From positions 12,315 to 76,314 of the forward strand of contig JBAZEY010000002.1 in NCBI GenBank assembly GCA_041653675.1: a stretch of 64,000 nt of DNA, written 5' to 3'. This document shows, one piece after another, positions 1 through 64,000 of the stretch. Under the pieces are notes generated by a model. That model ran no database searches, was not told where the DNA came from, and saw only the letters and a program-made list of their open reading frames with translations. Numbering within the stretch: the first letter of the stretch is position 1; every line of letters begins with the position of its first letter. Both the position numbers and the translations under genes were made by a program. Origin of the DNA: Patescibacteria group bacterium (GTDB taxonomy: Bacteria; Patescibacteriota; Patescibacteriia; XYB2-FULL-38-15).

Positions 1-128
1 AACGATAACCGCGCGATTACCATTTTTAATAAAATCCAAAATCGCCCGACGAAAATTTTTTAAAAAAATCGTGTCCACTTCGTCTGGCACGATAACCGAT
101 CCGCCAAGAGAAACGATCAATGTTTTCA
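1..128 (-). CDS. Partial (N-terminal ~42 aa) amino-acid-kinase family protein (UMP kinase / isopentenyl-phosphate kinase-like); gene continues beyond window edge
   Basis: Reverse translation from the ATG at 126-128 gives MKTLIVSLGGSVIVPDEVDTIFLKNFRRAILDFIKNGNRAVIV. The LGGSV glycine-rich N-terminus is typical of the amino-acid kinase fold. Confidence 0.4.
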
Positions 129-159
129 TGATTTATAAATAATTTTTTTAACGTCACGG

Positions 160-285
160 CTAAATTTTCTTTTTAGCATAAATTTTATCTCTCTTCGCCC
201 TTTCTGCGGCCATAACTTTAAACGGCGACGGAGTACGATACCGCGTTCTTCCCTTTCCACACCTGGCGCAAGAATATTTTTTCAT
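160..285 (-). CDS. Small 41-aa basic CxxC protein (MKKYSCARCGKGRTRYRTPSPFKVMAAERAKRDKIYAKKKI); start codon abuts hairpin element copy 1
   Basis: Manual translation; not in the ORF track because it is under 60 aa. The ATG sits directly next to the end of the 130-bp element. Confidence 0.3.
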   Translation of the reverse strand: MKKYSCARCGKGRTRYRTPSPFKVMAAERAKRDKIYAKKKI

Positions 286-286
286 A

Positions 287-416
287 CCCCGTAGTAGAAA
301 TTTGACTTGTATTTTACAATACAAATCTTAATAGTATATTAATTTTTATTATAAATAATACTTATTGCCAAAACATCTAGTCGCCGCTGACGACTTGTCA
401 AATTTTCACTACGGGG
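287..416. repeat. 130-bp hairpin element copy 1: terminal inverted repeats CCCCGTAGTAGAAATTTGAC ... GTCAAATTTTCACTACGGGG, inner GC hairpin GTCGCCGCTGACGAC, flanked by CATA direct repeats (283-286 and 417-420)
   Basis: Read directly from the sequence. Shares its termini with the copies at 12169-12299 and 52870-52999. Confidence 0.7.
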
Positions 417-423
417 CATAAAT

Positions 424-1017
424 TTAAAATGTTTTTTCTACTCCGCCCACGGTAATTACCGCTCCGCCAATTTTAGAAAACTCTTTCGCGGTTTGGAAAA
501 GCTGCGCCTTAAACATTTCGGCCCGACAATTATCCGCGCCCAAAACAAATACTTCTGGAGAAAAATCAATATACGCCATGCCGATCATAATTTTGACACT
601 ATTGATTTTTACTGTGTCCCCATCGTACGGCGCCTGGCCTGACTCATTTTTTTTCTGCTCACGGTAATTTATCATTTCTTCTTTACTCGGTAAGGCGGAA
701 TAATAACCTTGCGCTGCCTCAGCGGCAGTTGGACCAAGCAAAATTTCTTCAAACGCCCGGCGCTTTACAATAAGATCGTTCGGAACTGTTCGCTCTGTCG
801 GAAAAACTGCTTTACAGTCGTTTGAATTTTTATTCAAATTTTTATTGCCAAAAAATATTCTTACCGTCGTTTCTTTCGCTTCAACCTTTTTTGCTTCCTG
901 AACTGCATTTTTCAAATCAGCGCTAGCTTCTTTCATACCGCCAATATAACCAAAAAGCATCGCTCCTGCTGCGGCGGTTGAAATGATAATAAAAACTATT
1001 GCGATCTTCTTTTTCAT
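424..1017 (-). CDS. Secreted/lipoprotein with GerMN-like domain
   Basis: N-terminal signal/TM MKKKIAIVFIIISTAAAGA. The LLGPT...GYYSALP motif and C-terminal pattern resemble the GerMN domain. Confidence 0.4.
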   Translation of the reverse strand: MKKKIAIVFIIISTAAAGAMLFGYIGGMKEASADLKNAVQEAKKVEAKETTVRIFFGNKNLNKNSNDCKAVFPTERTVPNDLIVKRRAFEEILLGPTAAEAAQGYYSALPSKEEMINYREQKKNESGQAPYDGDTVKINSVKIMIGMAYIDFSPEVFVLGADNCRAEMFKAQLFQTAKEFSKIGGAVITVGGVEKTF

Positions 1018-1136
1018 AATTAAATATGAAACCGATTTGACTTTCTCCTAATATTATTTTAATCTGAATTTAAACTTCGGGCAATGGCGGCATATAAATA
1101 ATCTCGGGGAGGGATGGAAAAGGAGGGCTGGAGATT

Positions 1137-1262
1137 ATGCGCGAGGTTCTTGAAATTCTTGGCGGTGGCCTTCTGATCTTGGTACTTGCGGTCATGGCGG
1201 CAGCGCCGCTCTTCCTGCCGACTTTCCTGAAATATATCCAGGAGGAAAAGAACGAACAGTAG
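1137..1262 (+). CDS. 41-aa single-TM peptide (MREVLEILGGGLLILVLAVMAAAPLFLPTFLKYIQEEKNEQ) with strong SD AAAAGGAGG
   Basis: Manual translation. GC-rich codons and an AAGGAGG ribosome-binding site 9 nt upstream of the ATG. Not in the ORF track because it is under 60 aa. Confidence 0.35.
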   Translation: MREVLEILGGGLLILVLAVMAAAPLFLPTFLKYIQEEKNEQ

Positions 1263-1325
1263 TTCAACGACAAAAAGGAGGGTCAAAAGCTCATGGCAAT
1301 CGCCGTGGGCTTTCTTTTTTAATCT

Positions 1326-3251
1326 TTATCCGGCACTTGATCCGCCTCCGCCTCCACCTCCGCCGGCTCCCCCGCCTCCGCCAAATCCAGACGAACCAGA
1401 CGGACTGCTGTAGCTGACGACGGAATTCATATGTGAAGTCACACCCGCTAAAGAATTTGCAAAAATAACACTATTAAAACTGCTAAACGGCGTGGAACTT
1501 TGATACCAATCCGGCTGTGTTTTATAGATATCAGCAAATCTCTCCGCCCATTTTTGTTCCACCCCTAAAACTATGGCGTAAGATAAATATTTTTCAAATG
1601 TTTCCGGAGTACACGCCCCAAGTCTGAATCTTTCCGCAACTTGCAAATATTCCCTGAAGCCAAGCGCGTGCCATTTTACCTCAACTCCTTTTTCTGTAAG
1701 CGGCGGGGGTTTAATAACTAAATAAATAAACCATAAACCTAGCGAGATTAAAATTGCTGCTAACATTGAAAAAGAAAAATTAGGAAATAACGCTACGACC
1801 ATTGAAATAAAAATACCGGCTGCGAATAATACCAACAAAAAACTCATTTCACGAGCCAGGGGCATAGATCTAAAATATCCTTTTTCTTTGACCAATTTTT
1901 CCAAAACTTCTTTCGGTAACTTGGTAATCATTTTTTGAAAAGAAGTTTTGCTCGCCATATCTCGCAGATCGCTTAACTCAACTGTCTCGCCTGCTCCGAA
2001 AATTGCTTCTAAAAATTCTGCTTCGTAATCGGAGAGACTGGAATCACCCGCAAACTCCTTTCTCTTCGTTAGCGAATATTTTTTACTTTTCACCCATAAA
2101 GTTTTTTCTTCTCGCTCAGAAATTTTTAAATAACCGCGATAGGCCAGATCGATTAGCGTGGCCGTGAAGTCTTTAGAGCGGACGCTATTATAGACAAGTC
2201 CGCCCACTTCAGCCGGAAGCAATTTCGCCGGTGGATCGTATTGGGCAATAATCGTTTTTTTAAGTTTTGGCGCGCTTTGGTATTTCTTAAAAAGAAAAAT
2301 CCCGAGCAGAATCGGAATGAGATAACTCAATTTATCTAAAACATAAAACCACGTTGTTTTTTCCAGTTTAAAATCAGAGGTTATAATTTTTCCTGTTTCA
2401 AGCTTAATAGTTTTTTCTTTTTCTCCCGTAATTTCCCAACCAAATTTTTCTAGAGAAATTTTGTGCTCACCCAAAGAAATTTCATAATTTTCTTCAAGCA
2501 CCGCCGGGGTACGAAGATTGGTTTTTTCTCCGTCCAAAATTACCGCCGCCCCCTCGGGTTCAGAATTAACTTTCAAAACTCCGGCAGAGAAAACGATTCC
2601 TTTGGGCCAACCGGCGACAATCGTAAAATTTTCATAAGCCGGAATATCGCTCCCCCAAAATTTAAGAGTTTTTCCATCAATAATTTCGTAAGTTTCCGAA
2701 GTAGTCTTGGCTCCCGTTGCTCCGACATAAAGCATCTGTTTTAAATCACTAACCTCCGCTGCGCTCGGCAGATGAACTAAAACTTCCACTTCTCCGATTG
2801 GCACATCGCGATTCTCGGAAACCGCGTTCCAATAAAGTTCGTCATAGTCGAGAAAATATCCCAGACCGCCATGCACCTTATACTCAAATGTCCAAGTTTT
2901 TTGTGTGTCAACTAAATCAAAATTAATTTTAATAATAACCTGAGACGTATTTTCCGTTATTTCTATTTCCGGCGGTGCGAGTTCTCGGCCATCTTCATCA
3001 AAAACTTTTATATCACTAACCGCCCGAACTTTATTTTTAGAAATATCCCTGACCGTCCAGTGAAAATTTCCGTGAAAATTAAAAACCTGTGTTTCGCGAA
3101 CGACAAATGTGCTATCCTCATTTATATTTATATCCGCCGACCATTTTTCAAAATCCCACCATTTACTCGGAGTTTCCTCCGCCAAAACCGAACTGCCGGA
3201 AAATAAAAATAATGTTACTACCGCCGCGAGCAAAAATGCTTTTTTAAACAT
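1326..3251 (-). CDS. DUF2207-family membrane protein (signal peptide, large extracytoplasmic domain, TM helices, Gly-rich C-terminal tail)
   Basis: The architecture, including the terminal GGGGAGGGGGGGGSSAG tail, is typical of DUF2207 proteins. Confidence 0.55.
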   Translation of the reverse strand: MFKKAFLLAAVVTLFLFSGSSVLAEETPSKWWDFEKWSADININEDSTFVVRETQVFNFHGNFHWTVRDISKNKVRAVSDIKVFDEDGRELAPPEIEITENTSQVIIKINFDLVDTQKTWTFEYKVHGGLGYFLDYDELYWNAVSENRDVPIGEVEVLVHLPSAAEVSDLKQMLYVGATGAKTTSETYEIIDGKTLKFWGSDIPAYENFTIVAGWPKGIVFSAGVLKVNSEPEGAAVILDGEKTNLRTPAVLEENYEISLGEHKISLEKFGWEITGEKEKTIKLETGKIITSDFKLEKTTWFYVLDKLSYLIPILLGIFLFKKYQSAPKLKKTIIAQYDPPAKLLPAEVGGLVYNSVRSKDFTATLIDLAYRGYLKISEREEKTLWVKSKKYSLTKRKEFAGDSSLSDYEAEFLEAIFGAGETVELSDLRDMASKTSFQKMITKLPKEVLEKLVKEKGYFRSMPLAREMSFLLVLFAAGIFISMVVALFPNFSFSMLAAILISLGLWFIYLVIKPPPLTEKGVEVKWHALGFREYLQVAERFRLGACTPETFEKYLSYAIVLGVEQKWAERFADIYKTQPDWYQSSTPFSSFNSVIFANSLAGVTSHMNSVVSYSSPSGSSGFGGGGGAGGGGGGGGSSAG

Positions 3252-3316
3252 AAAATTAAATTAAAATTACTTTCTCAATTATACCAAATTTTCTGCCAAA
3301 AATCCACCGCCAGCTC

Positions 3317-3345
3317 TTGACAAAATCAAAACTAAATGACAAGAT
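3317..3345 (+). promoter_or_regulatory. Sigma70-like promoter TTGACA-17-CAAGAT for module at 3373
   Basis: cTCTTGACAAAA followed by a 17-nt spacer and a -10-like hexamer. The AAAGGAGG ribosome-binding site follows. Confidence 0.4.
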
Positions 3346-3372
3346 AGGGCGAGGGAAAAGGAGGAAACTTCC

Positions 3373-3771
3373 ATGAATCAACCGGAAAATGAACCGGAAT
3401 GCCCGCGGATCATGTACCTGCTTTCGACCTGGCGGCCTTCGTCGGACAAGAAGGCGCCTGATCTCAAGGTGAAAGCCAGCGAAGAACGATGGATCTTCAC
3501 CGACAAAAAAAGGGGCGGCCTAATGTCGTCCAGGGCGAAGGCCAAACGGAGGATCGAAGAAACCAGGAAGAAGCTTCCGCCTGGTTGGGAACTCAAGGTC
3601 ACGGTGGAAGAATTTTCTGTCACACATGGTGCACCGGGATTCGTCCCTGTTCCTTGCCCGAACGCTTCTTGCTCCAAATTCGGCAAGCCCGCCGGACTGT
3701 TCTACTGCGGAACTTGCCGCGAGCCGCTTTCGCCCAAGATGGCCCAAAACGAGATGGAGGAAGAAGGGTAG
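3373..3771 (+). CDS. GC-rich small protein (132 aa) with C-terminal zinc-ribbon motif H..P..CPNASCSKFGKPAGLFYCGTC; paralogous motif in ORF 60790
   Basis: SD aaaggaggaaacttcc-ATG. The composition is GC-rich against AT-rich flanks. An intrinsic terminator follows. Confidence 0.55.
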   Translation: MNQPENEPECPRIMYLLSTWRPSSDKKAPDLKVKASEERWIFTDKKRGGLMSSRAKAKRRIEETRKKLPPGWELKVTVEEFSVTHGAPGFVPVPCPNASCSKFGKPAGLFYCGTCREPLSPKMAQNEMEEEG

Positions 3772-3781
3772 CGCTTCACGA

Positions 3782-3838
3782 ACCCCGAACCGATTGGCTG
3801 AGTCACGACTGACTCGCCGTCGGTTCGGGTCTTTTTTA
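3782..3838 (+). terminator. Rho-independent terminator (ccccgaaccga...tcggttcggg + T-run)
   Basis: Perfect GC-rich stem followed by TCTTTTTT. Confidence 0.6.
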
Positions 3839-3878
3839 AAACAAAACCGGACTCATGATGAGTCCGGAATTTTTAATT

Positions 3879-4205
3879 CTATTCTTTTTTTAATTCTTCC
3901 AAAATTTCCGGCGGAATAGGAATTTCTTTCACCGGACTTATTCCCGGATATCGCCAGGCAACAATAATTTTTTTCTGTCCGCTTTTTCCTTTTTGCCACA
4001 TCACCCAAATTTCGGTCTGCCGTTTTCCTTTACCAACTTTTTGCATCATAGCCACTGTTCCGGCCGCGATCCCCTCTTCGGTCCGGTCTGGCGCGCGAAA
4101 AATCTTTTTGACGCGGCTCGGCGCGAGTCCGTAAAAAAACATTTTGGCAATTGCGTGCTTGGTCCAAAAAAATTCCCTGGTTTCCTTAAACTTTGCCAAA
4201 TCCAT
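3879..4205 (-). CDS. Putative toxin-like small protein (DUF4258-like, TKHA motif)
   Basis: FWTKHAIAKM...GLAPSRVKKI resembles the DUF4258 N-terminus. A minus-strand hairpin terminator (ccggactcatcatgagtccgg) lies at 3846-3875. Weak call. Confidence 0.3.
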   Translation of the reverse strand: MDLAKFKETREFFWTKHAIAKMFFYGLAPSRVKKIFRAPDRTEEGIAAGTVAMMQKVGKGKRQTEIWVMWQKGKSGQKKIIVAWRYPGISPVKEIPIPPEILEELKKE

Positions 4206-4208
4206 AAA

Positions 4209-4424
4209 TTAAACTTTCTTTTCTTTCAAATAATCTTCCCACCTTACCTCCAACGCTTCCATAATTGCTTTAATGTCCTCTTCGGGAGAAATTTTACCCA
4301 ACTCTGTTAATTCACCAATCGCGGCCTCGGCCTCTTCAATAAAGGCTTCGTGGCTTTCGGGTACGGCATAATCAAAACGCGCAAGCAGTTCTTCCCAAAT
4401 TGAATCGATGTCTGGCATTGGCAT
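4209..4424 (-). CDS. Small acidic protein, putative antitoxin partner of 3879..4205
   Basis: 71 aa and acidic. A 3-nt gap to the downstream gene suggests an operon. Confidence 0.3.
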   Translation of the reverse strand: MPMPDIDSIWEELLARFDYAVPESHEAFIEEAEAAIGELTELGKISPEEDIKAIMEALEVRWEDYLKEKKV

Positions 4425-4459
4425 AATTAAATTTTAGATTTAAAATTTTAGATTTAAAA

Positions 4460-4939
4460 TTACGGCGCGGTAAAACGGAAAGTAGAAATTATAAGTTCCC
4501 ATTCCTCAGCTACGGCCGGATCGCTTGGATCAGAATTGTAATCAACCGTCACCCAATTTTTCCCGTTCGGATGTTCTACAATAAAAGCCGGATCGCGGCT
4601 ATAGGTCGCGCGAAATTCACCCTCGCTATCCCAAGTTTCAATTTGTGCCCGATAAGATTGCGTACCCGGAACCGCTTCAATAAAATGTACCAAAGAGTGC
4701 GGCCAGCCGTAAGTATCAAAAATCGTTTTATATTTCGCGGGATATTTCATTTCAATCGCCCACGGAACGCTTTCGTAAACCTCCCAACCAGCGGTCGGAT
4801 CAGACGGCGCATTAACATTTGTCTCGGTCGTCAAAGGCGCATTTGTAGCCTCCTCTTCAGCCGGAAACCACGCGCACCCAGCTCCGGTCAAAATTAATAC
4901 TGCCAAAACCGCCACTGTCGGAAAAATAAATTTTTTCAT
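4460..4939 (-). CDS. Lipoprotein (signal peptide with LTGAGC lipobox), unknown function
   Basis: MKKFIFPTVAVLAVLILTGAGC N-terminus. Confidence 0.5.
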   Translation of the reverse strand: MKKFIFPTVAVLAVLILTGAGCAWFPAEEEATNAPLTTETNVNAPSDPTAGWEVYESVPWAIEMKYPAKYKTIFDTYGWPHSLVHFIEAVPGTQSYRAQIETWDSEGEFRATYSRDPAFIVEHPNGKNWVTVDYNSDPSDPAVAEEWELIISTFRFTAP

Positions 4940-4964
4940 AAATTAACCATTAATTACTAACTTA

Positions 4965-5360
4965 TTATTTTGTAAGCGCGTTTGTAATCCAGCCAACCAC
5001 CCACAAAATTAATGCTCCTAAAAATGCGGCAACAAAATTTTTGACATCAAAACCTTTAACGATTGACGAGACGAGCCATAACATCAAAGCGTTAATCACG
5101 AGCGTAAAAAGTCCAAGAGTCAAAATATTTACTGGCAGGGTCAATAAAATTATAAGCGGCCTAATCACGGCATTTACCAAACCCAAAACGAGCGCAGCAA
5201 GCAACGCCGAGTAAAAATTTTTCACGGAAATACCCGGCACGACGTAGGTTAAAAGCATAATCGCTACGGCATAAATTAGCCAACGAATAAGGATACCCAT
5301 AAATTTTATGTTATTTATTAATTCTTCTTTAATTTTACCGCTATTGACTTTTAGCGTCAA
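4965..5360 (-). CDS. Phage_holin_4_2-family (4-TM) membrane protein
   Basis: The YVVPGI...ALLAALVLGLVNAVIRPLIILLTLPVNILTLGLFTLVINALMLWL pattern is typical of this family. Confidence 0.5.
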   Translation of the reverse strand: MTLKVNSGKIKEELINNIKFMGILIRWLIYAVAIMLLTYVVPGISVKNFYSALLAALVLGLVNAVIRPLIILLTLPVNILTLGLFTLVINALMLWLVSSIVKGFDVKNFVAAFLGALILWVVGWITNALTK

Positions 5361-5427
5361 TAAATAAAAAATGAAGACAGGTGAAATTTTTTCTCAATAA
5401 GCCCGTTTTAAGATAAAAGGCAATTAT

Positions 5428-5997
5428 ATGGATCGCGAATTAGAGCGACAATTAATCAAAAAAGCCCAGGAAAACGCCGCCGCTTTTGAGGAGTTGTATA
5501 GCCACTATCTCCCTAAAGTATACGGCTTTCTCCTAAATCGCACCGGCCAAAAAGAATTGGCCGAAGATTTGACGTCCGAAGTTTTTGCTAAGGCTCTGGC
5601 CAATATTTCTAAATTCAACGACCGAGGCGTGCCTTTTGCCGCCTGGCTTTTCAGAATAGCAAGAAATACATTAATTGATTGGAGTCGTAAAAAAAGAGAG
5701 ATTCTAACCGACGCCGTGGAAATGTATGAACCAGAACCAGATCATGCGGAGACGGGAGCCGTAGCCGGGCTTGTGCAGGACGAGAGAAAAATATTTATTA
5801 GAAAAACCATGAAAAACCTTCCGGAAAAATATCAGACCGTTTTATCTTTAAAATTTTTTGAGGAATTAGATAATGATGAAATCGCCGATATTCTTGGCTG
5901 CCAAAAAAATGCCGTGGCCGTAAGAGTTCACAGAGCTCTTCGTTTAATGAAAAAGCATCTGATCGGCAATCCTGAATTTTTGGAAATCAATTTTTAA
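5428..5997 (+). CDS. ECF-type RNA polymerase sigma-70 factor
   Basis: Region 2 (YLPKVYGFLLNRTG...AEDLTSEVF) and region 4 (DEIADILGCQKNAVAVRVHRALRLMKK) motifs. Confidence 0.8.
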   Translation: MDRELERQLIKKAQENAAAFEELYSHYLPKVYGFLLNRTGQKELAEDLTSEVFAKALANISKFNDRGVPFAAWLFRIARNTLIDWSRKKREILTDAVEMYEPEPDHAETGAVAGLVQDERKIFIRKTMKNLPEKYQTVLSLKFFEELDNDEIADILGCQKNAVAVRVHRALRLMKKHLIGNPEFLEINF

Positions 5998-6002
5998 TAG
6001 CC

Positions 6003-7871
6003 ATGTTTCAATTTTTAAATAAAAAATCAAAAAAATTCGCCAAGGCCTGGGAAGAAAAAAAACCGGCGGAACTTAAGGCTGAAGAAAAAATACTCTACGC
6101 CCTGGCGGGAAAAATCCAGAATGCGCGGCTCGCGCGGCCAGGAGAAGTTTTAATTTCTGAAATGGAAAAAAATCGCATCAGAGAAAATTTTTATCATAAA
6201 TATTTTGATCTTGTCGGCTCTGAAACACCTGCTCAAAATTTAATAAAGCAGGAAAATGGAGCTAAAGAATCAAGAAAGGAAACTTCTATGACTCTGCCTT
6301 GGAAATTTAGTAAAACGACCCTCGCCTGGGCTGGCGCAGCTGTAATCGTTTTGGCCTTAGCTCTTGGAGTTTATTTTACCCGCGGGCCTGGCGGAACAAA
6401 CGGAATTTTTAACGGAGCTCTCGCGGCGCATCTTTCCGTAGCTGACGGGCAAGTAGAAACCTGGAATGGAAGCGATTGGCAAAAAATAGAAACTGGAACT
6501 ACTATTGCCAGCCAGTCGCAAATCCGAACCGGAGAAAATAGTAAAGCAGTTTTAGAATTTGACGAAGGCAGCGCTCTTCGGCTAGACGAAAACACTCATA
6601 TAATTTTAGAAGAGATCAACAACAAAAATATTTCTGTCGCGCAAGTAGTTGGCGAAACTTATAGCCGCGTTAATAAAACTTCCGGCTTAACTTATAAAGT
6701 AAAATCTGGAGATGCGGAAACAACAGCGCTCGGCACAGCTTTTGGTGTAGCCACGGAAAAATCAAACTGGGTTAAAAAAGGTGAGAAAAAAGTTATTGTT
6801 AAGGTTGTGGAAAGCAAAGTAAAAGTAAAAATCGTAAAAAATGACGAGACATTAGAAAAAGAAGTGAGCGAAGGTGAAGAATTAATTGTTGATATGACAA
6901 AACCGATTGAAGATATTGCGAAAAAAATCCCTTTACCAAAAGAAGAAACCGCGCAAGATGGATTTTATGTCTGGAACCGAACAGAAGACAGCGAAAAATC
7001 TTATCCTCTAGGAGTTCTCTCTGACGTTACTCCGCCGGAAATAAATATCTCCGAACCTTTGGACGGAATTGAAACAGAACTCTACCGTGTTGCTGTCCGC
7101 GGCGCGACCGAAGCCGGAGCAAAAGTTTTTGTGAACGGAACTCTGACGGAAAATAAAGATGGATCCTTCGAAAAAATCATTGATCTAAAAGTTGGCGCGA
7201 ATACGGTTGAAGTGAAAGCAAAAGATGATTCTGGAAATGCTACTACTAAAAAAATTACCGTAACAAAAAAAGGCGAAGTCGTTCAAGCTTCACCGCTCTA
7301 TCTCAAAGGCTGGGCTGATTCCGAGGGCATACATCTTTCATGGTCACTTTCGGGAATTACCGCGCCAAAAGGATTTAAGCTTGTAAAATCACTCACGGCT
7401 TATCCGACTTACCCTGGCGATTCAGCGGTTTATCTAAATCCTGATACCAGAAGCTATCTCTGGCAAATCAATGATGGCAAAACTTGGCACTTCAGAGTTT
7501 GCGTCTACGAAGGCGGCGCCTGCGGTACTTACAGTAATGATTTAAAAATAGTTGCAAAATCAACTAGCACTTCTAGCAATGAAATTTACGGAACTCTTGC
7601 CCTGACCGGTTGGATAAAGACAGGAAAAATAGTCGTTCTCTCCTGGGCGCTTACCGGCAATTCTCCTTACGGATACAAAATAGTAAAATCTCTTGAACCA
7701 AATCCCGTTTATCCCGGCAATGAATATGTTTATCTTTCTTCGCCGGACATGAAAGGCAGCTATACCTGGGACGTTGGAGAGGCTGGCACCTACCATTTCC
7801 GCGTTTGCGCTTATAACGGCGGAGGTGGATGTGTCTTTTACAGCAACGACTATTCGGTAACCGTTCAATAA
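6003..7871 (+). CDS. Anti-sigma factor (single TM, FecR-like domain, large extracytoplasmic region with two repeated Cys-pair domains)
   Basis: Sits immediately downstream of the ECF sigma. TM helix LAWAGAAVIVLALALGVYF. FecR-like block (AVLEFDEGSALRLDENTHI). Two repeats ending WHFRVC.YEGG.CG.YSND. Confidence 0.6.
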   Translation: MFQFLNKKSKKFAKAWEEKKPAELKAEEKILYALAGKIQNARLARPGEVLISEMEKNRIRENFYHKYFDLVGSETPAQNLIKQENGAKESRKETSMTLPWKFSKTTLAWAGAAVIVLALALGVYFTRGPGGTNGIFNGALAAHLSVADGQVETWNGSDWQKIETGTTIASQSQIRTGENSKAVLEFDEGSALRLDENTHIILEEINNKNISVAQVVGETYSRVNKTSGLTYKVKSGDAETTALGTAFGVATEKSNWVKKGEKKVIVKVVESKVKVKIVKNDETLEKEVSEGEELIVDMTKPIEDIAKKIPLPKEETAQDGFYVWNRTEDSEKSYPLGVLSDVTPPEINISEPLDGIETELYRVAVRGATEAGAKVFVNGTLTENKDGSFEKIIDLKVGANTVEVKAKDDSGNATTKKITVTKKGEVVQASPLYLKGWADSEGIHLSWSLSGITAPKGFKLVKSLTAYPTYPGDSAVYLNPDTRSYLWQINDGKTWHFRVCVYEGGACGTYSNDLKIVAKSTSTSSNEIYGTLALTGWIKTGKIVVLSWALTGNSPYGYKIVKSLEPNPVYPGNEYVYLSSPDMKGSYTWDVGEAGTYHFRVCAYNGGGGCVFYSNDYSVTVQ

Positions 7872-7884
7872 TAAAAATAAAATA

Positions 7885-7919
7885 AAACACGGCCCTAAGT
7901 ACCCGGGGCCGTGTTTTTT
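7885..7919. terminator. Bidirectional intrinsic terminator between convergent genes
   Basis: acacggccc / gggccgtgt stem flanked by an A-run and a T-run. Confidence 0.55.
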
Positions 7920-7924
7920 AATTT

Positions 7925-8197
7925 CTATTTTGCTTTTCCCCAAAATGCATCCGCTTCTTTTTCCATTTTATCCAATCTCGTGTAATAATCAGAAAATTCA
8001 TTCAGATGTGCTAGAGCAATTTTCCCAGTCGTAAGCGGATCATCGTTTGTGACATTTGTATCTGGACTTCGAGTGCCGTGTTCCAATTCAACATCCATCC
8101 CCATCCGGAATTGTTCGACATCAAATTTGCTCCAATCGATGCCTAACTCCTCGCCAATTTTTTTCGCCTCATCGGCGGTAAAATTTTCTTTAGCCAT
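7925..8197 (-). CDS. Hypothetical small protein (90 aa)
   Basis: ORF with the conserved-looking VELEHG motif. No confident family. Confidence 0.35.
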   Translation of the reverse strand: MAKENFTADEAKKIGEELGIDWSKFDVEQFRMGMDVELEHGTRSPDTNVTNDDPLTTGKIALAHLNEFSDYYTRLDKMEKEADAFWGKAK

Positions 8198-8198
8198 A

Positions 8199-8849
8199 TT
8201 ATTTTTTCTCCTTTCTATACATTAAATAACTATAAACTGTAGTGATGATCACAACGGTAAACACGCTCGCAATTAAAACGACAAAGCTAGCAACGCTGCC
8301 AAAAAAAGCAGCCACTAAACTCGCTACCCCGGCTAGGACAAAAACCTTCCCGCCAAAATCGTGTGTCTTCTTCCAATTTTCATCCGAAACGAGAGTCCAC
8401 GGCGTCTTAATTCCAATAAAAAAATTTCTTTTAAGTTGTGGCAAAATCCATCCGATAAAACATAAAAGCAAAGAAAATGGAATTGCAAACATCAAGCTTC
8501 CTTGCGGCGGGCTAAAACGGACTGACGAGTAAAGCAAAAATATTTCTAAATATATAAAGAAGAACGCCAGAAAAATTTTAAAGTAAAGATACGGTTTGGC
8601 AAATTTTTCGTAATTTTTGCGAAAGGGGTCAATCAGCGGCAGAAACGACATAAGAAGATATGCCGCGAGAGCAATGCTTGGCATCAAAAATAAATTAATG
8701 TATTTTGATCCCCAACCATCAACCTCTCCCCTAATATTCCAATGTGTCGGCACGCGGTCGGCCATAGCAGGCGCCATATAAATTCCTACTGCGAAAATCA
8801 CAAGAATAAAAAAAATCATCAGCCAGTCTATTTTTCTCCAAAGTTTCAT
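8199..8849 (-). CDS. DUF1648/SdpI-family membrane protein
   Basis: N-terminal DUF1648-like THWNIRGEVDGWGSK followed by multi-TM SdpI-like helices. Confidence 0.45.
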   Translation of the reverse strand: MKLWRKIDWLMIFFILVIFAVGIYMAPAMADRVPTHWNIRGEVDGWGSKYINLFLMPSIALAAYLLMSFLPLIDPFRKNYEKFAKPYLYFKIFLAFFFIYLEIFLLYSSVRFSPPQGSLMFAIPFSLLLCFIGWILPQLKRNFFIGIKTPWTLVSDENWKKTHDFGGKVFVLAGVASLVAAFFGSVASFVVLIASVFTVVIITTVYSYLMYRKEKK

Positions 8850-8905
8850 AAATTTATATTTATTTTTTAACCCATTCCTTTTAAAATTATATCATAATAT
8901 CGCGA

Positions 8906-8934
8906 TTGACAAAAGCGGACCCGTGTTCTAAAGT
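8906..8934 (+). promoter_or_regulatory. Promoter TTGACA-17-TAAAGT for module at 8958
   Basis: gaTTGACAAAAgcggacccgtgttcTAAAGT, with AAAGGAGGG 5 nt before the ATG. Confidence 0.4.
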
Positions 8935-8957
8935 TAAAAACCGGAAAGGAGGGAAAA

Positions 8958-9413
8958 ATGGACAACGAGGAAGAAGGGACGTTTGACGTAGAAGGACGGC
9001 GGGCGTTCGTTAGCCAACAGCTCCAAGATTACCGGATGTGTAACCCCGAGATTCGGCAAATCATCTACAAAATCTGGGGGCTGAACTCAATCCCCCAACG
9101 CCATGATTTCCTGGCGGCGATGTGGCCCCTCTTTCTAGGGCTGAAAAGCGTCACGAAGCTCTTGGGCGAACTCCCGATCATCCAAAAAGCCTCGGCCGAC
9201 CAGACCTGGACTGAACTCTACGAAGCTCCCGACAACGCTTTGGATGGTGAAGACTTCGATGAATTCCGCATCCCCATCGAAGTCGAATTCAAGATGAATC
9301 TGGCAGTATCGGTTAAGTCACCCGACGTCAAGCGGCGGGTCGAGCGTAACTTCGCCATGATTCTCCGGATGATCCAGATCGAACGGGGCGCGAAACCCAA
9401 CTCGTCCGTCTAG
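8958..9413 (+). CDS. GC-rich hypothetical protein (151 aa), self-contained module
   Basis: Strong SD, GC-rich codons and its own terminator. No recognisable family. Confidence 0.5.
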   Translation: MDNEEEGTFDVEGRRAFVSQQLQDYRMCNPEIRQIIYKIWGLNSIPQRHDFLAAMWPLFLGLKSVTKLLGELPIIQKASADQTWTELYEAPDNALDGEDFDEFRIPIEVEFKMNLAVSVKSPDVKRRVERNFAMILRMIQIERGAKPNSSV

Positions 9414-9432
9414 CCAAGGAGGAACACGTACC

Positions 9433-9468
9433 GAGAGGCACCCCACGGGGCAGCCTCTTTTTTATTAT
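9433..9468 (+). terminator. Intrinsic terminator (gaggcaccccacggggcagcctc + T8)
   Basis: Stem-loop followed by TTTTTTATT. Confidence 0.55.
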
Positions 9469-9514
9469 TGAATGAGCGCCAATTACACGAAGTATTTTTC
9501 TAATATTCTTTCCC

Positions 9515-9543
9515 TTGACAAAAAAGATAAAATGATTTAAGAT
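9515..9543 (+). promoter_or_regulatory. Promoter TTGACA-17-TAAGAT for module at 9572
   Basis: ccTTGACAAAAaagataaaatgattTAAGAT, followed by the AAAAGGAGG SD. Confidence 0.45.
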
Positions 9544-9571
9544 TTTTAGTTCCCTCGAAAAGGAGGATGCG

Positions 9572-10039
9572 ATGGAAACCATGAATAGCACGAAGCGCCA
9601 GAATTCCACTCGGAGCCAATACGACAATCTGTACGCTACCTTGCAAATGGAGGAATCTGCCGTGGCCGCGTGGCTTGAAGATACGCGGAACGGACTGATC
9701 GATATCTTCGGAGCGAATCCCGGCGAGGTCTGGGAAAATCTCGCTTTTCTCTACTATCTCTGGGTGCTCATCGATACTGTCCAGCAGATGCGCGAACGGA
9801 GGATGTTGCCCCAAATCAGCGATGACGTCTATGGACAGGCGTCGTCGGAATGGGACGACAAGGAAGCGCGAAGCATGGTGAAGCGAGAGATTCTCCATGC
9901 CCTGAACACCTTCCGGCACAATCTTTTCGCCAACTTCGAAGCACTGCTTCAAGGCAGCCCGGTCGAGAACGGCGGCGCCGAGGCGTACTGCCGAGGCGCG
10001 TTCACCAAGCTGCTCCGCATGGTCAGACTCTCTCAATGA
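9572..10039 (+). CDS. GC-rich hypothetical protein (155 aa), self-contained module
   Basis: SD gaaaaggaggatgcg-ATG. Shares a bidirectional terminator with the convergent gene downstream. Confidence 0.5.
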   Translation: METMNSTKRQNSTRSQYDNLYATLQMEESAVAAWLEDTRNGLIDIFGANPGEVWENLAFLYYLWVLIDTVQQMRERRMLPQISDDVYGQASSEWDDKEARSMVKREILHALNTFRHNLFANFEALLQGSPVENGGAEAYCRGAFTKLLRMVRLSQ

Positions 10040-10074
10040 GATCAAAACCATCGAAGAAAGGAGGACAAAACAAA

Positions 10075-10106
10075 AGCATCCCCGCTTATGAGGATGCTTA
10101 TTTTTT
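10075..10106. terminator. Bidirectional terminator aagcatccccgcttatgaggatgctt with U-runs on both strands
   Basis: Perfect 8-bp stem. T-run on the plus side, and a T-rich stretch downstream on the minus strand. Confidence 0.55.
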
Positions 10107-10116
10107 ACTTTTAAAT

Positions 10117-10452
10117 TTATGCCGCTCTTTTACCGCTAATTCTTTCTAACGTTGCTTGATGGGCTGCTTCTCGAGCCTTTTCTTTTTCTGTCGGCCCTTT
10201 CCTTTCTTTTAACATTTTAACCGCGGCATCGTAAACGCCTTTTTCAAATTCTTCCGGAGTAATTCTTCCTTCGTCGAGTTGTTTAATCCAAAACTCTTTA
10301 ATGCTGTGGGCGGCCATCGCGACTCGGCGTTCGTCTCCGCCTTCGCGCGCTAAAACTGATTTCGCAAAATCTTCCGGAGTCATTAATCCAGCAAGTAAGC
10401 TACCGACGTCGGTTTCTCTTTCCGCACTAGCGGCCTCGTGTTTTGATTCCAT
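10117..10452 (-). CDS. Hypothetical protein (~111 aa; start moved to internal Met preceded by GAAAGGAGAT SD)
   Basis: The ORF track gives 10117..10515, but the internal ATG at 10450-10452 has a strong SD 6 nt upstream. Sequence MESKHEAAS... Confidence 0.4.
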   Translation of the reverse strand: MESKHEAASAERETDVGSLLAGLMTPEDFAKSVLAREGGDERRVAMAAHSIKEFWIKQLDEGRITPEEFEKGVYDAAVKMLKERKGPTEKEKAREAAHQATLERISGKRAA

Positions 10453-10578
10453 ATTTTTATCTCCTTTCTTAATTAATTCCGGATCAAGTACTGGGGGCAT
10501 TCCTTCCCTAAACATATTTTATAAATTAAAAATTAGGAACATTTTATAATAGCACAAATTTAAAATTTTGACAAGACC

Positions 10579-11952
10579 CTAGGCCGCTCTTCTTTTCGCC
10601 GGCTTTCTTTTCTTCAATTCCATAACTTTTTCCGGCTTCATTTCCGGGGCTTTTTTCAAAACATCGATCGCGCCTTTTGTCTCGGCAATCCATTTTTTCA
10701 AGGCTTTTTCATCTTGGGCGGAAATTTCTTTAGCTGCCTTTTGCGATGCATAAGCCTCGCCAACTTTTTCCAGAGAATCCAGCATACGTTTCAGCTGCGC
10801 TTTGTTGCCTTTATCTCCCCTAGCGAAGAAAAGAGATTCTTCCATTATTGCCGAAAGATCTGGCTGGCGATCCTGAAATCCAGCAGAAATTTTTGGCGCC
10901 CATTGCCCAGTTTCTATTTTCTTTCGGTCCGCCGCAGAAATTGTTGCCGGTTTTACTTCTTCCCACTCTGGCGGCAATTCTTTTCCGGCTTTTTTCATTT
11001 TATCTAAAGATACTGGTTGAACTTCTGCTTCTTTCATTTCCTTTTTCACTGCATAAGCGCGCCCAATTTCTTCAAATTCTTCAGCTGGTGGCAAATCCAC
11101 CTTTCCAGTTTTTTTTGGTTCCCTTAGAGCGACGGGCTGAACGCTTGCTTTTTCCATTTCTGTCTTGACTTCATATTCTTTAGCTATCGCCTCGAATTCT
11201 TCAGCTGGTGGCAAATCTTTCGCACTTATCCTTTCGTCTCGAGTAGGTAACCCCAAATTTTCTCTTCCCGAAGGAGATTTTATTTGTTCCTTTTCTTTTT
11301 CTTTTTTAATTTCTACCAAAATATCTCTCTCGGCTTCGAGCAACTCCCGCATGTCTAGATTTTTTTCCAACCTTATATTACTTTCCAAACTTTTAATTCT
11401 TAAATCTACATCTCTTGCTGGCCTATCTTCATATTTTTCTTTGAGCTCATCTTCCATTGATCCTTTTTCAAGAATTTCTATATCCTCTCCTAAATCCGTT
11501 TTTGCCGCTTCCGCCTCTTGTTCAATTTGCGCCGCTTCGGCTTTTACTTCGGCAACAACCGGAGCCGCCTCTTCTTCTCTTGCTCCGGCGCGCGCCGCGC
11601 TCTCTAAAATTTTTGTCGGCATCTTCGCGCCCGCTTCTTTTACGGCGCTCACTTTCTCTTCGGCCGCGGCCTTTATGTCCCCTGCTGTTTCCTTGCTCGC
11701 TTCCCTTTCAGCCTCTTCTTTTTCCATCTGCTCTTCTTGTTCAAAATAATCATTCAAACGCTCCCAATAATTTCCAATGCCAAATTGATTAAAAAATCTG
11801 GAAACAGATCCTGGCTTCTTTAATTTTTTTTCTTTGCGGGCTATCTCAAATTCCTTCTGTTCAGCCTCAACGCCACCAGCATTTTTTGTTTCCTCTTTTT
11901 CTTTTTCATATTTATCCAATGCTTCATCTAATTCAAATTCTCTGGGTGACAT
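10579..11952 (-). CDS. Glu/Lys-rich low-complexity protein with two 40-aa tandem repeats (DLPPAEEFE.I...E.QPV.L)
   Basis: A 120-bp DNA repeat (11075-11097 matches 11195-11217). Highly charged coiled-coil-like composition. Confidence 0.45.
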   Translation of the reverse strand: MSPREFELDEALDKYEKEKEETKNAGGVEAEQKEFEIARKEKKLKKPGSVSRFFNQFGIGNYWERLNDYFEQEEQMEKEEAEREASKETAGDIKAAAEEKVSAVKEAGAKMPTKILESAARAGAREEEAAPVVAEVKAEAAQIEQEAEAAKTDLGEDIEILEKGSMEDELKEKYEDRPARDVDLRIKSLESNIRLEKNLDMRELLEAERDILVEIKKEKEKEQIKSPSGRENLGLPTRDERISAKDLPPAEEFEAIAKEYEVKTEMEKASVQPVALREPKKTGKVDLPPAEEFEEIGRAYAVKKEMKEAEVQPVSLDKMKKAGKELPPEWEEVKPATISAADRKKIETGQWAPKISAGFQDRQPDLSAIMEESLFFARGDKGNKAQLKRMLDSLEKVGEAYASQKAAKEISAQDEKALKKWIAETKGAIDVLKKAPEMKPEKVMELKKRKPAKRRAA

Positions 11953-11984
11953 AGTTTTTATTTAAAAAAAATTAAAATATAAAT

Positions 11985-12167
11985 TTAACTAAGGTTTAAA
12001 TTTTTGCGGATTTTTTCTATCTGCTCTGCTTCTATTTTTTTTATCGCCTTTTCCAAAACTGTCCTCTGGCGAAGCGATAAATCAGCCATAATTTTAGAGA
12101 ACTTTCGATAAGCCCCTTCTGCTTTTAAAATTTTCTCTTTTATAGATAAGTTTTTTTCTTCTGCCAT
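11985..12167 (-). CDS. Small hypothetical protein (60 aa, Lys/Glu-rich); start codon abuts hairpin element copy 2
   Basis: ORF track entry. Its ATG lies within the CATA flank of the element. Confidence 0.35.
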   Translation of the reverse strand: MAEEKNLSIKEKILKAEGAYRKFSKIMADLSLRQRTVLEKAIKKIEAEQIEKIRKNLNLS

Positions 12168-12168
12168 A

Positions 12169-12299
12169 CCCCGTAGTAGAACTTCTACTTATTTATGAGA
12201 TTAAATTATTTCACTATACACCCGCATTAAAATCTTCGACACCATCATCTGCTCTTCCATTTGTTCGCCGAGGCGAACTGTCGAAGTTTCACTACGGGG
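12169..12299. repeat. 130-bp hairpin element copy 2 (CCCCGTAGTAGAACTTCTAC ... GTCGAAGTTTCACTACGGGG; inner hairpin GTTCGCCGAGGCGAAC; CATA flanks at 12165-12168 and 12300-12303)
   Basis: Read directly from the sequence. Confidence 0.7.
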
Positions 12300-12357
12300 C
12301 ATACTTGTGGATAGATATTATATTTATCTATTTTATCATATTTTTGAAAAGATGAGG

Positions 12358-13383
12358 CTATTGTAAATATTTTAATTTATTTGCCTTGTGCTCATCAAAA
12401 CTCCGGCTGTAAATTGTCTGGCCATCTTTGGCGTGTAAAAAATACCAATAGTCGTTGGCCTTTGGATAAACCGCCGCTCGAATAGCCTCTATCCCGGGAT
12501 TCCCAATCGGCCCCGCGGGCAAACCTCGATATTTGTAAGTATTGTAAGATGAATTAATTTTCAAATCATCGAGACTCGGCTGAGTTTCATATTTTCCGGT
12601 TGCGTAGTTTACGGTGGCATCAGATTGCAGGGCAATCCCCTCGTCTATTCTTCGCCAAAAAATATCGGCCGCCATGGCCATATCTTCTCCTCGCGCTTCT
12701 TTTTCAATAATCGAAGCCATCGTCACAATTTCAAAAATAGTTTTTTTCTGCCGCGAGATTTCCGTTCGAAAATCTGCCGTTAACCTTCGATCGAAATTTT
12801 CCAACATTTTTTTAATAATATGCTCGGCTACGGCAATATCTTCATCCTTATTGCCCAAAAGTTCCGCAGGAAATTCTTTATAAATCCGATACGTGTCGGG
12901 AAATAAATAACCCTCTAGTGTCGCGCCATTTGGCCTATCCTCTAAAAATTCATAATTAGTATTTTCTGGCTCATACTTTTTGGCCGCTTCCAGAAAAATA
13001 TCTTTTTTAACAACATCCTCATTTTCAAGATAGCTACCAATTTCTTGGTTGTTCCATCCTTCAAGAATTTTTATATCGCGCTCATTTATTTCACTAATCG
13101 AGGTCAAAACCGGAACTATTTCCCAAACTCTCATATTTTGTCGCAACTTATGTTCACCTGCCTTAAAATCACTCTGCACCTTTTTCAACCAAACATACGT
13201 TTCAAAAATAAATTTATTTCTAATAAAATTTTGTTCTGCTAGATGCTGACTAATTTCATGGACCCCTTCACCTTTTTCAATAACAAAAATTTTTTCCGCG
13301 GAATCATCGGACGGCGGTACAAAAATAAGCCAGGTGGAAATTATTAAAACAACAAGCACCACTAAAAAAATAATTTTTTTCAT
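12358..13383 (-). CDS. mltG: Endolytic murein transglycosylase MltG (YceG family)
   Basis: N-terminal TM helix plus the conserved C-terminal LQSDATVNYA...YNTYKYRGLPAGPIGNPG block. Confidence 0.75.
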   Translation of the reverse strand: MKKIIFLVVLVVLIISTWLIFVPPSDDSAEKIFVIEKGEGVHEISQHLAEQNFIRNKFIFETYVWLKKVQSDFKAGEHKLRQNMRVWEIVPVLTSISEINERDIKILEGWNNQEIGSYLENEDVVKKDIFLEAAKKYEPENTNYEFLEDRPNGATLEGYLFPDTYRIYKEFPAELLGNKDEDIAVAEHIIKKMLENFDRRLTADFRTEISRQKKTIFEIVTMASIIEKEARGEDMAMAADIFWRRIDEGIALQSDATVNYATGKYETQPSLDDLKINSSYNTYKYRGLPAGPIGNPGIEAIRAAVYPKANDYWYFLHAKDGQTIYSRSFDEHKANKLKYLQ

Positions 13384-13394
13384 AAAAATAAAAA

Positions 13395-14456
13395 TTACAA
13401 ATATTTTTTTAATCCTCTCTTCCCTAACTCATCTACAATTTTTTTTACCTCCCCTGCCCTATCTTTTGGACAAACAAGAAGCGCATCTTCGGTCAAAACA
13501 ACCACGATATCCTTCAAGCCAACTGCCGCGACCAATTTATCCTTCGGACCATACACTAAACAATTTTTCGTATCTATCAAAATATTTTCCCCTTTTGTTA
13601 CGTTCCCGTTTTTATCTCCCGGAATCATTTTTGAAATAATTTGCCATTTGCCCAGATCGCTCCAAATAAATTTTTCCGAGACGGCAACGGCAATTTTTGA
13701 TGCCTTATTTGTAATCGCTGATTCTATGGAAATTTTTTCTAGTTTAGCATAACTTTCCCCGCTCCCTCCGGCCGCTAACTTTTGACACGCACTGTACATC
13801 TTCGGCTGAAATTTTCTAAATAAATCAAGAACTGTTTTTAATTTCCAAATATACATTCCGGCGTGATAAAAATATTTTCCCGATTTAATTAAATTTTTAC
13901 AGCGATTAAGTTCTGGTTTTTCAATCCAGCCGCCAACTTCAAAAATTTTAGTTTTTCTGCTGCCATCTAATTTTTCGCCAATTTTTATATAACTGTATCC
14001 CGTGTCCGGCGAGTTCGGCTTCGCACCCGGGGTGACAATGTAGCCGGGATATTTTTTTAAAAAATTTTCCGCCGCGGCAAGCATCTCTCGGAAGGCGGCG
14101 GCATCGGAAATATAATCATCTGAAGGCAAACTCGCGATAATCGCCTCTTCCCCAAAACGGCGAGCTAAAACACAACACTCAAGACATATTGCTGGTCCAG
14201 TATTCCGCCCCGCTGGTTCCAAAATAATATTTTTGGTCGGCAATTCCTTAATTTCCCTTTTTAGCCTTACGGCCATTTTTCGATTTACGGAAATAAAAAA
14301 ATCTTCCTTATTTTTAAGAAGTGGTTTTACACGATTTACTGTGTCGCGGATAAGAGTGTTTTCCCCAACCAGAGCCTGAAATTGTTTTGGGTTATTCTCG
14401 CGCGAAGACGGCCAAAGCCTTGTCCCCGATCCCCCAGCCCTAATTACAATTTTCAT
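13395..14456 (-). CDS. Mannose-1-phosphate guanylyltransferase-like nucleotidyltransferase
   Basis: N-terminal IRAGGSGTRLWP sugar-nucleotidyltransferase motif. The length is consistent with the ManC N-terminal domain. Confidence 0.65.
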   Translation of the reverse strand: MKIVIRAGGSGTRLWPSSRENNPKQFQALVGENTLIRDTVNRVKPLLKNKEDFFISVNRKMAVRLKREIKELPTKNIILEPAGRNTGPAICLECCVLARRFGEEAIIASLPSDDYISDAAAFREMLAAAENFLKKYPGYIVTPGAKPNSPDTGYSYIKIGEKLDGSRKTKIFEVGGWIEKPELNRCKNLIKSGKYFYHAGMYIWKLKTVLDLFRKFQPKMYSACQKLAAGGSGESYAKLEKISIESAITNKASKIAVAVSEKFIWSDLGKWQIISKMIPGDKNGNVTKGENILIDTKNCLVYGPKDKLVAAVGLKDIVVVLTEDALLVCPKDRAGEVKKIVDELGKRGLKKYL

Positions 14457-14459
14457 GAT

Positions 14460-14981
14460 TTAAATATTAAATATTTTTTTCCAATTAATTTTATTTACGG
14501 CATAAACCGCGAGTCCGGCCAAAACTATCCCTCCTAAAATATCCGTCGGGTAATGAACGCCGACATAAATTCTTGAAACGCTGACAAGTGCCGCAGAAAT
14601 TAATAAAACTATTCCTAGTTTTTTATTATACAAATAAATTCCAAATGCCATAGCAAAAGATAAAAAAGTATGGGCTGAAGGAAACGACCCGTCGGAAATT
14701 TTTCCTATCAAAAGATTGACATCGTGCACAAAAAATGGCCGCGGCCGGAAATAAATTAAATTAATTACAATTTTTGTTAGATAACTGAAAAAAGCCGCTA
14801 AAATAATTTCTAAAATTATAACTGTATCCGCGCGCCGATTGTTTTTATTAAAAATTGTCCAGGCGATAATCACAAAAGCCATAGCAAAAATTAAATATTC
14901 GGCACAAAAAATACCAAACCAATCTAGCGGCCACCACTTACCAGCGAAATTATTTATAAGCTGAAATAGATAAAAATCCAT
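14460..14981 (-). CDS. PAP2-family membrane phosphatase
   Basis: SFPSAHT and VGVHYPTDILGG motifs. Confidence 0.65.
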   Translation of the reverse strand: MDFYLFQLINNFAGKWWPLDWFGIFCAEYLIFAMAFVIIAWTIFNKNNRRADTVIILEIILAAFFSYLTKIVINLIYFRPRPFFVHDVNLLIGKISDGSFPSAHTFLSFAMAFGIYLYNKKLGIVLLISAALVSVSRIYVGVHYPTDILGGIVLAGLAVYAVNKINWKKIFNI

Positions 14982-14988
14982 AATTAAT

Positions 14989-15807
14989 TTATTTCTGGCA
15001 ACTAGGACAAAAACTTGTCCCTCGCCCAGCCAATTTAATTGTTTTTACTTTTCCCCGACAACCAATGCACGGTTCTCCTTCGCGGCCATAAACTTTTAAA
15101 AATGGCGCATAGCCGCCCTTTCTTCCCGAAGCATCAACATAGGAATCAATCGAAGAACCGTGGCGCTCTATCGCGGCGGCAATAATTTTCCGCAAACAAA
15201 CATAGAGATTCTTAATTTCCGAGGCGGTTAGAGTAGAAACTTTTCTTGCCGGTAAAATTTTAGCACAAAAACATGCTTCTTGCGCGTAGATATTGCCAAC
15301 TCCGGCAATAAATTTCTGATCCATTAAAAGCGGCTTGATTTTCGCGTTTGGTTTTTTTGCCAATAAATTTTTAAAATCATCTTCAGAAAATTTTTGATCT
15401 AGCGCCTCTGGCCCAAAATTTTCCTTGGCCAAAAATTTTTCTATCTCATTGGTTTTCACTAACTTCGCGTAACCAAAAAGGCGAAAATCATAATGCCTTA
15501 ACTCATACCCATCAGAAAAAGTGTAAATAATATGCGGCTTGCCAGTCCCCTCTTTACCGTCGTAAATCAATTGCCCTGTCATTTTCAGATGAATCACAAC
15601 ACTCCAACCGTTGGATAAATCTAAAATCAAAATTTTAGCTCGACGCCTTAAATCCGTAACGCTTGCTCCGGTAACACTTTTTTCAAATTCTTTCGCCGGC
15701 ACATTAACCATTCTTGCTAATTCAACTTTAACGGATTTTATTTTTTTCCCTTTTATCCTGGCGATGAGCTGCCTTCTTATTGTTTCTACTTCTGGCAATT
15801 CGGGCAT
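14989..15807 (-). CDS. mutM: Formamidopyrimidine-DNA glycosylase
   Basis: MPELPEVE N-terminus and C-terminal zinc finger C.GC....C..C. Confidence 0.85.
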   Translation of the reverse strand: MPELPEVETIRRQLIARIKGKKIKSVKVELARMVNVPAKEFEKSVTGASVTDLRRRAKILILDLSNGWSVVIHLKMTGQLIYDGKEGTGKPHIIYTFSDGYELRHYDFRLFGYAKLVKTNEIEKFLAKENFGPEALDQKFSEDDFKNLLAKKPNAKIKPLLMDQKFIAGVGNIYAQEACFCAKILPARKVSTLTASEIKNLYVCLRKIIAAAIERHGSSIDSYVDASGRKGGYAPFLKVYGREGEPCIGCRGKVKTIKLAGRGTSFCPSCQK

Positions 15808-15819
15808 AGATATAAAAAT

Positions 15820-18471
15820 TTACAAATTCGCCGATTCATCAACAACTCGCATTGATGTCTTTTTTCTTCTAGTAATAAAAATGTATTTTACCACTTCAAT
15901 CAAAAGTATATTAATAATACCAAAACCAATGAGTAAAAGCCATTCATTTATTCCAAGCGGGACAGTCTTAAGAATTTTTTGAAAAAATGGAGTATATAAC
16001 GCCAAGGCCAACATCAGGAGACCTAATAAAACAGAGGCATTAAGAAATTTATTTTGGAAAGGACTATTTCCCCAAAGCGGGTGGCGCAATGTCCGGCAGG
16101 CATAAACATAAAAAAGCGAATCAATGCCAAGTCCAACAAAAACCATGGTGCGCGTATAGTCTAGGTCGCCCGTGATTCTCCAAAAATAATAGAAAAATCC
16201 AAAGAGAACTGAAATTGTAAATAAGCTGATGACAGTGATGATTATTTTCATTTCCAAATCAACAATCGGCTCATCTCTTCGCCTCGGCCGGCTTTGCATA
16301 CCCCCCCCCTCGCCCGCGTCAAAAGCCAGGGCCATGCTCGGCGGACTGTCTTCAATTAAATTAATCCATAAAATTTGGGCGGCAAGAATCGGCAAGGGAA
16401 AACCAAAAAATAAACTCGCGACAATAAGCGCCATCTCGGTAAATATATCTGAAAAAAGATATAAGATAACTTTTTTTATATTTTCAAAAATTATTCTTCC
16501 TCTTTCTACCGCTTTAACGATTGAATTGAAATTATCATCTAGAAGAATTATGTCTGCGGCTTCTTTGGCAACTTCCGTCCCGGAACCGAGGGCGACGCCT
16601 ACATCGGCCTTTTTAAGCGCCGGAGCGTCATTTACTCCATCACCGGTCATAGCAACCACTTCACCCTTTTTCTGCCATGCTTCAATTATTCTCATTTTGT
16701 GCCGAGGTTCAACGCGCGCGTAAACATCAATATTCTTTAAAATTTTAACAAATTCTTCATCGCTCATTTTATCCAAATCTTCCCCCTCTAAAATATTTTT
16801 TTCGCCAATGTCAAGTCCGATTTCCCCAGCAACCATTTGAGCGGTTAAGCGGTGATCGCCCGTAACGAGAATTGGCCTGATCCCGGCCTCCCGGCACATC
16901 TTTATCGCTTGAGCAGATTCTTTTCGCAAAGGGTCGCGAAGGGCAAGAAAGCCAACAAAAATCATTTCACTTAAATCACTTTCATCAATTTTTTCTTGCG
17001 CCGTATTTTTATGGGCAAAGGCCAAAATTCTAAGGCCCTTACCGGCTAAATCATCAACTTCCTTTTTAATTTTTTTTACTTTCTCGTGTGTTAACTTTTC
17101 TGTTTTTCCGTTAATCTCTAACCATCCGGACATCGCCAAAACTTTCTCTGGCGCGCCTTTAACATAAATCAAATTATTAATTTTAGATTTTGAATTTTTG
17201 ATTTCGTGCAGCGTTGCCATGTATTTTCTCCCCTCGTCAAAAGGAATCTCCCAGAGCCGAGGAAAAACTTTTCTAATTTCTTTTTGATCAACGCCTCCCT
17301 GCACTGCCGCCAAAAGCAGCGCCTGCTCAGTCGAGTCGCCAAAAATAATCCAATCTTCAAGTTTATCTTCCGGATTTTCAATTACCGCGTTATTACAGAG
17401 CAACCCCATTTCTAAAATTTTTGTTTTTGTTTCCTCGCTTCCAGTTTCCGTAAAAATATGGTCAACCATCATTTTCCCGAGAGTTAGTGTCCCGGTTTTG
17501 TCCGTACAAATAATCGACGTACTGCCAAGCGTTTCGGCCGCGACAAGTTTTCTGACCAACGCTTTTTCTTTCAAAATTTTTTGCATGCCAATAGCCAAAA
17601 TAACCGTTACTGTGACAATCAATCCTTCTGGTACGGCAGCCACGGCGGCAGCGACCGCGACGGTCAGCATTTCAACAAACGATCTCCCCTGCAATAATCC
17701 GATAATAAAAATTACAAAACAAATTGATAATAAAACAACTGAAAGCCGACGGGCAAAAGATGCTAATTTTTTCTGAAGTGGAGTCTGCTCTTCGGGCGCG
17801 CTACCAAGCATTAGGGCAATTTTCCCAATTTCCATTTCTTTACCAGTGGCGACAACAACCGCCAACCCGCGTCCGCGCACGACATTTGTCCCGCAATAGA
17901 CCATATTTTCCCTTTCAGCTAAAACCGTCCCAGGAACTAATTCTTTAACCGATTTTATTGAAGGCACAGCTTCGCCGGTTAGCGCCGCCTCTACAATTTC
18001 TAAATTTGTCACTTTAAAAAGTCTCGCGTCAGCCGGTATTTTGTCGCCAGCCTCAATTACAATCACGTCACCCGGAACAACTTCTTCGGCGCCGATCTCT
18101 CGTTCTAATCCATCGCGTAAAACCCTTGCCTTATGATCAATCACTTCTTTTAATTTTTCTATTGTTTTTTCCGCCTTTCTTTCCTCAAAAAATCCGATAA
18201 AAACATTTAAAAAAACTGCCGCCAAAATTATTCCCGTATCCATAAATTCGCGGAGAATAATTGTGATCCCTGCGGCAAACAACAAAACATAAACTAAGGA
18301 ATTTTTTAATTGATTAAAAAAAATACGACTATTGGTTAGCCGCTTTGCTTCGGGCAATTTGTTTGAGCCGTATTTTTCTAATCTCTTTTTCGCCTCGTCA
18401 AAACTTAAACCGCTTTCCGCGGTTTTAAATTTTGTAAAAATTTCGTGGATTTCTCTCGCGTGCCAATCCAT
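15820..18471 (-). CDS. Cation-transporting P-type ATPase (type IIA, Ca2+-ATPase-like)
   Basis: DKTGTLT, TGDGVNDAPALKKADVG and 10-TM topology. Confidence 0.85.
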   Translation of the reverse strand: MDWHAREIHEIFTKFKTAESGLSFDEAKKRLEKYGSNKLPEAKRLTNSRIFFNQLKNSLVYVLLFAAGITIILREFMDTGIILAAVFLNVFIGFFEERKAEKTIEKLKEVIDHKARVLRDGLEREIGAEEVVPGDVIVIEAGDKIPADARLFKVTNLEIVEAALTGEAVPSIKSVKELVPGTVLAERENMVYCGTNVVRGRGLAVVVATGKEMEIGKIALMLGSAPEEQTPLQKKLASFARRLSVVLLSICFVIFIIGLLQGRSFVEMLTVAVAAAVAAVPEGLIVTVTVILAIGMQKILKEKALVRKLVAAETLGSTSIICTDKTGTLTLGKMMVDHIFTETGSEETKTKILEMGLLCNNAVIENPEDKLEDWIIFGDSTEQALLLAAVQGGVDQKEIRKVFPRLWEIPFDEGRKYMATLHEIKNSKSKINNLIYVKGAPEKVLAMSGWLEINGKTEKLTHEKVKKIKKEVDDLAGKGLRILAFAHKNTAQEKIDESDLSEMIFVGFLALRDPLRKESAQAIKMCREAGIRPILVTGDHRLTAQMVAGEIGLDIGEKNILEGEDLDKMSDEEFVKILKNIDVYARVEPRHKMRIIEAWQKKGEVVAMTGDGVNDAPALKKADVGVALGSGTEVAKEAADIILLDDNFNSIVKAVERGRIIFENIKKVILYLFSDIFTEMALIVASLFFGFPLPILAAQILWINLIEDSPPSMALAFDAGEGGGMQSRPRRRDEPIVDLEMKIIITVISLFTISVLFGFFYYFWRITGDLDYTRTMVFVGLGIDSLFYVYACRTLRHPLWGNSPFQNKFLNASVLLGLLMLALALYTPFFQKILKTVPLGINEWLLLIGFGIINILLIEVVKYIFITRRKKTSMRVVDESANL

Positions 18472-18482
18472 ATATTACATTG

Positions 18483-20060
18483 TTAAATTAGCGCCGCTCC
18501 AGTCATTTCATCTGGCTGCTTAATGTCCATTATTTTCAAAATTGTCGGAGCGACATCGGCTAAAACCCCAACCGAGGGCATTAAACTAAGATCTGCTTCT
18601 ACCGGAGGAATCGCGGCGATCTGATCCTTTAATTCTCGCCCGGCCAGGATAAAGGGCACAGCATTGGTACTATGTTCTTTATCAATATCTCCGGTTTGTA
18701 AATTAAAAACTTCTTCAGCGTTCCCATGATCCGCGGTAAGCGCCAAAACTCCGCCCATTGGAATTATTATATCCGCTATCTGGCCTACGCACTTATCTAC
18801 GGTCTCCACGGCTTCCACGGTCTCCTTATATTTCCCCGTGTGCCCAACCATATCGGCGTTCGCAAAATTAACCACAATAAAATCGTATTTCCGCGCCATA
18901 ATTTCCTTAATTAATTTTTCAGTAATAATTTTGGCGGACATCTCGGGTTTTTGATCGTAAGAAGCGACGTGCGGTGAAGGAACAATAATTCTGTCTTCTC
19001 CAGAAAATTCTTCTTCTCTCATGCCGTTAAAAAAGAACGTTACGTGAGCATATTTTTCCGTTTCCGCTATGTGAAGTTGTTTTAATCCGGCATCACTTAT
19101 AATTTTTGCCAGGCAAATTTTTACTTTTTCTGGCGGAAAAATAACTTCGACCGGCAAACCCTCTTCATATTCCGTCATTGTGGCGAAAAATAATTTTGGG
19201 AAAAATTTTTCTCTCTTAAATTTATCAAAATCTTTTATAACAAAAGATTTGGTCATTTCTCTCGCGCGGTCAGCGCGATAATTGAAAAAAATTACCGCGT
19301 CATCTTCCGAAATTGTGGCGACTGGTTTTTTTCTTTCCGTAATCACAACTGGAACAAACTCTTCGTCATAAATTTTCTTCGCATATGACGCTTCGATTGC
19401 TTTTATTGGATCAGAAAAATATTCTTCGCTTTTCCCTTCGGCAATGGCTAGATAAGCTTTTTCCGTTCTATCCCAACGATTGTCGCGATCCATCGCGTAA
19501 AAACGTCCGGAAACGGTGGCAATTCTTCCCACACCATACTCTTTAATTTTTTCTTGTAATTTTTTAATAAAATCGGATCCGCTGTTATAAATTGTATCTC
19601 GCCCATCAAGAAAACAATGGATGTAAACATTTTTTATTTTTTGCTCTTTGGCAAATTTCAGCAACGCATAAAGATGCTCACTTGTTGTATGAACGCGCCC
19701 GGTACTCACAAGACCCATCAAATGAAGACTTGATTTATTTTTTTTAACATGTGCGGCGGCGTCTCTTAAAGCTTTATTACTAAAAAAAGAACCGTCACCG
19801 ATGGCTTTATTAATTCTAGGGAGCGTTTGATAAAAAATTCGTCCCGTACCCAAATTCAAATGGCCAACTTCTGAAGTCCCCATTTCTCCCCAAGAAAGGC
19901 CTACTTCATCCCCAGAAGCCCGTAGGGTCATCGCGGGATATGTAGCTATTAATTTATCAACATTCGGCGTTTTAGCGCCTGAAATGGCATTCCCCTTTCC
20001 TTTCGGAGCAACCCCCCATCCGTCTAAGATAGCAAGCACTACTGGTTTTGGACGATTCAT
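18483..20060 (-). CDS. gpmI: 2,3-bisphosphoglycerate-independent phosphoglycerate mutase
   Basis: LAILDGWGVAP N-terminus. Full-length iPGM. Confidence 0.85.
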   Translation of the reverse strand: MNRPKPVVLAILDGWGVAPKGKGNAISGAKTPNVDKLIATYPAMTLRASGDEVGLSWGEMGTSEVGHLNLGTGRIFYQTLPRINKAIGDGSFFSNKALRDAAAHVKKNKSSLHLMGLVSTGRVHTTSEHLYALLKFAKEQKIKNVYIHCFLDGRDTIYNSGSDFIKKLQEKIKEYGVGRIATVSGRFYAMDRDNRWDRTEKAYLAIAEGKSEEYFSDPIKAIEASYAKKIYDEEFVPVVITERKKPVATISEDDAVIFFNYRADRAREMTKSFVIKDFDKFKREKFFPKLFFATMTEYEEGLPVEVIFPPEKVKICLAKIISDAGLKQLHIAETEKYAHVTFFFNGMREEEFSGEDRIIVPSPHVASYDQKPEMSAKIITEKLIKEIMARKYDFIVVNFANADMVGHTGKYKETVEAVETVDKCVGQIADIIIPMGGVLALTADHGNAEEVFNLQTGDIDKEHSTNAVPFILAGRELKDQIAAIPPVEADLSLMPSVGVLADVAPTILKIMDIKQPDEMTGAALI

Positions 20061-20102
20061 AAAACTTATAACTTAAACTTGTCCGCCTTTGGCGGAAAAC
20101 TT

Positions 20103-21665
20103 TTAACTTAATAAACTTTTTTTTGTCATTTCTCTCGGTGCCGTCACTCCCATTACGTCAAGAACGGTCGGCGCGACATTAGCCAAAACTCCTTTTGGCA
20201 ATTTTTTTCTTTTCGGATTTTTAAAACGCGGACCGACCACAATAAATGGCACGGGATTTCTGGAATGTTCGGTGTCAATTTCTCCGCTCCTTGAGTTTAT
20301 CATTTCCTCAATATTTCCATGATCTGCCGTAATAATTGCTGTTCCTTCCCTTCTCCAAACGCCACGAATTATTTTTCCAAGACATTTATCGACTATTTGC
20401 GCCGCCCTGATTCCCGCGGCTAAATTTCCCGTGTGGCCAATCATATCCGGATTGCAAAAATTAACTGCCACAAAATCGTATTGCCCACCATCAATCGCCC
20501 GCCTAACTTCAACAGCAACTTTTTCCGCGTTCATTTCTGGTTGATCTTCATAATGCGGCGTCATGGGCGACGGAACTTTTATCCTCTCTTCTCCATAAAG
20601 CGCGTCGGCATTGCCACCGTTAAAAAAATATGTGACGTGCGCGTATTTTTCCTCCTCAGCAATATAAATTTGCTTCTTATCGCGAAGAACTGCCGGCAGA
20701 GCGCTCAAAATATTGCGCGAGGGATACGCTGTTAAAATATGGGGTAAATCCGGACCGAAATCAGTCATCGCCGCGAAAACAATATTTTTAGGAAATTTTC
20801 TTCTTCTGAACGACCCTGGATTTTTTTTAGTAAAATCTTTCTGTACAAAAGTTTTGGTTATTTCTCTTGCTCTATCCGAACGTAAGTTAAAGAAAATTAC
20901 TACATCGTCGTCGCCAACCGTTGCGATTGGTTTATGGTCATTCGTGACAACCGTGGGCATAATAAATTCATCAGTTTCTCCGCGGTTGTAGGCAGAAGAA
21001 ATCGCCGCTTCAGCCGATTCCGCCGTCGCCCCTTCGCCAAGAACCATAGCATTGTAGGCCGCCTCAATTCTCGGCCATCTTTTTACGCGATCCATCGCGT
21101 AGAAACGCCCCATAATGGAAGCTATTCTTTCGCCGTTATGAAAATGCGTTTTTAATTTTGGCAATAATCTAATCGCGGCAAAACGCGAAGAGTCGCGGCC
21201 ATCCGTAAAAAGATGTAAAAATATTTTTTTAACTTCGCTTTGGTGCAGCAAATCCAAAACTGCGTAAAGATGACCCGGGGAAGAATGGGCACTCTCGCCG
21301 TTTGAAAGCAGCCCCATTACATGAACCTTGCTGTTATATTGTTTGGCATGCCTTATGGCTTCAAGAAAAGCTGTATTTTTATAAAAAGTTCCGTCTTTAA
21401 TACTTTCGTTGATGTACATCGCGTCCTGTTTTACAATCCAACCAGCGGATAGATTCATATGCCCGGCTTCTGAATTCCCTTCTTGATCGTTTGGCAAACC
21501 AACAAACTTTCCGTGAGCGGAAAGCAAAGTATGGGGGAATTCTTCCCAAAGCGCAGTCATCGTTGGGGTTTTCGCGAGGGTTATGGCATTACCCGGCCCC
21601 GGCGGCGCTACTCCCCACCCATCGAGAATAACAAGCACGGTTGGTTTTTTATGATTTTTATCCAT
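20103..21665 (-). CDS. gpmI: Second iPGM paralog in tandem
   Basis: LVILDGWGVAPPGPGNAI N-terminus. Colinear with the upstream copy. Confidence 0.8.
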   Translation of the reverse strand: MDKNHKKPTVLVILDGWGVAPPGPGNAITLAKTPTMTALWEEFPHTLLSAHGKFVGLPNDQEGNSEAGHMNLSAGWIVKQDAMYINESIKDGTFYKNTAFLEAIRHAKQYNSKVHVMGLLSNGESAHSSPGHLYAVLDLLHQSEVKKIFLHLFTDGRDSSRFAAIRLLPKLKTHFHNGERIASIMGRFYAMDRVKRWPRIEAAYNAMVLGEGATAESAEAAISSAYNRGETDEFIMPTVVTNDHKPIATVGDDDVVIFFNLRSDRAREITKTFVQKDFTKKNPGSFRRRKFPKNIVFAAMTDFGPDLPHILTAYPSRNILSALPAVLRDKKQIYIAEEEKYAHVTYFFNGGNADALYGEERIKVPSPMTPHYEDQPEMNAEKVAVEVRRAIDGGQYDFVAVNFCNPDMIGHTGNLAAGIRAAQIVDKCLGKIIRGVWRREGTAIITADHGNIEEMINSRSGEIDTEHSRNPVPFIVVGPRFKNPKRKKLPKGVLANVAPTVLDVMGVTAPREMTKKSLLS

Positions 21666-21744
21666 TTTTTATAAAAATACAAGAACAAAATAACATAAAA
21701 AATAATTTTGTTATTTTGTCCCCTTTTTTATTTTTTTATTTTTA

Positions 21745-22521
21745 TTACTTTATCTCGTAACTCACGGTTACATTAACAAGAATATCCATGCTTCCGCTTT
21801 CAACTGTCGGCGCCGCCGCTTCTTCCCCACCGCCCATTCCGCCCAGATCATAAGATTTATACGCAGAATATGGAGTTTGCGCGTACTCGCTGAAAGAGAC
21901 TATTTTACCAAGACTAACACCTGCCACGCGAGCCAGGGCATCTGCTTTTTCCTTAGCATTTTCCAAAGCTTTCACTCTTGCTTCTTGCCGCAAAGCTTCG
22001 GGATCATCAATATTAAATGACAAACCACTCACTTGGTTAGCTCCTCCTTCACCAGCCGCCGCTAAGATGTCTCCAATTTTGCTCAAATTTCTAATTTTTA
22101 CCGAGACTCCCTGACTTACTTGATAACCTCTTAAAACTTGCTTCCCATTTGGCCAATCATACTGCGGATAAATATTGTAATAACTTGTTTGAATGTCTTT
22201 GCTCTCTACTCCTAAATTTTTTAAATTCGTGATAAGTCTGTTCATTTTTGTCGTATTTTCGAGTTGAGCGCTTTTCACGTCTGATTTTTCCGTCATTAAA
22301 CCTACATCAATCGTAGCAATGTCGGGGATGGCCGTCACTTTCCCTTCGCCAGAAATGGCGATAGTGTCCCGTTCAGCTGAAGGCTTACCAATGTACTGAT
22401 AATTTTTAATATTGTTCGCGACGATAGTCCCAAATACCGCGAAAAGTCCGACCATTACAAGAACGAGAACCACCGTGAAAAGTTTGCTGCTTTTCCACGT
22501 TGGCCAACAACAGTTGTCCAT
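21745..22521 (-). CDS. SIMPL-domain (DUF541) secreted protein
   Basis: N-terminal TM/signal and SIMPL-like core (GEGKVTAIPDIATIDVGL). Confidence 0.55.
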   Translation of the reverse strand: MDNCCWPTWKSSKLFTVVLVLVMVGLFAVFGTIVANNIKNYQYIGKPSAERDTIAISGEGKVTAIPDIATIDVGLMTEKSDVKSAQLENTTKMNRLITNLKNLGVESKDIQTSYYNIYPQYDWPNGKQVLRGYQVSQGVSVKIRNLSKIGDILAAAGEGGANQVSGLSFNIDDPEALRQEARVKALENAKEKADALARVAGVSLGKIVSFSEYAQTPYSAYKSYDLGGMGGGEEAAAPTVESGSMDILVNVTVSYEIK

Positions 22522-22592
22522 ATTTTTTTACAAACGACAGATGACTCGCGATAAACAAAATGTTAACCGCGAACTTAGTCGTTAGTTGTTAA

Positions 22593-23789
22593 TTATTTTA
22601 ATAATGGTTTAATCCCAGGCAAAATTTTTCCTTCCAAAAATTCGAGCATCGCTCCGCCGCCCGTAGAAAGGTGATCAATATATTCCGACATGCCAGTTTT
22701 GCTAACAGCTTCAATTGTTTCTCCTCCTCCAACTACGCCAAAAACCTTTCCTTTTGATCGCGCGGCAATAAGCCTTCCGAGCGCCACACTGCCATGGCTG
22801 TATTTTGGAATTTCAAAATATCCCATCGGTCCGTTCCAAACAATAGTTTGCGCTTTTCTAATAATTTCAGAATATTTTTTTATTGTCTCTGGCCCAATAT
22901 CTAAAAGGGCATACGGTTTTTTACAAAGCACTGCCTTTTTCTTAGGAACACTGACGACCCAGGCTTTCTTTCCCTTAAAATCCCCCACCACAAAATCAAT
23001 TGGCAAAATAATTTTTTTATTTTTCAAAAGTTTTTTTGCTGTTTTCAATTCCTTCGGTTCATATACCGAGGCGCCGATGCCATAGCCTTTCGCCGCCAAA
23101 AAATTATTTACCAGGGCTCCACCCAAAATAATTGAATTAACTTTTTTCAATAAATTTTCTATCACCGAAATTTTTGTGGAAATTTTCGCTCCGCCGATTA
23201 AACCGATAAACGGTTTTGATGGTTTTCCTAATAAACTACTAAGCACATTAATTTCTTTTTTCATCAAAAGCCCGGCATAGCTTGGCAAAAATTTCGGCAC
23301 GCCGACAATTGAAGCATGCGCCCGATGCGCCGCGGCAAAAGCATCATTTACATAAATATCCGCCAAACTCGCAAGCCCCGCAGCAAATTTCTTATCATTT
23401 TTTTCTTCACCTGGATGAAAACGCAAATTTTCTAGCATCATCACTTCGCCGGATTTCATCGCATCAATTTTTTTCAAACCCTTCTTCCCTTCCCAGTCAG
23501 CGGGCGCCGTTCCCTTCATTAGCAAAAGTTTTCCAAGCGTTGCGCCAATCGGTTTCAAACTTAAATTATTTTTTACCTTCCCGCCCGGATCGCCCAAGTG
23601 GCTCATCAAAATTACTTTTGCTCCTTGTCCCAGAAGATATTTTATTGTGGGCAGCGCCGCCCGAATTCTCGTATCATCAGCCACGACGATTTTTGCTCCG
23701 GATTTTTTAAGCGGAACATTAAAATCAACCCGAACCAAAACCCTTTTGCCTTTTAATTTTTTTATTTCGTCAATCGTTCGAAGTTTCAT
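22593..23789 (-). CDS. pgk: Phosphoglycerate kinase
   Basis: RVDFNVP and conserved PGK motifs along the full length. Confidence 0.9.
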   Translation of the reverse strand: MKLRTIDEIKKLKGKRVLVRVDFNVPLKKSGAKIVVADDTRIRAALPTIKYLLGQGAKVILMSHLGDPGGKVKNNLSLKPIGATLGKLLLMKGTAPADWEGKKGLKKIDAMKSGEVMMLENLRFHPGEEKNDKKFAAGLASLADIYVNDAFAAAHRAHASIVGVPKFLPSYAGLLMKKEINVLSSLLGKPSKPFIGLIGGAKISTKISVIENLLKKVNSIILGGALVNNFLAAKGYGIGASVYEPKELKTAKKLLKNKKIILPIDFVVGDFKGKKAWVVSVPKKKAVLCKKPYALLDIGPETIKKYSEIIRKAQTIVWNGPMGYFEIPKYSHGSVALGRLIAARSKGKVFGVVGGGETIEAVSKTGMSEYIDHLSTGGGAMLEFLEGKILPGIKPLLK

Positions 23790-23801
23790 AAATATTTTTT
23801 A

Positions 23802-24059
23802 CTATTTATCCCCCTCAATTTCTTCGAGTTCCCATGAGTCAGCTTTTATACTTTTCACTATCACTTCCGCGCCTTCAACTTTTGTCCCCCGCGCCAAAAC
23901 GCCAATATTAAATTTCAAATTTTCCGGATTTATTTCCGAACCATGTTCAATCACGCTGCCAAGGCCGACAACAATTTTTGTCACGGTTTTCAATTTATTT
24001 TTCTCGGCGTGATCTAAGACTAGCTTCAGGATGCGATCAGCCTCATGTAAATCATGCAT
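23802..24059 (-). CDS. HypA-like hydrogenase nickel-incorporation protein lacking the C-terminal Cys zinc site
   Basis: MHDLHEADRILKLV... aligns to the HypA N-terminal region (MHE.S.A..I). It has no CxxC...CxxC. Adjacent to the hydrogenase large subunit. Confidence 0.4.
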   Translation of the reverse strand: MHDLHEADRILKLVLDHAEKNKLKTVTKIVVGLGSVIEHGSEINPENLKFNIGVLARGTKVEGAEVIVKSIKADSWELEEIEGDK

Positions 24060-24150
24060 AAATAGTATTTTGTATTTAGTATATAGTATCTAATATTTGG
24101 TATAAGTTAAAAATCAAATACTAAATACAAGATACAAAATACCAGATACC

Positions 24151-25416
24151 TCAATGTGTCGCACACGTCATACACGGATCGTATGCCCTGACCATCATAT
24201 TTATTTTCCATTTTCTATCACGATCGTCTTTAATATTTGCCTCATTTAAATATTTTTCTAAATCATTTTCTAAATTATCCAAAAATTGAGCCGTTGGGGT
24301 AATAATATTGCAGGCGCGGATAATGCCGTATTTATCAATTTTATAGTAATGATAAAGCGTACCGCGTGGCGCTTCCGTCGCTCCGAGCCCTTCGCCGTTT
24401 TTCAAAGTGTATTTTACCATTAAATTTCTTGATTTGTCGCGCAAATATTCTTTAAGCAATTTTCTTACTTCTTCAACACAATGAACGAGCTCCACTGACT
24501 GAGCGTAAATATTATGGAAAGTGTTATGTGTTAAAACCTTGCCATTCGGTTTTGGAAAAAACGATAAAAACTTTTTTGCTTCGGGATTCAAATAACGATG
24601 GCTCAAATTCAACCGCGCAATCGCGCCCGGCATAAAACTTTTACCAAGATGGCTTGCCCGTTTGGTCGGATCATCTTTAGTTTGTTTTTCCGAAAGTTCA
24701 TTATAAAACTTTTTCACCGGACGAGTCGACTCCACAGTTGATCCGATTACGCCATCATAAAACGCATATTCGCGCGGCGCAACAAGTCCGGCAAATTCCA
24801 CCTTACGTTCGTATTTTGGATAATCAAGCGCCCGAAAAAATTTCGCCACGCCAATCGCCGCTTCCAAGACCGGCTCGGTTTCATCAATCAATTTTTGAAT
24901 AATTTTATCGTCCAACACTCTTCGAAATCCTCCAATTTCCGTCACAATCATGTGCATATCCCGGCCGCCAACCACATCTTTAATTTTATTTCCAAAATCG
25001 CGGATCAAAATAATTTTTTTCGCGAGATCGGGATATTTTTTTATCAAATCAACATCGCTTTCATATTTGAAAAAATCCGACAAAGACAAAAAGAAAAGAT
25101 GCGCCGCGTGGCTTTGGATCGGCTCGGCGAGGACCAAAACTTTTCGGAGCCGCTCAATCTGCGGATTGATTTTTACGCCAAGCGCGTTTTCAATCGCCTT
25201 GATACTCGTGATATTGTGCGCCACGGAGCAAATGCCGCAAATTCGCGAAGTAACAATCGGCGTTTCAATATAATTGCGGTTTAAAATTATTGACTCAATC
25301 AAACGCGCGCCAATTACAATTTTCAATTTGGCGTTTTTAATATCGCCGGCGAGCATATCGGCAAAAAAACTAGCGTGCCCTTCAATTTTGGCGAGGTGGC
25401 TTATTTTTATTTTCAT
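24151..25416 (-). CDS. [NiFe]-hydrogenase large (alpha) subunit, group 3-like
   Basis: N-terminal RICGICSVAHN and C-terminal DPCMTCATH nickel-binding motifs. Confidence 0.8.
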   Translation of the reverse strand: MKIKISHLAKIEGHASFFADMLAGDIKNAKLKIVIGARLIESIILNRNYIETPIVTSRICGICSVAHNITSIKAIENALGVKINPQIERLRKVLVLAEPIQSHAAHLFFLSLSDFFKYESDVDLIKKYPDLAKKIILIRDFGNKIKDVVGGRDMHMIVTEIGGFRRVLDDKIIQKLIDETEPVLEAAIGVAKFFRALDYPKYERKVEFAGLVAPREYAFYDGVIGSTVESTRPVKKFYNELSEKQTKDDPTKRASHLGKSFMPGAIARLNLSHRYLNPEAKKFLSFFPKPNGKVLTHNTFHNIYAQSVELVHCVEEVRKLLKEYLRDKSRNLMVKYTLKNGEGLGATEAPRGTLYHYYKIDKYGIIRACNIITPTAQFLDNLENDLEKYLNEANIKDDRDRKWKINMMVRAYDPCMTCATH

Positions 25417-25418
25417 AA

Positions 25419-26177
25419 TTACTCTTCAATTCTCAAAAAATCATCTTCCGCGCCGTAGGTCTCCATAATTTCCCTGAGATATTTTTTCCCAACCAATTTT
25501 TCAATATTTTTCAAATGCTTCGTAATTTGCGGCCCAGCGCCCTTAAGCGGCCCGCGGCAACCATAACAAAATCTTTTGCTCCGAAGACAAATCGCTTTGC
25601 ATCCGCCGATCGTAATCGGCCCCATGCACGGCTCACCTTTTTGCAGGAGACACTCGTATCCGCTCGTCTGGCATTCGAAACATACCGGCCGGAGGGGAAT
25701 TTTCGGCGCGCGGCCGAAAGCAAGGTCGGAAATGACGCGATAAAATTCATCTTCATTAATCGGACATCCCGGAACAGTATAATCAACTTTTACAACCTTC
25801 CAAACCGGTACGACGGTCGGATTTTGTATCCGCTGATATTTTGGATAAACGTATTTTACTTTTTCATCCTTATCTTTTTCGGCATAATTTTTTATCTCCT
25901 GAACCCCGCCCAAATGAGCGCAACTGCCGATGGCCACCAAAATTTTTGATTTTTTCCGCAGTTCTTTTAGATATTTTATATCTTCCTCGGTTAACGGTGT
26001 TCCTTCAACTACGGCGATATCATAATGTGGGCGTTCCCGTTTTTCTTCCGCCCAGGCAAAATTTCCCAAATCAAAAACTTGGAAAATGTCTAATAACCTT
26101 TTCCCTAAATTTAGAATCTCCACCTGGCACCCTTCGCAACAAGTCATACTGGCGATTGCAAGAATCGGTTTCGGCAT
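25419..26177 (-). CDS. [NiFe]-hydrogenase small (delta) subunit
   Basis: Cys-rich N-terminus SMTCCEGCQ, plus proximal and distal cluster cysteines. Confidence 0.7.
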   Translation of the reverse strand: MPKPILAIASMTCCEGCQVEILNLGKRLLDIFQVFDLGNFAWAEEKRERPHYDIAVVEGTPLTEEDIKYLKELRKKSKILVAIGSCAHLGGVQEIKNYAEKDKDEKVKYVYPKYQRIQNPTVVPVWKVVKVDYTVPGCPINEDEFYRVISDLAFGRAPKIPLRPVCFECQTSGYECLLQKGEPCMGPITIGGCKAICLRSKRFCYGCRGPLKGAGPQITKHLKNIEKLVGKKYLREIMETYGAEDDFLRIEE

Positions 26178-26231
26178 ATATTATTCATTTATATTATAGC
26201 ACTTTCCGCAAAACCTGAAAAATTGATATAA

Positions 26232-26885
26232 TTGGCGTATATGATATTCAAAAATCGCGTAGACGCCGGCCAAAAATTAGCCGAAACGCTCGGAAAATTC
26301 AAAGACGCCAAAGACACGATTATTTTGGCGCTCCCGCGCGGTGGAGTTGTTGTCGGATATGAGGTGGCGAAAAAATTAAATCTGCCGCTTGATATTGTCG
26401 TCCCCCGAAAAATCGGCGCGCCGGGAAATCCGGAATTTGCCATTGGCGCCGTGGGCGAAACCGGCGAAGGAATTTTCGAGGAAATGGTAATCGGCGCCTA
26501 CGGCATTACCGAATCTTATTTGCAAAATGAAATAAAAAAAGAAAAAGCCGAAGCGGAGCGGCGGCTGAAACTTTATCGCGGTGCTCGTCCACCGCTTGAT
26601 TTAAAAAATAAAACCGTCATTCTAGTTGACGACGGCCTGGCAACGGGACTGACAATGCGGGCGGCCATAAAAACTGCTAAAAAATTCGGCGCAAAAAAAA
26701 TTATTGTATCCATCCCCGTCACCTCGCCCGAAGCGGCGGAATTAGTTAAAAAAGAAGTTGATGAAATAATTTATCTTGAAGCTCCGGCCTTTTTCGGCGC
26801 TGTCGGATCTTTTTACGAAGAATTCGGCCAAACAACGGATGATGAAGTAATTGACCTATTAAAAAATGCATGGTTCGGAAAATAG
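26232..26885 (+). CDS. Phosphoribosyltransferase-family protein
   Basis: VILVDDGLATGLTM PRPP-binding motif. Confidence 0.6.
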   Translation: MAYMIFKNRVDAGQKLAETLGKFKDAKDTIILALPRGGVVVGYEVAKKLNLPLDIVVPRKIGAPGNPEFAIGAVGETGEGIFEEMVIGAYGITESYLQNEIKKEKAEAERRLKLYRGARPPLDLKNKTVILVDDGLATGLTMRAAIKTAKKFGAKKIIVSIPVTSPEAAELVKKEVDEIIYLEAPAFFGAVGSFYEEFGQTTDDEVIDLLKNAWFGK

Positions 26886-26996
26886 AAAATTAAAATATTT
26901 TTCACAATAAACTCCGCCACATCCGGCGGAGTTTTTAAAAAAATAAAAAGGGGCTAGCCCGAAAGCTAACCCGCAAATGTCGTGATGGGATTTACC

Positions 26997-27731
26997 CTAC
27001 TTGTTGAAGTACGCAAGCGTCCGCTTGGTCCAGTATTCGAGCCGCCGCGCCGCGTCTTCATCAATGATCTCGACCACTCTCGCCCAGTGGAAGGCGACGA
27101 GATCACCGACTGAAACGCGCGGAAAAAGCAGCGGATCGCGCGGGACGGAAACATTCCTCTCTTCTTCCTCGAGTTCGGACAAAATCCTGCCGCCTTGGCG
27201 CCGCAATGACTTTGCCGAAACGGTGAGCGTCCCGTTCTTTCCGACGCCGACTACTCTTCCCCAGCCGATGCGGCAAAGATCCTGGCCAACCGAACCCCGC
27301 TCCACCTGGCCGGAGAGTCCGCCAATTACCATGACATGGAAGCTGTGATGCGGCCGGTGCTGATAGTGAACGCGGGCGGCCGCTTCTTTCGCCGCTGGCG
27401 CAGCCATCTTGCCTTCGGCCGCCAGGTTGAGAATCATCGTCTTTAAATCCTCGGGTCGGACGCGGTTCAAAAGGTCGTTCCCAATCCAGTAGGCGTCAAC
27501 TACCCGCAAATCAAGCCAGTCCTCGATACTGTTTGAGGCCGCGATCAACTTCAGGTAGGCCGCCGCCGCGGTAAACTGCTCGAGCAGTTTTCTTGCCTGC
27601 CCGTCACTCACCTTTTTTTTAGTGGTGAGATACTGGTAGAGCTTACCCTTCTCGCTGCCCCGCGGCCCGCAAAGACCGAGTTCGTTCGGATAGAGGGCGT
27701 AACGCGCCGCCCGTGCGTAAATCTTTCCCAT
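26997..27731 (-). CDS. GC-rich protein with C-terminal HypC/HupF-like domain (VGDLVAFHWARVVEIIDEDAARRL) fused to an unknown N-terminal domain
   Basis: Strong SD GGGAGGGAGGAATAAA-ATG 2 nt after the hypC stop. Minus-strand terminator at ~26948-26985. The C-terminal motif matches the HypC GDxVLVHVGFAI..ID.EEA pattern, but the protein lacks the N-terminal Cys2. Confidence 0.4.
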   Translation of the reverse strand: MGKIYARAARYALYPNELGLCGPRGSEKGKLYQYLTTKKKVSDGQARKLLEQFTAAAAYLKLIAASNSIEDWLDLRVVDAYWIGNDLLNRVRPEDLKTMILNLAAEGKMAAPAAKEAAARVHYQHRPHHSFHVMVIGGLSGQVERGSVGQDLCRIGWGRVVGVGKNGTLTVSAKSLRRQGGRILSELEEEERNVSVPRDPLLFPRVSVGDLVAFHWARVVEIIDEDAARRLEYWTKRTLAYFNK

Positions 27732-27732
27732 T

Positions 27733-27963
27733 TTATTCCTCCCTCCCCCTGCTTTTCTCTAATTCACTAAATACAGCAAGGCACTCTTTGGCTTCCCTTT
27801 CGGAAACTTTCTTCATCCCGATATTGCCTTGCACCAATATCCAATCACCTTTTGCCGCTTCCGGCAAGAGTGAGGTGTCAATATTAAAAACTTTGCCACC
27901 ATTTTTAACGGTGGCTTTATTTTTTTTAATCTTTTCAATTTTACAGGGAATCCCAAAACACAT
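27733..27963 (-). CDS. hypC: Hydrogenase assembly chaperone HypC
   Basis: MCFGIPCKI N-terminus with Cys2. About 76 aa. Confidence 0.7.
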   Translation of the reverse strand: MCFGIPCKIEKIKKNKATVKNGGKVFNIDTSLLPEAAKGDWILVQGNIGMKKVSEREAKECLAVFSELEKSRGREE

Positions 27964-27969
27964 AACAAA

Positions 27970-28869
27970 CTAAACCTGGCTTGTTTTTATTTCCTTAATT
28001 TTTGAAATCAAATCCACAGCCACGACAACCCCCACAAACATCAGCAAACTTCCGGAAAAAATCTGCCAATCAAAAATTCCTTTTTGCGCCATTTCAAGTA
28101 AACTCGTTACTGGCGCGCCGAGCGATAAAATGCATACCGCCGTTGAAACTTTAATATATTTCAAGCCCGAATACCAAGTCAAAACATAACCTAAAAGAAA
28201 AACGGCCGTTATCCAAACCCAACTCAATTCCGCCGCTCCTACGCCACTAAGCAATTTTAGTTGACCCGTCGCCGCCCAAAAAATAAAAATAAATAAAAAT
28301 CCAAAAAACATCCTCCCCCAAGCAACAATTTTTGGAGAAATATTTTCCAACGCTTTTTTGGAAATAATTTGCTCCGCCGCCCAAAATAAAGTAGCAAGCA
28401 AAACTAGGAGCTCGCCATAACCAAACTGAAATCCGCCAAAAATTTTTAAAATCAACATATTGCCCAACAAAAGCAAAGACGCGCCAATCACCAAATTCTT
28501 GTTAATTTTTTCTTTCAAAAATAATATCGCCAAAATTATTACATAAACAAACATCGTCTTATGGACGAAAGAAGTAGTAGCGCCACCAGTCAAAGTCAAC
28601 CCCTTGAAAAAAAGTAAAAATGGAATACTGCCGCCAACAAGACCGATCAAAACTAAAGTCAGCCACTCTTTAACTTTTAATTTCGCCAATAATTTCCATT
28701 CTTTAAACCAAAAAATAAGACATAGCAAAATTACAGCCACAACTATATTTTTTAAACCTGTAAAAATATCTGAATTAACAACCTTAACACCGAATTGATT
28801 TACAAAAATGGAAACGCCGGAAATTATTGCCGTCCCTAAAACTAACAAATATCCTTTATTTTTATTCAT
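27970..28869 (-). CDS. EamA/DMT-family transporter
   Basis: Ten predicted TM helices in two EamA-like halves. Confidence 0.6.
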   Translation of the reverse strand: MNKNKGYLLVLGTAIISGVSIFVNQFGVKVVNSDIFTGLKNIVVAVILLCLIFWFKEWKLLAKLKVKEWLTLVLIGLVGGSIPFLLFFKGLTLTGGATTSFVHKTMFVYVIILAILFLKEKINKNLVIGASLLLLGNMLILKIFGGFQFGYGELLVLLATLFWAAEQIISKKALENISPKIVAWGRMFFGFLFIFIFWAATGQLKLLSGVGAAELSWVWITAVFLLGYVLTWYSGLKYIKVSTAVCILSLGAPVTSLLEMAQKGIFDWQIFSGSLLMFVGVVVAVDLISKIKEIKTSQV

Positions 28870-28879
28870 GTTTTTAATA

Positions 28880-29698
28880 TTAAATCGCTCCTTTTATATC
28901 TTTCAACTCCGCCCAGGAAAAAACCGGACCGTCCTGGCAGACGAAGAAACTTCCAACCGCGCAATGGTTGCAAACGCCGACACCGCAGTGCATCCGCCGC
29001 TCAAGCGATAGATATATATCTTCATTGCTAAATCCTGCTTTATTTAATTTTTCCAAAACAAATTTATACATCACCGGCGGACCGCAGAGAAACGCCACTG
29101 GATTTTCCGTAAGCGGCGTCTTTTCAAACAAAACCGTAACCAATCCCTGAATTATCGGGCAAGATAATTTAAATTTATCCGTAGGCTTATCAAGGCACAA
29201 ATGAAAATCAATATCATTTTTCATCCAGGTTTCGTATTCATTGCGGAAAAGCAAATCATCCTCGGTTCTCGCTCCGTAAAAAATTTGAACTTTTTTATAT
29301 TGATCACGATTTTTTACGATTTCAAAAATTGCCGTGCGGACCGTTTCCAAACCAAGGCCGCCGACAACAATCAAAAGATTTCTATTTTTAGCGAACTCGA
29401 GCGGAAACGGCCGGCCGTATGGCCCGCGCACACCGACTTTATCCCCTACTTTCAGGGCATGCATTGCCTTGGTTACTGTTCCGACATTTCTCGCGCAAAC
29501 CTGGAATTTATTTTTTAATGAAGCATCTGAGCAAAGACAAAAAGGCGCTTCGCCAAATCCCGGCAGAGAAATTTCCGCGAATTGCCCGCTTCGAACGCTA
29601 AATCCGCGCGGGGCATCAAGCGTAAATAATTTTGAATTTGAACCCTCATTTTCAACTTTCAAAATTTTTACTGATTGTGGTTGGTATTGATTTTTCAT
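28880..29698 (-). CDS. Hydrogenase gamma subunit (FAD/NAD-binding, C-terminal [2Fe-2S])
   Basis: Oxidoreductase FAD/NAD-binding fold plus C.G.C..C cluster (CGVGVCNHCAV). Confidence 0.65.
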   Translation of the reverse strand: MKNQYQPQSVKILKVENEGSNSKLFTLDAPRGFSVRSGQFAEISLPGFGEAPFCLCSDASLKNKFQVCARNVGTVTKAMHALKVGDKVGVRGPYGRPFPLEFAKNRNLLIVVGGLGLETVRTAIFEIVKNRDQYKKVQIFYGARTEDDLLFRNEYETWMKNDIDFHLCLDKPTDKFKLSCPIIQGLVTVLFEKTPLTENPVAFLCGPPVMYKFVLEKLNKAGFSNEDIYLSLERRMHCGVGVCNHCAVGSFFVCQDGPVFSWAELKDIKGAI

Positions 29699-30687
29699 AA
29701 CGCCGCCAGCACTTTAAAAATATTTATTCCCACGGGACATGCCTTCGCGCACCGGCCGCAGCCGACGCAACCCATAATCTGAATCTGATCCGGAATCCGG
29801 ACAAATTTATGATAATACCAAAAATGAATTCTTTCAGCCGTAGTTTTCAAAAATTTATGTCCGCCGCCAACTTCTGAAAAATCATTATAAAAACAGGCGC
29901 CCCACGTTCGCTTCCTCGTGCCGCCAAGCCCCACCAAATCCGGCTGGTCTTTTATGTCAAAACAAAAACAGGTCGGACAAACGAGCGTACACTTTCCGCA
30001 TTCAATGCAACGCGCGCCAACATCTTCTTCCCAAATTTCTTTTTTATAAGTTTTCCGAAGCGCGTCGCGGTATTTTACCATCATCGGATCCAAACCTTCT
30101 TCTTTGATCGGCCCGGCGTAGGCAATGTGTTCATAATCTTTGTAACCAAATTTTTCCAAAACGCTTTGCCCCTCTTCCGAACCGGTATAAACAAAATATT
30201 TATTCTTCTCGCCTCGCTTCGCGGTCGAAGCGGGTTGCACTTCCAGAAAAATATCAAATTGCAAATGTTCCAAAATATCTTCTTCGTATTTAATTTGGAA
30301 AAGATTCTGCTCCACATTTTCAGGAATCAAACTTTGGCCAATGATAAGCGTCCGCCGCATGCGCTCTTGGTACCAGGGATCACGCTCAAAAATTTGATTT
30401 AGCATCACGACGGCTTTGAGGTCGACAGGATTAATGCCGAAAATTACTTGCTTTTCCGCCTTTTTCACTTCGGTCATCTTGTCTTTCTTGTATTCAAAAA
30501 GTGTTTCCTCTGACGGAACTAAAAATCTTTTGAATGAATGCAGCGGCGGTTCGGAAATTAGCTTCACCTTTTTCGCATTTTCCACTTCGGCATAAACGAC
30601 TTCTTCTGGCCGTTTTTCCGGCGCCCACACTTTGTAACCGCTCTTCATCAAAAATGCTATGAATTTTTGTAACTCGCCTTGTGTCAT
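29695..30687 (-). CDS. Hydrogenase beta subunit (4Fe-4S ferredoxin-type)
   Basis: CIECGKCTLVCP and CVGCGRCAKACP motifs. Overlaps the start of the gamma subunit. Confidence 0.6.
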   Translation of the reverse strand: MTQGELQKFIAFLMKSGYKVWAPEKRPEEVVYAEVENAKKVKLISEPPLHSFKRFLVPSEETLFEYKKDKMTEVKKAEKQVIFGINPVDLKAVVMLNQIFERDPWYQERMRRTLIIGQSLIPENVEQNLFQIKYEEDILEHLQFDIFLEVQPASTAKRGEKNKYFVYTGSEEGQSVLEKFGYKDYEHIAYAGPIKEEGLDPMMVKYRDALRKTYKKEIWEEDVGARCIECGKCTLVCPTCFCFDIKDQPDLVGLGGTRKRTWGACFYNDFSEVGGGHKFLKTTAERIHFWYYHKFVRIPDQIQIMGCVGCGRCAKACPVGINIFKVLAAL

Positions 30688-30778
30688 AAAATCATTTAAA
30701 CATCAAAACATTTAAACATTATAGCATAAAAAAGAACGGGTATAAACGCCCATCTGACATGCCACAACCAACCCATTC

Positions 30779-31390
30779 TTATTTTTTCAACCATTTTTTA
30801 TTCCAACCAACCCAATTCTTAAAAATTAAGACGCATCCGATAAAAACTCCTAAGGTATCGGCTGATAAATCATTTGCCACGTCAACTATTATATTTTGAT
30901 TGGAGTCGGAAAACATATGTGTCCCCCACCAAGTATCTCCTTGCTTTTGAAAAAATTCCCAAAAAAATGACAGCAACAAAACTAAAACACCACTAATTAA
31001 AATAACTTCCATCTTTTTCGGTACACCTTTCTTTATTTTTAAAATTCCATAAAACATCGCCCACATTATTACAAAAGAAGCTGGAATAACCACGTGGGCG
31101 ATTACATCATATTCAAAAAATTTTATGTAATGATAAAAATAAATCGTGCCGAGAGAAGTCGTAAAAAAAATCAATCCGCCGAGACCGAGCAACGTGTTAC
31201 CAAAAAAATCATTATAATATTTTTTTACAAACGCTGATTTCTGAAAAAAATAAAGAATAAGCAGGGCTAAGGCTCCCAAAATAAAACTGTTTAACAAAAA
31301 AATATTCCCTCGCCAGCCATAAAACGCGGCCGCCGCCAAGGCCGACCAAAAAGCTGACCAAAAAATTACCCTTATCACGCGACGGAACAT
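30779..31390 (-). CDS. Hypothetical polytopic membrane protein
   Basis: Several TM helices. No family recognised. Confidence 0.4.
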   Translation of the reverse strand: MFRRVIRVIFWSAFWSALAAAAFYGWRGNIFLLNSFILGALALLILYFFQKSAFVKKYYNDFFGNTLLGLGGLIFFTTSLGTIYFYHYIKFFEYDVIAHVVIPASFVIMWAMFYGILKIKKGVPKKMEVILISGVLVLLLSFFWEFFQKQGDTWWGTHMFSDSNQNIIVDVANDLSADTLGVFIGCVLIFKNWVGWNKKWLKK

Positions 31391-31470
31391 ACTTCAACAT
31401 TATTTATTTATATATTATAACATAAAAAACAAAAAGCCGGCTTTTCGGAGCCGGCCTTCTTGAACACTAT

Positions 31471-32484
31471 TTATTTTAACTTTTTCCCCACCATTTCCGT
31501 GAATTCCACAAGCCGCGTGCTGTAACCCCACTCGTTATCGTACCAAGCAATGACTTTGATAAGGTTTCCCCCGACGGCCATTGTAAGCTCGGCATCCACC
31601 ACTGAAGATAAAGATGATTTTCTGTAGTCAATGGAAACTAGAGGTTCATCGGAAATGCCCAAAATTCCTTTTAATTCTTTTCCCGCGGCGGCGCGTAAAG
31701 TATTGTTAATCTGGTCAACTGTCGCGTCACGGCCAATAACTAATGAAAAGTCCAAAAGTGAAACTGACGGCGTCGGAACGCGAATGGACAAACCGTTTAA
31801 TTTGCCTTTCAAATCAGGAATAACTTTTTCCACGGCTTTGGTCGCCCCGGTTGTCGTCGGAATCATGGAAAGGGCGGCGGCGCGGGCCCGGCGAAGATCT
31901 TTATGCGGAAGATCAAGCAAGCGCTGGTCGTTTGTATAACTATGGCAAGTCGTCATCGTGCCTTTCAAAATTTTAAATTTGTCGTTCAAAACTTTCGCGA
32001 TCGGCGCCATGGCATTTGTCGTGCAGGAAGCCATGGAGATTACAACATCTTTTTTCGGATCGTATTTTTCTTCATTGCAACCAATCACGTAAGTCGGAAT
32101 ACCCTCGCCTTTACATGGCGCGGAAATTATAACTTTTTTCGCGCCAGCTTTTATGTGCGCCGACGCGCCAACGTAGTCGGTAAAAACGCCAGTTGATTCC
32201 ACAACAATATCAATTCCTAATTTTTTCCAAGGCAAAACGCTCGGATCTTTTTCTGCAAAAATTTTTATTTTCTGCCCGTCAACTTCAATAAAATCTTTTC
32301 CGGCCGCGACTTTTCCCGGATGAACTCCATAGACTGAATCGTATTTATAAAGATGAGCCAGGGTTGCCGGGTCCGTTAGGTCGTTAACCGCGACAATATC
32401 AAGATTCGGATAGTCCTGGGCGATGGCAAAAAATTGTCTGCCAATTCGGCCAAAACCATTAATCGCGACTTTGATTTTTGGCAT
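31471..32484 (-). CDS. gap: Glyceraldehyde-3-phosphate dehydrogenase, type I
   Basis: INGFGRIGR and SCTTN motifs. Start set at the Met preceded by the GGGAGGAAAT SD. Confidence 0.9.
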   Translation of the reverse strand: MPKIKVAINGFGRIGRQFFAIAQDYPNLDIVAVNDLTDPATLAHLYKYDSVYGVHPGKVAAGKDFIEVDGQKIKIFAEKDPSVLPWKKLGIDIVVESTGVFTDYVGASAHIKAGAKKVIISAPCKGEGIPTYVIGCNEEKYDPKKDVVISMASCTTNAMAPIAKVLNDKFKILKGTMTTCHSYTNDQRLLDLPHKDLRRARAAALSMIPTTTGATKAVEKVIPDLKGKLNGLSIRVPTPSVSLLDFSLVIGRDATVDQINNTLRAAAGKELKGILGISDEPLVSIDYRKSSLSSVVDAELTMAVGGNLIKVIAWYDNEWGYSTRLVEFTEMVGKKLK

Positions 32485-32511
32485 ATTTCCTCCCAATTTA
32501 ATTATATTAAA

Positions 32512-33303
32512 TTATTTTTTAATAGGAACTTCAATAATCGTCCCCTCTTCTAATTTTACTATAACCGACTGTTTTAGGGTATGCCACCCAATTACTTTCC
32601 CCCGGCCGTGGTCGGTTCGGACGTTCGTGCCAATTGGCGGAAGTTTTTTTGCCGCTTCTTCATAATTTTTTTGCTCATACGCTAGGCAGCACATCAGTCG
32701 GCCGCAAACGCCGGTCAGGCGATCCGAGCCGCGATGAGCGATTTGTTGAAGATCGGCTAAGTCCGAAGAAATATTTCCCAAATCTTTTTTAAATTTTTGG
32801 CAGCAAAGATGGCGGCCGCAAGCTCCGACATCGCCGGAAATTTTTGCTTCATCGCGAATGCCCAGCTGCTGGAGACGAATTGATTTTTGAAAACTCTTAG
32901 TCAGATCTTTTACTAAATCGCGAAAATCAACCCGCCCATCAGCCACAAAAGCAAAAGTAAGACGCCCACCATCAAAAGAAAAGTGAGCGTCAATTAATTT
33001 TATTGGCAAATTATATTTCTTAACCAGCTGTTTGCAAACCGTCATGGCTTCTTTTTTCTGCTCTTCTTTTTCTTTGAATTTTATCATGTCGGCCGTGCTG
33101 GCTTTTCTGAAAATCGGTTTGATTTCAAGTTTTGCCGCTTCAACTTCTTTGGCGCCAATTTCTTTTACACCCACAATTTTTCCCATTTCCACTCCTAAAT
33201 CGGTTTTTACCACCACAAAATCACCCACCGGAAGATTTAACTCCCCGGCGTCAAAATCGTAAATTCTCCCCCAGGGCGTGAATTGGACTTCAACAATTTT
33301 CAT
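32512..33303 (-). CDS. PSP1/RicT (YaaT)-like protein
   Basis: PSP1 C-terminal domain with paired Cys (GRHLCCQKF...GRLMCCLAYE). Confidence 0.7.
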   Translation of the reverse strand: MKIVEVQFTPWGRIYDFDAGELNLPVGDFVVVKTDLGVEMGKIVGVKEIGAKEVEAAKLEIKPIFRKASTADMIKFKEKEEQKKEAMTVCKQLVKKYNLPIKLIDAHFSFDGGRLTFAFVADGRVDFRDLVKDLTKSFQKSIRLQQLGIRDEAKISGDVGACGRHLCCQKFKKDLGNISSDLADLQQIAHRGSDRLTGVCGRLMCCLAYEQKNYEEAAKKLPPIGTNVRTDHGRGKVIGWHTLKQSVIVKLEEGTIIEVPIKK

Positions 33304-33309
33304 GGCAAC

Positions 33310-33900
33310 TTAAATTTGGAATCTTACAAATCTTTTTATTTCAATTTTTTCTCCGATCTTGGCGATTTTTTGATTTACCAATTCTTCAATCGTGATGTCT
33401 TCGTCTTTAACAAACGGCTGTTTATTAAGACAAATATCTTCAAAATATTTTTCTAATTTTCCTTCAAGAATTTTTTCCACCACCGCCGGAGGTTTTTCCT
33501 GACCCTGCACTTCTTCAAGATACATTTGTTTTTCTTTGGCAACCACCTCTTCGGACACATCTTCCGGTTTTACGTATAAAGGGTTCGTCGCCGCAACCTG
33601 CATGGCAATATCATGAACTAACGCCTGAAATTCCTCAGTGCGCGCCACAAAATCTGTCTCACAACTAATTTCCACCATTGCTCCGACTTTACCGTTTGCG
33701 TGGACGTAAGCGTGGATCAAACCTTCTTTGGCCGTCCGTTCCGCCGATTTTTTCGCTGCCTTTATTTCGCCTTTTTTTCTCAAAACTTCAATTGCTTTTT
33801 CAATATCTCCATTCGCCTCATCTAAGGCATTTTTACATTCAACAATACCTGCGCCGGTTCGTTCACGGAGTTGGACTACGAGTTTTGGATCTAATGCCAT
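33310..33900 (-). CDS. tsf: Translation elongation factor Ts (short form)
   Basis: The LRERTGAGIVECKNAL UBA-like N-terminus and dimerisation domain. Confidence 0.85.
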   Translation of the reverse strand: MALDPKLVVQLRERTGAGIVECKNALDEANGDIEKAIEVLRKKGEIKAAKKSAERTAKEGLIHAYVHANGKVGAMVEISCETDFVARTEEFQALVHDIAMQVAATNPLYVKPEDVSEEVVAKEKQMYLEEVQGQEKPPAVVEKILEGKLEKYFEDICLNKQPFVKDEDITIEELVNQKIAKIGEKIEIKRFVRFQI

Positions 33901-33993
33901 ATTTTAATATTCCAATAGCTATTTCTAATATCGAATATCTCAAGAATATTTGATACTAGTCCTCGCACCATTGGTAACAAAAATTTTTTAATT

Positions 33994-34773
33994 TTACTTT
34001 TTCTCTTCTTCCACAACTGGAGCCGGCACAACTGGAGCTGGGGCCGGAGCCGCCGGTTTTTCCGGAGCCGCACCTCTTTTTGATTCAAACTCCGCTTTTC
34101 CCTCTTTTGCAGCCGCAGCGAAAAGGCCTACCATCATTTCAATCGCCTTTACCGCGTCATCATTTGAAGGAACCGGATAATCAATATTCTCCGGATTGAT
34201 ATTTGTATCGCAAAGCGCGACAACCGGAACTTTTCTCTTTCTCGCTTCAGCCACCGCGGTTTTTTCCGCCCTGACGTCAACGACGAAAATCGCTTCCGGT
34301 AATTTCTTCAAAGTTTCAATGCCGCCGACCAATTCTTCTAACTTCACAATTTCTTTCTGAAAATTCAACTGTTCTTTTTTCGTGTACTTCGCGAGTCCGC
34401 CGGTCGCTGTTTTATTTTTTAAATCAGTGAATCGGTCGGTCACGCTCTTGATGGTTTTGAAATTCGTGAAAGTTCCGCCGAGCCATCGGGTTGTGACATA
34501 CGGCATGCCGGCATCTTTCGCGTGGCGCTTCACAATTTCTTTAGCCTGTTCCTTTGAACCAACAAAAAGAACAACTCCGCCCGCGGCTGTTGTTTTTCTG
34601 ACAAAATCTAACGCCTCTTTTAATTTTTTTGCCGTTAACTCTAAATTGAGAATGTGGACATCGCTCCGCTCTCCAAAAATAAACGGCTTCATTTTTGGAT
34701 GCCATTTCGAGGCCTTGTGCCCAAAATGAACACCTGCCTGGAGCATTTCCAGCATTGATGGAATTTCTGACAT
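33994..34773 (-). CDS. rpsB: 30S ribosomal protein S2 with Ala/Pro-rich C-terminal extension
   Basis: LQAGVHFGHK motif. Start moved to MSEIPS, preceded by an AAAGGA SD (the track ORF extends to 34854). Confidence 0.85.
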   Translation of the reverse strand: MSEIPSMLEMLQAGVHFGHKASKWHPKMKPFIFGERSDVHILNLELTAKKLKEALDFVRKTTAAGGVVLFVGSKEQAKEIVKRHAKDAGMPYVTTRWLGGTFTNFKTIKSVTDRFTDLKNKTATGGLAKYTKKEQLNFQKEIVKLEELVGGIETLKKLPEAIFVVDVRAEKTAVAEARKRKVPVVALCDTNINPENIDYPVPSNDDAVKAIEMMVGLFAAAAKEGKAEFESKRGAAPEKPAAPAPAPVVPAPVVEEEKK

Positions 34774-34952
34774 AATTTTTTCCTTTTTTGCCTCTGTTTC
34801 GCCAAAACTTGCGGGTCCGGCGAGCGCCGGATCAGGAGCAAGTTTTAAGGGCAAAACATGTGAGATTACTATTAATTAATGACTTTCATCTATTTTTACA
34901 CAAAACCAAAAAATGCGCAAGGGTTTAGTTTATTTAAAAAATGTTGTTTCCA

Positions 34953-35744
34953 TCATTTTCTTCTCAATACTACTATATTGCTGTTTATCTTTTTGGCTCT
35001 CTCTAATTTTTTATTCAGATACCATTCATTAAGTGATCCTGGCCACCATCCCAAAAATTCAAAAGTGCCGCTATTCTCAAGCAACGTCTTCAATTCTTGG
35101 GGAAAGAAAAATCTTAGTCTTCTTGACGTTCTAATTTTTTTTATAAATTTCACCCCGCTTACAACTAAAGACAAATTTTCCTTATAAAATTGGCTAATTT
35201 TATCTACAAAAAACCAGTCAAAAGTAGTTTTAATTTTAATGTCCCCTCTTTTCATAACCCAACTTTGCTTACTATTGTCCTGCCAATCCAGCAGCTGATT
35301 CTGAATCAAATAAAGACCGCCTTTGCGTAAATTTTTAGCAACCGAATCAAGGTGTTTTAGCAAATCTTCCTTGGAAGAAAAAGTAAAAGAACCCATCATA
35401 ATAAAGGAAAAATCAACCTTGCGCTCCAATTTAAAATCACGCATGTCGCCCCTAATCGCCCCTACCTTAACTTGCTGCTTCTTGGCTTCATTTAACAAAT
35501 AATTAATCATCGCTTGACTAATATCTAGGCCGATGGCTTTGTATCCCCGTTTGGCTAATTCGATCAATTGAGGACTGGGACCACAGGCAATATCCAAGCA
35601 ACTTTTTACTTTAATACTGCTAAATTTTTTAATAATTTTCCCAAAATTTTCTACCTGCTTCTTTGGGTCGACAAAGCTAAAGGCAATGTCATAATACAAA
35701 GGAAAGTTATATATATTCATGTATATAAATTTATGAATTACCAC
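34953..35744 (-). CDS. Class I SAM-dependent methyltransferase
   Basis: LDIACGPSPQLIELAKRGYKAIGLDIS motif I. Confidence 0.65.
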   Translation of the reverse strand: MVIHKFIYMNIYNFPLYYDIAFSFVDPKKQVENFGKIIKKFSSIKVKSCLDIACGPSPQLIELAKRGYKAIGLDISQAMINYLLNEAKKQQVKVGAIRGDMRDFKLERKVDFSFIMMGSFTFSSKEDLLKHLDSVAKNLRKGGLYLIQNQLLDWQDNSKQSWVMKRGDIKIKTTFDWFFVDKISQFYKENLSLVVSGVKFIKKIRTSRRLRFFFPQELKTLLENSGTFEFLGWWPGSLNEWYLNKKLERAKKINSNIVVLRRK

Positions 35745-35765
35745 TTAATTATAACAAACTTTGTC

Positions 35766-35800
35766 AAAATAAAAAGGGGCAACACGCGCGGTGTCGCCCC
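35766..35800 (-). terminator. Intrinsic terminator closing the rSAM operon (ggggcgacaccgcgcgtgttgcccc + U-run on minus strand)
   Basis: GC stem directly after the stop at 35825, followed by TTTTTATTTT on the minus strand. Confidence 0.55.
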
Positions 35801-35824
35801 GGAGATCATGGTCTTCCGCAACCA

Positions 35825-35941
35825 TCAGCCCTTCTGAGTCTTCTTGACCCTCTTCCTGGTGGTGGTCTTCGGGGCCTCCTTCGCCCGAACCTTGATCTCG
35901 CTGATCTTGGCGCTGTCGAGCACGCCCTTGCACTTCGACAT
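35825..35941 (-). CDS. Possible independently translated 38-aa Lys-rich peptide (MSKCKGVLDSAKISEIKVRAKEAPKTTTRKRVKKTQKG) embedded in-frame at the 3' end of the YkgJ-like gene
   Basis: An internal AAAGGAGGT sits 6 nt upstream of an in-frame ATG. The same SD style is used by every other module. Confidence 0.25.
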   Translation of the reverse strand: MSKCKGVLDSAKISEIKVRAKEAPKTTTRKRVKKTQKG

Positions 35942-36604
35942 GATTCGACCTCCTTTGCAGTCAAAGAAAGGAACAAACGACCCCAACTTCCTGTGCTGTT
36001 TTTCTGTCCTGCACCTCCCTAAGGTAAGATACCGGTTGGGCCCTTCCGGGAATCGGGTGACTTCGTCAACCACCCGATAGCAACGCAGTATCTCTCGCAA
36101 TAAGACGGCGGGCACTGAGGAAATTATAGCACAGATCTCTCCGCAAAGACAACTGAGCCGACCGTTGTCTCTGAGCGTGCGCACCAACCGACAATTCTCG
36201 TGCAAGGCCCAAACTACTAGACCTTCAGCAGTTGTCTCGAGCCCAGCTGGATAGATGTGACAAACAAATGGTCGTTTGCCATACAGACGGCACCTTCGCC
36301 CCAGCCGACACGCCAACGGACAGTCGGGATGACGAACCCCCAAATCGTATCCGCCGTCGGACTTCTTCGGCAGGCAGTGTATGAAATCGGCCCGACGATT
36401 GAGCTGCAAGATTGGCACACCCGCACGATAAAGCCTTCCAACTTCCGGCGGCAAAAGCCAAATGAAGCCCTGGCAATCCGGATCTCGACAACCAACGCAA
36501 TCCAAACCGTAACGACGGTAAAGAAGGTCAAAAGCCTCGCTGATTTGGCCGATCGCCTTCAAGGTGAGGGCTGATTGCTTTTCTTTGTTGGCTCTACTCT
36601 TCAT
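35825..36604 (-). CDS. YkgJ/UPF0153-type Cys-cluster (putative Fe-S/Zn) protein with Lys-rich C-terminal tail; translationally coupled to rSAM gene (ATGA overlap)
   Basis: CVGCRDPDCQG followed by C..L...CRLYGKRPFVCHIYP, which resembles the YkgJ C...C.IY..RP..CR.YP signature. GC-rich. Confidence 0.45.
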   Translation of the reverse strand: MKSRANKEKQSALTLKAIGQISEAFDLLYRRYGLDCVGCRDPDCQGFIWLLPPEVGRLYRAGVPILQLNRRADFIHCLPKKSDGGYDLGVRHPDCPLACRLGRRCRLYGKRPFVCHIYPAGLETTAEGLVVWALHENCRLVRTLRDNGRLSCLCGEICAIISSVPAVLLREILRCYRVVDEVTRFPEGPNRYLTLGRCRTEKQHRKLGSFVPFFDCKGGRIMSKCKGVLDSAKISEIKVRAKEAPKTTTRKRVKKTQKG

Positions 36605-37944
36605 CTGACCACCTCGTCAAGGGCATGAACTTGGAGCAGGCGGCTGACGAACAAACGGATTTCAACCGCTTCGATTTCGTCAGCGAATTGCCGAACCAGG
36701 TCAACCTCGTTGAACTCGCTCTGGCCCAAGATACACTGAGCCACCCTCAAAGCCGTCGGATCCAGTTTCACGGTCTGGTAACGAGTAACCAAGTATTTAT
36801 TCGGATACTTGGTCAGCAGCTTCATGTACCGATTCGGCCTGAGACGACGGTAAACTGTCGGATATCTCTCGGCCAACTTAGCCGATGTCCGGCGACGCGG
36901 CAGGCGGATCGGCGGCTTGCGCATTCCGCGTACGGCATAATCGACGCAAAACTGATTTGAGCAGTTCACGTCGACCTTACAACCGCAAGTACACTCAAGC
37001 AGCAATGGACAATCCCTACATGGTTCGGTGACCCAAGCCAAGTCGCGATAAACGTCAAGAGACCGGCTGTTCCAAATCTCGGCCAGAGTTTCTTCCAGCA
37101 CGTTGCCGAAAATGAGTTGGGACTGATTGCAGATGCGAAACTCGCCGCGAGGGTTGATCGCCCCGAACGAAACGCCAACTCCGCAGTTCGACGTGAGACC
37201 TTCTCGGATCAGTCTTTCGTCGAGGCAGTACGGTATCGCAGTCCCAAAGCCGACCCGGCCGCCGAGTTCAGGAAAATCTCGGCGAGCCTGAAGCATTTGA
37301 CCGACCGCGACGCGGAACTCTTCAAGGCTGGGCTTAAGCTTGGGGTGACTGGCATTCTTCGCCCCCAGCCCGCCGTCTTCGTAGCGATCCACGTAGATGG
37401 ATTCCATGCCGAGACTGACCGCGATCTTGATGATCCCGTATATCTGATCAAAGTTGTACCCAGTCAACACTGGAATGCAGCGCACATCGTGTCCCGCTTC
37501 GACGTAGGATCTGATAGTTTCAAGAGTCCTATGAAATCCTCCAGGAATTCCTGTGTGCATCTCGTGCGTCTGCGGATTATCGCCATGAAGGGGCACACCA
37601 AAACAGGCGATCTTGGGTGAAACTCCCCTCATTACAATGAGGCCGTTCGTGACGATAGTCACCGACGAAGTCGGGCTAAGCAAATTCACATAACGGTTGA
37701 TCCGCTCCACGGGAACGAGACTGGGTTCTCCTCCGATGAGATAGACGTGAGGAATTTGATCCTCTGCCACTCTCTCCACGATGCTGTCTACGACCGAGGG
37801 ATCGAAGTGTCTATTCCTCTCCGGGTTGTAACAAAAAATGCACCTGCTATTGCAAGCGTAACTCATCTCAATGTGGACCAGGTGCGGAATAGAGCCGTGC
37901 CGAACGCGGATAGCCCTAACCATTTTTTTACTGCGTGGCTTCAT
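36601..37944 (-). CDS. Radical SAM enzyme with C-terminal SPASM/twitch-like Cys cluster and ~100-aa basic C-terminal extension
   Basis: CNSRCIFC (Cx3Cx2C) near the N-terminus. C-terminal CRDCPLLLECTCGC plus further Cys residues. A 2-nt gap after the RNHCP gene. Confidence 0.75.
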   Translation of the reverse strand: MKPRSKKMVRAIRVRHGSIPHLVHIEMSYACNSRCIFCYNPERNRHFDPSVVDSIVERVAEDQIPHVYLIGGEPSLVPVERINRYVNLLSPTSSVTIVTNGLIVMRGVSPKIACFGVPLHGDNPQTHEMHTGIPGGFHRTLETIRSYVEAGHDVRCIPVLTGYNFDQIYGIIKIAVSLGMESIYVDRYEDGGLGAKNASHPKLKPSLEEFRVAVGQMLQARRDFPELGGRVGFGTAIPYCLDERLIREGLTSNCGVGVSFGAINPRGEFRICNQSQLIFGNVLEETLAEIWNSRSLDVYRDLAWVTEPCRDCPLLLECTCGCKVDVNCSNQFCVDYAVRGMRKPPIRLPRRRTSAKLAERYPTVYRRLRPNRYMKLLTKYPNKYLVTRYQTVKLDPTALRVAQCILGQSEFNEVDLVRQFADEIEAVEIRLFVSRLLQVHALDEVVR

Positions 37945-37946
37945 GG

Positions 37947-38267
37947 CTAGTTCCTCGTCCCGGCGACAACTCTCGTAGATAGTTGCACTACGAGGGCCAT
38001 GTCATCCGTGGGAGATGTCTTGTTGTTCTTGATCATCCCGCATTTTTGACAACGATGCACAATTGCGTACTTGCCACCCTTAATTTTTACGCCAATCGGC
38101 TCCATCATCCCCCGGCATTCGGAAAGTCTGTCGCCAGGGAACGCATCAACGTGTTTGCTCCACAGACATCGCGGACAGTGGTTGGTGTAGCCATCACCCC
38201 TGACCTTGGCTCCACAATTTTGGCACCGAAAGTCTTCTTGACGGCGTTCGAATCTTTTTGTCTCCAC
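37947..38267 (-). CDS. RNHCP-domain zinc-ribbon protein (GTG start)
   Basis: The YTNHCPRCLWSKH motif plus CQNCG and CQKCG pairs. SD GAAGGAGGAG 5 nt before the GTG. Confidence 0.55.
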   Translation of the reverse strand: METKRFERRQEDFRCQNCGAKVRGDGYTNHCPRCLWSKHVDAFPGDRLSECRGMMEPIGVKIKGGKYAIVHRCQKCGMIKNNKTSPTDDMALVVQLSTRVVAGTRN

Positions 38268-38310
38268 CTGCTCCTCCTTCTTCTATGCAGATTTTCAAAG
38301 AACGTTGAGT

Positions 38311-38339
38311 CAACTTAACGCAAGTTTAACTCTGAGTCA
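38311..38339 (-). promoter_or_regulatory. Promoter TTGACT-17-TAAGTT for the RNHCP-rSAM operon, next to GTTGAgTCAAC palindrome
   Basis: Read on the minus strand. The palindrome lies at ~38303-38316. Confidence 0.4.
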
Positions 38340-38422
38340 AGCAGTAAAAATAACCCATTTCTCCAGCCCTTGATTTTTAAACCCATTTGTGCTAAATTAA
38401 ATACACAATTGTTCATCAAAAT

Positions 38423-38851
38423 ATGAACCCGCTACAAACGGAAAAATCAAACGACAAAATCTGGAGGCAACTTTCCAATCTCTGGACTTTCGCGGCCATG
38501 GGATTTTTCATGTTTGATTTTTTCACAAACGACAAATACAGCGGATACGCCGCGGCAATCTCAATTATTTACATTTCTATCCTTGGCCTTTATGCCGGCA
38601 CAAAAGAATTTGATCGCTGGCAAGATTCCCATTTTCCAAAACGCAAGGGCGAATTTTTCGTTATCCTCTGGACAGTTTTAATCTTTTTCTTTATCATTAC
38701 CGCAATAGTCTCTGGTGGAAAATATAAGATGCCTTCGGAGTTTACGGCAACCTATATCGCGCTTTTATCCATCTTCGCCTTGACACAAAGGTCAAAATTC
38801 CTGCATAATCAAAAAGAGCAAAATATTATTAATCAAAACAATAATCAATAA
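38423..38851 (+). CDS. Hypothetical membrane protein (4 TM)
   Basis: Hydrophobic helices. No family recognised. Confidence 0.4.
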
Positions 38852-38853
38852 TT

Positions 38854-39111
38854 ATGAAAAAGGACACCCATCCAGAATATTATCCAAAAGCAAAGGTGAC
38901 TTGCGCCTGCGGCAATTCTTTTACTGTTGGCTCGACCACGAAGGAAATCAAGGTTGAGTTATGTTCTGCCTGCCATCCATTTTACACTGGCAAACAAAAA
39001 CTCGTTGACTCGGCGAGACGCGTCGAGAAATTCAAAGAAAAAATGGAAAAGAAGGCAGCCATTTCCGCGACGAAAAAAGAAAAGAAGCCGAGAGCGAAAA
39101 AAACAAAGTAG
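38854..39111 (+). CDS. rpmE: 50S ribosomal protein L31 with Lys-rich C-terminal extension
   Basis: HPEYY...CACG...[13 protein letters not shown] motif. Confidence 0.85.
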
Positions 39112-39187
39112 TTATTCCAATCATAAAAAACATGGTGACATTTTTGTTATCATGTTTTTATGTTAGAATAAACTAATAAATTTAATT

Positions 39188-40225
39188 ATGATTCCGGAAA
39201 TCATTAAAGCTGAAGAAAAATTCAAGGAACTTGAGGCCGAGCTCGCTCGCCCCGAGGTGGTTTCTGATCGGGAAAAGTTAAAAAAAGTTTCCCAAGAATA
39301 TAGTGATTTGAAAGAAGTAATGGAAAAAATAAATAAATTCCACGCGCTGGAAAAAGCCGCGGTTGAAACGGAAGTTATCGCCAAACAAGATGTTCCCGAA
39401 ATGGCCGCGATTGCTAAAGAAGAATTGGAAAAAATTCGGCAAGAAAGATCAGTGCTCGAAGCGGAAATCAAAGAAGAGCTGACGCCGAAAGATCCGCTGG
39501 ACAAAAGAAATATTATTGTGGAAATCCGCGCCGGTGCCGGCGGCGACGAAGCCGCGCTTTTTGCCGCGCAACTTTTCCGAATGTATTCCAGATTTGCTGA
39601 ACGAAAAGGTTGGCAGGCAAGGTTAATTTCCGCCAACCGCACCGATCTTGGCGGGTTTAAAGAAATTATTTTTTCAGTTATTGGCAAAGGCGCGTGGGGA
39701 AATTTAAAATTTGAAAGCGGTGTGCATCGCGTCCAGCGCGTTCCGGATACGGAAAAAAGCGGCCGCGTCCATACCTCCACCGCTTCCGTCGCCGTCCTTC
39801 CCGAAACTGAAGAAATTGATATTAAAATTGAACCAAAAGATTTGCGCATTGATACCTTTTTATCCGGCGGCCACGGCGGGCAGAGCGTGCAAACGACATA
39901 TTCCGCGGTGCGCATTACTCATATTCCGTCAGGCCTTGTTGTCGCCTGCCAAGACGAACGCTCCCAGCAGCAAAACCGCGAAAAAGCCATGCAGGTTTTG
40001 CGTTCCCGCCTTTTTGTAATGGAGCAAGAAAAACGCCAGGCGGCGGAAGTCGCGGCGCGGCGTTCACAGATTGGTTCGGCAATGCGCGCGGAAAAAATCA
40101 GAACATACAATTTTCCTCAAGACCGCGTTTCCGACCATCGCGTCAAAGAAAGCTGGCACAATATTAATAACGTAATGGACGGTGAGCTAGATCAAATTAT
40201 TGAAGTACTAAAAAAGGAAATATAA
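39188..40225 (+). CDS. prfA: Peptide chain release factor 1
   Basis: GGQ motif ([12 protein letters not shown]), PxT-region architecture and overall length. Confidence 0.9.
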
Positions 40226-40239
40226 AAAATTAAAAAATA

Positions 40240-40265
40240 ATCCGGCCGCAAGGCCGGTTTTTTGA
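40240..40265 (+). terminator. prfA intrinsic terminator ccggccgcaaggccgg + T-run
   Basis: Perfect 6-bp GC stem followed by TTTTTTG. Confidence 0.6.
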
Positions 40266-40280
40266 TATAAATTTTGACAT

Positions 40281-40592
40281 AAAAAAAGAGTCGGTCGAAC
40301 GAGGTGTTCGACCGACGGGCACAACGCGAAACGTAGCGGTGTGCAAAGAAGGGTGACCTCCGTACCCGCTAAAAGCGGATTTGGAGGATCGAAAACGCGG
40401 GGGAGATTTCAGCCCACCTGCATAACAGGCAAGCCGGGTTCCTGCTGGCCACCCCTGGGTCCTTCCTCCACGAGATCATCCGCGCTTCAACGCGCGGCTT
40501 CCACTCGAGGACTCCGGATTTGGGATGAGAAAAAATTACCCACGACGCCAGTGCGCTGCCGGCATCAACCGAACAGGACTCCCCTTTACCCT
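40281..40592 (-). ncRNA. Candidate ~300-nt GC-rich noncoding RNA transcribed from the minus-strand half of the palindromic divergent promoter, ending at a minus-strand intrinsic terminator (hairpin 40290-40316 + T7)
   Basis: No convincing ORF in any frame. Promoter TTGACA-17-TAAAGT on the minus strand. Terminator gtcggtcgaacacctcgttcgaccgac-TCTTTTTTT on the minus strand. Multiple internal GC hairpins. Confidence 0.35.
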
Positions 40593-40599
40593 GCACTGC

Positions 40600-40664
40600 A
40601 CTTTAACATAATTATCAAAATTTGTCAAGAGTCTCTTGACAAATTCATCTTTTTGTAATATTAT
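40600..40664. promoter_or_regulatory. Divergent promoter pair sharing a perfect 27-bp palindrome AATTTGTCAAGAG-T-CTCTTGACAAATT (40619-40645); plus-strand TTGACA-17-TATTAT, minus-strand TTGACA-17-TAAAGT
   Basis: Both -35 hexamers lie within the palindrome arms. Spacers are exactly 17 nt. Confidence 0.5.
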
Positions 40665-40788
40665 AAAAACATCAAAACAGGGTGGCCTTGTGTTCTTGGC
40701 GCGTGCCAGAAACGCAAGGAAGGTGGCCCTAAGCCTCGGCCTGATGGACAGGACGAGTTGATAATAGGGAAGGTAGTGGAGGACAGAG

Positions 40789-41004
40789 ATGTCGAGTAGT
40801 GTTTTCTGGGACGACGGTACAAGGCTCTCAGCGGACGGTGTCCCCATCATCCCCGATGGTGCGGGACCGCGCGAGATTTCACAGCGCCGCAGGACGAGCA
40901 GACAGCTCGACGACTTCTTCCCCGACTGGGAGGAGGAACACCGCCGGAACGAGGAAGCCAGGCGGCGCGACCGCGACCGCCGTCGTGATGGCGTCCGCTG
41001 CTAA
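40789..41004 (+). CDS. GC-rich 71-aa Arg/Asp-rich small protein
   Basis: SD GGAGGA 6 nt before the ATG. Strong terminator downstream. About 125-nt structured leader. Confidence 0.45.
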   Translation: MSSSVFWDDGTRLSADGVPIIPDGAGPREISQRRRTSRQLDDFFPDWEEEHRRNEEARRRDRDRRRDGVRC

Positions 41005-41162
41005 CACCAGCCCCAGCCCACCCACCAACAACGTGAGAACGCGCGAGCAATCGCTCGTCCTCCGTCCGAATTTACGCCGCCCCTCCCGGACTCGGCGTAA
41101 GAGCCCGCGTAGCGGATCGCAGGGGACATGAGTCCCGCCTCCCTCCCCGCTGCCGGGCGACC

Positions 41163-41222
41163 AGCCCGTGGATTGTTTTGGAGACCTCCCCTCCTCCGAA
41201 CAATCCACGGGCTCTTTTTTAT
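41163..41222 (+). terminator. Intrinsic terminator (agcccgtggattgtt ... aacaatccacgggct + T-run)
   Basis: 15-bp perfect stem followed by CTTTTTTATT. Confidence 0.6.
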
Positions 41223-41391
41223 TATCAAGCGAGTGAGAGAAATGAACTTATTCATTTCCGAGCGAGCGCAGATAACACGGAGTATTATCAAGCGAGTGAG
41301 AGAAATGAACTTATTCATTTCCGAGCGCCCGGCCTCGCCGAAGACGGCAAGTCGAGGCGGGAGCGCAGATAACGCGCAGTATGTTATAATG
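41223..41391 (+). promoter_or_regulatory. Tandem 42-bp direct repeats each containing 20-bp palindrome GAAATGAA-CTTA-TTCATTTC, plus repeated AGCGCAGATAAC(A/G)CG(G/C)AGTAT motif, ending in extended -10 TGTTATAAT just upstream of prmC
   Basis: Units at 41223-41264 and 41286-41327 are identical. Centre-to-centre spacing is 63 bp. TGTTATAAT at 41383-41391. Confidence 0.5.
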
Positions 41392-41396
41392 ATCCT

Positions 41397-42257
41397 ATGA
41401 CTATCCAAAAATATTTAATTTGGGCGATAAAAACTTTACAAAAAAATAAAATCGTCTCCCCAGCTCTCGATGCCGAGGTTCTTTTATCTTTTGTTATAAA
41501 AAAACCAAAAGAATTTTTATACGCGCATTCTGAAAAAAAATTAACTGCGGTACAAATTTCAAAGTTTAAAAAACTCATTATCTGCCGAGCAAAGCACGAG
41601 CCGGTCGCCTATATTATTAGCCACAAATATTTTTACGGCTTGGATTTTTTTGTAAATAAAAATGTTTTGATCCCCCGCCCGGAAACGGAAATATTAGTTG
41701 AAACCACGATAGAGAAAAAACCAACCACGATTATTGACGTCGGAACGGGCAGTGGCGCCATTGCCGTAACGCTTGCACATAATTTACCCAATGCAAAAAT
41801 TTTCGCCACAGAAATCTCTTCGGCCGCTGCCAAAGTAGCGCAAAAAAATGCACGACATCACAAAACGAAAATTACATTTTTGCACGGCAATTTATTGCAA
41901 CCGTTTTCAAATCTAAAATCAAATATCACAAATCTTAAATCTTTGACGATAGCTGCCAATCTCCCCTATCTCACCACAAAACAATGGCAAAAATCCCAGC
42001 TAGAAATAAAAAAATACGAACCGCGGACGGCACTCGACGGCGGCGCGGACGGTTTAAAATATTATCGCGAACTTTTACAACAAATAGAATTGCTAATCAC
42101 TAGCCACAAATTATCCATTACTTCCGTTTTAGAAATTGATCCTTCCCAAAAAAAATCTATTGCGAAATTAATCAAACGCCGTTTTCCCTCCGCGAAAATA
42201 GAAATAAAAAAAGACCTCGCCGGCCGAGATCGAATCGTTATTTTTAAAATAAATTAA
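41397..42257 (+). CDS. prmC: Release factor glutamine N5-methyltransferase PrmC/HemK
   Basis: GTGSGAIAV motif I and NLPY (NPPY-variant) motif. Confidence 0.8.
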   Translation: MTIQKYLIWAIKTLQKNKIVSPALDAEVLLSFVIKKPKEFLYAHSEKKLTAVQISKFKKLIICRAKHEPVAYIISHKYFYGLDFFVNKNVLIPRPETEILVETTIEKKPTTIIDVGTGSGAIAVTLAHNLPNAKIFATEISSAAAKVAQKNARHHKTKITFLHGNLLQPFSNLKSNITNLKSLTIAANLPYLTTKQWQKSQLEIKKYEPRTALDGGADGLKYYRELLQQIELLITSHKLSITSVLEIDPSQKKSIAKLIKRRFPSAKIEIKKDLAGRDRIVIFKIN

Positions 42258-43354
42258 AATTCAATTTCTGTTCCAATTGGCACCACTTCAACCCAAGTCA
42301 CTCCCGGGTTGAATTTTATTTCCGCACCGCCTTCATCATAAAATTTCGTCCGATCTTCGCTCGTCTCTTTCTGCCAAGTTCCGTCTATCCGAACGCCATC
42401 TTGAAAAATAATTGCCTCACCAACGCCAGTTGTTTCAATATCTTTTCGCCCCACTCCGTCCAAAACTACCATCTGAGTAAACTGCACGGCAATATTTTTT
42501 GCCCGAACTTCCTCGCCATTTCTGTCTTGCTGAATTACGCCGGCTTGATATCTTAAATAATCGTTGCTTTCGCGGTCATATTGCCAGCCGACTTCATAAG
42601 TTTTTGTGGAAAAATAAACTTTAATTCTTTTTTCTTCTTCGGGGCGCGACTCTTCTGTCGCTTCATCTTTAAACTGCCAGGGCGTGAAACTTTTTATCTC
42701 GCCATCTTTCGCCGCAAAAGCTTCATTCAACAGTCCCGTTGATGTGTAAAGATTGTGTGGCATATATCTTGCTTTTGATCGCCAGAAAAATATGCCGTTT
42801 GCAAATTCATTCAAATCCCAAAAATCATATTGCGGAATCAAACGCAGCGCCTCTGGACTTCCTCCCGAATGAACATAAAGCGCACCAAATTCTTCGGCCC
42901 AATCAAGAAAATACGGCCGCGCGCTCCGAACTGGTCCGATTTCCGAAACTTCTCCGTTCGCCGCGTAAACCGCTAAAAATCTTGTGATGCCGGCCTCGGC
43001 TAAAGTTTCATAAACCAAATTAGCGCGGGCAACTCCGGAAAGCGGCCGAGCATCAATCATGTTTTCAATTTGCACGGCAAAAAGCGGCGGATTGATTTTT
43101 GTTTCATCTTCCATTTCCGCTCCATCAATCAATCGGTGAAATCCAGGGAGAGATTCTTCTTCACTCTGTTCAATATTCTGCTGTGTTTTTTCTTTTGAGA
43201 AAAAATCTAAAAAGGAAGTCCGGGACAGAAGAAAATATCCGCCAATAGCAACCACAAAAACTGAAATTAAAAGCAAAGAAACAACCAGCCAGATCGGCGG
43301 TTGTTTCTTCACAAAAGCAATTATTCTCAAAAATAATTCCTTTATAAATTTCAT
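42254..43354 (-). CDS. DUF3048-domain protein (YerB-like)
   Basis: N-terminal TM. The QIENMIDARPLSGVARANLVYE block is typical of DUF3048. Confidence 0.5.
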   Translation of the reverse strand: MKFIKELFLRIIAFVKKQPPIWLVVSLLLISVFVVAIGGYFLLSRTSFLDFFSKEKTQQNIEQSEEESLPGFHRLIDGAEMEDETKINPPLFAVQIENMIDARPLSGVARANLVYETLAEAGITRFLAVYAANGEVSEIGPVRSARPYFLDWAEEFGALYVHSGGSPEALRLIPQYDFWDLNEFANGIFFWRSKARYMPHNLYTSTGLLNEAFAAKDGEIKSFTPWQFKDEATEESRPEEEKRIKVYFSTKTYEVGWQYDRESNDYLRYQAGVIQQDRNGEEVRAKNIAVQFTQMVVLDGVGRKDIETTGVGEAIIFQDGVRIDGTWQKETSEDRTKFYDEGGAEIKFNPGVTWVEVVPIGTEIEF

Positions 43355-43365
43355 TTTGACTTTGG

Positions 43366-44076
43366 TTATTTTTTCTCTTCTTTTTTCTCGGTCTTTTTCT
43401 CGCCCTGAGCTTCCGGAGCAGCAGCCTCTTCCTCGCCCTCTTTCTTTTCTTTTTCCACAACGCCAACTTCTTCAACTTTCTCCACAATCGGCGTTTCGAG
43501 TTCAGCCTTTAATTCTTCCTCGGTCAAAGGCGCTTCAACCGCGGCGATAGTCGCGTTCATGTCAGATAAAATTTTCACACCGGAAGGCACTTTCAAATCT
43601 TTAATATGAATCCTGTCTTCAAAAGTTTTAAGTACAGAAAGATCAATTTCAATTTCGTGCACCAAATCTTGCGGCAAACATTCAATCTCTATTTTTTCCA
43701 TGCTATGCACAAAAGTACCGCCCAATTCTTTAACTGCCGGCGACTCATTAATAAATTTCAAGAGTGCGTCCACTTTGATCTTTTCCGTCATCTTAATTTG
43801 GCGGAAATCAACGTGCGCGAGTTTCCCGGTTAAGGGGTCTGCTTGCACTTCCTGAATCAAAACTTTAACCGGCGCAGTTTCATCAATTTTTAAATCGATA
43901 AGTGTGCTTTCTCCGGCTTCTTTATAAAGTTTATTGAAAGGAAGATACTCCACAGCCAAATTTTGGGACGGCACGTCTTTACCGTAAATAACGGCCGGAA
44001 TCAAATTTTGCTTACGGAGATTCTTTACTCCCTTTCCAGTCACCTCTCGTTTTTTGACATTTAGACTCAAGGTCAT
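43366..44076 (-). CDS. rplY: 50S ribosomal protein L25/general stress protein Ctc
   Basis: L25 N-terminal domain (REVTGKGVKNLRKQNLIPAVIYG) plus Ctc-type C-terminal domain and acidic tail. Confidence 0.8.
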   Translation of the reverse strand: MTLSLNVKKREVTGKGVKNLRKQNLIPAVIYGKDVPSQNLAVEYLPFNKLYKEAGESTLIDLKIDETAPVKVLIQEVQADPLTGKLAHVDFRQIKMTEKIKVDALLKFINESPAVKELGGTFVHSMEKIEIECLPQDLVHEIEIDLSVLKTFEDRIHIKDLKVPSGVKILSDMNATIAAVEAPLTEEELKAELETPIVEKVEEVGVVEKEKKEGEEEAAAPEAQGEKKTEKKEEKK

Positions 44077-44146
44077 AAGAATTCTCTGTTAACGAATTAA
44101 TTAATAATGATTAGATTCTAACAACAAACCCTAAAATAGTCAAGAA

Positions 44147-45241
44147 TTATGATCTTGCCGCGATACTCTCCAGAATTCCCACCATCGCCAAGTTTATGAC
44201 CAAAGCACTGCCGCCATAGCTTATAAAAGGCAGTGAAATGCCTGTCACTGGCGCCACGCCAACTGTCATTCCAACGTTAATAAAAATCTGAATCAAGAAG
44301 ACTATTGCCGTGCCAGCCGCAAAAAATAAGCTGAAATCATCTCGAGCGCGCCGCGCAATTCTAACAATCCGCCAAAAAATAACGCCCCAAAGAGCAATAA
44401 TTAAGGCCGATCCTAAAAAACCCAATTCTTCGCCTAATACGGCGAAAATAAAATCCGTCTGGCTTTCCGGAACAAAGCGCAATTGGCTTTGCGGCCCAAA
44501 ACCAATGCCGCGGCCAAGTATTTGCCCCGAACCCACGGCAATTTGCGCCTGAGTAATATTATATCCCCGGCCGAGCGGATCGCGCGAAGCGTCTAAAAAA
44601 CTTAAAATTCTTTCTTTTTGATAATCTTGAAATACAAAAAACCATGAACCAGCAAAAAGCGTCGCGACTAAAAGTAAAAGCAAGGCAAGATGAGACCGCT
44701 TAATGCCAATTAATAATAACATTCCGAGCCAGAGGAAAAAAAGAACTAGGGACGAGCCAAAATCCGGCTGAAGCAAAACTAAACCAATCAGTACGGCTGA
44801 AAAAAAACCGCTTATCGCGATGTGTTTAAAATTAAAAATCTCATGCGCCCCGCGGGAAAAATATTTCGCCAAAAAAATAATCATGGCGAGTTTCGCCAAT
44901 TCCACCGGCTGAAAATTAAACCATCCAAAACCAAACCATCCTTGCGTTCCGCGGATAACCCGGCCGAAAATCAAAACAGCGACGAGGAGCGCCGCGGCAA
45001 AGCCATAAATCGGAAAACTATAAAATTTCAGCCACTTATAGTCAATAATGCTCGCGATAAAAAACCCAACTAGGCCAACCAAAATAAAAATCGCTTGTTT
45101 TTTTAAATTTAAAAAATCTGGATCAGCCTTGCTTAGAGAAATGCTGTAAAGCGCGACCAAACTTAAAACCAAAAGCAAAAAAACTGAAGTGGCAAGCACC
45201 CAGTCAAAACGTTTTAAAAATGAAAAGTATCGGGAAAGCAT
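44147..45241 (-). CDS. SEDS-family peptidoglycan glycosyltransferase (FtsW/RodA)
   Basis: 10-TM topology and conserved SEDS motifs (GxxGxxxxxxQPSE-like region). Confidence 0.8.
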   Translation of the reverse strand: MLSRYFSFLKRFDWVLATSVFLLLVLSLVALYSISLSKADPDFLNLKKQAIFILVGLVGFFIASIIDYKWLKFYSFPIYGFAAALLVAVLIFGRVIRGTQGWFGFGWFNFQPVELAKLAMIIFLAKYFSRGAHEIFNFKHIAISGFFSAVLIGLVLLQPDFGSSLVLFFLWLGMLLLIGIKRSHLALLLLLVATLFAGSWFFVFQDYQKERILSFLDASRDPLGRGYNITQAQIAVGSGQILGRGIGFGPQSQLRFVPESQTDFIFAVLGEELGFLGSALIIALWGVIFWRIVRIARRARDDFSLFFAAGTAIVFLIQIFINVGMTVGVAPVTGISLPFISYGGSALVINLAMVGILESIAARS

Positions 45242-45301
45242 GATATTAAAAGCGAATTAGAAAAATAGCTAATTCGCCAATCAACTTCTCAATTAATTAA
45301 G

Positions 45302-46168
45302 CTAGTCCACCGGCATGAATACTTTCGGATCAAAAATATTCACTTCGGGCACAACTTTCACTTGCGTGATGGAAGGCAATGTTTCAAACCAACTTACTTC
45401 AACCAAACGATTTTGTCCAGAACGAAATTCTTCTAACGTGACGTAATTTATGCTGGCGATAGAACTCCCTCGATAAAGAAAAATTTCAAAACCAACATCC
45501 CAGAAACTGAAAGCTGTCGCATTTCGGACGGTAAAAGATGCTCGGCTGATGGGGATACTTTCGGCGACCGCAGCCGGTGTGAATTTCACGTCAGTGATGG
45601 GAAAATTTAAATGGTCATTTTGCCAGGCGGGATAATCGGAAATTTCGTGAGCGTCAATCCTTTGCCATTTTAAATTTTTTATTTCTAAAACTGCTTGCCG
45701 GGGTTTCGTTCCTGCCGAAACGCCAAGATCAAAAAGATATTTTTCCTCGCCCGGCAGAATAAATCCGCTCTTATCCGGCCGCGCCACGCCGTCCACTAAA
45801 AAATTGTAAGTAAATTCGGCGCGCCAATTCAAGGCGGAATTAAAAATTTTCCCGGAAAAATCATATCTTCCTTTTCCCGAAGAAAAAATCGTCGTTGTCC
45901 CTATCTCAATCCCTTTTGGCTGAATCGCGCTATTTATGGCGGAATAATCAACTCCGCGGCTCAATTCTCTCATCGCCAAATTAAAACTAGGGCCTTCAAT
46001 AAAATAATAATTAATCAAGCCGTAAAGGCCAAGTCCCCAAAAAATCGCGCAAAGAGAAATCAAAAAACCGATAAAAATTTTCTTCAACAAAATTTTATGG
46101 GAAACATACCACGAAGCGACTTTTAATTGACTTTCTGTAAAATCTGTCGGCTGATCTTGGATGGCCAT
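45302..46168 (-). CDS. Hypothetical protein with N-terminal TM anchor
   Basis: ORF. No family recognised. Confidence 0.4.
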   Translation of the reverse strand: MAIQDQPTDFTESQLKVASWYVSHKILLKKIFIGFLISLCAIFWGLGLYGLINYYFIEGPSFNLAMRELSRGVDYSAINSAIQPKGIEIGTTTIFSSGKGRYDFSGKIFNSALNWRAEFTYNFLVDGVARPDKSGFILPGEEKYLFDLGVSAGTKPRQAVLEIKNLKWQRIDAHEISDYPAWQNDHLNFPITDVKFTPAAVAESIPISRASFTVRNATAFSFWDVGFEIFLYRGSSIASINYVTLEEFRSGQNRLVEVSWFETLPSITQVKVVPEVNIFDPKVFMPVD

Positions 46169-46183
46169 ATTTTTATAATTAAT

Positions 46184-47047
46184 TTAATGCAATGATTTTG
46201 GCGCGGCTGAAGCAATAAATTCTAAAACATCCGCGTGAGATGAGACTATGCCTCTTGTTTTTTCGTCCAGATCTTCGCCGTGCTTTGCCATAAATCCTAA
46301 AACCTCACCAAAGTTTTTTAATTCTCTCCCCTCACCCAAGAATCCTTCGCGAATCAGAACATAGTTAATCGATTTCAGTAATTGTTTTTGGGCCGAAGTT
46401 ATAAACTCGTATTTTTCCCGAGCGTCTTCCACGGCATTTGACGGATCAGTCATTAATTTTTGCAAAGCAACCGTTTTTTCCGGACTTAATTCCAAAACAA
46501 TTCGCGGCATTTCCGCCTTTCCCCTGTTTCCATCCTGATCTTCAAAATATTTTATCTCGGTCATTTTTCCCCTGCCGAGTTTTTCAAAAATTTTATCCGT
46601 CTTGCGGAAGAGAACTTTTTCATCCGAGGAAGTCGTCGCGTCGATTGCGAGATGAACAAATTTATCAGTATCTTCGTCATGAAATGTCACGACAAAATCC
46701 GTACCATTCATTACGTCATCATATTCTGAAGTTTTTTCTACGGAAGTAACGCCGTCGCTAAACCAGCCATGAACTTTTATTCCTTCCATTAAAACATATT
46801 CCAAGGCGACCGCCTCGCTCCTCCGCTCATAAACATAATCCGGAGATTTTTTTATTTCCCCTACTCTTTTCATATCCCCCGCCACAACTTCCCGCGTGTA
46901 AGGCTGGCCGATAAATTTTTCCGGATTTGGCGATGAATTTTTCCAAGGCCGAGCGATTTCACGATTAAAATTTTCGTCGTCAGTTTGTCCCCAAACTCTC
47001 CGGCGATCCAACTCCGCCGCCATTCTGCCTTCAATTCCTACTGCCAT
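46184..47047 (-). CDS. Hypothetical protein
   Basis: ORF. No family recognised. Confidence 0.4.
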   Translation of the reverse strand: MAVGIEGRMAAELDRRRVWGQTDDENFNREIARPWKNSSPNPEKFIGQPYTREVVAGDMKRVGEIKKSPDYVYERRSEAVALEYVLMEGIKVHGWFSDGVTSVEKTSEYDDVMNGTDFVVTFHDEDTDKFVHLAIDATTSSDEKVLFRKTDKIFEKLGRGKMTEIKYFEDQDGNRGKAEMPRIVLELSPEKTVALQKLMTDPSNAVEDAREKYEFITSAQKQLLKSINYVLIREGFLGEGRELKNFGEVLGFMAKHGEDLDEKTRGIVSSHADVLEFIASAAPKSLH

Positions 47048-47179
47048 AATTAGAAAAATTAGATTGCGCTTTAATTATATCACAAAAATTTGGATAAAAA
47101 AACGGCCCCGCTTCATTTCCTTTGCTTTGTGAGCATCAGATTTGAAGCGAGGCCACGATCTACCTCCTACTTGAGCGCC

Positions 47180-47752
47180 CTAGACGGCGAGCTTGCGGAG
47201 GACGAGCCACCCGAAGTTCGGGCTGAAGTCGCGGTCGAGGCAGTTCAGGCCCAAGTCGCGCTCGCCGCCGTGCCGGCGCGCGACCGGCGCGTACCAGACG
47301 CCGTCCTGAATCTGCCAACGGGCCGTGATGATGAGCGGATGGTCGAGCTGGATATCCGGGTGGGCGGCGATGAACTCCATCGCCCGGCGCAAACCGCCAA
47401 GCAACCGGTAGCCGAGTTTCTCGAGTTCCGCGAAGGCCTCTTCGCCGGTCATCATCCGGTCGAAGTGGTGCTCGTAGACTTCCCAGTAGTGCTCGTCGGG
47501 AGCCACCGGCTCCAAGGGACAGTTCGCCTCGTTGAAGTCGGGGTTGACCCAGTCCTGCTTGCACATGTCGAGCAGCCGCCGGAAATTGATGACCGGCAGA
47601 CTTGCGGCCAACGCGCCCTTGAGCGCCAACTCCAACTCGAAGTTGTGGATGATCCAATACTGAGCCATCTCGGGCGTAATTCCCCGCGGCAAATTCCGAA
47701 TCACCGCCGCCGCAAGTTCCGCGAACTGATCCGTTTTGATCTTCTTTCCCAT
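47180..47752 (-). CDS. GC-rich hypothetical protein (190 aa), self-contained module
   Basis: SD AAGGAGGAAACGA-ATG, promoter ~125 nt upstream and a minus-strand terminator near 47100-47150. Two longer ORFs overlap it on both strands. Confidence 0.5.
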   Translation of the reverse strand: MGKKIKTDQFAELAAAVIRNLPRGITPEMAQYWIIHNFELELALKGALAASLPVINFRRLLDMCKQDWVNPDFNEANCPLEPVAPDEHYWEVYEHHFDRMMTGEEAFAELEKLGYRLLGGLRRAMEFIAAHPDIQLDHPLIITARWQIQDGVWYAPVARRHGGERDLGLNCLDRDFSPNFGWLVLRKLAV

Positions 47753-47885
47753 CGTTTCCTCCTTGGCTTATCCTGGTCCATCTCTTCCGAGAGGCAGGAC
47801 TTACCAAAAGCGGCTGGAACCCATTCCCAGCCTTGTTTTGAAGGTCATAAAACCGCCAAAAGAAAGCAAGGATTTTCAACACTTT

Positions 47886-47914
47886 ATAATAGCCCACTTT
47901 TGCCATTTTGTCAA
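47886..47914 (-). promoter_or_regulatory. Promoter TTGACA-17-TATTAT (minus strand) for 47180..47752
   Basis: gagagGTTGACAAAAtggcaaaagtgggcTATTAT read on the minus strand. Confidence 0.4.
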
Positions 47915-48161
47915 CCTCTCTCCCCCTTGTCCCGGTTAGAGGTCCTCGGCATAATTTTTTTAGAAAAAAAATTATGCTCAGTTTTAATAAGCATAGAAGT
48001 CGCCAAATCTCCCACCCTGAAAACCACCTAAAATAAAGACAAGACAGACCTCTAACGGGACTTGTTTTCATAAAAACATTATGTTATAATAACTTAATAA
48101 ATATTAGCGAATTTCACCTCGTTTTCGCCTCTGGCGGGAGGGGTTAAGTTTTTTTGTTATT

Positions 48162-50195
48162 ATGTCTCCAAAAGTTAAAGCCAAAAAAGAAGAATACGGC
48201 GCAAAACAAATTACCGTACTTGAAGGCCTTGAAGCGGTCCGCCGCCGACCTGGTATGTACATCGGTTCAACCGGTCCTGAGGGTTTGCATCATTTAGTTT
48301 GGGAAGTGGTTGATAACTCCATTGACGAAGCTATGGCCGGCCACTGCACGGAAATTGAAGTCCGTCTTCTCTCGAACAGCCGCGTTTCAGTCTACGACAA
48401 CGGCCGCGGCATTCCGGTTGATATTCATAAACAAACGAAAAAATCCGCTTTGGAAACCGTTTTGACAATCCTCCACGCCGGCGGAAAATTCGGCGAAGGC
48501 GGATATAAAGTTTCCGGCGGTCTGCATGGCGTCGGCGTTTCGGTTGTGAACGCCCTTTCAAAATACATGCGCGCCGAAGTGAAACGCGACGGAAAACTTT
48601 GGATGCAGGAATATGCCAAGGGAAAACCGCAGGGCAAAGTAAAACCTATTGGAAATGCCCGCGGTACCGGCACAACAATTATTTTTGAGCCAGATCCGGA
48701 AATTTTTACCACAACCGAGTTTGATCTGCAAACCATTCTCACCCATCTCCGCCAACAGGCCTATCTCACCAAAGGCGTAAAAATTTTCATCTTTGATGAA
48801 CGAAAATCGGAAAAAGGAAAAAAGAAAGACCAACCAACTTACGCCTTTTATTTTGAAGACGGCGTTGCTTCTTACGTCGGTTTTCTAAATCATCATAAAG
48901 AAGTAAAACAAGAAAATGTTTTTTACGTTCAAAAAGACTCCGCGGGCGTTGGCGTGGAAGTTGCCGTACAATATACGGCTGATTTTAAAGAAACTGTTTT
49001 TGCTTTTTGTAATAATATTTTCAATCCGGAAGGCGGAACGCACATGGTTGGTTTCCGTACCGCACTCACCCGTGTTTTGAATAATTACGCGAGAAATAAG
49101 GGATATCTGAAAGAAAAAGATGAAAATCTGACTGGTGAAGACGTGCGCGAAGGTTTGACCGCCGTCGTCTCCGTCAAAGTTAAAGACCCGCAATTTGAAG
49201 GCCAGACAAAAGCCAAACTCGGAAACCCTGAAGTCCGGCCGGCGGTTGACACAATTTTTTCCGAAGCTTTCACGACATTTTTAGAAGAACATCCTCGCGA
49301 CGCCGAAGGAATTATTGAAAAAAGTATTTTGGCCTCCCGCGCGAGAAACGCGGCCCGCGTCGCCCGCGAAACAATTTTAAGAAAAGGCGTGCTTGAAGGA
49401 TTGACTTTGCCGGGAAAACTTTCCGATTGTTCAAGCCGCGAAGCGGAAAAAACCGAACTCTATATTGTTGAGGGCGATTCCGCCGGCGGCTCGGCCAAGC
49501 AAGGCCGCGACCGAGATTTTCAAGCGATTCTCCCGCTCCGCGGAAAAATCTTAAACGTGGAACGGGCCCGGCTTGATAAAATGCTCGCGAACAATGAAAT
49601 AAAATCTTTGATTATCGCCATGAGAACAAACATTGGCGAACAATTTGATATCACGGGTTTGCGATACGGAAAAATTATTATTATGACTGATGCTGACGTT
49701 GACGGCGCGCACATCCGAACCCTGCTTTTGACTCTTTTCTTCCGTTATTTCCCCGAACTGATTAATAAGGGACATATTTATATTGCCCAACCGCCGCTTT
49801 ACAAAATCCAATCGGGCAAAGAAGCCCATTATGTTTTCAGCGATGAAGAAAAAGATAAGGTTGTCGCCGAATTTCAGAAAAACAAAAAACCTGATGCTAA
49901 AAAATTAAAAAAAGAAGTTGAAGAAAAAGTGGAAGGCGAAGTTGTGGAGGGCGAAGAAGCAGCCGCGACCGTTTCCGGCATTAATATCCAGCGCTACAAA
50001 GGTTTGGGCGAAATGAATCCTGAGCAACTCTGGGAAACAACCATGGATCCGGCGAGACGCCTAATGAAACAAGTAAACGCCAACGACGCCAAAGCAGCCG
50101 ATGAAACTTTTAGTATTTTGATGGGCGACGAGGTTGAGCCGAGAAAGAGATTTATTCAAACCCACGCGAAAACGGTAAAAAATTTAGATATATAA
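48162..50195 (+). CDS. gyrB: DNA gyrase subunit B (with lineage-specific C-terminal insertion)
   Basis: GHKL ATPase motifs, the Toprim motif EGDSAGGSAKQGRDR and PLRGKILNVE. Confidence 0.9.
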   Translation: MSPKVKAKKEEYGAKQITVLEGLEAVRRRPGMYIGSTGPEGLHHLVWEVVDNSIDEAMAGHCTEIEVRLLSNSRVSVYDNGRGIPVDIHKQTKKSALETVLTILHAGGKFGEGGYKVSGGLHGVGVSVVNALSKYMRAEVKRDGKLWMQEYAKGKPQGKVKPIGNARGTGTTIIFEPDPEIFTTTEFDLQTILTHLRQQAYLTKGVKIFIFDERKSEKGKKKDQPTYAFYFEDGVASYVGFLNHHKEVKQENVFYVQKDSAGVGVEVAVQYTADFKETVFAFCNNIFNPEGGTHMVGFRTALTRVLNNYARNKGYLKEKDENLTGEDVREGLTAVVSVKVKDPQFEGQTKAKLGNPEVRPAVDTIFSEAFTTFLEEHPRDAEGIIEKSILASRARNAARVARETILRKGVLEGLTLPGKLSDCSSREAEKTELYIVEGDSAGGSAKQGRDRDFQAILPLRGKILNVERARLDKMLANNEIKSLIIAMRTNIGEQFDITGLRYGKIIIMTDADVDGAHIRTLLLTLFFRYFPELINKGHIYIAQPPLYKIQSGKEAHYVFSDEEKDKVVAEFQKNKKPDAKKLKKEVEEKVEGEVVEGEEAAATVSGINIQRYKGLGEMNPEQLWETTMDPARRLMKQVNANDAKAADETFSILMGDEVEPRKRFIQTHAKTVKNLDI

Positions 50196-50315
50196 CCGTT
50201 AAGGGCTTTAAACTTGCGTTATTTTCCCCCTGTGCTATACTATCAATAAATAGCCCCCAGGGCTGTTTTAAATACCATAAATTTCGCTAAAAATCGCTTA
50301 AATAAAATAAAAAAC

Positions 50316-50513
50316 ATGCAAATCTCAATCCCTCGCAACAAATTAACAAACTACTTTCGTGACTCCTATCAGGAATTAAAGAAAGTTGTCTGGCCAACAA
50401 AACGTGAAACTACAAACCATACCCTAGTTGTGATTGGCATAAGTTTAGGCGTGGCCATTTTTTTGGGAGCGCTCGATTTTCTCTTTACCTGGATCCTGGA
50501 AAAATATATTTAA
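50316..50513 (+). CDS. secE: Preprotein translocase subunit SecE
   Basis: 65-aa protein with a single TM, a KKVVWPT motif and the conserved secE-nusG-rplK-rplA order. Confidence 0.8.
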   Translation: MQISIPRNKLTNYFRDSYQELKKVVWPTKRETTNHTLVVIGISLGVAIFLGALDFLFTWILEKYI

Positions 50514-50558
50514 TAAACAAAATTTTGATTTTTGAACTTTGACTTTTGAATTTTATCT

Positions 50559-51104
50559 ATGCCTAAACAAATAGCTCAAAGAGGCCGGCTCTGGTACGCA
50601 ATTCATACTTATTCCGGCTACGAAGAAAACGTCGCCCACAATTTGAAACAAAGAATTGAATCCATGGCGATGCAGGATAAGATTTTTAATGTCTTGATTC
50701 CTACTGAAAAAAAGATAAAGATAAAAAACGGAAAACGCCGAACAGTCATTGAAAAAATATTTCCCGGTTATGTTTTAGTGGAAATGCTCGTGACCGATGA
50801 TTCGTGGTATGTGGTTCGAAATACTCCAAACGTCACGGGTTTTATCGGCACTGGCACAATTCCTACTCCCCTTTCTGATGAAGAAATAAAAGTTCTTCAA
50901 AAAAGAATGGGCGACGAAGAACCGCAATATAAAATTGATGTCACGGTTGGCGCTCCGGTTAAAATTAATGATGGACCATTTAAGGGTTTCGAGGGAAAAA
51001 TTTCCGCTATTGACGAAGCTCGCGGCAAGGTTAAGGTGTTAGTAAATATGTTTGGCCGCGAAACTCCGGTGGAATTAGATTTCTTACAAGTTAAAAAAAT
51101 ATAA
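50559..51104 (+). CDS. nusG: Transcription termination/antitermination factor NusG
   Basis: WYAIHTYSGYE NGN domain plus C-terminal KOW. Confidence 0.85.
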   Translation: MPKQIAQRGRLWYAIHTYSGYEENVAHNLKQRIESMAMQDKIFNVLIPTEKKIKIKNGKRRTVIEKIFPGYVLVEMLVTDDSWYVVRNTPNVTGFIGTGTIPTPLSDEEIKVLQKRMGDEEPQYKIDVTVGAPVKINDGPFKGFEGKISAIDEARGKVKVLVNMFGRETPVELDFLQVKKI

Positions 51105-51170
51105 ATAAAATTACATTGTTATATTGCTAAATGCTTCTAGTTTAGCTCTTAACTGTGTAGCGTAAAAAGT

Positions 51171-51596
51171 ATGGCTAAAAAAATTAAGACAGTAATAAAA
51201 TTACAAATTCCAGCTGCCAAGGCAAACCCGGCGCCGCCAATCGGCCCAGCGCTCGGCCAGCACGGTTTGAATATCGCTGAATTCTGCACGAAGTTCAACG
51301 CCGCCACCGCGAAAATGGCCGGCGATATTATTCCGGCGGAAATTACGGTTTTTGAAGATCGAACTTATACTTTTATTTTGAAAACTCCTCCGGCGGCTGA
51401 ACTTTTGAAAAAAGCTGCGGGGATTGAAAAGGGTTCAGGAAAACCGCTTCAGGAAAAAGTTGGAAAAGTGACTAAAGCCCAAATTCGAGAAATCGCTGAG
51501 AAGAAAATGCCCGACTTAAATGCAAATGATATTGACGCGGCAATGAGAACTATTGAAGGCACGGCGAGACAAATGGGTTTGGAAGTTATTGGCTAA
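51171..51596 (+). CDS. rplK: 50S ribosomal protein L11
   Basis: [23 protein letters not shown] motif. Confidence 0.9.
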
Positions 51597-51618
51597 AAAA
51601 TAATTGAAAATCTAATTT

Positions 51619-52053
51619 ATGGCTTTCAAATTTAGCTCAATTAGAACTGTCTATTTCTATCTAATCGCCCTGATTGCATTGATGATGATTGTCTGGGGCA
51701 CGGTTGATCTCGCGAATCTCGGACTTAGAACTTGGGTTTTTAAAAACGCTGATAAAGCCGACGACTGGTCAATGCCTATGCCGTATCTGACAGCTGAAGT
51801 GAAAATGGGAGAAACGGCGGAACGCTGCGCGGAAAAATGCGACCTTACTGATAATGATAAACAACAGATTCAAAATTGGCTTGCTGAATATAAAAATTGG
51901 CAAGACCAAAATAATTTACGCACAGCAAGAAAACAGAAAAACGCCGTTCGCGATATTTCTATGTTAGTTGTTGCTATTCCCCTATTTGTCTGGCACTGGA
52001 AAATGATCAGTAAAGAAACAAAAGAAGCAAAAGAAAACAATAAAGAAGTTTAA
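51619..52053 (+). CDS. Hypothetical membrane protein inserted between rplK and rplA
   Basis: ORF with N-terminal TM helices. Its position inside the L11-L1 operon is unusual. Confidence 0.4.
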   Translation: MAFKFSSIRTVYFYLIALIALMMIVWGTVDLANLGLRTWVFKNADKADDWSMPMPYLTAEVKMGETAERCAEKCDLTDNDKQQIQNWLAEYKNWQDQNNLRTARKQKNAVRDISMLVVAIPLFVWHWKMISKETKEAKENNKEV

Positions 52054-52113
52054 ATAAAATAATTAATTTCGTGGGAGTCCGCCAAAGGCGGACGTTATTA
52101 CCACCAAAAACTT

Positions 52114-52791
52114 ATGCGCGGAAAACGCTATCAGGAGGCAAAAAAATCCATTGACCCTAAAAAGAGCTACTCTCTCGCTGAGGCTGTGGACATGATTAAA
52201 AACGGTCCTAAAGAAAAATTTGATGCCGGCGTGGAAGTCCACATCAAACTCGGCATTGATCCCAAAAAAGGCGATCAATTAGTGCGCGGCACTTTAGTTT
52301 TACCGCACGGAATTGGCAAGACCAAAAAAATCGCGGCTTTCGTTGAACCGGCTTTGGAAAAAGAAGCCAAAGAAGCCGGAGCGGAAATCGTCGGCGGCGA
52401 AGATTTGATTAAAGAAATTAAATCTTCGGAAAGAGCTAATTTTGAAATCGCCGTGGCGACTCCGACCATGATGCCTAAATTGGCCCAGATCGCGAAAATT
52501 TTGGGTCCAAAAGGCTTGATGCCAAACCCGAAGACAGAAACGGTGAATCCAAATATCAAAAAAATCATTGGTGAATTGAAAAAGGGCAAAATCAACTTTA
52601 AAAATGATGATGGCGGAAATATTCATCAATTGCTCGGCAAAGTTTCCTATGATAAAGAAAAACTTTTGGCAAATCTGACAATGTTTGTTGAAGCGGTGAA
52701 AAAAGCCAAACCGGCCGCTGCCAAAGGCGTTTATATTCAAACCGCGGTACTTTGCACCACAATGGGCCCGGCAATAAAAATCGGAGTATAA
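52114..52791 (+). CDS. rplA: 50S ribosomal protein L1
   Basis: Conserved L1 fold motifs along the full length. A hairpin gtccgccaaaggcggac lies in the leader at ~52074-52092. Confidence 0.9.
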   Translation: MRGKRYQEAKKSIDPKKSYSLAEAVDMIKNGPKEKFDAGVEVHIKLGIDPKKGDQLVRGTLVLPHGIGKTKKIAAFVEPALEKEAKEAGAEIVGGEDLIKEIKSSERANFEIAVATPTMMPKLAQIAKILGPKGLMPNPKTETVNPNIKKIIGELKKGKINFKNDDGGNIHQLLGKVSYDKEKLLANLTMFVEAVKKAKPAAAKGVYIQTAVLCTTMGPAIKIGV

Positions 52792-52809
52792 TTCAAAATC
52801 TATACAGCA

Positions 52810-52838
52810 AAAACACCCTGGAAAACGGGGTGTTTTTA
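52810..52838 (+). terminator. rplA intrinsic terminator (acaccctggaaaacggggtgt + TTTT)
   Basis: Stem-loop followed by a T-run. Confidence 0.5.
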
Positions 52839-52869
52839 GTCTGCTTTTTGGCGCTATTTCCCCTCTTGA

Positions 52870-52999
52870 CCCCGTAGTAGAATTTCGACTTTACTATTAT
52901 CTTTTATTGTTTCTAGATTTACGTCGCGCAATAAAGATTTTGTATTTTTCTCGTTTTATTTGGCCCGCAGAGCGGGCTTGTCGAAATTTCACTACGGGG
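52870..52999. repeat. 130-bp hairpin element copy 3 (CCCCGTAGTAGAATTTCGAC ... GTCGAAATTTCACTACGGGG; inner hairpin GGCCCGCAGAGCGGGC; TTGA flanks 52866-52869 and 53000-53003)
   Basis: Read directly. Intergenic, with no adjacent ORF start. Confidence 0.7.
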
Positions 53000-53143
53000 T
53001 TGATTTTTAATTGCCTATTCTTTTTCGTTTTGCTAAAATATAAGGGCTTAAAAGCCCGTGTTGGCTCCTCGGCTCGGAAATGTGAAACCACATTTCTCTC
53101 GCTCTACGTCGCCAATAGGGACTAACTAACACATAAAATCTAT

Positions 53144-53674
53144 ATGGGAAATTTACAAAATCCTAGAAAAAATCGCCTGTCTTGGGACGAAACTTTTATG
53201 AATATGGCGCTGATTTTGGCGCAACGCACCGCCTGCAAGTTTCATACCGCCGGAGTCGTCTTGGTTGATAATAATAAAAGAATTGTCTCGGTTGGCTATA
53301 ATGGCCCGACCGCTGGCGATGACCATTGTTTGGAAGTCGGCTGCGCCAAAGTTGACGGCGATCCTGTCACGGGAAAATTAAAACGCTGCCGCGGTGCGCA
53401 CGCTGAAATAAATAGCATTATCAACGCGCAAGACACGAGGAGGCTGGTGGGCGCGACGGTTTATACCGCGCTTTATCCTTGCTACGACTGCATGAAAGCG
53501 TTTAACAACGTCGGCGTCAAAGAAATAGTTTATTTTGAAAAATACGAACGGATAAAAACCGGCGGTGAAGGAAAAGAAGAAGAAAATGAAGCGCAGGAGT
53601 TGGCTGACAAGCGAGGAATTAAAATCAGGAAATACGACGGCCCGGTTTATTGCAACATTGATTTTACTAAATAA
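53144..53674 (+). CDS. comEB: dCMP deaminase (ComEB family)
   Basis: HAEINSI zinc site and PCYDCMKAF. Confidence 0.8.
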   Translation: MGNLQNPRKNRLSWDETFMNMALILAQRTACKFHTAGVVLVDNNKRIVSVGYNGPTAGDDHCLEVGCAKVDGDPVTGKLKRCRGAHAEINSIINAQDTRRLVGATVYTALYPCYDCMKAFNNVGVKEIVYFEKYERIKTGGEGKEEENEAQELADKRGIKIRKYDGPVYCNIDFTK

Positions 53675-53696
53675 ATTATTGACGGAAAAATAAAAT

Positions 53697-54245
53697 ATGA
53701 TTCTCGGAATAAAAAAATTACACGAATTAGTTAAAGAAATTAATTTAGTGGAAAATTTATGCGACCGGGAAATGAATAATCCCGAGGGCGCCGGTTTTGA
53801 TTTGCGGCTCGGAGAAATTTATGAGCTTGAAGGCGACGGATTTTTAGGCGTGGAAGAACGAAACACGCCGGCCATAAAACTTGTGGCAAAAAATGAGGAA
53901 GGAAAATCTGAACAGGAAAACTCTTTTGTTTTTGAACCGGGAAAATATTATTTAGTGAAAACTATGGAAAAAGTAAACTTGCCGGTGACAGTTTCCGGAA
54001 TTATTTTTCCGCGCACCACGCTATTCCGCTCCGGCTTGGGACTTTTTAACGGCATTGTTCAGCCCGGCTACCAAGGCGAACTCACTTTCGGACTTTGCAA
54101 TCTAGGAAAATCAAATATCAAAATTTCTTTCGGCGCGCGAGTCGTGCACATCACTTTTCATGAAGTGCTGGGCGAAGGCAACCAATACCGCGGCCAGTGG
54201 CAAGGCGGCCGAGTCGCGACTGGTGGCAAAGAAGTGCAAGTGTAA
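53697..54245 (+). CDS. dcd: dCTP deaminase / dUTPase-superfamily protein
   Basis: RTTLFRSGL and QPGYQGELTFGLCNLG match Dcd core motifs. Confidence 0.65.
   Translation: MILGIKKLHELVKEINLVENLCDREMNNPEGAGFDLRLGEIYELEGDGFLGVEERNTPAIKLVAKNEEGKSEQENSFVFEPGKYYLVKTMEKVNLPVTVSGIIFPRTTLFRSGLGLFNGIVQPGYQGELTFGLCNLGKSNIKISFGARVVHITFHEVLGEGNQYRGQWQGGRVATGGKEVQV
54184..54245 (+). repeat. Direct repeat R1 = native 3' end of dcd (…YRGQWQGGRVATGGKEVQV*)
   Basis: Matches R2 (54615-54646) and R3 (55142-55203). Confidence 0.6.
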
Positions 54246-54268
54246 CAAACCACTTAATATAAACTGCT

Positions 54269-54595
54269 ATGGAGCCAAGCGGCGAACAAAATAAAGATAC
54301 GGAAATTGCGCGCAAACCACATGCATATCTTGAATTTGGTTCGTCTGGGCACGAAACAGAATATCTTTTCACAATTCAAAAAGATAAATACAGCGAAGCT
54401 CGAGAATTGCCGTTTGAATGGGAATCTAAACTATTTAAAAAGTTAGGACCAGGTTGGGGTGTCGCAAATAGAGGAGCAAGAATTGAAATTATTCCACCGG
54501 ATTCAAAACGCACTCCCGAGACTGACGTGAAAGTTAAAGAGACTATAGGATCTTTACTTGGCAATGAATATGAATTTGTTGAAAAATCACAATAA
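54269..54595 (+). CDS. Hypothetical 108-aa protein (cassette 1 at dcd 3' end)
   Basis: ORF lying between repeats R1 and R2. Confidence 0.4.
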   Translation: MEPSGEQNKDTEIARKPHAYLEFGSSGHETEYLFTIQKDKYSEARELPFEWESKLFKKLGPGWGVANRGARIEIIPPDSKRTPETDVKVKETIGSLLGNEYEFVEKSQ

Positions 54596-54614
54596 AAAAA
54601 TCTATAGGCCAATA

Positions 54615-54646
54615 TCGCCGCTGACGGCAAAGAAGTGCAAGTATGA
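54615..54646 (+). repeat. Direct repeat R2 = truncated copy of dcd 3' end (encodes AADGKEVQV* in dcd-like frame); its stop overlaps the GNAT start (gtATGa)
   Basis: tcgccgctgacggcaaagaagtgcaagtatga compared with the R1 sequence tcgcgactggtggcaaagaagtgcaagtgtaa. Confidence 0.55.
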
Positions 54647-55143
54647 TAAAAATTAGAAAACATTTACAAAAAGATATTCCCTACCGTGTAAAATGGTTAA
54701 ATAATCCCGAGGTAAACAAATTTATTGGTGACGAGATGGGACAAAAGACAAATCTGAAAAAAGAAAAAGAATGGTTTTCTAATTATCAAAAAGCGAAAAA
54801 CAAAAAATTTTTTACTATCTGTGACGATTCCAAACCAATAGGTTTTATGGGATTATCGCATATTAGCAAGTCCAATAAAAACGCTGATTTATTTATTGTT
54901 ATCGGCGAAGATGATTATCGCGGCAAGGGAATCGGGAAAATTGCCATAAAATGGTTGATTAATTATGGATTTAAAAAATTAAAACTCCACAAAATCAATC
55001 TCGGTGTCGTTAGAGACAACAGCCATGCAATTAAAGTATATCGAGAATTGGGTTTTATTATTGAAGGAAAAATGAAAGACGAAATTTTTTATAAAGGTAA
55101 GTATCACGATTTTTTGTCCATGGCAATTTTTAATAGAAATTAA
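54643..55143 (+). CDS. GNAT-family N-acetyltransferase (cassette 2)
   Basis: Acetyl-CoA-binding motif region (RGKGIGKIAIKWLINYGF) and a RimJ/L-like size. Confidence 0.7.
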   Translation: MIKIRKHLQKDIPYRVKWLNNPEVNKFIGDEMGQKTNLKKEKEWFSNYQKAKNKKFFTICDDSKPIGFMGLSHISKSNKNADLFIVIGEDDYRGKGIGKIAIKWLINYGFKKLKLHKINLGVVRDNSHAIKVYRELGFIIEGKMKDEIFYKGKYHDFLSMAIFNRN

Positions 55144-55203
55144 TACCGCGGCCAATGGCAAGGCGGCCACGTCGCAACCGGCGGCAAGGAAATACAAGTT
55201 TAA
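55142..55203 (+). repeat. Direct repeat R3 = near-complete re-coded copy of dcd 3' end (encodes YRGQWQGGHVATGGKEIQV*)
   Basis: About 80% nucleotide identity to R1. The differences are mostly synonymous or conservative (R->H, V->I). Confidence 0.6.
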
Positions 55204-55235
55204 AATTAAAAAAATAATTATTAACTTACAAACCT

Positions 55236-55550
55236 ATGGAACAAAAAAAATTCAACCCTATGGAACAAAAAAAAATTGAACAAATACCACTTCCGGAAAT
55301 CACACAATGCAAAACATCTGAAGACTATGAAAAATTAACAGACAAATGGTATGCCGAAGGATTCAGAATCGCCGGAAAAGAAGAAAATGGAACAAGACTT
55401 CAATCGTTAGTAGACGCCTATCGCGGAGATCCGGAGATAACAGACATACGATTAACTACTTGTTACATACCGGGTACTTCGCAAAATGATTATAGAAGCG
55501 TGGAATTGGCGGGATTCACCGCGGTCTGGATCAAAGAAAAAAAGAAATAA
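55236..55550 (+). CDS. Hypothetical 104-aa protein; N-terminus contains a tandem duplication (MEQKKFNP / MEQKKIEQ)
   Basis: ORF, with an internal duplication at the DNA level. Confidence 0.35.
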
Positions 55551-55551
55551 T

Positions 55552-56550
55552 ATGGATAAACATCCTGAATACCAATATCTTGACCTCGCGCAAGATATTT
55601 TAGATCACGGTTCGGACAAAAAACTTTTTTTCACTCCCGAAGTTTTGGAGGAATATAAAAAGAAAGGCGAAGAACCGCCGTTTATTCGTTCGGTTTTCGG
55701 TCGGCAGATTAGATTTGACCTGTCGCAAGGTTTTCCGCTTTTGACCACGAAAAAAACTTTTTTCCGGGGAATTTTGGTTGAACTTCTTTGGTTTTTATCG
55801 GGAAGCACAAATATTAAACCACTGCTTGATCAAAAAGTTCATATTTGGGACGAATGGGCATGGAAACGTTACCATAAATATTGTGTTGCCTCGGCGCCGA
55901 CGGAAGATCTGACGCAAGAACAATTTATCGCGAAACTGGAATCGCTTCCGGCGGACGATGAATTTGTAAAAAAATGGGGCGACTTAATTATGGTTTACGG
56001 AAAAATGTGGCGGCGCTGGCCGGCCTCGGACGGCCGGGAAATTGATCAGCTCGGCTGGTGCATTCAAGGTTTAAAAGAAAAACCATTTAGAAAATCTTAT
56101 GTTGTTTCCGCCTGGAATCCGGATTTTATTTATGCCATGGCGAGCAAGGGTAATGCCAACGAAGTTCCGCCGTTTTGCCACACCACTTTTCAATTTCAAA
56201 CTACGGCTGACGGAAGATTGAATCTTGGACTTTATCAACGCAGCGCCGATTTATTTTTGGGCGTGCCGTTTAATATCGCGAGTTACGCCATGCTTTTACT
56301 AATGGCTGCGCAAATTACGGGACTTAAACCCGGAGAATTTGTCCATACTTTTGGCGACGTGCATATTTATTCAAATCATTTTGAACAAATTAAAGAACAA
56401 CTCTCGCGAAAACCATTCCCCTTCCCTACTCTAAAAATTAATCCTGATATAAAAAATATCGACGATTTCAAGTTTGAAGATTTTGAATTACAAAATTACG
56501 AATCTCATCCGGCGATCAAAGCGGAAATCGCAAACATCGGAGGATTTTAA
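55552..56550 (+). CDS. thyA: Thymidylate synthase ThyA (with insertions)
   Basis: Folate and dUMP-binding motifs ([10 protein letters not shown], the Cys-containing [10 protein letters not shown], and [17 protein letters not shown]). Start set at MDKHPEY to avoid overlap with the upstream gene. Confidence 0.85.
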
Positions 56551-56553
56551 TTT

Positions 56554-57051
56554 ATGACAATTTCAGCCATCGCGGTTACAAATAAAAATCGGGCAATTGG
56601 TTTTAAAAACAAATTGCTTTGGAAGCTTCCGCCCGACTTGGAACATTTTAAAAAAATTACTGCCGGCCATACAATAATTATGGGCGGCAATACATATCTA
56701 TCTCTCGGCCGCCCGCTTCCAAACCGCGTGAATATTGTTATAACTAAAAATAAAGATTTTTCCGCGCCAGGATGCATTATCGTTTCTTCTCCGGATGAAT
56801 CCCTGACTCGCGCGAAGGCTGAAGAAGAAAAACTCGTCAACACACAAAAAGAAATTTTTGTAATCGGCGGGGCTTCAATTTACGCGCAAATGCTGGCTGT
56901 GGTCAACAAACTGTATCTCACAATTGTAGATGATGCGACAATAGAAGCTGATACTTACTTTCCGGATTATTCTGAATTTAAAATTACGAACGAATCAGAA
57001 AATCAAGAATACAGCGGATTGAAATATAAATTTATTGAACTAGTGAGATAA
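56554..57051 (+). CDS. folA: Dihydrofolate reductase
   Basis: The ISAIAVTNKNRAIG...LPW-like start and GG.TY motif (IIMGGNTYLSLGRPLPNR). Confidence 0.8.
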   Translation: MTISAIAVTNKNRAIGFKNKLLWKLPPDLEHFKKITAGHTIIMGGNTYLSLGRPLPNRVNIVITKNKDFSAPGCIIVSSPDESLTRAKAEEEKLVNTQKEIFVIGGASIYAQMLAVVNKLYLTIVDDATIEADTYFPDYSEFKITNESENQEYSGLKYKFIELVR

Positions 57052-57058
57052 ATTTTTT

Positions 57059-57634
57059 ATGAATAAAATCGTGGCTATCGTCGGGATGCCCGGCGCGGGA
57101 AAAAGCGAAGTGGCCGATGAATTCATTAGACGCGATTATCAATACATTCGTTTTGGCCAAATTACTTTGGATGAAGTGAAAAAACGCGGTCTTGAACCAA
57201 CAGAAGAAAACGAGCGGCCAATCCGCGAAGAGCTCCGAAAGCAATACGGCCCGGGTGCGTTTGCTATTTTGAATATTCCAAAATTTGATGAAGCTCTAAA
57301 AACCGATAATGTAGTGGGTGACGGACTTTATAGCTGGTCGGAATATAAAATATTAAAAGATAAATACGGGGATAATTTAATTGTCATTGCGGTTTACGCT
57401 CCGCCAAAATTAAGATATGAAAGATTGGTTGGCAGAGCTGCGCGACACGGCGCTGATCCAAAATTAAAATATCGCTCCTCTACTCCCGAAGCGGCAAAAG
57501 CGCGCGACTTCGCAGAAATCGAAAACATAGAAAAAGGCGGGCCAATCGCCATGGCTGACTACACAATTTTAAATACTAGCACGATAGACGAACTACTGGC
57601 CGACACAGAAAAAATTTTTAAGGAAATTATATGA
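57059..57634 (+). CDS. P-loop (deoxy)nucleotide kinase-like protein
   Basis: Walker A VGMPGAGKS. Sits within the thymidylate-synthesis gene block. The family assignment is tentative (dNMP-kinase-like). Confidence 0.4.
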   Translation: MNKIVAIVGMPGAGKSEVADEFIRRDYQYIRFGQITLDEVKKRGLEPTEENERPIREELRKQYGPGAFAILNIPKFDEALKTDNVVGDGLYSWSEYKILKDKYGDNLIVIAVYAPPKLRYERLVGRAARHGADPKLKYRSSTPEAAKARDFAEIENIEKGGPIAMADYTILNTSTIDELLADTEKIFKEII

Positions 57635-58353
57635 AAAAGGGCATCTTCGTTATGGTCGACGGCATTGATGGCTCCGGTAAAGCCGCCGTTATTAAATCTC
57701 TGGCTGATTGGGCCGAGGCCAAAAAATTAAAAATTTTAGATTTAAAGGATTATTGCAAAACAAAGCGCACGTTCCCGGAACCAGAAGAAATTTCAAAATA
57801 TGATTGTTTAATTTCCGCCGAACCGACTTATTCCATGGTCGGCCAGGCAATTCGCGAAGAAATTATCCGTGATAATAATCGCCCATATTCGGCCTGGACC
57901 ACGGCTGAAGCCTTTTCCCTTGACCGTGAAATTCTTTACCGCCGCGTCATCATTCCGGCGTTAGAACAGGGAAAAATTATTTTTCAAGAACGCGGCGTCA
58001 CGACCTCTATCGTCTATCAACCAGTTCAAAAAGAATCGTTGGAACTTGAAAAAATTTTAGATTTATCCGGCAATAAATTGGCGCTGGAGTACCGGCCGGA
58101 TTTAATTATTATCGCCCTTGTTGATCCGAAAGAAGCCGTGAAGCGCCTGGCCGAACGCGATAAGAAAGATAATGTTATCTTTGAAAAACTTCCATTTTTA
58201 GAAAAAATCGCCGAAAGATTTTCCGCCCCGTGGTTTCGAGAACTTATGGAAAAACATGGAAGCAAAGTTGTTTATTTAAAGACAGATAAGACCGTTTATG
58301 ATACAATGGAAGAATCAGTTAATATTTGGGAAAATTTTAAAAAACATAATTAA
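57631..58353 (+). CDS. tmk: Thymidylate kinase-like protein
   Basis: VDGIDGSGK P-loop typical of dTMP kinases. Overlaps the upstream gene by 4 nt. Confidence 0.6.
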   Translation: MKKGIFVMVDGIDGSGKAAVIKSLADWAEAKKLKILDLKDYCKTKRTFPEPEEISKYDCLISAEPTYSMVGQAIREEIIRDNNRPYSAWTTAEAFSLDREILYRRVIIPALEQGKIIFQERGVTTSIVYQPVQKESLELEKILDLSGNKLALEYRPDLIIIALVDPKEAVKRLAERDKKDNVIFEKLPFLEKIAERFSAPWFRELMEKHGSKVVYLKTDKTVYDTMEESVNIWENFKKHN

Positions 58354-58386
58354 TCGCGAATTCCTTTTAAAATTCGCTAAAAAACT

Positions 58387-59118
58387 ATGATTATTCAAGT
58401 CCGTGACTTAATGCGCGAAAGTTGGGCTCTCTACAAAAACAATTTTTCTCTTTTCACAAAAATTGTAGTTTGGCTAGTTGTTCCCACTGTCATTCTTTCA
58501 CTCTTGCCCTTCTTTATCTCAAACCCTGTTATTCTGGCGTTGTTAAATTTTTTCCTCTCTCTTATTTCCGGAATTTTCAGCGTGTTTATTACCATTGCCC
58601 TGATTCTAACAATGGATGCTGTACTTAAAAAAGAACCCGTTAATCTCAAATCAATTTATAGTCTGAGTTACTCTAAAACGTTTTGGGGCATCGTCATCTC
58701 AATCTTGGTCACTTTGGCTGTCTGTCTTGGCACGCTCCTCTTGATTATCCCTGGCATAATTTTTTCCGTCTGGTTTTCTTTCAGTCTTTACATTTTTATT
58801 TTAGAAAACAAAAAAGGAACAGAAGCGCTTTCTGCGAGCCGCCAATTAGTAAAGGGAAAATTTTGGCCCGTTCTCTGGCGTTGGATTGCTCCGAATTTTG
58901 TTTATGGGATAATTCTTCTCATAATCATTTTAATCCCAATTTATATCATTGATTTTGCTACTGGCCAACCCGGAGCAAGTTTTACCGCAACTCCGCCTTG
59001 GTTGTCATTACTTATCGCAAATGTTATCCCCGTTTTCGTCACTCCCCTGTTTTACGCTCTTGGTTTTATTCTCTACAACTCTGTTAAAAAAGAAAAAGCT
59101 GCGAATCTGCCGCAATAA
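58387..59118 (+). CDS. Hypothetical polytopic membrane protein
   Basis: Six or more TM helices. Confidence 0.4.
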   Translation: MIIQVRDLMRESWALYKNNFSLFTKIVVWLVVPTVILSLLPFFISNPVILALLNFFLSLISGIFSVFITIALILTMDAVLKKEPVNLKSIYSLSYSKTFWGIVISILVTLAVCLGTLLLIIPGIIFSVWFSFSLYIFILENKKGTEALSASRQLVKGKFWPVLWRWIAPNFVYGIILLIIILIPIYIIDFATGQPGASFTATPPWLSLLIANVIPVFVTPLFYALGFILYNSVKKEKAANLPQ

Positions 59119-59147
59119 TTCTGCGGCTCGGATCGTCGCGAAATTTT

Positions 59148-60692
59148 ATGCATCTTGTCCCGGTCATTGGACTTGAGATCCATATACAATTGAAGACAAA
59201 ATCAAAGATGTTCTGTGGCTGTGATAACACGGGCGAAGATCAGGCGCCGAACACGACAGTTTGTCCAATCTGCATGGGCCATCCCGGCACGCTTCCGGTT
59301 ATAAACGATCAGGCGCTAGATTGGGCTGGTCTTATGGCTCTGGCTTTGAATTGTAAAATTCAAAAATTTTCAAAATTTGACCGTAAACAATATTTTTATC
59401 CTGATCTACCAAAGGGTTATCAAATTTCTCAATACGATAAACCCGTCTGTTTGGACGGCTATTTGGAAATTGATATTCCTACCAAAGACGAAAATAAACA
59501 ACGACCTTGGGCAAAAATAAAAATAACGCGCGTGCATCTTGAAGAAGACGCGGCAAAACTGCTTCACGGCGAGGATGGAAAACATAGCTTGGTTGATTAC
59601 AACCGCGCTGGCACGCCACTCCTGGAGATTGTCACTGAACCGGACATTGCTTCACCGCTTGAAGCAAAAATTTTTATGCAGGAATTGCGCCTCATCGCCC
59701 GCTATCTCGGAATTTCCGACGCGGATATGGAAAAGGGACATCTCCGCTGCGACGCGAACATTTCTCTTCGGGAAGTTCTCGATAATCCAGCTAAAGAAAA
59801 AAAATTGATAAAACTTAACCCCAAAACAGAAGTTAAAAATATAAATTCTTTCCGGGCAGTAGAGCGCGCGCTGGAGTATGAAATAAAAAGACAAACCGAA
59901 CTTTGGGATTCCGGTAAACCGCCGAAAATTCTCGCGACTCGCGGCTGGGATGATGTTAAACAAATTACCGTGGAACAACGCACTAAAGAAGAAGAGCAAG
60001 ACTACCGCTATTTCCCCGAACCAGATCTCCCGCCCCTTGATTTAAGCAAATTGGAAGCTAGGGTTAGGAGTGAACTCCCTGAACTGCCTCGCGCTAAAAG
60101 AATTAGATTTGTCGCTCAGTACGAATTTACTGACGAAGAAACAAAAATTTTGACTGAAGATAAAAAATTATCTAGCTACGCGGAAAATGTCATCTCTGAA
60201 CTGCAATCTTGGCTTATCTCGCTTGAAGAAGTCGAGGGTACGGAAAAGGAAATTTGGGAAAAACATAAACACAAACTTATCCGCCTTGTCGCCGGATGGC
60301 TCATAAATAAACTTGGCGGCCTGATGGCAGACAATAAAATTGACATTCGCCGCCTGAAAATAACTCCGGAAAATTTTGCCGAATTTATAACCTTGATTTA
60401 TCAAAATAAAATTTCAGGACCCACGGCAATAAAAATTCTTGAGGAAATGATGATGACCGGCGGCGATCCGTCGCAGATAATGGAAAGTAAAAATCTTGGT
60501 CAAATAAGCGACACCGGAGAAATAGAAAAAATAATTGACGGCCTGATTGCTGAATATCCTGGCGAAGTTGCGGAATACAAACAAGGAAAAATTGCCCTGC
60601 TCCAATTCTTCATCGGCCAGACAATGAAAAAAACTCAAGGCAAGGCAAACCCGAAGATAGCCGAAGATATTATCAAAAATAAATTAAAATAA
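59148..60692 (+). CDS. gatB: Asp-tRNA(Asn)/Glu-tRNA(Gln) amidotransferase subunit B
   Basis: GLEIHIQL N-terminus, with the GatB core and YqeY-like C-terminal domain. Confidence 0.9.
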   Translation: MHLVPVIGLEIHIQLKTKSKMFCGCDNTGEDQAPNTTVCPICMGHPGTLPVINDQALDWAGLMALALNCKIQKFSKFDRKQYFYPDLPKGYQISQYDKPVCLDGYLEIDIPTKDENKQRPWAKIKITRVHLEEDAAKLLHGEDGKHSLVDYNRAGTPLLEIVTEPDIASPLEAKIFMQELRLIARYLGISDADMEKGHLRCDANISLREVLDNPAKEKKLIKLNPKTEVKNINSFRAVERALEYEIKRQTELWDSGKPPKILATRGWDDVKQITVEQRTKEEEQDYRYFPEPDLPPLDLSKLEARVRSELPELPRAKRIRFVAQYEFTDEETKILTEDKKLSSYAENVISELQSWLISLEEVEGTEKEIWEKHKHKLIRLVAGWLINKLGGLMADNKIDIRRLKITPENFAEFITLIYQNKISGPTAIKILEEMMMTGGDPSQIMESKNLGQISDTGEIEKIIDGLIAEYPGEVAEYKQGKIALLQFFIGQTMKKTQGKANPKIAEDIIKNKLK

Positions 60693-60789
60693 GCGACGAC
60701 CCGCCAATCTTTGGCGGGTTTTGATATAGATAAGGATGGGCAGGCGTCGAAATTCTTTTGCTCTCTTGGCATAGAAAGGAGAAGCAGCC

Positions 60790-61032
60790 ATGGGCGCGAA
60801 AAGAAGGAAAGTCTCGACCGATCCGAACCAGCCGAGGTGCAAGCACCAATTCCCCTGGGGTGAATGTCCGTCTTGCCGCGGGAAATTCGGCGAACTGGTC
60901 ATTGATCTTGACCGTTTGCTCTGCGGTCCGAAACCGCCGCCCGAATTTCTGGGCAAGGAAGTCACGGACGCCCTCCGGAGGATGCGCGTCAGAAAGGAGG
61001 AAGGAACCCACGTTGAATCAAGTTCTACCTGA
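60790..61032 (+). CDS. GC-rich 80-aa zinc-ribbon protein (H..P...ECPSCRGKFG...LLCG), paralogous motif to ORF 3373
   Basis: SD gaaaggagaagcagcc-ATG. Bidirectional terminator downstream. Confidence 0.5.
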   Translation: MGAKRRKVSTDPNQPRCKHQFPWGECPSCRGKFGELVIDLDRLLCGPKPPPEFLGKEVTDALRRMRVRKEEGTHVESSST

Positions 61033-61054
61033 CAGTACCGGGCTGGACCAAAAA

Positions 61055-61088
61055 GGGCGTAGTGCTAACTGCATTACGCCCCTCATTT
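61055..61088. terminator. Bidirectional terminator gggcgtagtgctaactgcattacgccc between convergent ORF 60790 and miaA
   Basis: 9-bp stem. T-run on the plus strand and a TTTTT stretch on the minus strand. Confidence 0.5.
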
Positions 61089-61090
61089 TT

Positions 61091-61993
61091 TTATTTCAGC
61101 CACTTTTTTATTTTATTTTCTGCTTCTTTATAATTTTTTATCCACCTTATTCTTTTGTCACGGCGAAACCAGGTCATTTGCCGTCGGGCATAAGCGTGCG
61201 TCCGAAATTTTATTTTCTGAACCGCTTCTGCCAAATCATCTTTTCCACTGAGATGCTCCCCTATTTCTTTATAGCCGATTCCACTCATTGAGGGAAGGCT
61301 TGGACTATATTTTTTTAATAATTTTTTAGTTTCATTAACTAAACCTTCTTTTATCATTTGCTCCACGCGCTGATCAATATTTTCATAAAGTTTTTTCCGC
61401 GGAAGATTGATACCAATTTGCAAAACATCAAATAGCGGTTCGCCCTTTTCTCGTAATTTTGAAAATGGCTGACCGGTCGCGAGGCACACTTCAAGCGCCC
61501 TGATGATCCGTCGCGGATTTTTGGCATCCACTACTTTGACAGCGCCTGGATCTAACTTCAATAATTTTTTATACCACTTCGCGAGTGCTCCCGGATTTTT
61601 AATTTCTTTTTCAAATTGCGCCCGCAATTTTTTATTCGGTGGCACAGCCGGAATCTCTAAATTGTCTGCCACGGATTGAATATATAATCCGGTTCCGCCG
61701 ACCAAAAACGGATTTTTATTCCGCTTCAAAATATCTCGAATCGCCGCCACGGCTTTCTTTTTATAATCTGCCAAAGTAAATTCTTGATCAGGATTTACAA
61801 TATCGAGCAAATAATGTTTCACGCCTTTTTTATCAACCACTTTCCCGGTCCCGATATTCATTCCTTTGTAAATCTGTCTTGAATCGGCGTTCACAATTTC
61901 TCCACCAAATTTTTTTGCCAATTTTAAAGACATGCCCGTTTTTCCCGAAGCTGTCGGACCTAAAATTACGATTAGTTTTGGCAGTGTTGACAT
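61091..61993 (-). CDS. miaA: tRNA dimethylallyltransferase
   Basis: GPTASGKT P-loop and the ADSRQIYKGMNIGTGK motif. Confidence 0.85.
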   Translation of the reverse strand: MSTLPKLIVILGPTASGKTGMSLKLAKKFGGEIVNADSRQIYKGMNIGTGKVVDKKGVKHYLLDIVNPDQEFTLADYKKKAVAAIRDILKRNKNPFLVGGTGLYIQSVADNLEIPAVPPNKKLRAQFEKEIKNPGALAKWYKKLLKLDPGAVKVVDAKNPRRIIRALEVCLATGQPFSKLREKGEPLFDVLQIGINLPRKKLYENIDQRVEQMIKEGLVNETKKLLKKYSPSLPSMSGIGYKEIGEHLSGKDDLAEAVQKIKFRTHAYARRQMTWFRRDKRIRWIKNYKEAENKIKKWLK

Positions 61994-62036
61994 TTTATAT
62001 TTTTTATATTAATTTAAAGGCAGTAAAGGAGGAGTC

Positions 62037-62291
62037 ATGAACGTCGTCAGAAAAATCTGGAGTGTGATCGTCGCGATCGCATTTCTTTCGCTCGCGGCAA
62101 TCTGCGTCCGCGCTTCCATCGGCCTGGTGAGTATTGACTCTAATCTCACCACCTTCCAAAAAGCATACTCGCTGGTATTGTCGTTCTTTATGGCAATTAT
62201 CTTGCTCTCGCTCGCCGCAAACCGCATTCGCGTCGGTTGGCGAAAAGAACGACCGCAGCAACAAGAGGAGGACGAAGAAGATGATGTCTGA
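62037..62291 (+). CDS. GC-rich 84-aa two-TM membrane protein with acidic tail
   Basis: SD taaaggaggagtc-ATG. Two hydrophobic helices and a C-terminal QQQEEDEEDDV. Confidence 0.45.
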   Translation: MNVVRKIWSVIVAIAFLSLAAICVRASIGLVSIDSNLTTFQKAYSLVLSFFMAIILLSLAANRIRVGWRKERPQQQEEDEEDDV

Positions 62292-62547
62292 AACGTCGGC
62301 TGAACAATACCGCGGCCACCTGATTTCTTTCATCGTGCCGAACCCAAATCGTCATCTTCCGAGTGACGATCCTTGGATCGGCTGGATTGGAGAAGTGATC
62401 TCGGTCTACAGTTCTGTCTTTCATCTCGCACCCTGCGACTTCAACCACCCCCACAATCGATTGTGTGTGGAAACCCAGTGGTTCGATATCCGGAACGTCG
62501 ACGACGCGAGAATCGTGGGTGTTGTTAGCCCCCGAACCGCGGCGTGA
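62281..62547 (+). CDS. GC-rich 88-aa hypothetical protein, translationally coupled (11-nt overlap) to 62037 gene
   Basis: ATGATG start lies inside the 3' end of the upstream gene. Sequence MMSETSAEQYRGHLISF... Confidence 0.4.
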   Translation: MMSETSAEQYRGHLISFIVPNPNRHLPSDDPWIGWIGEVISVYSSVFHLAPCDFNHPHNRLCVETQWFDIRNVDDARIVGVVSPRTAA

Positions 62548-62594
62548 CAGCAGAACAGGTATGGCTCCACCTTAAACGGGCCATTTTTTTATTT

Positions 62595-63872
62595 TTACCC
62601 TTCCAAAATCCACTCAAACGCTTTTTTTATTTTAATATTAAAAATCTTTCCAATCATATTCTTCTTGCCGTTGAATCTCACTCTTTTCATTTCCCGCGAA
62701 TTTCCAATGCACTTTCCATTTTTATATTCGTCTACTAAAACTGACACAACTTTCCCAACATATTTCTGATTCTTTTCTAAAACAATTTTCTCCATTAGGT
62801 TTTGTAAAATATCCCGCCGCCGCTTTTTCTCGGCGCGCGGCACATCGTCTTTCAATTTTGCCGCCACAGTCCCCTCCCGCGGCGAATATATTGCCAAATA
62901 CGCAATATCAAAATCTGCTTTTTTATAAAGTTCCACGGTATTTTCAAATTGTTTTTTTGTCTCTCCCGGAAATCCAACAATAATATCTATGCCAAGGGCA
63001 ATGCCCGGCTTTTTTTTATTTATTTTTGCGACGAGTTTTAAATAATCTTTCGCCGTATAACTGCGATTCATTTTTTCTAAAACTTTATCATCCCCGGCCT
63101 GAAGCGGCAGATGAAGATAATTTACCATTTTGGGCAAAGTTAGGGCGTCAATTACTTCATTTGTCATGTCGCGCGGATGAGGCGCGGTAAAAAATATTCG
63201 CCGAATTCCGGGAATTTGGTTTACCTCCCAGAGCAGCGCGGCAAAAGGATGTTTATATGGATTTTTCTTGGAAAAATTTTTCCCGTCAGCCGGTCGGTAA
63301 GCATTTACATTTTGTCCCAAAAGCGAAACTTCGAGACACCCATTTTCCGCTAAATTTTTTATTTCAATCATCACCTCGGCAACCGGCCGACTCACTTCCC
63401 GACCGCGCACGTACGGCACGGCGCAATATGAACAAAAATTATTACAGCCGGTCATAATTGGAACAAACGCGGAAAATTTTGTTGAATATCGCGGCGCAAT
63501 TTTAAAATAATGTTCGTGCCAACTTTGGCAATAATTTTTAAATTTTTCCAAATCAGTAATTTGCTTCAAGTCTAAAACTAAATCAAATTTATCAATAAAT
63601 TTTTTCTTATCTTGCGGCAGAACACAACCGGTCAAAATAGTTTTAAAGTCGGGATTGATGTTTTTAATTTTGTTTAATTCTCGCGCCCGGCCATATAAAC
63701 GGTCCACCGCCGCCTGACGAACCGAACAAGCGACCAATACGGCTAAATCAGCCTGTTTTTCGCTTTTAACGGGCTTATAGCCGATCTTTTCCAGTATAGT
63801 CGCCACTCGTTCCGAGTCGGATTTATTCATCTGGCAACCATAAGCAATAATGTAATATTTTTTATTGAGCAT
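62595..63872 (-). CDS. miaB: Radical-SAM methylthiotransferase MiaB-like
   Basis: N-terminal MTTase domain (YGCQMN), the rSAM CNNFCSYC motif and a C-terminal TRAM domain. Next to miaA. Confidence 0.8.
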   Translation of the reverse strand: MLNKKYYIIAYGCQMNKSDSERVATILEKIGYKPVKSEKQADLAVLVACSVRQAAVDRLYGRARELNKIKNINPDFKTILTGCVLPQDKKKFIDKFDLVLDLKQITDLEKFKNYCQSWHEHYFKIAPRYSTKFSAFVPIMTGCNNFCSYCAVPYVRGREVSRPVAEVMIEIKNLAENGCLEVSLLGQNVNAYRPADGKNFSKKNPYKHPFAALLWEVNQIPGIRRIFFTAPHPRDMTNEVIDALTLPKMVNYLHLPLQAGDDKVLEKMNRSYTAKDYLKLVAKINKKKPGIALGIDIIVGFPGETKKQFENTVELYKKADFDIAYLAIYSPREGTVAAKLKDDVPRAEKKRRRDILQNLMEKIVLEKNQKYVGKVVSVLVDEYKNGKCIGNSREMKRVRFNGKKNMIGKIFNIKIKKAFEWILEG

Positions 63873-64000
63873 AAAAATATTTTAACAAAAATCCTTTCTT
63901 TTTTCAACCCTTGACCCCCACACCTATTAAAAAATAAATTGTATAAAATTGGTGGTCGTTTTTAAACAATAGGTATGGGGGTTGACAAATTTGTGATATC

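Follow-up and report, generated by a model that had tools for sequence, protein, structure and literature searches.

Three dispersed hairpins in a Patescibacteria genome are probably foldback MITEs of a family whose coding form carries a GIY-YIG nuclease gene

What are the short hairpin-forming repeats scattered along a 64,000-nucleotide stretch of DNA from a Patescibacteria group bacterium, and how did they get there? The whole of this stretch (the window) contains three of them, at 287–416 (copy 1), 12169–12299 (copy 2) and 52870–52999 (copy 3), all on the + strand, 130, 131 and 130 bp long and 12–40 kb apart. Each begins with CCCCGTAGTAGAA, ends with TTCACTACGGGG and is flanked by a 4-bp direct repeat on the + strand: CATA for copy 1 (283–286 and 417–420), CATA for copy 2 (12165–12168 and 12300–12303) and TTGA for copy 3 (52866–52869 and 53000–53003). 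Three same-orientation copies with shared ends and flanking repeats had been described in a first-pass annotation of this DNA, and all of these features are present. No fourth copy was found in the window at up to two mismatches, with 0.7 such 13-mers expected by chance.

Copy 1 lies between the stop of a 197-aa Germane-domain gene (424–1017, minus strand) and the start of a 41-aa ORF (160–285), whose minus-strand ATG (283–285) falls within the left CATA. The ATG of a 60-aa ORF (11985–12167), also on the minus strand (12165–12167), likewise falls within the left CATA of copy 2; on the same strand the distal ATG copy has a TATAAT box 14 nt upstream. The location of these two copies at the start codons of small minus-strand ORFs, noted previously, is correct. 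Copy 3 is positioned 3′ of the terminator of rplA (L1; 52809–52837) and 5′ of the promoter of a dCMP-deaminase gene. Its right TTGA is part of a −35-like TTGATT, and the sole nearby promoter in a consensus scan is TTGCCT-N17-TAAAAT at 53011–53039, 12 nt past that repeat.

Each copy is closed by two arms (287–306/397–416, 12169–12188/12280–12299 and 52870–52889/52980–52999). Throughout the family, the closing stem is 20–21 bp long, with a conserved outer part of 13 bp and an inner part of 7 bp that covaries. Of 121 elements scored for the outermost pair, 65 have C-G, as do the three window copies, 53 have T-A and 3 have bases that are not complementary. Stem positions 14–20 are 90–97% Watson-Crick (∼95%) with all four pair types represented, and pairing ends at position 21. 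Closing-stem pairing reached 96.3% versus 80.8% in shuffled controls, with none of 500 shuffles as high, and double-sided changes numbered 176 versus 53; sliding the partner along the stem lowered pairing to 33–49%. Covariation of the closing stem, taken earlier as a sign of selection for a ∼20-bp stem, is strongly supported. The differing but complementary arms of the first-pass annotation also hold, except that two had been exchanged: CTTCTAC/GTCGAAG, with a single T·C mismatch (12186 opposite 12282), belongs to copy 2, and TTTCGAC/GTCGAAA to copy 3.

In DNA folds, stem positions 10–11 form a tandem A·C/G·T mismatch (A296·C407 and G297·T406 in copy 1). This is a symmetric 2×2 internal loop between arms of equal length, a better description than the one unpaired A suggested before. 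AG on one arm is accompanied by GA on the other in 111 of 118 elements (94%), counted with a search pattern that left positions 10–11 free. Conservation of this mismatch makes the two ends of the element non-equivalent. Inside the stem, a GC hairpin occupies 379–395, 12263–12278 and 52963–52977 (+ strand) in copies 1, 2 and 3, respectively. It sits beside the 3′-side arm in all three, as had been reported, but in only 47 of 218 elements family-wide.

The repeats belong to a large family. Species-representative genomes yielded elements at more than 115 loci and JGI metagenomes at more than 120, both lower bounds, thereby providing the further copies that the first-pass annotation had called for; the family statistics rest on about 220 distinct copies. 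Nearly all hosts among the matches listed are Patescibacteria/Parcubacteria MAGs. Exact 4-nt repeats flank 83 of 121 elements in one set and 73 of 110 in another (∼67%), and an orthologous empty site was identified, with an element present in locus L065 and absent from L158 (duplication TGGA). Both observations bear out the earlier reading of the 4-mers as target-site duplications. Interiors, formerly called not conserved, are conserved within subfamilies: an element of a different genome (L109) matches copy 3 from end to end at about 88% identity, and a further one (L082) matches copy 1 at about 78%, with two compensatory arm changes. In both cases the flanks are unrelated. The empty site, together with near-identical copies in unrelated flanks, shows that the elements are mobile. 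Some are inserted in tandem, with a junction of arm, 6 nt and arm, and some are nested. The shortest elements with duplications measure 56–70 nt, and one element (L032) encloses a tRNA-Gly gene.

Insertion sites are highly particular. Of 219 elements, 133 (61%) directly adjoin the beginning of an ORF with 60 or more codons, versus 3.5% of random positions. The genes at these start codons are often leaderless: Shine-Dalgarno-like motifs are rare, and TAnnnT is most frequent 6–7 nt 5′ of the distal copy of the start codon. For a further 29 elements (13%), TTGnnn-N16–18-TAnnnT begins at the junction, the insertion falling on the initial four bases of a −35 hexamer; copy 3 is of this class. The duplication plus the terminal A or G of the element restores the start codon or −35 box on the gene side. 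The bias may result partly from purging of harmful insertions rather than from true targeting alone. The first-pass annotation had recorded the start-codon position of two copies and not the family-wide start-codon/−35 rule.

Such positions could suggest that the hairpins act mainly in RNA and are selected for regulating host genes, whether as a structured leader at the 5′ end, as a target of RNase III processing or by stabilising mRNA. Most copies lie between promoter and start codon and should therefore be transcribed, as a 5′-terminal hairpin of about 20 bp, and RNase III is retained in Patescibacteria (PMC12641178). Effects on host expression may well arise, as a by-product of insertion. 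However, the elements may point either way with respect to the host gene (89 versus 45), and at least 13% of elements are upstream of the −35 box, hence outside the transcript of that gene. No element matched Rfam even at E ≤ 1. Sense-strand G·U pairs are not favoured (8, versus 9 A·C), which places the constraint at the DNA rather than the RNA level. The duplications and the empty site further reflect insertion rather than evolution in situ. The structured RNA or leader that had been put forward as a candidate is thus very improbable.

The same annotation had considered a recombination hairpin site. Like integron attC sites, the elements are imperfect hairpins in which unpaired features are conserved while the centre varies, and recognition is presumably of the folded single strand; moreover, the arm-6 nt-arm junction of tandem arrays resembles a recombinase core site. 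Several features nevertheless speak against sites of this kind, attC-like or Xer-type and served by a tyrosine recombinase. The elements have neither a GTTRRRY/RYYYAAC core nor an R/L box consensus, and they form no cassette arrays, the window copies being 12–40 kb apart. They generate target-site duplications, and their targets are without any arm-like sequence. There is no IntI, and neither integrases nor other recombinases are enriched nearby. We consider this explanation scarcely credible.

The identity of the coding form is more informative. A longer version, of 312–320 bp, shares the ends and target-site duplication of the short elements and contains one ORF, which encodes an 86–97-aa stand-alone GIY-YIG protein (Pfam GIY-YIG, E = 4e-19). 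In 10 of 10 coding elements examined, this ORF is read from the 'AG' end towards the 'GA' end. Homologues form 816 clusters, mostly of 86–97 aa, and all clusters with a source name are labelled as Patescibacteria-group lineages. Six of six homologues picked by protein similarity alone are bounded by these ends, and every homologue checked is at its own, different locus. The ORF is under purifying selection, given a pN of 0.21 versus a pS of 0.87. Among solved structures, UPF0213 proteins and SLX1 come closest; more distant GIY-YIG paralogues occur in other contexts, e.g., tRNA genes. No GIY-YIG gene is present in the window or in the 10 kb past its left end (L001). Over some 1.9 Mb of loci containing elements, no element with these ends exceeds ∼320 bp and no protein family other than GIY-YIG is enriched, including transposases, Y1 transposases, integrases and other recombinases. 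The only coding form of the family is two 20–21-nt inverted arms around a single GIY-YIG gene, about 315 bp in all. The autonomous partner for which a search had been suggested may have its counterpart in this coding element, which, unforeseen in the first-pass annotation, encodes a nuclease and not a transposase or recombinase.

Hundreds of dispersed copies, duplications, related copies in unrelated flanks and a coding partner with the same ends agree with the MITE-like nature first suggested. Bacterial MITEs (Correia of Neisseria, RUP, ERIC) are similarly short, encode nothing, end in inverted repeats and duplicate their target site; they are dispersed between genes, often beside them and co-transcribed as hairpins. 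Those known trace back to insertion sequences whose transposases are of the DDE (or HUH) type. The present family differs in that its only coding relative is a nuclease element itself of about 315 bp, the inner arm half varies freely provided complementarity is kept, and target choice at start codons and −35 hexamers is precise to the nucleotide. An unlinked conventional transposase might still move the elements, the GIY-YIG gene being a selfish passenger or homing gene. The gene could indeed be a passenger, comparable to the tRNA-Gly gene of L032, which illustrates that unrelated cargo is possible, and elsewhere other paralogues of the GIY-YIG gene are themselves mobile. One candidate enzyme would be a DDE transposase of the IS1380/piggyBac kind: like piggyBac and, roughly, IS1380 elements, the hairpins begin with CCC, end with GGG and have a 4-bp duplication, and excision would potentially be seamless, although this is no more than a likeness. 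Here, though, the target is not TTAA and no DDE transposase was found with these ends. Elements go down to about 60 nt, and duplications around those of 56–70 nt fit poorly with synapsis of two double-stranded ends. The lack of longer elements or an enriched transposase family in the ∼1.9 Mb examined, and the presence of these ends on all six homologues sampled by protein, also argue against such an enzyme, making its involvement quite unlikely.

Hairpins with a partner nuclease are known elsewhere. REP/REPIN elements and their RAYT (Y1 HUH) proteins are likewise hairpin-forming extragenic repeats, long-lived in their lineage, with a nuclease gene flanked by repeats and proposed recognition of folded ssDNA, but the enzyme is of another superfamily and no Y1 transposase lies near the elements here. 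Unlike these elements, REPINs are not known to make a target-site duplication. Of the systems described so far, the Ssn/NTS pair of nuclease and hairpin is the most similar. Ssn proteins are single-domain GIY-YIG nucleases that bind and cut ssDNA beside hairpin repeats; the repeats flank ssn genes and number hundreds of copies, their loop sequence is dispensable for cleavage, and the IS-like arrangement was noted by the authors (Chenal et al., Nat Commun 2025; PMC11893778). In common with the present family are a protein of about 90 aa that consists of the GIY-YIG domain alone, a gene bracketed by inverted-repeat hairpin sequence that also exists in many gene-less copies genome-wide, and hairpins oriented by conserved asymmetric features. 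In contrast, the gene here is inside one large hairpin with arms about 270 nt apart, whereas ssn lies between two complete 28-nt hairpins. Clear 4-bp duplications, empty sites, nested and tandem insertions, and insertion at start codons and −35 boxes also set the present family apart, as do its Patescibacteria hosts (Ssn being mainly in Pseudomonadati).

This parallel raises the alternative that the nuclease is a domesticated, host-serving, site-specific ssDNA enzyme with the hairpins as its recognition sites, possibly controlling incoming or replicating ssDNA in naturally DNA-scavenging bacteria. The hairpins would then have spread by another or ancient route and not be transposed by the nuclease now. 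The conserved outer 13 bp and asymmetric mismatch do resemble a protein recognition site, and the interiors of the window copies are mutually diverged, as expected of old insertions. Continuing mobility is nonetheless indicated by the duplications, the empty site, the nested and tandem insertions and the copies in related genomes that share 78–88% identity but occupy non-homologous sites. None of 242 elements matches the recognition motif published for Ssn (SRM). Moreover, the location of the nuclease gene inside the hairpin loop means that gene and site travel as one unit, consistent with the different locus of each homologue checked. We regard domestication as unlikely.

The first-pass interpretation is partly supported. 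The window copies are probably non-autonomous foldback MITEs of a Patescibacteria family in which the minimal inverted-repeat and GIY-YIG element is the coding form. By analogy with Ssn nucleases acting on hairpin repeats, the GIY-YIG protein may recognise the folded arms as single-stranded DNA. It would cut at the foot of the hairpin, and this cutting would mobilise its own element and, in trans, the MITEs. Against this reading, GIY-YIG enzymes cleave by hydrolysis and are not known to carry out strand transfer, the window and the 10 kb to its left have no GIY-YIG gene, and the elements do not match the SRM. By inserting immediately 3′ of host promoters, the element would provide its promoterless nuclease gene with transcription. 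Precise insertion at start codons and −35 boxes, combined with a lone, tiny nuclease gene, possibly represents a new kind of transposon.

Three hairpin elements of about 130 bp lie in the window, at 287–416 (copy 1), 12169–12299 (copy 2) and 52870–52999 (copy 3). All are on the plus strand, start with CCCCGTAGTAGAA and end with TTCACTACGGGG, and are flanked by CATA/CATA, CATA/CATA and TTGA/TTGA, respectively; the coordinates, common strand, shared ends and 4-bp flanking repeats claimed in the first-pass annotation are thus borne out. A search allowing two mismatches finds no fourth copy in the window, and fewer than one such 13-mer is expected by chance. Copies 1 and 2 abut the ATG codons of two ORFs on the minus strand, of 41 and 60 aa, respectively, as had been proposed for two of the copies, and copy 3 has the rplA terminator on one side and the dCMP-deaminase promoter on the other. 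The only ORF in the window copies is a chance ORF of 33 aa. Single-strand folds of the copies have z-scores of −3.4 to −6.9; copies 1 and 3 form 9 bp, a 2×2 internal loop and another 9 bp, and the distal stem of copy 2 is disrupted in its predicted fold. The arm sequences listed in the first-pass annotation are present, except that those of copies 2 and 3 were swapped and copy 2 has one T·C mismatch. What was described as a bulged A is really a tandem A·C/G·T mismatch between arms of equal length. A tRNA scan of the window gave none, in agreement with the earlier view that the elements are not tRNAs.

Elsewhere in the window, the cumulative GC skew has its minimum at ~47000–48200, and almost all genes are on the minus strand to its left and on the plus strand to its right, from 48162; together these features could mark a replication origin. 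G+C content is raised at 36000–38000 (0.54) and 40000–42000 (0.49) against ~0.41 elsewhere, and a pair of neighbouring paralogues that encode cofactor-independent phosphoglycerate mutase (525 and 520 aa) occupies 18483–21665 (minus strand).

The search for further copies suggested by the first-pass annotation was productive. Scanning one genome per species with the pattern CCCGTAGTAGAA-N90–120-TTCACTACGGG yielded at least 115 loci, and a metagenome scan with positions 10–11 of the stem left free yielded at least 120. The genome-scan matches listed with a lineage name were mostly from Parcubacteria/Paceibacteria, the lineages listed being Wolfe-, Nealson-, Uhr-, Buchanan-, Zambryski-, Taylor-, Portnoy- and Andersenbacteria; other labels among the listed matches were Saccharibacteria, Gammaproteobacteria and plain 'bacterium'. 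The viral collection gave a single match (L121, 411–542, in IMGVR_UViG_3300009285_005821); the contig may belong to a phage infecting these bacteria or have been misclassified. Full-text literature searches turned up no account of the family.

The anatomy of the family was derived from ~220 distinct copies among the matches listed. The elements are 118–145 bp long, with mini forms of 56–97 nt, and the short elements contain no conserved ORF. Their terminal inverted repeats (arms) are 20–21 nt long and 96% complementary, and pairing ends abruptly beyond position 20–21. The true element comprises the conserved CCCG...CGGG and one base more on each side: the outermost pair in 121 elements is C-G in 65, T-A in 53 and non-complementary in 3, and these bases belong to the stem because they are complementary in 118 of the 121. 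A 6-bp duplication model was rejected, with 6-nt repeats in just 22/121 elements. When positions 10–11 were left unconstrained in the search, AG on one arm faced GA on the other in 111/118 elements; this tandem mismatch is therefore conserved, and its asymmetry gives the element an orientation, the arms being named 'AG' and 'GA' accordingly. Further in, positions 14–20 are 90–97% Watson–Crick with all four pair types. The covariation noted within the window holds across the family: in a 60-sequence alignment, 96.3% of the cells are paired vs 80.8% in shuffles, and 176 double-sided changes are seen vs 53 in shuffled alignments (0/500 shuffles as high). Sliding the partner along the alignment lowers pairing to 33–49%. 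Among the non-Watson–Crick cells of the variable stem, G·U occurs 8 times, read on the strand of the host gene next to the element, and A·C 9 times. Since G·U is no commoner than A·C, the constraint acts on DNA or on both strands rather than on one RNA. The inner GC hairpin adjoining the 'GA' arm, reported for each window copy, is indeed present in 3/3 of these but in only 47/218 copies family-wide.

Some elements, here called mini-elements (56–97 nt), consist of the two arms and a short loop with their own 4–6-nt flanking repeats. They include, at loci from other genomes and metagenomes (L numbers), L010 3000–3064, L143 4179–4237, L235 738–796, L241 12903–12972, L042 1318–1376, L216 1186–1244 and L273 669–732, and some are nested within larger elements or within a GIY-YIG element (see below). 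Arm-only hairpins of 31–33 nt with a GCGAAGC-type loop occur at L042 6427–6456 and L068 3863–3893. Interiors derived from tRNAs were considered and rejected, as only 1 of ~248 elements contains a tRNA. In this sole case (L032 724–926, minus strand; element 764–888) the interior is a complete tRNA-Gly(CCC) gene at 792–863, and the element itself has split a resident tRNA-Gly(CCC) gene within its anticodon loop/stem, with the duplication CAAG. The host copy is therefore broken and a replacement supplied.

Exact 4-nt direct repeats abut the element in 83/121 genome copies and 73/110 metagenome copies. The empty-site comparison was provided by L065 and L158, which have promoter and coding sequence in common: L065 reads A-TGGA-(element)-TGGA-AATC and L158 reads ATGGAAATC. 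L158 is thus an orthologous empty site for L065, confirming the 4-bp target-site duplication TGGA. The interior, previously described as not conserved, does recur elsewhere. Copy 3 is ~88% identical over its full length to an element at L109 (MAG JAHIRI01) and copy 1 is ~78% identical to another JAHIRI01 element, at L082, the flanks being unrelated in both comparisons; copy 1 and the L082 element also differ by two compensatory arm changes (ATTTGAC/GTCAAAT vs ATTCGAT/ATCGAAT). Tandem arrays at L083 and L099 have exactly one duplication between units, and nested insertions are found at L042, L216 and L273. The data show that these are mobile foldback inverted-repeat elements with 4-bp duplications and that the window copies are non-coding members, i.e., MITEs: short and non-coding, with terminal inverted repeats, a target-site duplication confirmed by an empty site and dispersed copies in unrelated flanks.

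Only a few kinds of duplication occur, and they sort by the class of the terminal pair, with TGAA, TGGA and TTCA in the T-A class and TATG, CATA, TTGA, TCAA and CTTG in the C-G class. In all, 133/219 distinct elements lie directly against the start of an outward-reading ORF of ≥60 codons, vs 3.5% of random positions. In the T-A class the final A of the element supplies the A of the ATG (A-TGAA), and in the C-G class the ATG lies inside the duplication (G-TATG). Window copies 1 and 2 fall in this start-codon class and have the gene on their 'AG' side. The distal start-codon copy is usually not preceded by a Shine-Dalgarno sequence, and a TAnnnT box lies 6–7 nt upstream of it at 58/134 sites vs 259/1168 control ORFs, which have the same TAnnnT peak. 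Many target genes are thus probably leaderless, with the element at the transcription start. In 29 more elements (TTGA, TCAA, CTTG), the gene-side duplication forms the first bases of a canonical TTGACA-N16–18-TATAAT promoter. Copy 3 falls into this −35 class, with the best consensus promoter beginning 12 nt further on. An outward promoter or Shine-Dalgarno sequence borne by the element was rejected, since the arm sequence has no −10-like hexamer or Shine-Dalgarno motif at a useful distance. Translational bypass and uORF coupling find little support: the lengths of the elements have no frame periodicity, and transcription does not reach many of the copies. ORFs of these Patescibacteria genomes in general have a TAnnnT peak 6–7 nt upstream of the ATG, and Shine-Dalgarno-like motifs, by a loose pattern, precede only 150/1168 control ORFs, which suggests that leaderless genes are widespread in Patescibacteria.

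An autonomous partner was sought through unpaired termini. This revealed a coding relative that shares the ends of the short elements; its product, however, is a GIY-YIG nuclease and neither the transposase nor the recombinase that had been envisaged. The 312–317-bp coding class (L021, L117, L158 and L178) has ends, mismatch, covarying arms and kind of duplication all as in the short elements. Its interior is a single ORF of 88–90 aa that starts a few nt past the 'AG' arm, with its stop codon directly before the 'GA' arm, and the direction from 'AG' to 'GA' arm is the same in 10/10 coding elements examined. The ORF encodes a lone GIY-YIG nuclease domain (PF01541, E 4e-19, residues 1–69 of 90), whose closest solved structures are the UPF0213 proteins 1zg2 (E 6e-5) and 1ywl, and SLX1. 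A protein search returned 816 homologue clusters at E≤1e-8; the homologues listed are 82–104 aa long, mostly 86–97, and the clusters listed with a source name are from Patescibacteria-group lineages. Many homologues are on very short contigs, as repeats would be. When homologues were picked by protein similarity only, 6/6, all at different loci, were bounded by these ends. At L250 the order is TATAAT, 7 nt, TATA-element-TATG and then the host gene; the duplication at L260 is TGAA, and at L276 a −10 box lies 6 nt upstream of ATGAA. A pairwise pN of 0.21 against a pS of 0.87 (saturated) indicates strong purifying selection on the nuclease.

No other protein family is enriched near the elements, only housekeeping families recurring among 896 adjoining ORFs. 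Distant terminus pairs at all loci gave only the 312–317-bp class and nothing at 1–3 kb, and ~1.9 Mb of sequence contained no element longer than ~320 bp. Neither the window nor L001, a locus extending 10 kb beyond its left end, has a GIY-YIG gene. The coding form of the family carries only a GIY-YIG nuclease. To our knowledge, GIY-YIG nucleases are not among the known transposases.

More distant small GIY-YIG paralogues, 30–47% identical, lie inside or against tRNA genes (in ORF-direction coordinates, L176 ~2570–2960, L209 ~570–960, L012 6167–6570, L004 5450–5870 and L017 2750–3150). There the 5′ part of the tRNA is duplicated, e.g., GCCCATAGCTCAGTTGGTA; the ORF is preceded by a long GC-rich hairpin of another kind. 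These paralogues appear to represent a second type of GIY-YIG mobile element, one directed at tRNAs.

Several known systems were compared with the family and rejected. As the first-pass annotation held, the elements are not standard integron attC sites: they end in YCCCGTAGTAGAA / TTCACTACGGGR with variable, GTCRAA-like inner arms and have no R''/R' core (RYYYAAC ... GTTRRRY) or L boxes. Cassette arrays and an integrase are also missing, with the window copies 12–40 kb apart and no recombinase family enriched near the elements. REP/REPIN-RAYT systems are argued against by the target-site duplications and by the lack of a Y1 HUH transposase near the elements, and piggyBac/IS1380-like DDE elements by the lack of a DDE gene with these ends in the ~1.9 Mb covered and by targets other than TTAA. 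A described structured RNA is equally unsupported, with no Rfam family matching the elements at gathering score or E≤1.

The closest functional analogue appears to be the Ssn/NTS system of GIY-YIG nucleases and hairpin repeats. Ssn proteins, a recent discovery, consist of a single GIY-YIG domain and bind hairpin repeats only in ssDNA form (PMC11893778). Their cut falls a few nt upstream of the repeat, the loop is dispensable, the genes are bracketed by their repeats, and a link to mobile elements was suspected from an IS-like gene arrangement (PMC11893778). Both systems have a single-domain GIY-YIG protein of ~90–100 aa (here mostly 86–97 aa). In Ssn/NTS the gene lies between two complete hairpins, whereas here it lies within a single hairpin, one half on either side; gene-less copies are abundant in this family, and the signatures of mobility are explicit. 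The published SRM consensus, HGTCWYN(0-2)YYVSBRHN(0-5)WNVSBRGN(0-2)RNCYNB (PMC11893778), matched 0/242 elements with flanks, whereas an NTS control sequence matched.

On sequence evidence, the elements are rated as a MITE/Ssn-like nuclease–hairpin pair. The nuclease would recognise the folded arms, with the conserved 13 bp and the asymmetric mismatch as the putative recognition site; the inner stem would need pairing only, and the loop would be free to stay empty or to carry a gene, that of the nuclease or, in one case, of a tRNA. Both coding and non-coding forms would be mobilised by the nuclease. A single-stranded hairpin substrate is supported by arm complementarity at the DNA level, mobile units of ~60 nt and the Ssn precedent. 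One possible route from a hydrolytic nuclease to an insertion with a 4-bp duplication is that 4-nt staggered cuts in donor and target are followed by host ligation, which would also account for a duplication type inherited within subfamilies. The promoterless nuclease gene would be transcribed from host promoters just upstream of the insertion, and the duplication rebuilds the host start codon or −35 box.

We consider it possible, if short of probable, that the 86–97-aa GIY-YIG protein is the mobilising enzyme and that the ~315-bp unit is the smallest known autonomous DNA transposon, founding a new mechanistic class. Such a class would be nuclease-driven, acting via a folded single-strand hairpin and regenerating the target through 4-nt staggered cuts. 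Its insertions would be aimed at promoter landmarks, either the +1/start codon where genes are leaderless or the −35 box at its upstream edge, perhaps by recognition of DNA distorted by RNA polymerase. Such placement would let a promoterless element borrow host transcription while the host signal is restored.

Prokaryotic transposition mechanisms form a short list (DDE, DEDD, HUH, serine, tyrosine and Cas1), to which a GIY-YIG protein that moves these elements would add a new enzyme class. At ~315 bp, the coding unit would then also be a minimal autonomous element, and Ssn-type ssDNA nucleases would gain a mobile-element origin or role; a small hairpin-specific nuclease could be useful as an ssDNA tool. 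The elements break assemblies and can mislead start-codon calls in candidate-phyla genomes. Bacterial elements rarely insert into expression signals and rebuild them at the same time, as these do. Little is known of gene-expression signals in the uncultured Patescibacteria, and the single-nucleotide placement of the elements provides a natural map of promoters and leaderless genes in the group.

Follow-up and report, generated by a model that had tools for sequence, protein, structure and literature searches.

The window, by which we mean the whole 64,000-nucleotide stretch of Falkowbacteria DNA that was analysed, contains a GC-rich island between prfA and prmC (55–67% GC in the island versus about 40% in the window). 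Within the island, two predicted transcription units diverge from a perfect 27-bp palindrome: a leftward unit that runs towards the end of prfA, and a rightward unit with a small open reading frame, which is followed by two tandem REP/MITE-like elements (Table 1). The original prediction had described the island as wedged between prfA and prmC, and comparison with other genomes agrees, as the two genes are neighbours in the more distant Patescibacteria L016 and L017 (compared loci carry L numbers throughout). Relatives whose PrfA is 85–97% identical to that of the window are Falkowbacteria or other Patescibacteria. The intrinsic terminator of prfA is kept in all homologs and, because it has U-rich runs on both the plus and the minus strand, should be able to work both ways. 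The second copy of the REP/MITE-like element has a GC-hairpin insert, and this element is also placed after terminators in L007, L118, L083 and L121. We considered whether the prfA–prmC gap is a general insertion hotspot and rejected this idea, because in the distant Patescibacteria L011 and L012 the gap is filled by ordinary, unrelated genes. A phage or mobile origin of the island was likewise rejected: blastn found no match in 50,697 phage records, IMG/VR contained no match to the RNA motif or the leader motif described below, and the island proteins matched nothing in PHROG or PADLOC.

Table 1 Features of the island and its flanks (window coordinates; promoters, transcript ends and terminators are predictions)
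Feature	Position	Strand	Details
prfA (peptide chain release factor 1)	39188..40225	+	Left flank of the island; Pfam PCRF and RF-1 domains
prfA intrinsic terminator	40242..40263	both	CCGGCCGCAAGGCCGG
Structured non-coding RNA gene, putative new family	40283..40593	-	About 311 nt; homologs, covariation, indels that are not multiples of three, no Rfam match
Intrinsic terminator of the RNA	40283..40316	-	11-bp perfect stem (40316-40306 with 40300-40290), 5-nt loop, U7 tail TCTTTTTTTA
Invariant hairpin (helix 12)	40355..40390	-	GAUCCUCC-AA-AUCCGC-loop-GCGGGU-AA-GGAGGUC; 13 pairs, 10 of which never vary
Hairpin with invariant 7-nt loop CAGCGCA (helix 4)	40543..40567	-	100% paired; loop identical in 7/7 sequences
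RNA promoter	40600..40628	-	-35 TTGACA at 40628-40623, 17-nt spacer, extended -10 TGtTAAAGT (hexamer 40605-40600); 10/12 consensus
Perfect palindrome, 27 bp	40619..40645		AATTTGTCAAGAG-T-CTCTTGACAAATT; 13+1+13, arms 100% complementary
Small-protein-unit promoter	40636..40664	+	-35 TTGACA at 40636, 17-nt spacer, -10 TATTAT ending at 40664; 11/12 consensus
Structured 5' leader	40671..40788	+	Invariant blocks GGUGGCCCUA and UAGGGAAGG; two hairpins; GGAGG Shine-Dalgarno
Arg-rich small protein, 71 aa, type A, lineage-restricted orphan	40789..41004	+	GGAGG 6 nt upstream of ATG
3' UTR	41005..41221	+	Conserved block AACGUGAGAAC, hairpin, CUCCGUCC; in relatives AACGUGAGAG...CUCUCCGU
Terminator of the plus unit	41163-41177 with 41199-41213	+	15-bp stem, then U6
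Two tandem REP/MITE-like palindromic elements	41220..41382	+	Each about 65 nt; repeat and inverted-repeat analysis
prmC (release-factor methyltransferase)	41397..42257	+	Right flank of the island; Pfam PrmC_N and MTS domains

The leftward promoter would produce a GC-rich, multi-branched RNA of about 311 nt, running from about 40593 to 40283 and ending at its own terminator just before that of prfA; its predicted 5' end lies about 7 nt downstream of the -10 box and its predicted 3' end at the terminator U-run. The promoter, TTGACAAA followed by a 17-nt spacer and an extended -10 element TGnTAnAGT, is kept in 8 loci, with the same geometry in L003, L006, L097, L088, L110, L105 and L118. Seven distinct homologs of the RNA (L003, L006, L088, L097, L116/L117, L105 and L110), plus a variant in L118, occupy the same spot and converge on prfA. 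The minus-strand RNA of the window has a predicted folding energy of -143.7 kcal/mol (z = -5.0 versus dinucleotide shuffles). An RNAalifold consensus built from 7 distinct full-length sequences, all from one narrow clade, contains 98 pairs, 19 of which have compensatory changes, counts that are partly non-independent because two of the seven sequences are nearly identical. Across the alignment, the predicted pair cells are paired in 96.9% of cases, and the 19 compensatory pairs compare with 6.9 in shuffles; the observed covariation was reached by 0/500 shuffles, a control that does not translate into a probability. When pairing partners were slid by 1–3 columns, pairing was 37–44% and compensatory pairs numbered 0–6. 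A check of structure and conservation on homologous regions had been proposed; the covarying fold described here comes from RNAalifold. The fold includes the predicted perfect 11-bp hairpin and T7 run at the end of the minus-strand transcript, which corresponds to helix 15: it is 100% paired in the homologs, with changes on both sides of three pairs, so that the stem is kept by compensatory changes. In helix 12, an anti-Shine–Dalgarno-like CCUCC pairs with a Shine–Dalgarno-like GGAGG, and this hairpin is retained in the L118 variant.

Comparison of the homologs also bears on what kind of gene this is. Indels among them measure 1, 2, 5, 7 and 8 nt and are therefore not multiples of three, which rules out coding on either strand of the minus unit, and we rejected a protein-coding gene on these grounds. 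A 16-codon AUG frame and a UUG frame downstream of the GGAGG are present in the RNA and neither is conserved; the minus unit is ORF-less, in line with the original prediction of no credible ORF. Comparative evidence shows that the RNA is under purifying selection, its identity to the window copy being 66–84% between species versus 55–63% at four-fold degenerate sites of the adjacent prfA. Searches of Rfam (Rfam 15) over the whole window at the gathering threshold matched no family to the minus-strand RNA; at E<=10, over 40150-41450, L110 and the RNA region of L105, they gave scattered sub-threshold matches, none of which was common to the homologs within the RNA. The proposed Rfam check thus found no known family in three different homologs. 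The RNA is missing within about 4–5 kb of prfA in L004, L005, L083, L089, L102, L111, L113, L114, L119 and L120, and many relatives with 85–97% identical PrfA lack it at this locus. Because it occurs at the prfA locus in only some close relatives, the RNA is probably accessory rather than housekeeping. An nhmmer search with the RNA profile brought up no additional copies in the rest of the window or in the compared loci, a metagenome scan with a terminator-region pattern gave no match, and we found nothing relevant in the literature on Falkowbacteria noncoding RNA. As far as sampled, the family is limited to a Candidatus Falkowbacteria subclade. The minus unit most likely makes a previously undescribed, folded RNA of about 311 nt in some close relatives of this Falkowbacteria genome.

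The rightward promoter would give an mRNA that consists of a conserved structured leader, the 71-aa orphan gene, a conserved 3' UTR and a terminator. This promoter is kept in all 18 leaders whose upstream sequence could be compared. All close relatives carry a single leader per locus, and no other part of the island is as strongly conserved (alignment of 20 sequences, with per-sequence folds); nhmmer with the leader profile found no further copies in the window or the compared loci. A metagenome scan with the leader motif returned 24 loci, of which about 12 (MKWU..., JGIcombined..., L094 and L108) were discarded as chance matches to an unrelated repeat family. The Rfam model group-II-D1D4-3 matched the leader at 13.8 and 16.7 bits, far below its gathering score of 32, and was rejected; its recurrence is uninformative because the two leaders are nearly identical. 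The 71-aa protein has homologs at 74, 65 and 57% identity. Its frame is kept in 8 loci, where indels comprise whole codons and third-position differences number 906 versus 618 and 625. A search of 1.84 billion representatives returned 17 matches, no match was found in Pfam, PHROG or PADLOC, and AlphaFold2 modelled the protein with a mean pLDDT of 69.6. The predicted order of promoter, leader and Arg-rich open reading frame is present, and judged by the conservation of its reading frame the plus unit is a real small-protein gene.

Together, these data make it likely that the island consists of two independent promoters placed back to back, which transcribe an accessory RNA of about 311 nt from a new family leftward and a small-protein mRNA rightward. 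The replacement of the whole interior domain in L118 and the different structured RNA in L007 speak against this view in part, as they could mean that the interior is not constrained as that of a single conserved machine would be. As to mechanism, we suspect with low confidence that the RNA is stable and acts in trans, its folded shape serving as a scaffold or decoy for proteins, rather than by antisense pairing. Two observations point this way: the invariant positions of this elaborate fold are in its loops and junctions, and the search for a complementary target was negative, since only chance-level matches of 10–12 nt appeared when the RNA was compared with the window by blastn-short.

It is unlikely, but conceivable, that the RNA and the Arg-rich protein form a functional pair, either a type I-like toxin–antitoxin system or an RNA–protein complex, in a fast-evolving, recombining array of accessory cassettes. 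All loci with the RNA also carry the leader and small-ORF unit within 1.5 kb; yet several loci were retrieved through the leader motif itself, a sampling bias, and in at least ten loci the small-ORF unit stands without the RNA. Two unrelated types of small ORF lie behind a near-identical leader in the window and in L110, the whole interior domain of the RNA is replaced in L118, and a different structured RNA sits at the same place in L007; however, RNA type and ORF type are not specifically matched. The island differs in composition from the surrounding genome, but PADLOC, PHROG, phage and viral contigs contained no match. The small proteins have basic tails like those that bind RNA, but they are hydrophilic, unlike type I toxins, and no convincing complementarity between RNA and mRNA was seen, the best being one 14-nt repeat of 86% identity that is not conserved. 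Type I toxin–antitoxin systems combine extended complementarity between a small RNA and the toxin mRNA with a small hydrophobic toxin, and tisB/istR-1 is a divergently transcribed example. Our locus resembles tisB/istR-1 in that one compact control region gives rise to divergent transcripts, a small RNA and an mRNA that encodes a small protein behind a long leader. It differs in that the RNA and leader are not complementary, the protein is hydrophilic and Arg-rich and not a membrane peptide, and the RNA, which is highly structured, has five times the size; moreover, its RNA and ORF units occur independently of one another.

A bolder reading, which we regard as quite unlikely, is that the RNA represents a new class of large, complex-folded accessory RNAs of the candidate phyla radiation (CPR), with a conserved frame and an exchangeable interior. 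Such an RNA could be a ribozyme or the RNA subunit of a particle formed with the neighbouring orphan small proteins. The stretch from prfA to prmC would then hold a hypervariable array of promoter-to-terminator cassettes in which RNA and ORF modules are exchanged, and which might serve, for instance, in conflict or in interaction with a host. The conserved frame in this class would be the outer helices, the CCUCC/GGAGG hairpin and the 3' hairpin. Large orphan structured RNAs are known in bacteria from the surveys of Breaker and Weinberg, among them the raiA, ROOL, GOLLD, OLE and HEARO motifs. Like these, the RNA described here stands alone (at about 300 nt), has many covarying helices, carries invariant nucleotides in loops and junctions and is an orphan in function. 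Unlike them, it has so far been found in one Falkowbacteria subclade and at one genomic position, and its interior domain can be exchanged, as in L118; against Rfam 15 it matched no member of this group.

Returning to our preferred reading of two independent promoters, we asked what accounts for the palindrome. The perfect symmetry at 40619-40645 is as had been predicted, with fully complementary 13-nt arms, and a palindrome of this kind would be expected by chance about 0.001–0.01 times per 64 kb (a rough estimate, ~64000/4^13). It is made up of the two back-to-back -35 hexamers, the AAATT that begins each spacer, and a 7-nt centre. Both predicted promoters have sigma-70-type hexamers with spacing inside the 16–18 bp range, and by score they are the best and the third-best promoter-like sites in 39000-42500; divergent consensus promoters with 17-nt spacers had been called from the window, and their hexamers and spacing are kept in the homologs. 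The original prediction went further and proposed that a dimeric regulator controls both transcripts with the palindrome as its operator. Such a regulator would bind two TTGACAAATT half-sites and co-repress or co-activate both divergent transcripts. We consider this improbable. The evidence for it is the perfection of the 13-nt arms in the window, the occurrence of 13-nt arms around a different centre in L110 and the retention of AAATT past the hexamer in most homologs. The further 3 nt of symmetry next to each -35 box, found only in the window (GAG/CTC) and L110 (GGA/TCC), is not fully explicable by promoter function. However, the spacing of the half-sites is not fixed: the gap between the -35 hexamers is 7, 8, 5, 5, 5, 4 and 8 nt in loci with the RNA. 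In L118 it widens to 47 nt, and in L007, where another RNA takes that position, it measures 7 nt. Across homologs only the -35 hexamers and AAATT are conserved and the centre varies freely; the arms are exactly the -35 hexamers plus the start of each spacer. Furthermore, the right arm, with its TTGACAAATT promoter, occurs alone directly after the prfA terminator in L004, L083, L089, L102 and L120, where the RNA is absent, and the TTGACAAAT(T) motif also heads unidirectional promoters, namely those of the leader unit and of a third cassette in L003, L005, L006 and L007. In L105 the RNA diverges instead from prs (ribose-phosphate pyrophosphokinase-like, by sequence inspection). A search of the island for a regulator gene found none.

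These observations suggest that the palindrome arose as a side effect when two independent sigma-70-type promoters, both of one local type (TTGACAAATT, 17-nt spacer and -10 box), came to stand back to back. Both promoters probably fire from their predicted start points, and the A/T-rich spacer of each would sit at the UP-element position of the other. Warman et al. describe bidirectional promoters with a pseudo-symmetry in which key elements of the two strands coincide, so that one RNA polymerase binding event excludes the other (10.1101/2020.01.31.928960; PMC12825309). Similarly, at our locus elements on opposite strands give both DNA symmetry and divergent transcription from a short A/T-rich region, and the symmetry can be explained without a dedicated regulator. 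At the bidirectional promoters of Warman et al., the -10 elements reportedly overlap and the start sites lie about 18 bp apart. Here, in contrast, it is the -35 hexamers that stand back to back, 4–8 bp apart, the -10 boxes are separate (40600-40605 and 40659-40664), and about 78 bp separate the predicted start sites, so that the elements do not overlap.

Two further possibilities for the minus unit fare worse. The unit could be a cis-acting element, such as an orphan riboswitch or attenuator, or it could regulate prfA as an antisense RNA by read-through of its terminator. A complex fold that passes directly into a terminator is indeed what riboswitch expression platforms look like, and the RNA converges on prfA, ending 57 nt from its stop codon. 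This possibility is nevertheless highly improbable, as no homolog has an ORF downstream on the minus strand, riboswitch families gave no match, and the RNA does not overlap prfA; in every homolog the RNA's own terminator is followed by the bidirectional prfA terminator, which any read-through would at once meet, and relatives without the RNA still have a conserved prfA.

It is extremely improbable that the minus unit encodes a housekeeping RNA in divergent or reduced form (RNase P RNA, 6S RNA, SRP RNA or tmRNA): the RNA's length of about 310 nt, GC-rich strong fold, strong predicted promoter and local ACAGGAACCCGGCUU string would fit, but models of all four gave no match at E<=10 in three homologs, ARAGORN detected no tRNA or tmRNA in the window, the RNA is missing at the prfA locus of many relatives with 85–97% identical PrfA, and its interior domain is swapped in L118. 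In RNase P RNA, the P4 helix joins the conserved regions CR-I (GGAAAGUCC) and CR-V (ACAGAAnnCGGCUUA). The ACAGGAACCCGGCUU string resembles the 3' strand of P4 (CR-V), and RNase P RNA (RF00010/RF00011) is similar to our RNA in size and GC-rich fold; unlike RNase P RNA, ours appears patchy and accessory and has neither a covariance-model match nor a CR-I partner nor a long-range P4 pseudoknot. The likeness had been judged superficial from the start, with the CR-I partner missing, and rightly so: GCAGGAACCCGGCUUGCC is present but takes no part in a P4 pairing. The CGGCUU within it is not conserved (CGGUUC, CGGUCC and CGGUUU in homologs) and makes up the 5' side of helix 10, a local hairpin that covaries, and GGGGAGUCCUG in the RNA pairs with CUCCCC and CAGGA, not with a CR-V-type partner.

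To our knowledge, the non-coding RNA of CPR bacteria is almost unexplored. This locus provides a well-delimited candidate RNA gene, with promoter and terminator signals, covariation support and no described family, together with an mRNA leader that is even more conserved than the RNA. It is also a clear case of a striking perfect palindrome that can arise simply from back-to-back promoters. If the RNA is neither catalytic nor part of a ribonucleoprotein, it would be one more lineage-specific orphan small RNA; if it is either, it would represent a new class of large bacterial RNA.

The GC-rich island between prfA and prmC (40280-41220; GC 55-67% against about 40% for the window) probably consists of two units with independent promoters placed back to back: a leftward promoter that would express a new accessory structured RNA, and a rightward promoter that would express a small-protein mRNA with a regulatory-looking leader. 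We compared the window with relatives' loci gathered by five routes: the window's own PrfA was looked up exactly (L001-L002), genomes were scanned with PrfA (L003-L082), homologues of the island's 71-amino-acid (71-aa) ORF were looked up exactly (L083-L086), metagenomes were scanned with a leader motif (L087-L110), and more PrfA homologues were looked up exactly (L111-L122). PrfA relatives at 79-97% identity were MAGs of Candidatus Falkowbacteria or Patescibacteria. The prfA-prmC gap in this clade spans 1.2-3 kb and is occupied by a variable set of GC-rich units, every one of which has a TTGACA-type promoter and an intrinsic terminator of its own. In more distant Patescibacteria, prfA adjoins prmC (L016 and L017) or ordinary, unrelated genes lie between them (L011 and L012).

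Several relatives carry between prfA and prmC a gene that, by sequence reading only, is ribose-phosphate pyrophosphokinase-like (prs); it is GC-rich in L005 and L007, less so in L008, and does not occur there in the window. Also missing from the window is a third GC-rich cassette of the relatives, which has a TTGACAAA…TAAAYT promoter and, in four of the five loci tabulated (L085 differs), a AAGGUGCGGAUAGAAAGGACUUGCC…GGCAAG leader; it encodes an acidic-tailed orphan protein, 166-185 aa long, for which a Pfam search gave no match. The window has further GC-rich islands (8906-10039, 26997-27731, 35825-38340 and 47160-47914; 52-55% GC against about 40%), most of them preceded by a near-consensus TTGACA-17-TAnnnT promoter, and the proteins at 8958-9413(+), 9572-10039(+) and 47160-48071(-) in these islands had no Pfam, PHROG or PADLOC match. 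At 41220-41382 a palindromic REP/MITE-like element some 65 nt long (TATTATCAAGCGAGTGAGAGAAATGAA…TTCATTTCCGAGCGAGCGCAGATAAC…AGTAT) occurs twice in tandem, and a GC hairpin of about 33 nt is inserted in the second copy; in L007, L118, L083 and L121 the element directly follows intrinsic terminators. prmC is apparently leaderless (41382-41399), with an extended -10 (TGTTATAAT) ending exactly 6 nt before the ATG and no Shine-Dalgarno sequence, and the same geometry recurs in L083, L085 and L121.

The plus-strand 71-aa ORF (40789-41004) is present as predicted, with GGAGG 6 nt upstream of its ATG. Small-protein homologues at 74, 65 and 57% identity were found, and frame, start and length are kept in eight loci, among which differences number 906 at third codon positions against 618 and 625 at first and second positions. 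The family is tiny (17 matches at E<0.001 in a search of 1.84 billion representatives; about ten of these matches are proteins 67-82 aa long), and the 71-aa protein had no match in Pfam, PHROG or PADLOC. AlphaFold2 gave a low-confidence model (mean pLDDT 69.6) in which the N terminus forms short β elements and the C terminus a helix. The N-terminal VFWDDGTRLSADGVPIIPDG (40789-40860, residues 3-25), which we take to resemble a single YD/RHS-type repeat, matches repeated stretches, 4-12 in each, of long proteins (226-1075 aa).

No other element of the island is as conserved as the leader (40671-40788), which occurs once per locus in all close relatives. Its blocks GGUGGCCCUA and UAGGGAAGG are invariant in 20 distinct sequences; a helix, AGGGU.GCC/GGU.GCCCU, surrounds a first hairpin that is wholly different in sequence in L005, L007 and L120, and a second hairpin shows covariation, with U-A in place of C-G in 8 of the 20. 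The pairings AGGG/CCCU and CCCUA/UAGGG are mutually exclusive. Depending on the genome, the same leader stands ahead of either of two unrelated types of small ORF, type A (64-71 aa) and type B (86-122 aa, with C-x4-CGTILR…C-x2-H), and the window and L110 have near-identical leaders with different ORF types. The leader looks like an undescribed cis-regulatory RNA, the second undescribed conserved RNA element of the locus. The unit ends with a conserved 3′ UTR block and a terminator with a 15-bp stem (41163-41213).

Between the two units lies a 27-bp palindrome, AATTTGTCAAGAG-T-CTCTTGACAAATT (40619-40645), that the original prediction read as an operator for a dimeric regulator. Its two 13-nt arms are indeed perfectly complementary, and both promoters are as described: TTGACA-17 nt-TATTAT on the plus strand (40636-40664; 11 of 12 consensus matches) and TTGACA-17 nt-TAAAGT on the minus strand (40628-40600; 10 of 12, plus a TG extension) rank best and third-best in a promoter scan of 39000-42500. 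Conservation across RNA-bearing loci is confined to the two -35 hexamers and the AAATT that follows them. The hexamers stand 7 nt apart in the window, 8 nt in L110 and L105, 5 nt in L003, L097 and L088/L116, and 4 nt in L006; the gap is 7 nt in L007, which has another RNA, and 47 nt in L118. The centre varies freely (GAGTCTC, GGATCTCC, GGGGG, GGGG, CCCCC and others). At RNA-less loci (L004, L083, L089, L102 and L120), the right arm by itself serves as the small-protein unit's promoter and immediately follows the prfA terminator; at L105 the RNA promoter is paired with that of prs; and TTGACAAA(T/C) also heads the third cassette in L003, L005, L006 and L007. A functional RNA/small-protein pair or cassette system is unlikely in our judgement. 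Because of the variable gap and centre, the lone right arm and the other promoter partners, a fixed-geometry dimeric operator is not supported; a palindromic operator is rather improbable. A residual oddity is that symmetry in the window and L110 extends to the three bases next to each hexamer. The palindrome is best read as a back-to-back pair of promoters of one local type, and is ordinary once so read. We infer that the A/T-rich spacer of each promoter sits at the position of the other's UP element. In the bidirectional promoters that Warman et al. describe (bioRxiv 10.1101/2020.01.31.928960; PMC12825309), elements coincide on opposite strands; the window pair differs, with predicted start sites (~40593 and ~40671) about 78 bp apart.

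The leftward RNA has homologues in the same position, converging on the prfA terminator, in L003, L006, L097, L088, L116/L117, L110 and L105; they are 66-84% identical to the window copy. Indels among them measure 1, 2, 5, 7 and 8 nt, besides larger inserts, and therefore no frame is maintained on either strand, which bears out the proposal that this unit lacks an ORF. The homologues keep the promoter (TTGACAAA, 17-nt spacer, extended -10 TGnTAnAGT) and likewise the terminator; that of the window copy has the expected stem of 11 perfect pairs, with a 5-nt loop and TCTTTTTTTA as its tail. In the neighbouring prfA, identity at four-fold degenerate sites is 55-63%, and the higher identity of the RNA indicates that it is under purifying selection. 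The RNA was not found at the locus in L004, L005, L083/L084, L089, L102, L111, L113, L114, L119 and L120-L122, where PrfA is 85-97% identical to the window's; since it is missing in such close relatives, it is accessory as judged at this locus only. Support for the family comes from only seven distinct full-length sequences, all from one clade.

RNAalifold predicted 98 pairs in 15 helices, 19 of the pairs with compensatory double changes; on that structure, 96.9% of pair cells hold standard pairs. None of 500 column shuffles reached the observed compensatory pairs (19 versus 6.9 ± 2.0) or covariation score, and sliding the 3′ partners by 1-3 columns lowered pairing to 37-44% and compensatory pairs to 0-6. 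The window RNA alone folds at -143.7 kcal/mol (z = -5.0). A variant in L118 keeps the 5′ GUAGGGUAAAGGGGAGUCCU, the CUGAAAGCUCCCC strand, the CCUCC/GGAGG hairpin, the 3′ hairpin and the terminator, with its interior swapped for a different, shorter structured domain. In the same position, L007 has a different, strongly folded RNA of about 250 nt (6145-6398, minus strand; z = -7.0) whose likeness to the window RNA is confined to the final ~65 nt, which hold the 3′ hairpin and terminator.

Features of the RNA fold, the locus and related loci (window positions unless a relative's locus is named)
Feature	Position	Strand	Remark
prfA	39188-40225		left flank of island
prmC	41397-42257		right flank of island
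Outer helix GGGU/ACCC	40591-40588 with 40354-40351	minus	
Helix GGGGAG/CUCCCC	40584-40579 with 40405-40400	minus	
Helix UCCUGUU.GGU/…AGCAGGA	40578-40568 with 40449-40440	minus	
Hairpin	40567-40543	minus	invariant loop CAGCGCA
Branched arm	40527-40450	minus	
Hairpin	40436-40410	minus	variable length
Hairpin	40390-40355	minus	almost invariant; CCUCC paired with GGAGG
3′ hairpin	40343-40320	minus	
Terminator	40316-40290	minus	last element of RNA fold
prs	L005 6067-7100; L007 6434-7480; L105 ~5830 onward; L008 6067 onward		sequence reading
Third cassette	L003 7177-7806; L005 7728-8323; L006 7162-7830; L007 8254-8895; L085 1020-1668		
Operon: RNHCP, radical SAM/SPASM, 259-aa orphan	38267 to 35825	minus	
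DUF6390 protein	26997-27731		

A cis-acting or antisense role for the leftward unit, which its course towards prfA might suggest, is very unlikely: RNA and prfA have no overlap, and any read-through would run straight into the bidirectional prfA terminator. No complementary target was found within the window. That it is a disguised housekeeping RNA is the least credible reading, as the likeness to RNase P is superficial: CGGCUU is replaced by CGGUUC, CGGUCC or CGGUUU in homologues, makes up the 5′ side of a local hairpin that covaries (helix 10 of the consensus structure), and the RNA has no P4-type long-range pairing. Rfam 15 gave no family match for the window, L110 and L105 copies at the gathering threshold and at E<=10, ARAGORN found nothing, and phage records and viral contigs held no match. 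The RNA can credibly be counted as a new family, of a kind already known: the orphan structured bacterial RNAs. Because the residues that never vary lie at loops and junctions within an elaborate fold, and the window yielded no antisense target, we favour a stable, trans-acting RNA whose fold may make it a protein-binding scaffold or decoy.

Follow-up and report, generated by a model that had tools for sequence, protein, structure and literature searches.

The dTMP-synthesis locus

We analysed a 64-kb stretch of DNA (the window) from a member of the Patescibacteria, a small uncultivated bacterium, and compared it with related loci, which are labelled with L-numbers. The window encodes a dTMP-synthesis operon that begins with a dCMP deaminase gene, syntenic in most relatives, followed by dcd, for which homologues were found in 80 loci (56-98% amino-acid identity). 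The 3' end of dcd is present three times (Table 1). The gene order given in the first-pass annotation, which was made from the letters of the window, holds: a gene for a 108-aa protein lies between the working dcd terminus (R1) and the second copy (R2), and a GNAT acetyltransferase gene lies between R2 and the third copy (R3). The start codon of the GNAT gene overlaps the stop codon of R2 (GTATGA), and its own TAA is followed directly by R3, which is in frame behind that stop. The 104-aa gene downstream of R3 is either acquired cargo or a native slot gene. Rfam models gave no match in the locus or in the 64-kb window, and a promoter and terminator scan at R2 and R3 gave nothing above chance.

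Table 1. Features of the dcd-thyA region, with positions in the 64-kb window.
Feature	Position	Strand	Evidence
dCMP deaminase gene, first of the dTMP-synthesis operon	53144..53674	+	Pfam dCMP_cyt_deam_1, E = 8.6e-21
dcd, dCTP deaminase/dUTPase-family gene, 182 aa; 3' end repeated	53697..54245	+	Pfam DCD, E = 1.9e-23
R1, working dcd terminus, YRGQWQGGRVATGGKEVQV and stop	54184..54245	+	last 62 nt of dcd
108-aa gene, acquired cargo	54269..54595	+	uncharacterised small-protein family (HMMER)
R2, displaced dcd terminus, now a relic (last ~40 nt)	54605..54646	+	alignment to R1 54206-54245, one 1-nt indel
GNAT acetyltransferase gene, 166 aa	54643..55143	+	Pfam Acetyltransf_3, E = 1.6e-18
R3, near-complete dcd-terminus relic, YRGQWQGGHVATGGKEIQV and stop	55142..55203	+	84% identity with R1
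24-nt tandem duplication across the start codon of the 104-aa gene	55229..55274	+	repeat family D17, 95% identity
104-aa gene, without detectable relatives	55236..55550	+	
thyA, conserved right-hand border of the variable slot	55552..56550	+	Pfam Thymidylat_synt, E = 2.6e-95

The dcd-thyA junction is an insertion hotspot. The slot is empty in 18 of 44 loci, with thyA directly after dcd (e.g., L007 and L010), and otherwise holds a GNAT, NUDIX, NDK, HD, RibD_C or GIY-YIG nuclease gene. The insertion site proposed earlier is thus borne out by relatives in empty and differently filled states. None of more than 85 related dcd loci carries a relic of the dcd end, and at least 26 other lineages have slots that are filled but relic-free. 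The relatives L004, L006, L088 and L089 share 96-98% amino-acid identity with the window in dcd but only 84-87% in thyA. The last 40 nt of dcd are nearest to those of L004 (2 differences, versus 6-8 for other relatives) and the preceding 228 nt to those of L006 and L085, although the L004-like tract is short and lies in a conserved region.

Alignment and extent of the three dcd ends

R1 and R3 are identical at 52 of 62 nt, as expected from the initial report of a repeated dcd end, and R2 is the only further copy in the 64 kb. The tail of R1 matches R2 at 26 of 32 nt. The presence of R2 was correctly recognised in the first-pass annotation, but its 5' edge was placed at 54615; with a 1-nt indel the alignment reaches about 54605, and nothing significant was found 5' of the aligned part. 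Models of R2 as a full-length copy, with either an internal deletion or an R3-like start, were not significant (shuffle P = 0.14-0.43). R2 encodes (I)AADGKEVQV before its stop codon, and the peptides of all three copies agree with those given at the outset. If as many as 3 mismatches are allowed, the 17-mer GGCAAAGAAGTGCAAGT occurs at three sites only in the 64 kb (R1, R2 and R3; chance expectation 0.16), whereas the 25-mer head is found in R1 and R3 only (chance expectation 0). The 53.5 kb upstream contain no match of at least 22/30 nt.

The copies begin at different points of dcd, R2 at about -40 and R3 at about -62 to -65 relative to the gene end. Their identity blocks with R1 do not coincide: with R2, R1 has 17 identical nt in common at the 3' end, and with R3 a pair of 13-nt blocks at the 5' end. 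A looser 3' block near the stop codon is common to all three. Compared with shuffled sequences, the repeats fold into no hairpin (z +0.5 to -0.6), and the copies at dcd and at tgt (see below) are unstructured (z about 0). The first 25 nt of R1 are the most conserved 25-mer of dcd (mean pairwise identity 0.872, versus 0.735 for the whole gene, 54 species), and from this conservation the start shared by R1 and R3 would be a natural homology anchor beside a variable region. R2 and R3 each keep the frame of the gene before them (the 108-aa gene and the GNAT gene, respectively), a coincidence of about 1 in 9 that we attribute to chance because the copy T3 of L112 does not keep the frame of its neighbour.

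The copies as former dcd termini

Several observations show that R2 and R3 each once ended a working dcd gene, as first proposed. Eight of the 10 differences between R1 and R3 fall at third codon positions. Every base of R2 and R3 but one occurs in real dcd ends (85 compared), the exception being an R3 base that turns an invariant Arg into His. In addition, the ATGA stop/start overlap of R2 and the GNAT gene is the intact dcd/GNAT junction of L008, L089, L090 and L110. On this third-position divergence, the single unseen base and the shared junction, both copies are formerly functional dcd ends.

Pooling seven relic pairs from six loci, differences at first, second and third codon positions number 6/6/28, which departs from a random distribution (P = 2e-6) and also from the third-position share of 0.47 expected under duplication in place followed by decay (P = 0.003). 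By their pattern of divergence the relics are thus allelic ends of coding sequence, as opposed to local duplicates that have decayed. An in-place origin, in which a long target-site duplication or a tandem duplication was followed by drift, or in which the array is an assembly artefact, would agree with direct repeats lying close together and with the microhomology at one joint (below). Nevertheless, it is largely refuted and we give it almost no credence. Besides the third-position bias, the segments between the copies are mutually unrelated (the 108-aa, GNAT and 104-aa genes share no similarity), so that tandem duplication of a single region is ruled out. Compared with a transposon target-site duplication, the repeats are 40-62 nt long and diverge in an allelic pattern. 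Nor is the array an assembly artefact, since the identical arrangement is present in independently assembled ENA, JGI and Logan contigs from at least three other samples.

Cargo genes and their joints

The 108-aa protein has 39 homologues (full HMMER search) that occur in unrelated contexts, with invariant residues H28, E31, G60, W63 and E73, and its AlphaFold2 model has a pLDDT of 91. It has no Pfam or PHROG match. A word-index protein search returned self-matches only for the 108-aa and 104-aa proteins, and tblastx and blastn comparisons revealed no similarity that would mark either region as decayed fragments of known slot genes. Neither dcd nor the 104-aa gene has a relative in the viral contigs. 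Derivation of the beginning of the 104-aa gene from a second copy of the thyA start gained no statistical support (P = 0.13-0.40).

The GNAT gene is 92% identical at the nucleotide level to the slot GNAT genes of L005 and L008, and has a GC content of 30-33%, compared to 40-50% in dcd and thyA. The inverted repeats present around GNAT genes elsewhere are missing from the slot GNAT gene, and no transposase gene was identified in the window. The encoded protein ends in IFNRN, cut by the joint with R3, whereas homologues elsewhere end in IFNRNQNKK. The joint reads AGAAAT/TAATACC (slash, point of joining); the corresponding sequence is AGAAATCAAAAC in GNAT homologues and GGCAACCAATAC in dcd, and these two share 8 of 12 nt, including a CAA core.

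No relic lies at the dcd/GNAT junction of L008, L089, L090 and L110, and therefore the donor of the R2-GNAT piece resembled ordinary chromosomal DNA. The GNAT gene with its piece of dcd end looks like part of a relative's chromosome and not like an element that brings an attachment site along.

Similar scars at other genes

In about 1 Mb of related sequence, six further loci bear scars of this kind, and we conclude that this type of event recurs. Among the scarred genes are tgt and folA, and others encode a methyltransferase, an AAA+ protein and a histidine kinase. The relics identified are all short (31-89 nt, in a screen restricted to 30-200 nt) and sharp-edged. At L112, double relics are present at tgt, and the GNAT gene is immediately followed by the diverged 5' part of another GNAT allele, which points to homologous DNA having been joined imprecisely instead of exchanged site-specifically. 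The dcd array of the window is ordinary in kind, and the recurrence of such scars is the notable part.

Proposed recombination with DNA of relatives

The explanation we favour, with confidence balanced about evenly between acceptance and doubt, is that chromosomal DNA of relatives was acquired by homologous crossover at one end, within dcd or thyA, and by an illegitimate joint at microhomology at the other. Two separate gene acquisitions in the dcd-thyA slot would have left R2 and R3 as dead dcd ends, each event incorporating DNA of a related chromosome that held different slot genes. The homologous end would lie within dcd for the 108-aa gene, and within dcd or thyA for the GNAT or the 104-aa gene. 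The other end would have been joined illegitimately at a microhomology of a few bp, inside or beside the resident dcd end. Such a pairing of ends would retain two dcd termini of different ancestry, of which R1, attached to the gene body, would stay functional, while the displaced R2 and R3 would become non-coding relics. The process would be akin to homology-facilitated illegitimate recombination after DNA uptake, although the same product could also come from a tandem duplication followed by allelic replacement, or from circularisation followed by a single crossover. We infer this recombination route, the order of events and DNA uptake by natural competence from the sequence comparisons; the relics may persist by carrying expression signals for the next gene.

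Counting for this explanation are the lack of any recombinase or transposase gene in the 64 kb and the unequal 5' boundaries of R2 and R3, together with the allelic divergence of the relics, the match of R2/GNAT to a chromosomal junction, the conserved 25-mer as an anchor and the GNAT fragment at L112. The slot itself behaves as a recombination junction, given its varied contents and the unequal dcd and thyA identities of relatives. Microhomologies of 3-10 bp are found at the joints of homology-facilitated illegitimate recombination (PMC6382021), a range that the GNAT/R3 joint fits, and genes for competence and homologous recombination have been reported in Patescibacteria (PMC12455944). The Pfam annotations of the window include no com or recA gene. 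Against it, the C-to-T change that makes the GNAT stop codon at the R3 joint requires an additional mutation, and two rare events in one lineage, with two again in L112, look like the accretion typical of site-specific elements. Short relics are likewise predicted by attachment sites and not by random illegitimate joints, although the screen covered 30-200 nt only. We found no donor genome with dcd followed by the 108-aa gene, nor one with an R3-type dcd followed by the 104-aa gene and thyA.

The first-pass annotation had instead read the locus as the scar of a site-specific recombinase acting on self-contained cassettes. That interpretation is not supported in view of the unequal starts, the non-coinciding identity blocks, the lack of a hairpin and the 26 or more filled lineages that are relic-free. 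On this view, serial elements with an attachment site mimicking the dcd 3' end would have pushed older termini downstream, with the recombinase either lost or acting in trans. We consider this less likely than the favoured explanation but a serious rival, and it accounts for several features: direct repeats of a gene 3' end around foreign DNA, with a re-coded proximal copy, are the textbook signature of such elements; relics occur in pairs both here and at tgt in L112, and all are 31-89 nt long with sharp edges; the extreme 3' block near the stop codon is common to all three copies; and serial insertion at one site has been described for tycheposons (bioRxiv 10.1101/2020.12.28.424599). A phage-integrase-family gene also adjoins a GNAT homologue in L094, although no gene-end repeat surrounds that integrase gene. 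The earlier statement that no integrase lies nearby is true of the whole window, in which no ORF has a Pfam match of this kind, and the relic-bounded inserts of seven loci, about 12 kb in all, have likewise yielded no recombinase gene. The differing starts and identity blocks of R2 and R3 would require two different specificities. Moreover, nine GNAT-bearing relatives have no attR-like relic and R2/GNAT equals a chromosomal junction, and units of 0.4-0.56 kb are far below the size of known integrative elements.

As a special case of the favoured explanation, the distal dcd end could itself have served as the right-hand homology arm of a small cassette, so that the unit could enter any genome with a conserved dcd end through RecA-dependent recombination alone and could also loop out between the repeats. 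The repeat starts with the best-conserved 25-mer of dcd, the relics have undergone little decay, the same architecture is found at tgt, folA and other genes, and competence for DNA uptake has been reported in Patescibacteria (PMC12455944). We nevertheless regard it as improbable: among more than 85 related loci only one lineage carries dcd relics, all contigs with these proteins have the identical array with no loop-out variant on record, and runs of perfect identity of 13-17 nt are short for RecA.

Alternatively, a free-standing homing endonuclease might have cut near the dcd/thyA junction, with imprecise repair from diverged templates making the duplications. The slot of L004 encodes a GIY-YIG/T5orf172 protein with a homing-endonuclease-associated repeat, R1 is most like the L004 dcd end, and L004 and L006 have thyA genes of unusual divergence. 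However, such a gene is present in 1 of ~145 loci and has no remnant in the window. The L004 gene was rejected as a dedicated dcd-site homing endonuclease because its nearest homologues occupy unrelated contexts. We judge this alternative very improbable.

Comparison with known systems

Homology-facilitated illegitimate recombination resembles the events at dcd in its homologous anchor and microhomology joint, in the gain of genes beside a conserved gene and in the absence of a dedicated recombinase. It is known from laboratory selections in which recipient DNA is usually lost, whereas here it is duplicated, twice at one gene end. According to de Vries and Wackernagel in 2002, duplication of recipient DNA is reportedly not the usual outcome, which counts against the favoured explanation.

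The element e14 and phage 21 integrate into the 3' end of icd in E. coli, and ICESt1 into that of fda, in each case supplying a substitute terminus for a protein-coding gene. As at dcd, re-coded and mostly synonymous last codons keep the gene intact and the old terminus is displaced as a direct repeat. Those elements are several kb or larger and have their own integrase and one crossover core, in contrast to the 0.4-0.56 kb, the lack of an integrase and the unequal boundaries seen here.

Tycheposons and additive islands are alike in that new units displace older ones, so that the cargo genes come to be separated by incomplete copies of the target end (bioRxiv 10.1101/2020.12.28.424599). They, too, occur in streamlined genomes. 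However, their targets are tRNA genes and they have tyrosine or serine recombinases and replication modules, and no such genes are found here. Integron cassettes are also single-gene units of ~0.5 kb in an array, with GNAT genes as common cargo, and at L128 a GNAT-like gene lies between two palindromic repeats of ~82 nt. Integron cassettes depend on attC hairpins and IntI, whereas the dcd and tgt copies are unstructured pieces of the neighbouring gene, and no integrase is found here.

Implications for gene gain

Gene gain is poorly understood in host-dependent bacteria with very small genomes and few mobile elements. At the dcd locus, two separate gains are visible at base-pair resolution, with displaced gene ends that mark the joints and point to related chromosomes as the source. 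With six other scarred loci in about 1 Mb, these organisms appear to gain new genes regularly through imprecise recombination at conserved gene ends. In metagenome-assembled genomes, relics of the dcd type could allow acquisitions to be counted and dated. Were a recombinase responsible instead, these would be unusually small mobile units that lack an integrase.

A more general proposal, which we put forward as speculative and quite unlikely, is that cassettes move independently of integrases in Patescibacteria, and perhaps in other organisms with very small genomes, with the re-coded last 10-26 codons of a host gene as a portable homology arm. Insertion after DNA uptake would restore a complete host gene and push the old terminus aside, and arrays would grow over successive rounds, with cargo such as GNAT genes, toxin-antitoxin pairs and small enzymes. 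The dcd array and the scars at tgt, folA and the methyltransferase, AAA+ and histidine kinase genes would then be products of one process.

The dcd array

The window comes from the chromosome of a Falkowbacteria-like member of the Patescibacteria, is low in GC (42%) and has housekeeping genes (gyrB, nusG, rplK, rplA, gatB, miaA, miaB, prfA, prmC, ftsW and genes of glycolysis). The repeated dcd ends are situated within its dTMP-synthesis operon, where GC content is 30-33% in the GNAT and 104-aa genes vs 40-50% in dcd and thyA. R3 is a copy of R1, the final 62 nt and working 3' end of dcd, with 52 of the 62 positions identical. R2 is a shorter copy that aligns to R1 54206-54245 with one 1-nt indel, and gapped alignment detected no significant similarity to dcd upstream of position 54605. 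Pattern searches found these sequences at only three sites in the 64 kb (chance expectations 0.16 and 0), confirming the repeats reported in the first-pass annotation. The TGA of R2 overlaps the ATG of the GNAT gene, and R3 lies in frame directly behind the GNAT TAA. ENA, JGI and Logan samples each yielded the identical array in independent assemblies, and an assembly artefact is therefore unlikely. One ENA contig (L001) corresponds to window 51378-55947; it is identical over 51594-55799 and 6-14% different over the terminal 150-215 nt on each side. Either the contig is chimeric at its ends, or homologous recombination, crossing over within rplK and thyA, transferred the entire array between strains.

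Coordinates of the dTMP-synthesis operon, the copies of the dcd end, and similar relics (leftover second copies of gene ends) in comparison loci (L-numbers)
Feature	Locus	Position	Remarks
dCMP deaminase gene	window	53144-53674	operon gene 1
dcd	window	53697-54245	operon gene 2
R1	window	54184-54245	working dcd end
108-aa gene	window	54269-54595	operon gene 3
R2	window	54605-54646	immediately 5' of GNAT
GNAT acetyltransferase gene	window	54643-55143	operon gene 4
R3	window	55142-55203	copy of last 62 nt of dcd
104-aa gene	window	55236-55550	operon gene 5
thyA	window	55552-56550	operon gene 6
folA, P-loop kinase gene, tmk	window		3' of thyA, in that order
tgt 3' end, three copies	L112	3277-3355, 5602-5680, 6286-6336	around array including GNAT homologue
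methyltransferase gene, last 13 codons and terminator, two copies	L101	2485-2559, 4981-5055	around four small genes
64-nt terminator segment	L106, L107	L106:3829-3892, 4519-4582	both sides of GNAT
folA end	L067	7562-7592, 8265-8295	both sides of hicAB pair
AAA+ gene end	L135	5457-5545, 6725-6813	both sides of nucleotidyltransferase and 176-aa genes
histidine kinase gene end	L114	798-853, 3719-3774	both sides of radical-SAM and 245-aa genes

Eight of the 10 differences between R1 and R3 fall at third codon positions. Among 85 real dcd ends, exactly one base of R3 never occurs in a working gene (it turns the invariant Arg in YRGQWQGGR into His), and the R2 tail has no such base. The stop/start overlap of R2 and GNAT (GTATGA/ATATGA) is that which links intact dcd to GNAT in L008, L089, L090 and L110. 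These comparisons support the proposal that R2 and R3 were formerly working dcd termini. R1 and R3 begin with the most conserved 25-mer of dcd (0.872, gene mean 0.735; 54 species), and thus with a natural homology anchor beside a variable region.

The dcd-thyA interval in related genomes

We compared 80 species-level loci with dcd and 54 metagenome loci with GNAT homologues. ThyA is downstream of dcd in 44 loci, and the interval between them (the slot) is empty or differently filled. The gap is shorter than 125 nt in 18 of the 44 (16 nt in L007, 11 nt in L010); in the remaining slots there are small genes, singly or in pairs, that are unrelated to one another: GNAT by itself or together with RibD_C or a 175-aa protein, NUDIX, NDK (opposite strand), HD-domain proteins or, in L004, the GIY-YIG gene described below. 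In L004, L006, L088 and L089, dcd has 96-98% amino acid identity to the window, but thyA only 84-87%. Given this mismatch and the varying contents, we infer that the slot is a recombination junction and a hotspot of gain and loss. No compared relative locus has a second copy of its own dcd end; relic-forming events are the exception at this slot. The 771-nt slot of L052 has no ORF and includes a 136-nt tandem repeat (99% identity, L052:5610-5881).

The slot of L004, the closest relative by dcd, encodes a GIY-YIG/T5orf172 protein with a homing-endonuclease-associated repeat (L004:5578-6303). Breaks induced at the site by a homing endonuclease are nevertheless an unlikely cause of the array, as the nearest members of this family (>4000 relatives across phyla) occur in other contexts.

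Similar relics at other genes

Self-comparison of the ~0.99 Mb of fetched loci identified the same footprint at other genes (Table), with a re-coded copy of the 3' end situated beyond a small insert each time. The relics are uniformly short (31-89 nt), and none of the inserts they flank encodes a recombinase. In L101, pairing in the terminator hairpin is preserved by compensatory change. L112 additionally has, immediately behind GNAT, the diverged 5' part of a second GNAT allele. Pooled over seven pairs, differences at the three codon positions number 6/6/28 (P = 2e-6 vs random). Duplication in place followed by decay is unlikely, given P = 0.003 against the share expected under it, and for the dcd array tandem duplication of a single region is excluded because its intervening genes are mutually unrelated. 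Thus, relics of allelic gene ends beside small inserts recur in these genomes. The dcd array adds an example to a type of recombination scar that is already known; its recurrence gives it moderate interest and makes a systematic survey worthwhile.

Origin of the array

The first-pass annotation attributed the array to serial site-specific insertion of two gene cassettes. Serial acquisition and once-functional termini are supported; the locus-specific evidence argues against a site-specific recombinase and self-contained cassettes. R2 and R3 start at different dcd positions and match R1 in different blocks, and, in agreement with the reported lack of a nearby integrase, no sizeable ORF in the 64-kb window has a recombinase or transposase domain. 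The copies fold no better than shuffled sequence, and so are not attC-like. The main rival explanation, a site-specific element whose integrase was lost or acts in trans, could account for the double relics of this array and of L112, the short relic lengths and a general likeness to serial integration of tycheposons (bioRxiv 10.1101/2020.12.28.424599), but we consider it less likely than the account below, given these findings and the recombinase-free inserts elsewhere. A self-propagating variant of that account, with the distal copy as a portable homology arm, is possible, although no evidence of spread supports it.

The most economical account, to which we give an even chance of being correct, is recombination with related chromosomes bearing other slot contents. 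Each event would need a single homologous crossover, within a conserved gene at the flank, plus one illegitimate joint guided by microhomology. This matches homology-facilitated illegitimate recombination, with its 3-10 bp joints (PMC6382021), and the proposed acquisition of DNA fits the competence and recombination genes reported in Patescibacteria (PMC12455944). The starting point could be dcd/GNAT-thyA, the arrangement of four relatives. A thyA-anchored event would then add the 104-aa gene and ~65 nt of donor dcd end (R3), and a later dcd-anchored event the 108-aa gene and a donor dcd end (R1), displacing the native end as R2. The mirror order, in which GNAT enters a genome with dcd-104aa-thyA, is an equally good fit.

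Where GNAT homologues occur in unrelated contexts, their genes finish with ...AATAGAAATCAAAACAAAAAATAA (IFNRNQNKK, then stop). At the GNAT/R3 joint the window reads AATAGAAAT followed by TAATACCGCGG, and dcd reads GGCAACCAATACCGCGG, placing the joint within a short microhomology (CAA, 8/12 surrounding bases matching). The GNAT stop codon there was created by a C-to-T change. The last 40 nt of R1 are nearest to L004 (2 differences vs 6-8 for other relatives) and the preceding 228 nt to L006 and L085, a hint that a crossover took place immediately 5' of the dcd end.

Genes between the copies

A full HMMER search placed the 108-aa protein in a real, though uncharacterised, family (39 homologues, in unrelated genomic contexts) with invariant H28, E31, G60, W63 and E73. 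Its AlphaFold2 model (pLDDT 91) matched no solved structure convincingly. For the 104-aa protein no relatives were detected; its predicted fold, of moderate confidence, gave no informative structural match. A 24-nt tandem duplication (window 55229-55274) extends across the start of the 104-aa gene and repeats its first codons.

Outside the dcd slot, GNAT occurs in a ~0.6-kb unit with imperfect ~50-nt inverted repeats (GTTAGGCGAAATTGCAAAAAC...ATG ... GTTTTTGCAACATCGCCTAAC) in several unrelated contexts (L091:3450-4041, L093:449-1041, also L092, L094, L101, L103). Parts of the left arm also occur upstream of other genes (L093, L105), so that, instead of a transposon end, it may be a module that supplies a promoter or leader. 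In the GC-rich contig L128, a GNAT-like gene lies between two ~82-nt repeats (391-472, 1229-1310) with inverted ends GGGACAG...CTGTCCC, which resembles an attC-flanked integron cassette.

Other features of the window

Here rplA is not followed by rplJ and rplL. The 350-nt rplA-dCMP deaminase spacer (52792-53143) has no Rfam match; it includes a strong terminator-like hairpin (52809-52837) and, at 52869-53000, a 21-nt inverted repeat whose loop is 90 nt long. Next to pgk, cofactor-independent phosphoglycerate mutase is encoded by two diverged paralogues in tandem (18483-20060, 20103-21665). PrfA and prmC are usually neighbours; here they are separated by ~1.17 kb without a convincing gene or Rfam match (40226-41396). 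This interval has a strong GC-rich terminator-like hairpin near 41166-41215 and a perfect 45-nt direct repeat (41220-41264, 41283-41327; spacing 63 nt). A motif in the 76-nt repeat of L092, GCAGATAACACGGAGTAT, resembles one in this interval.
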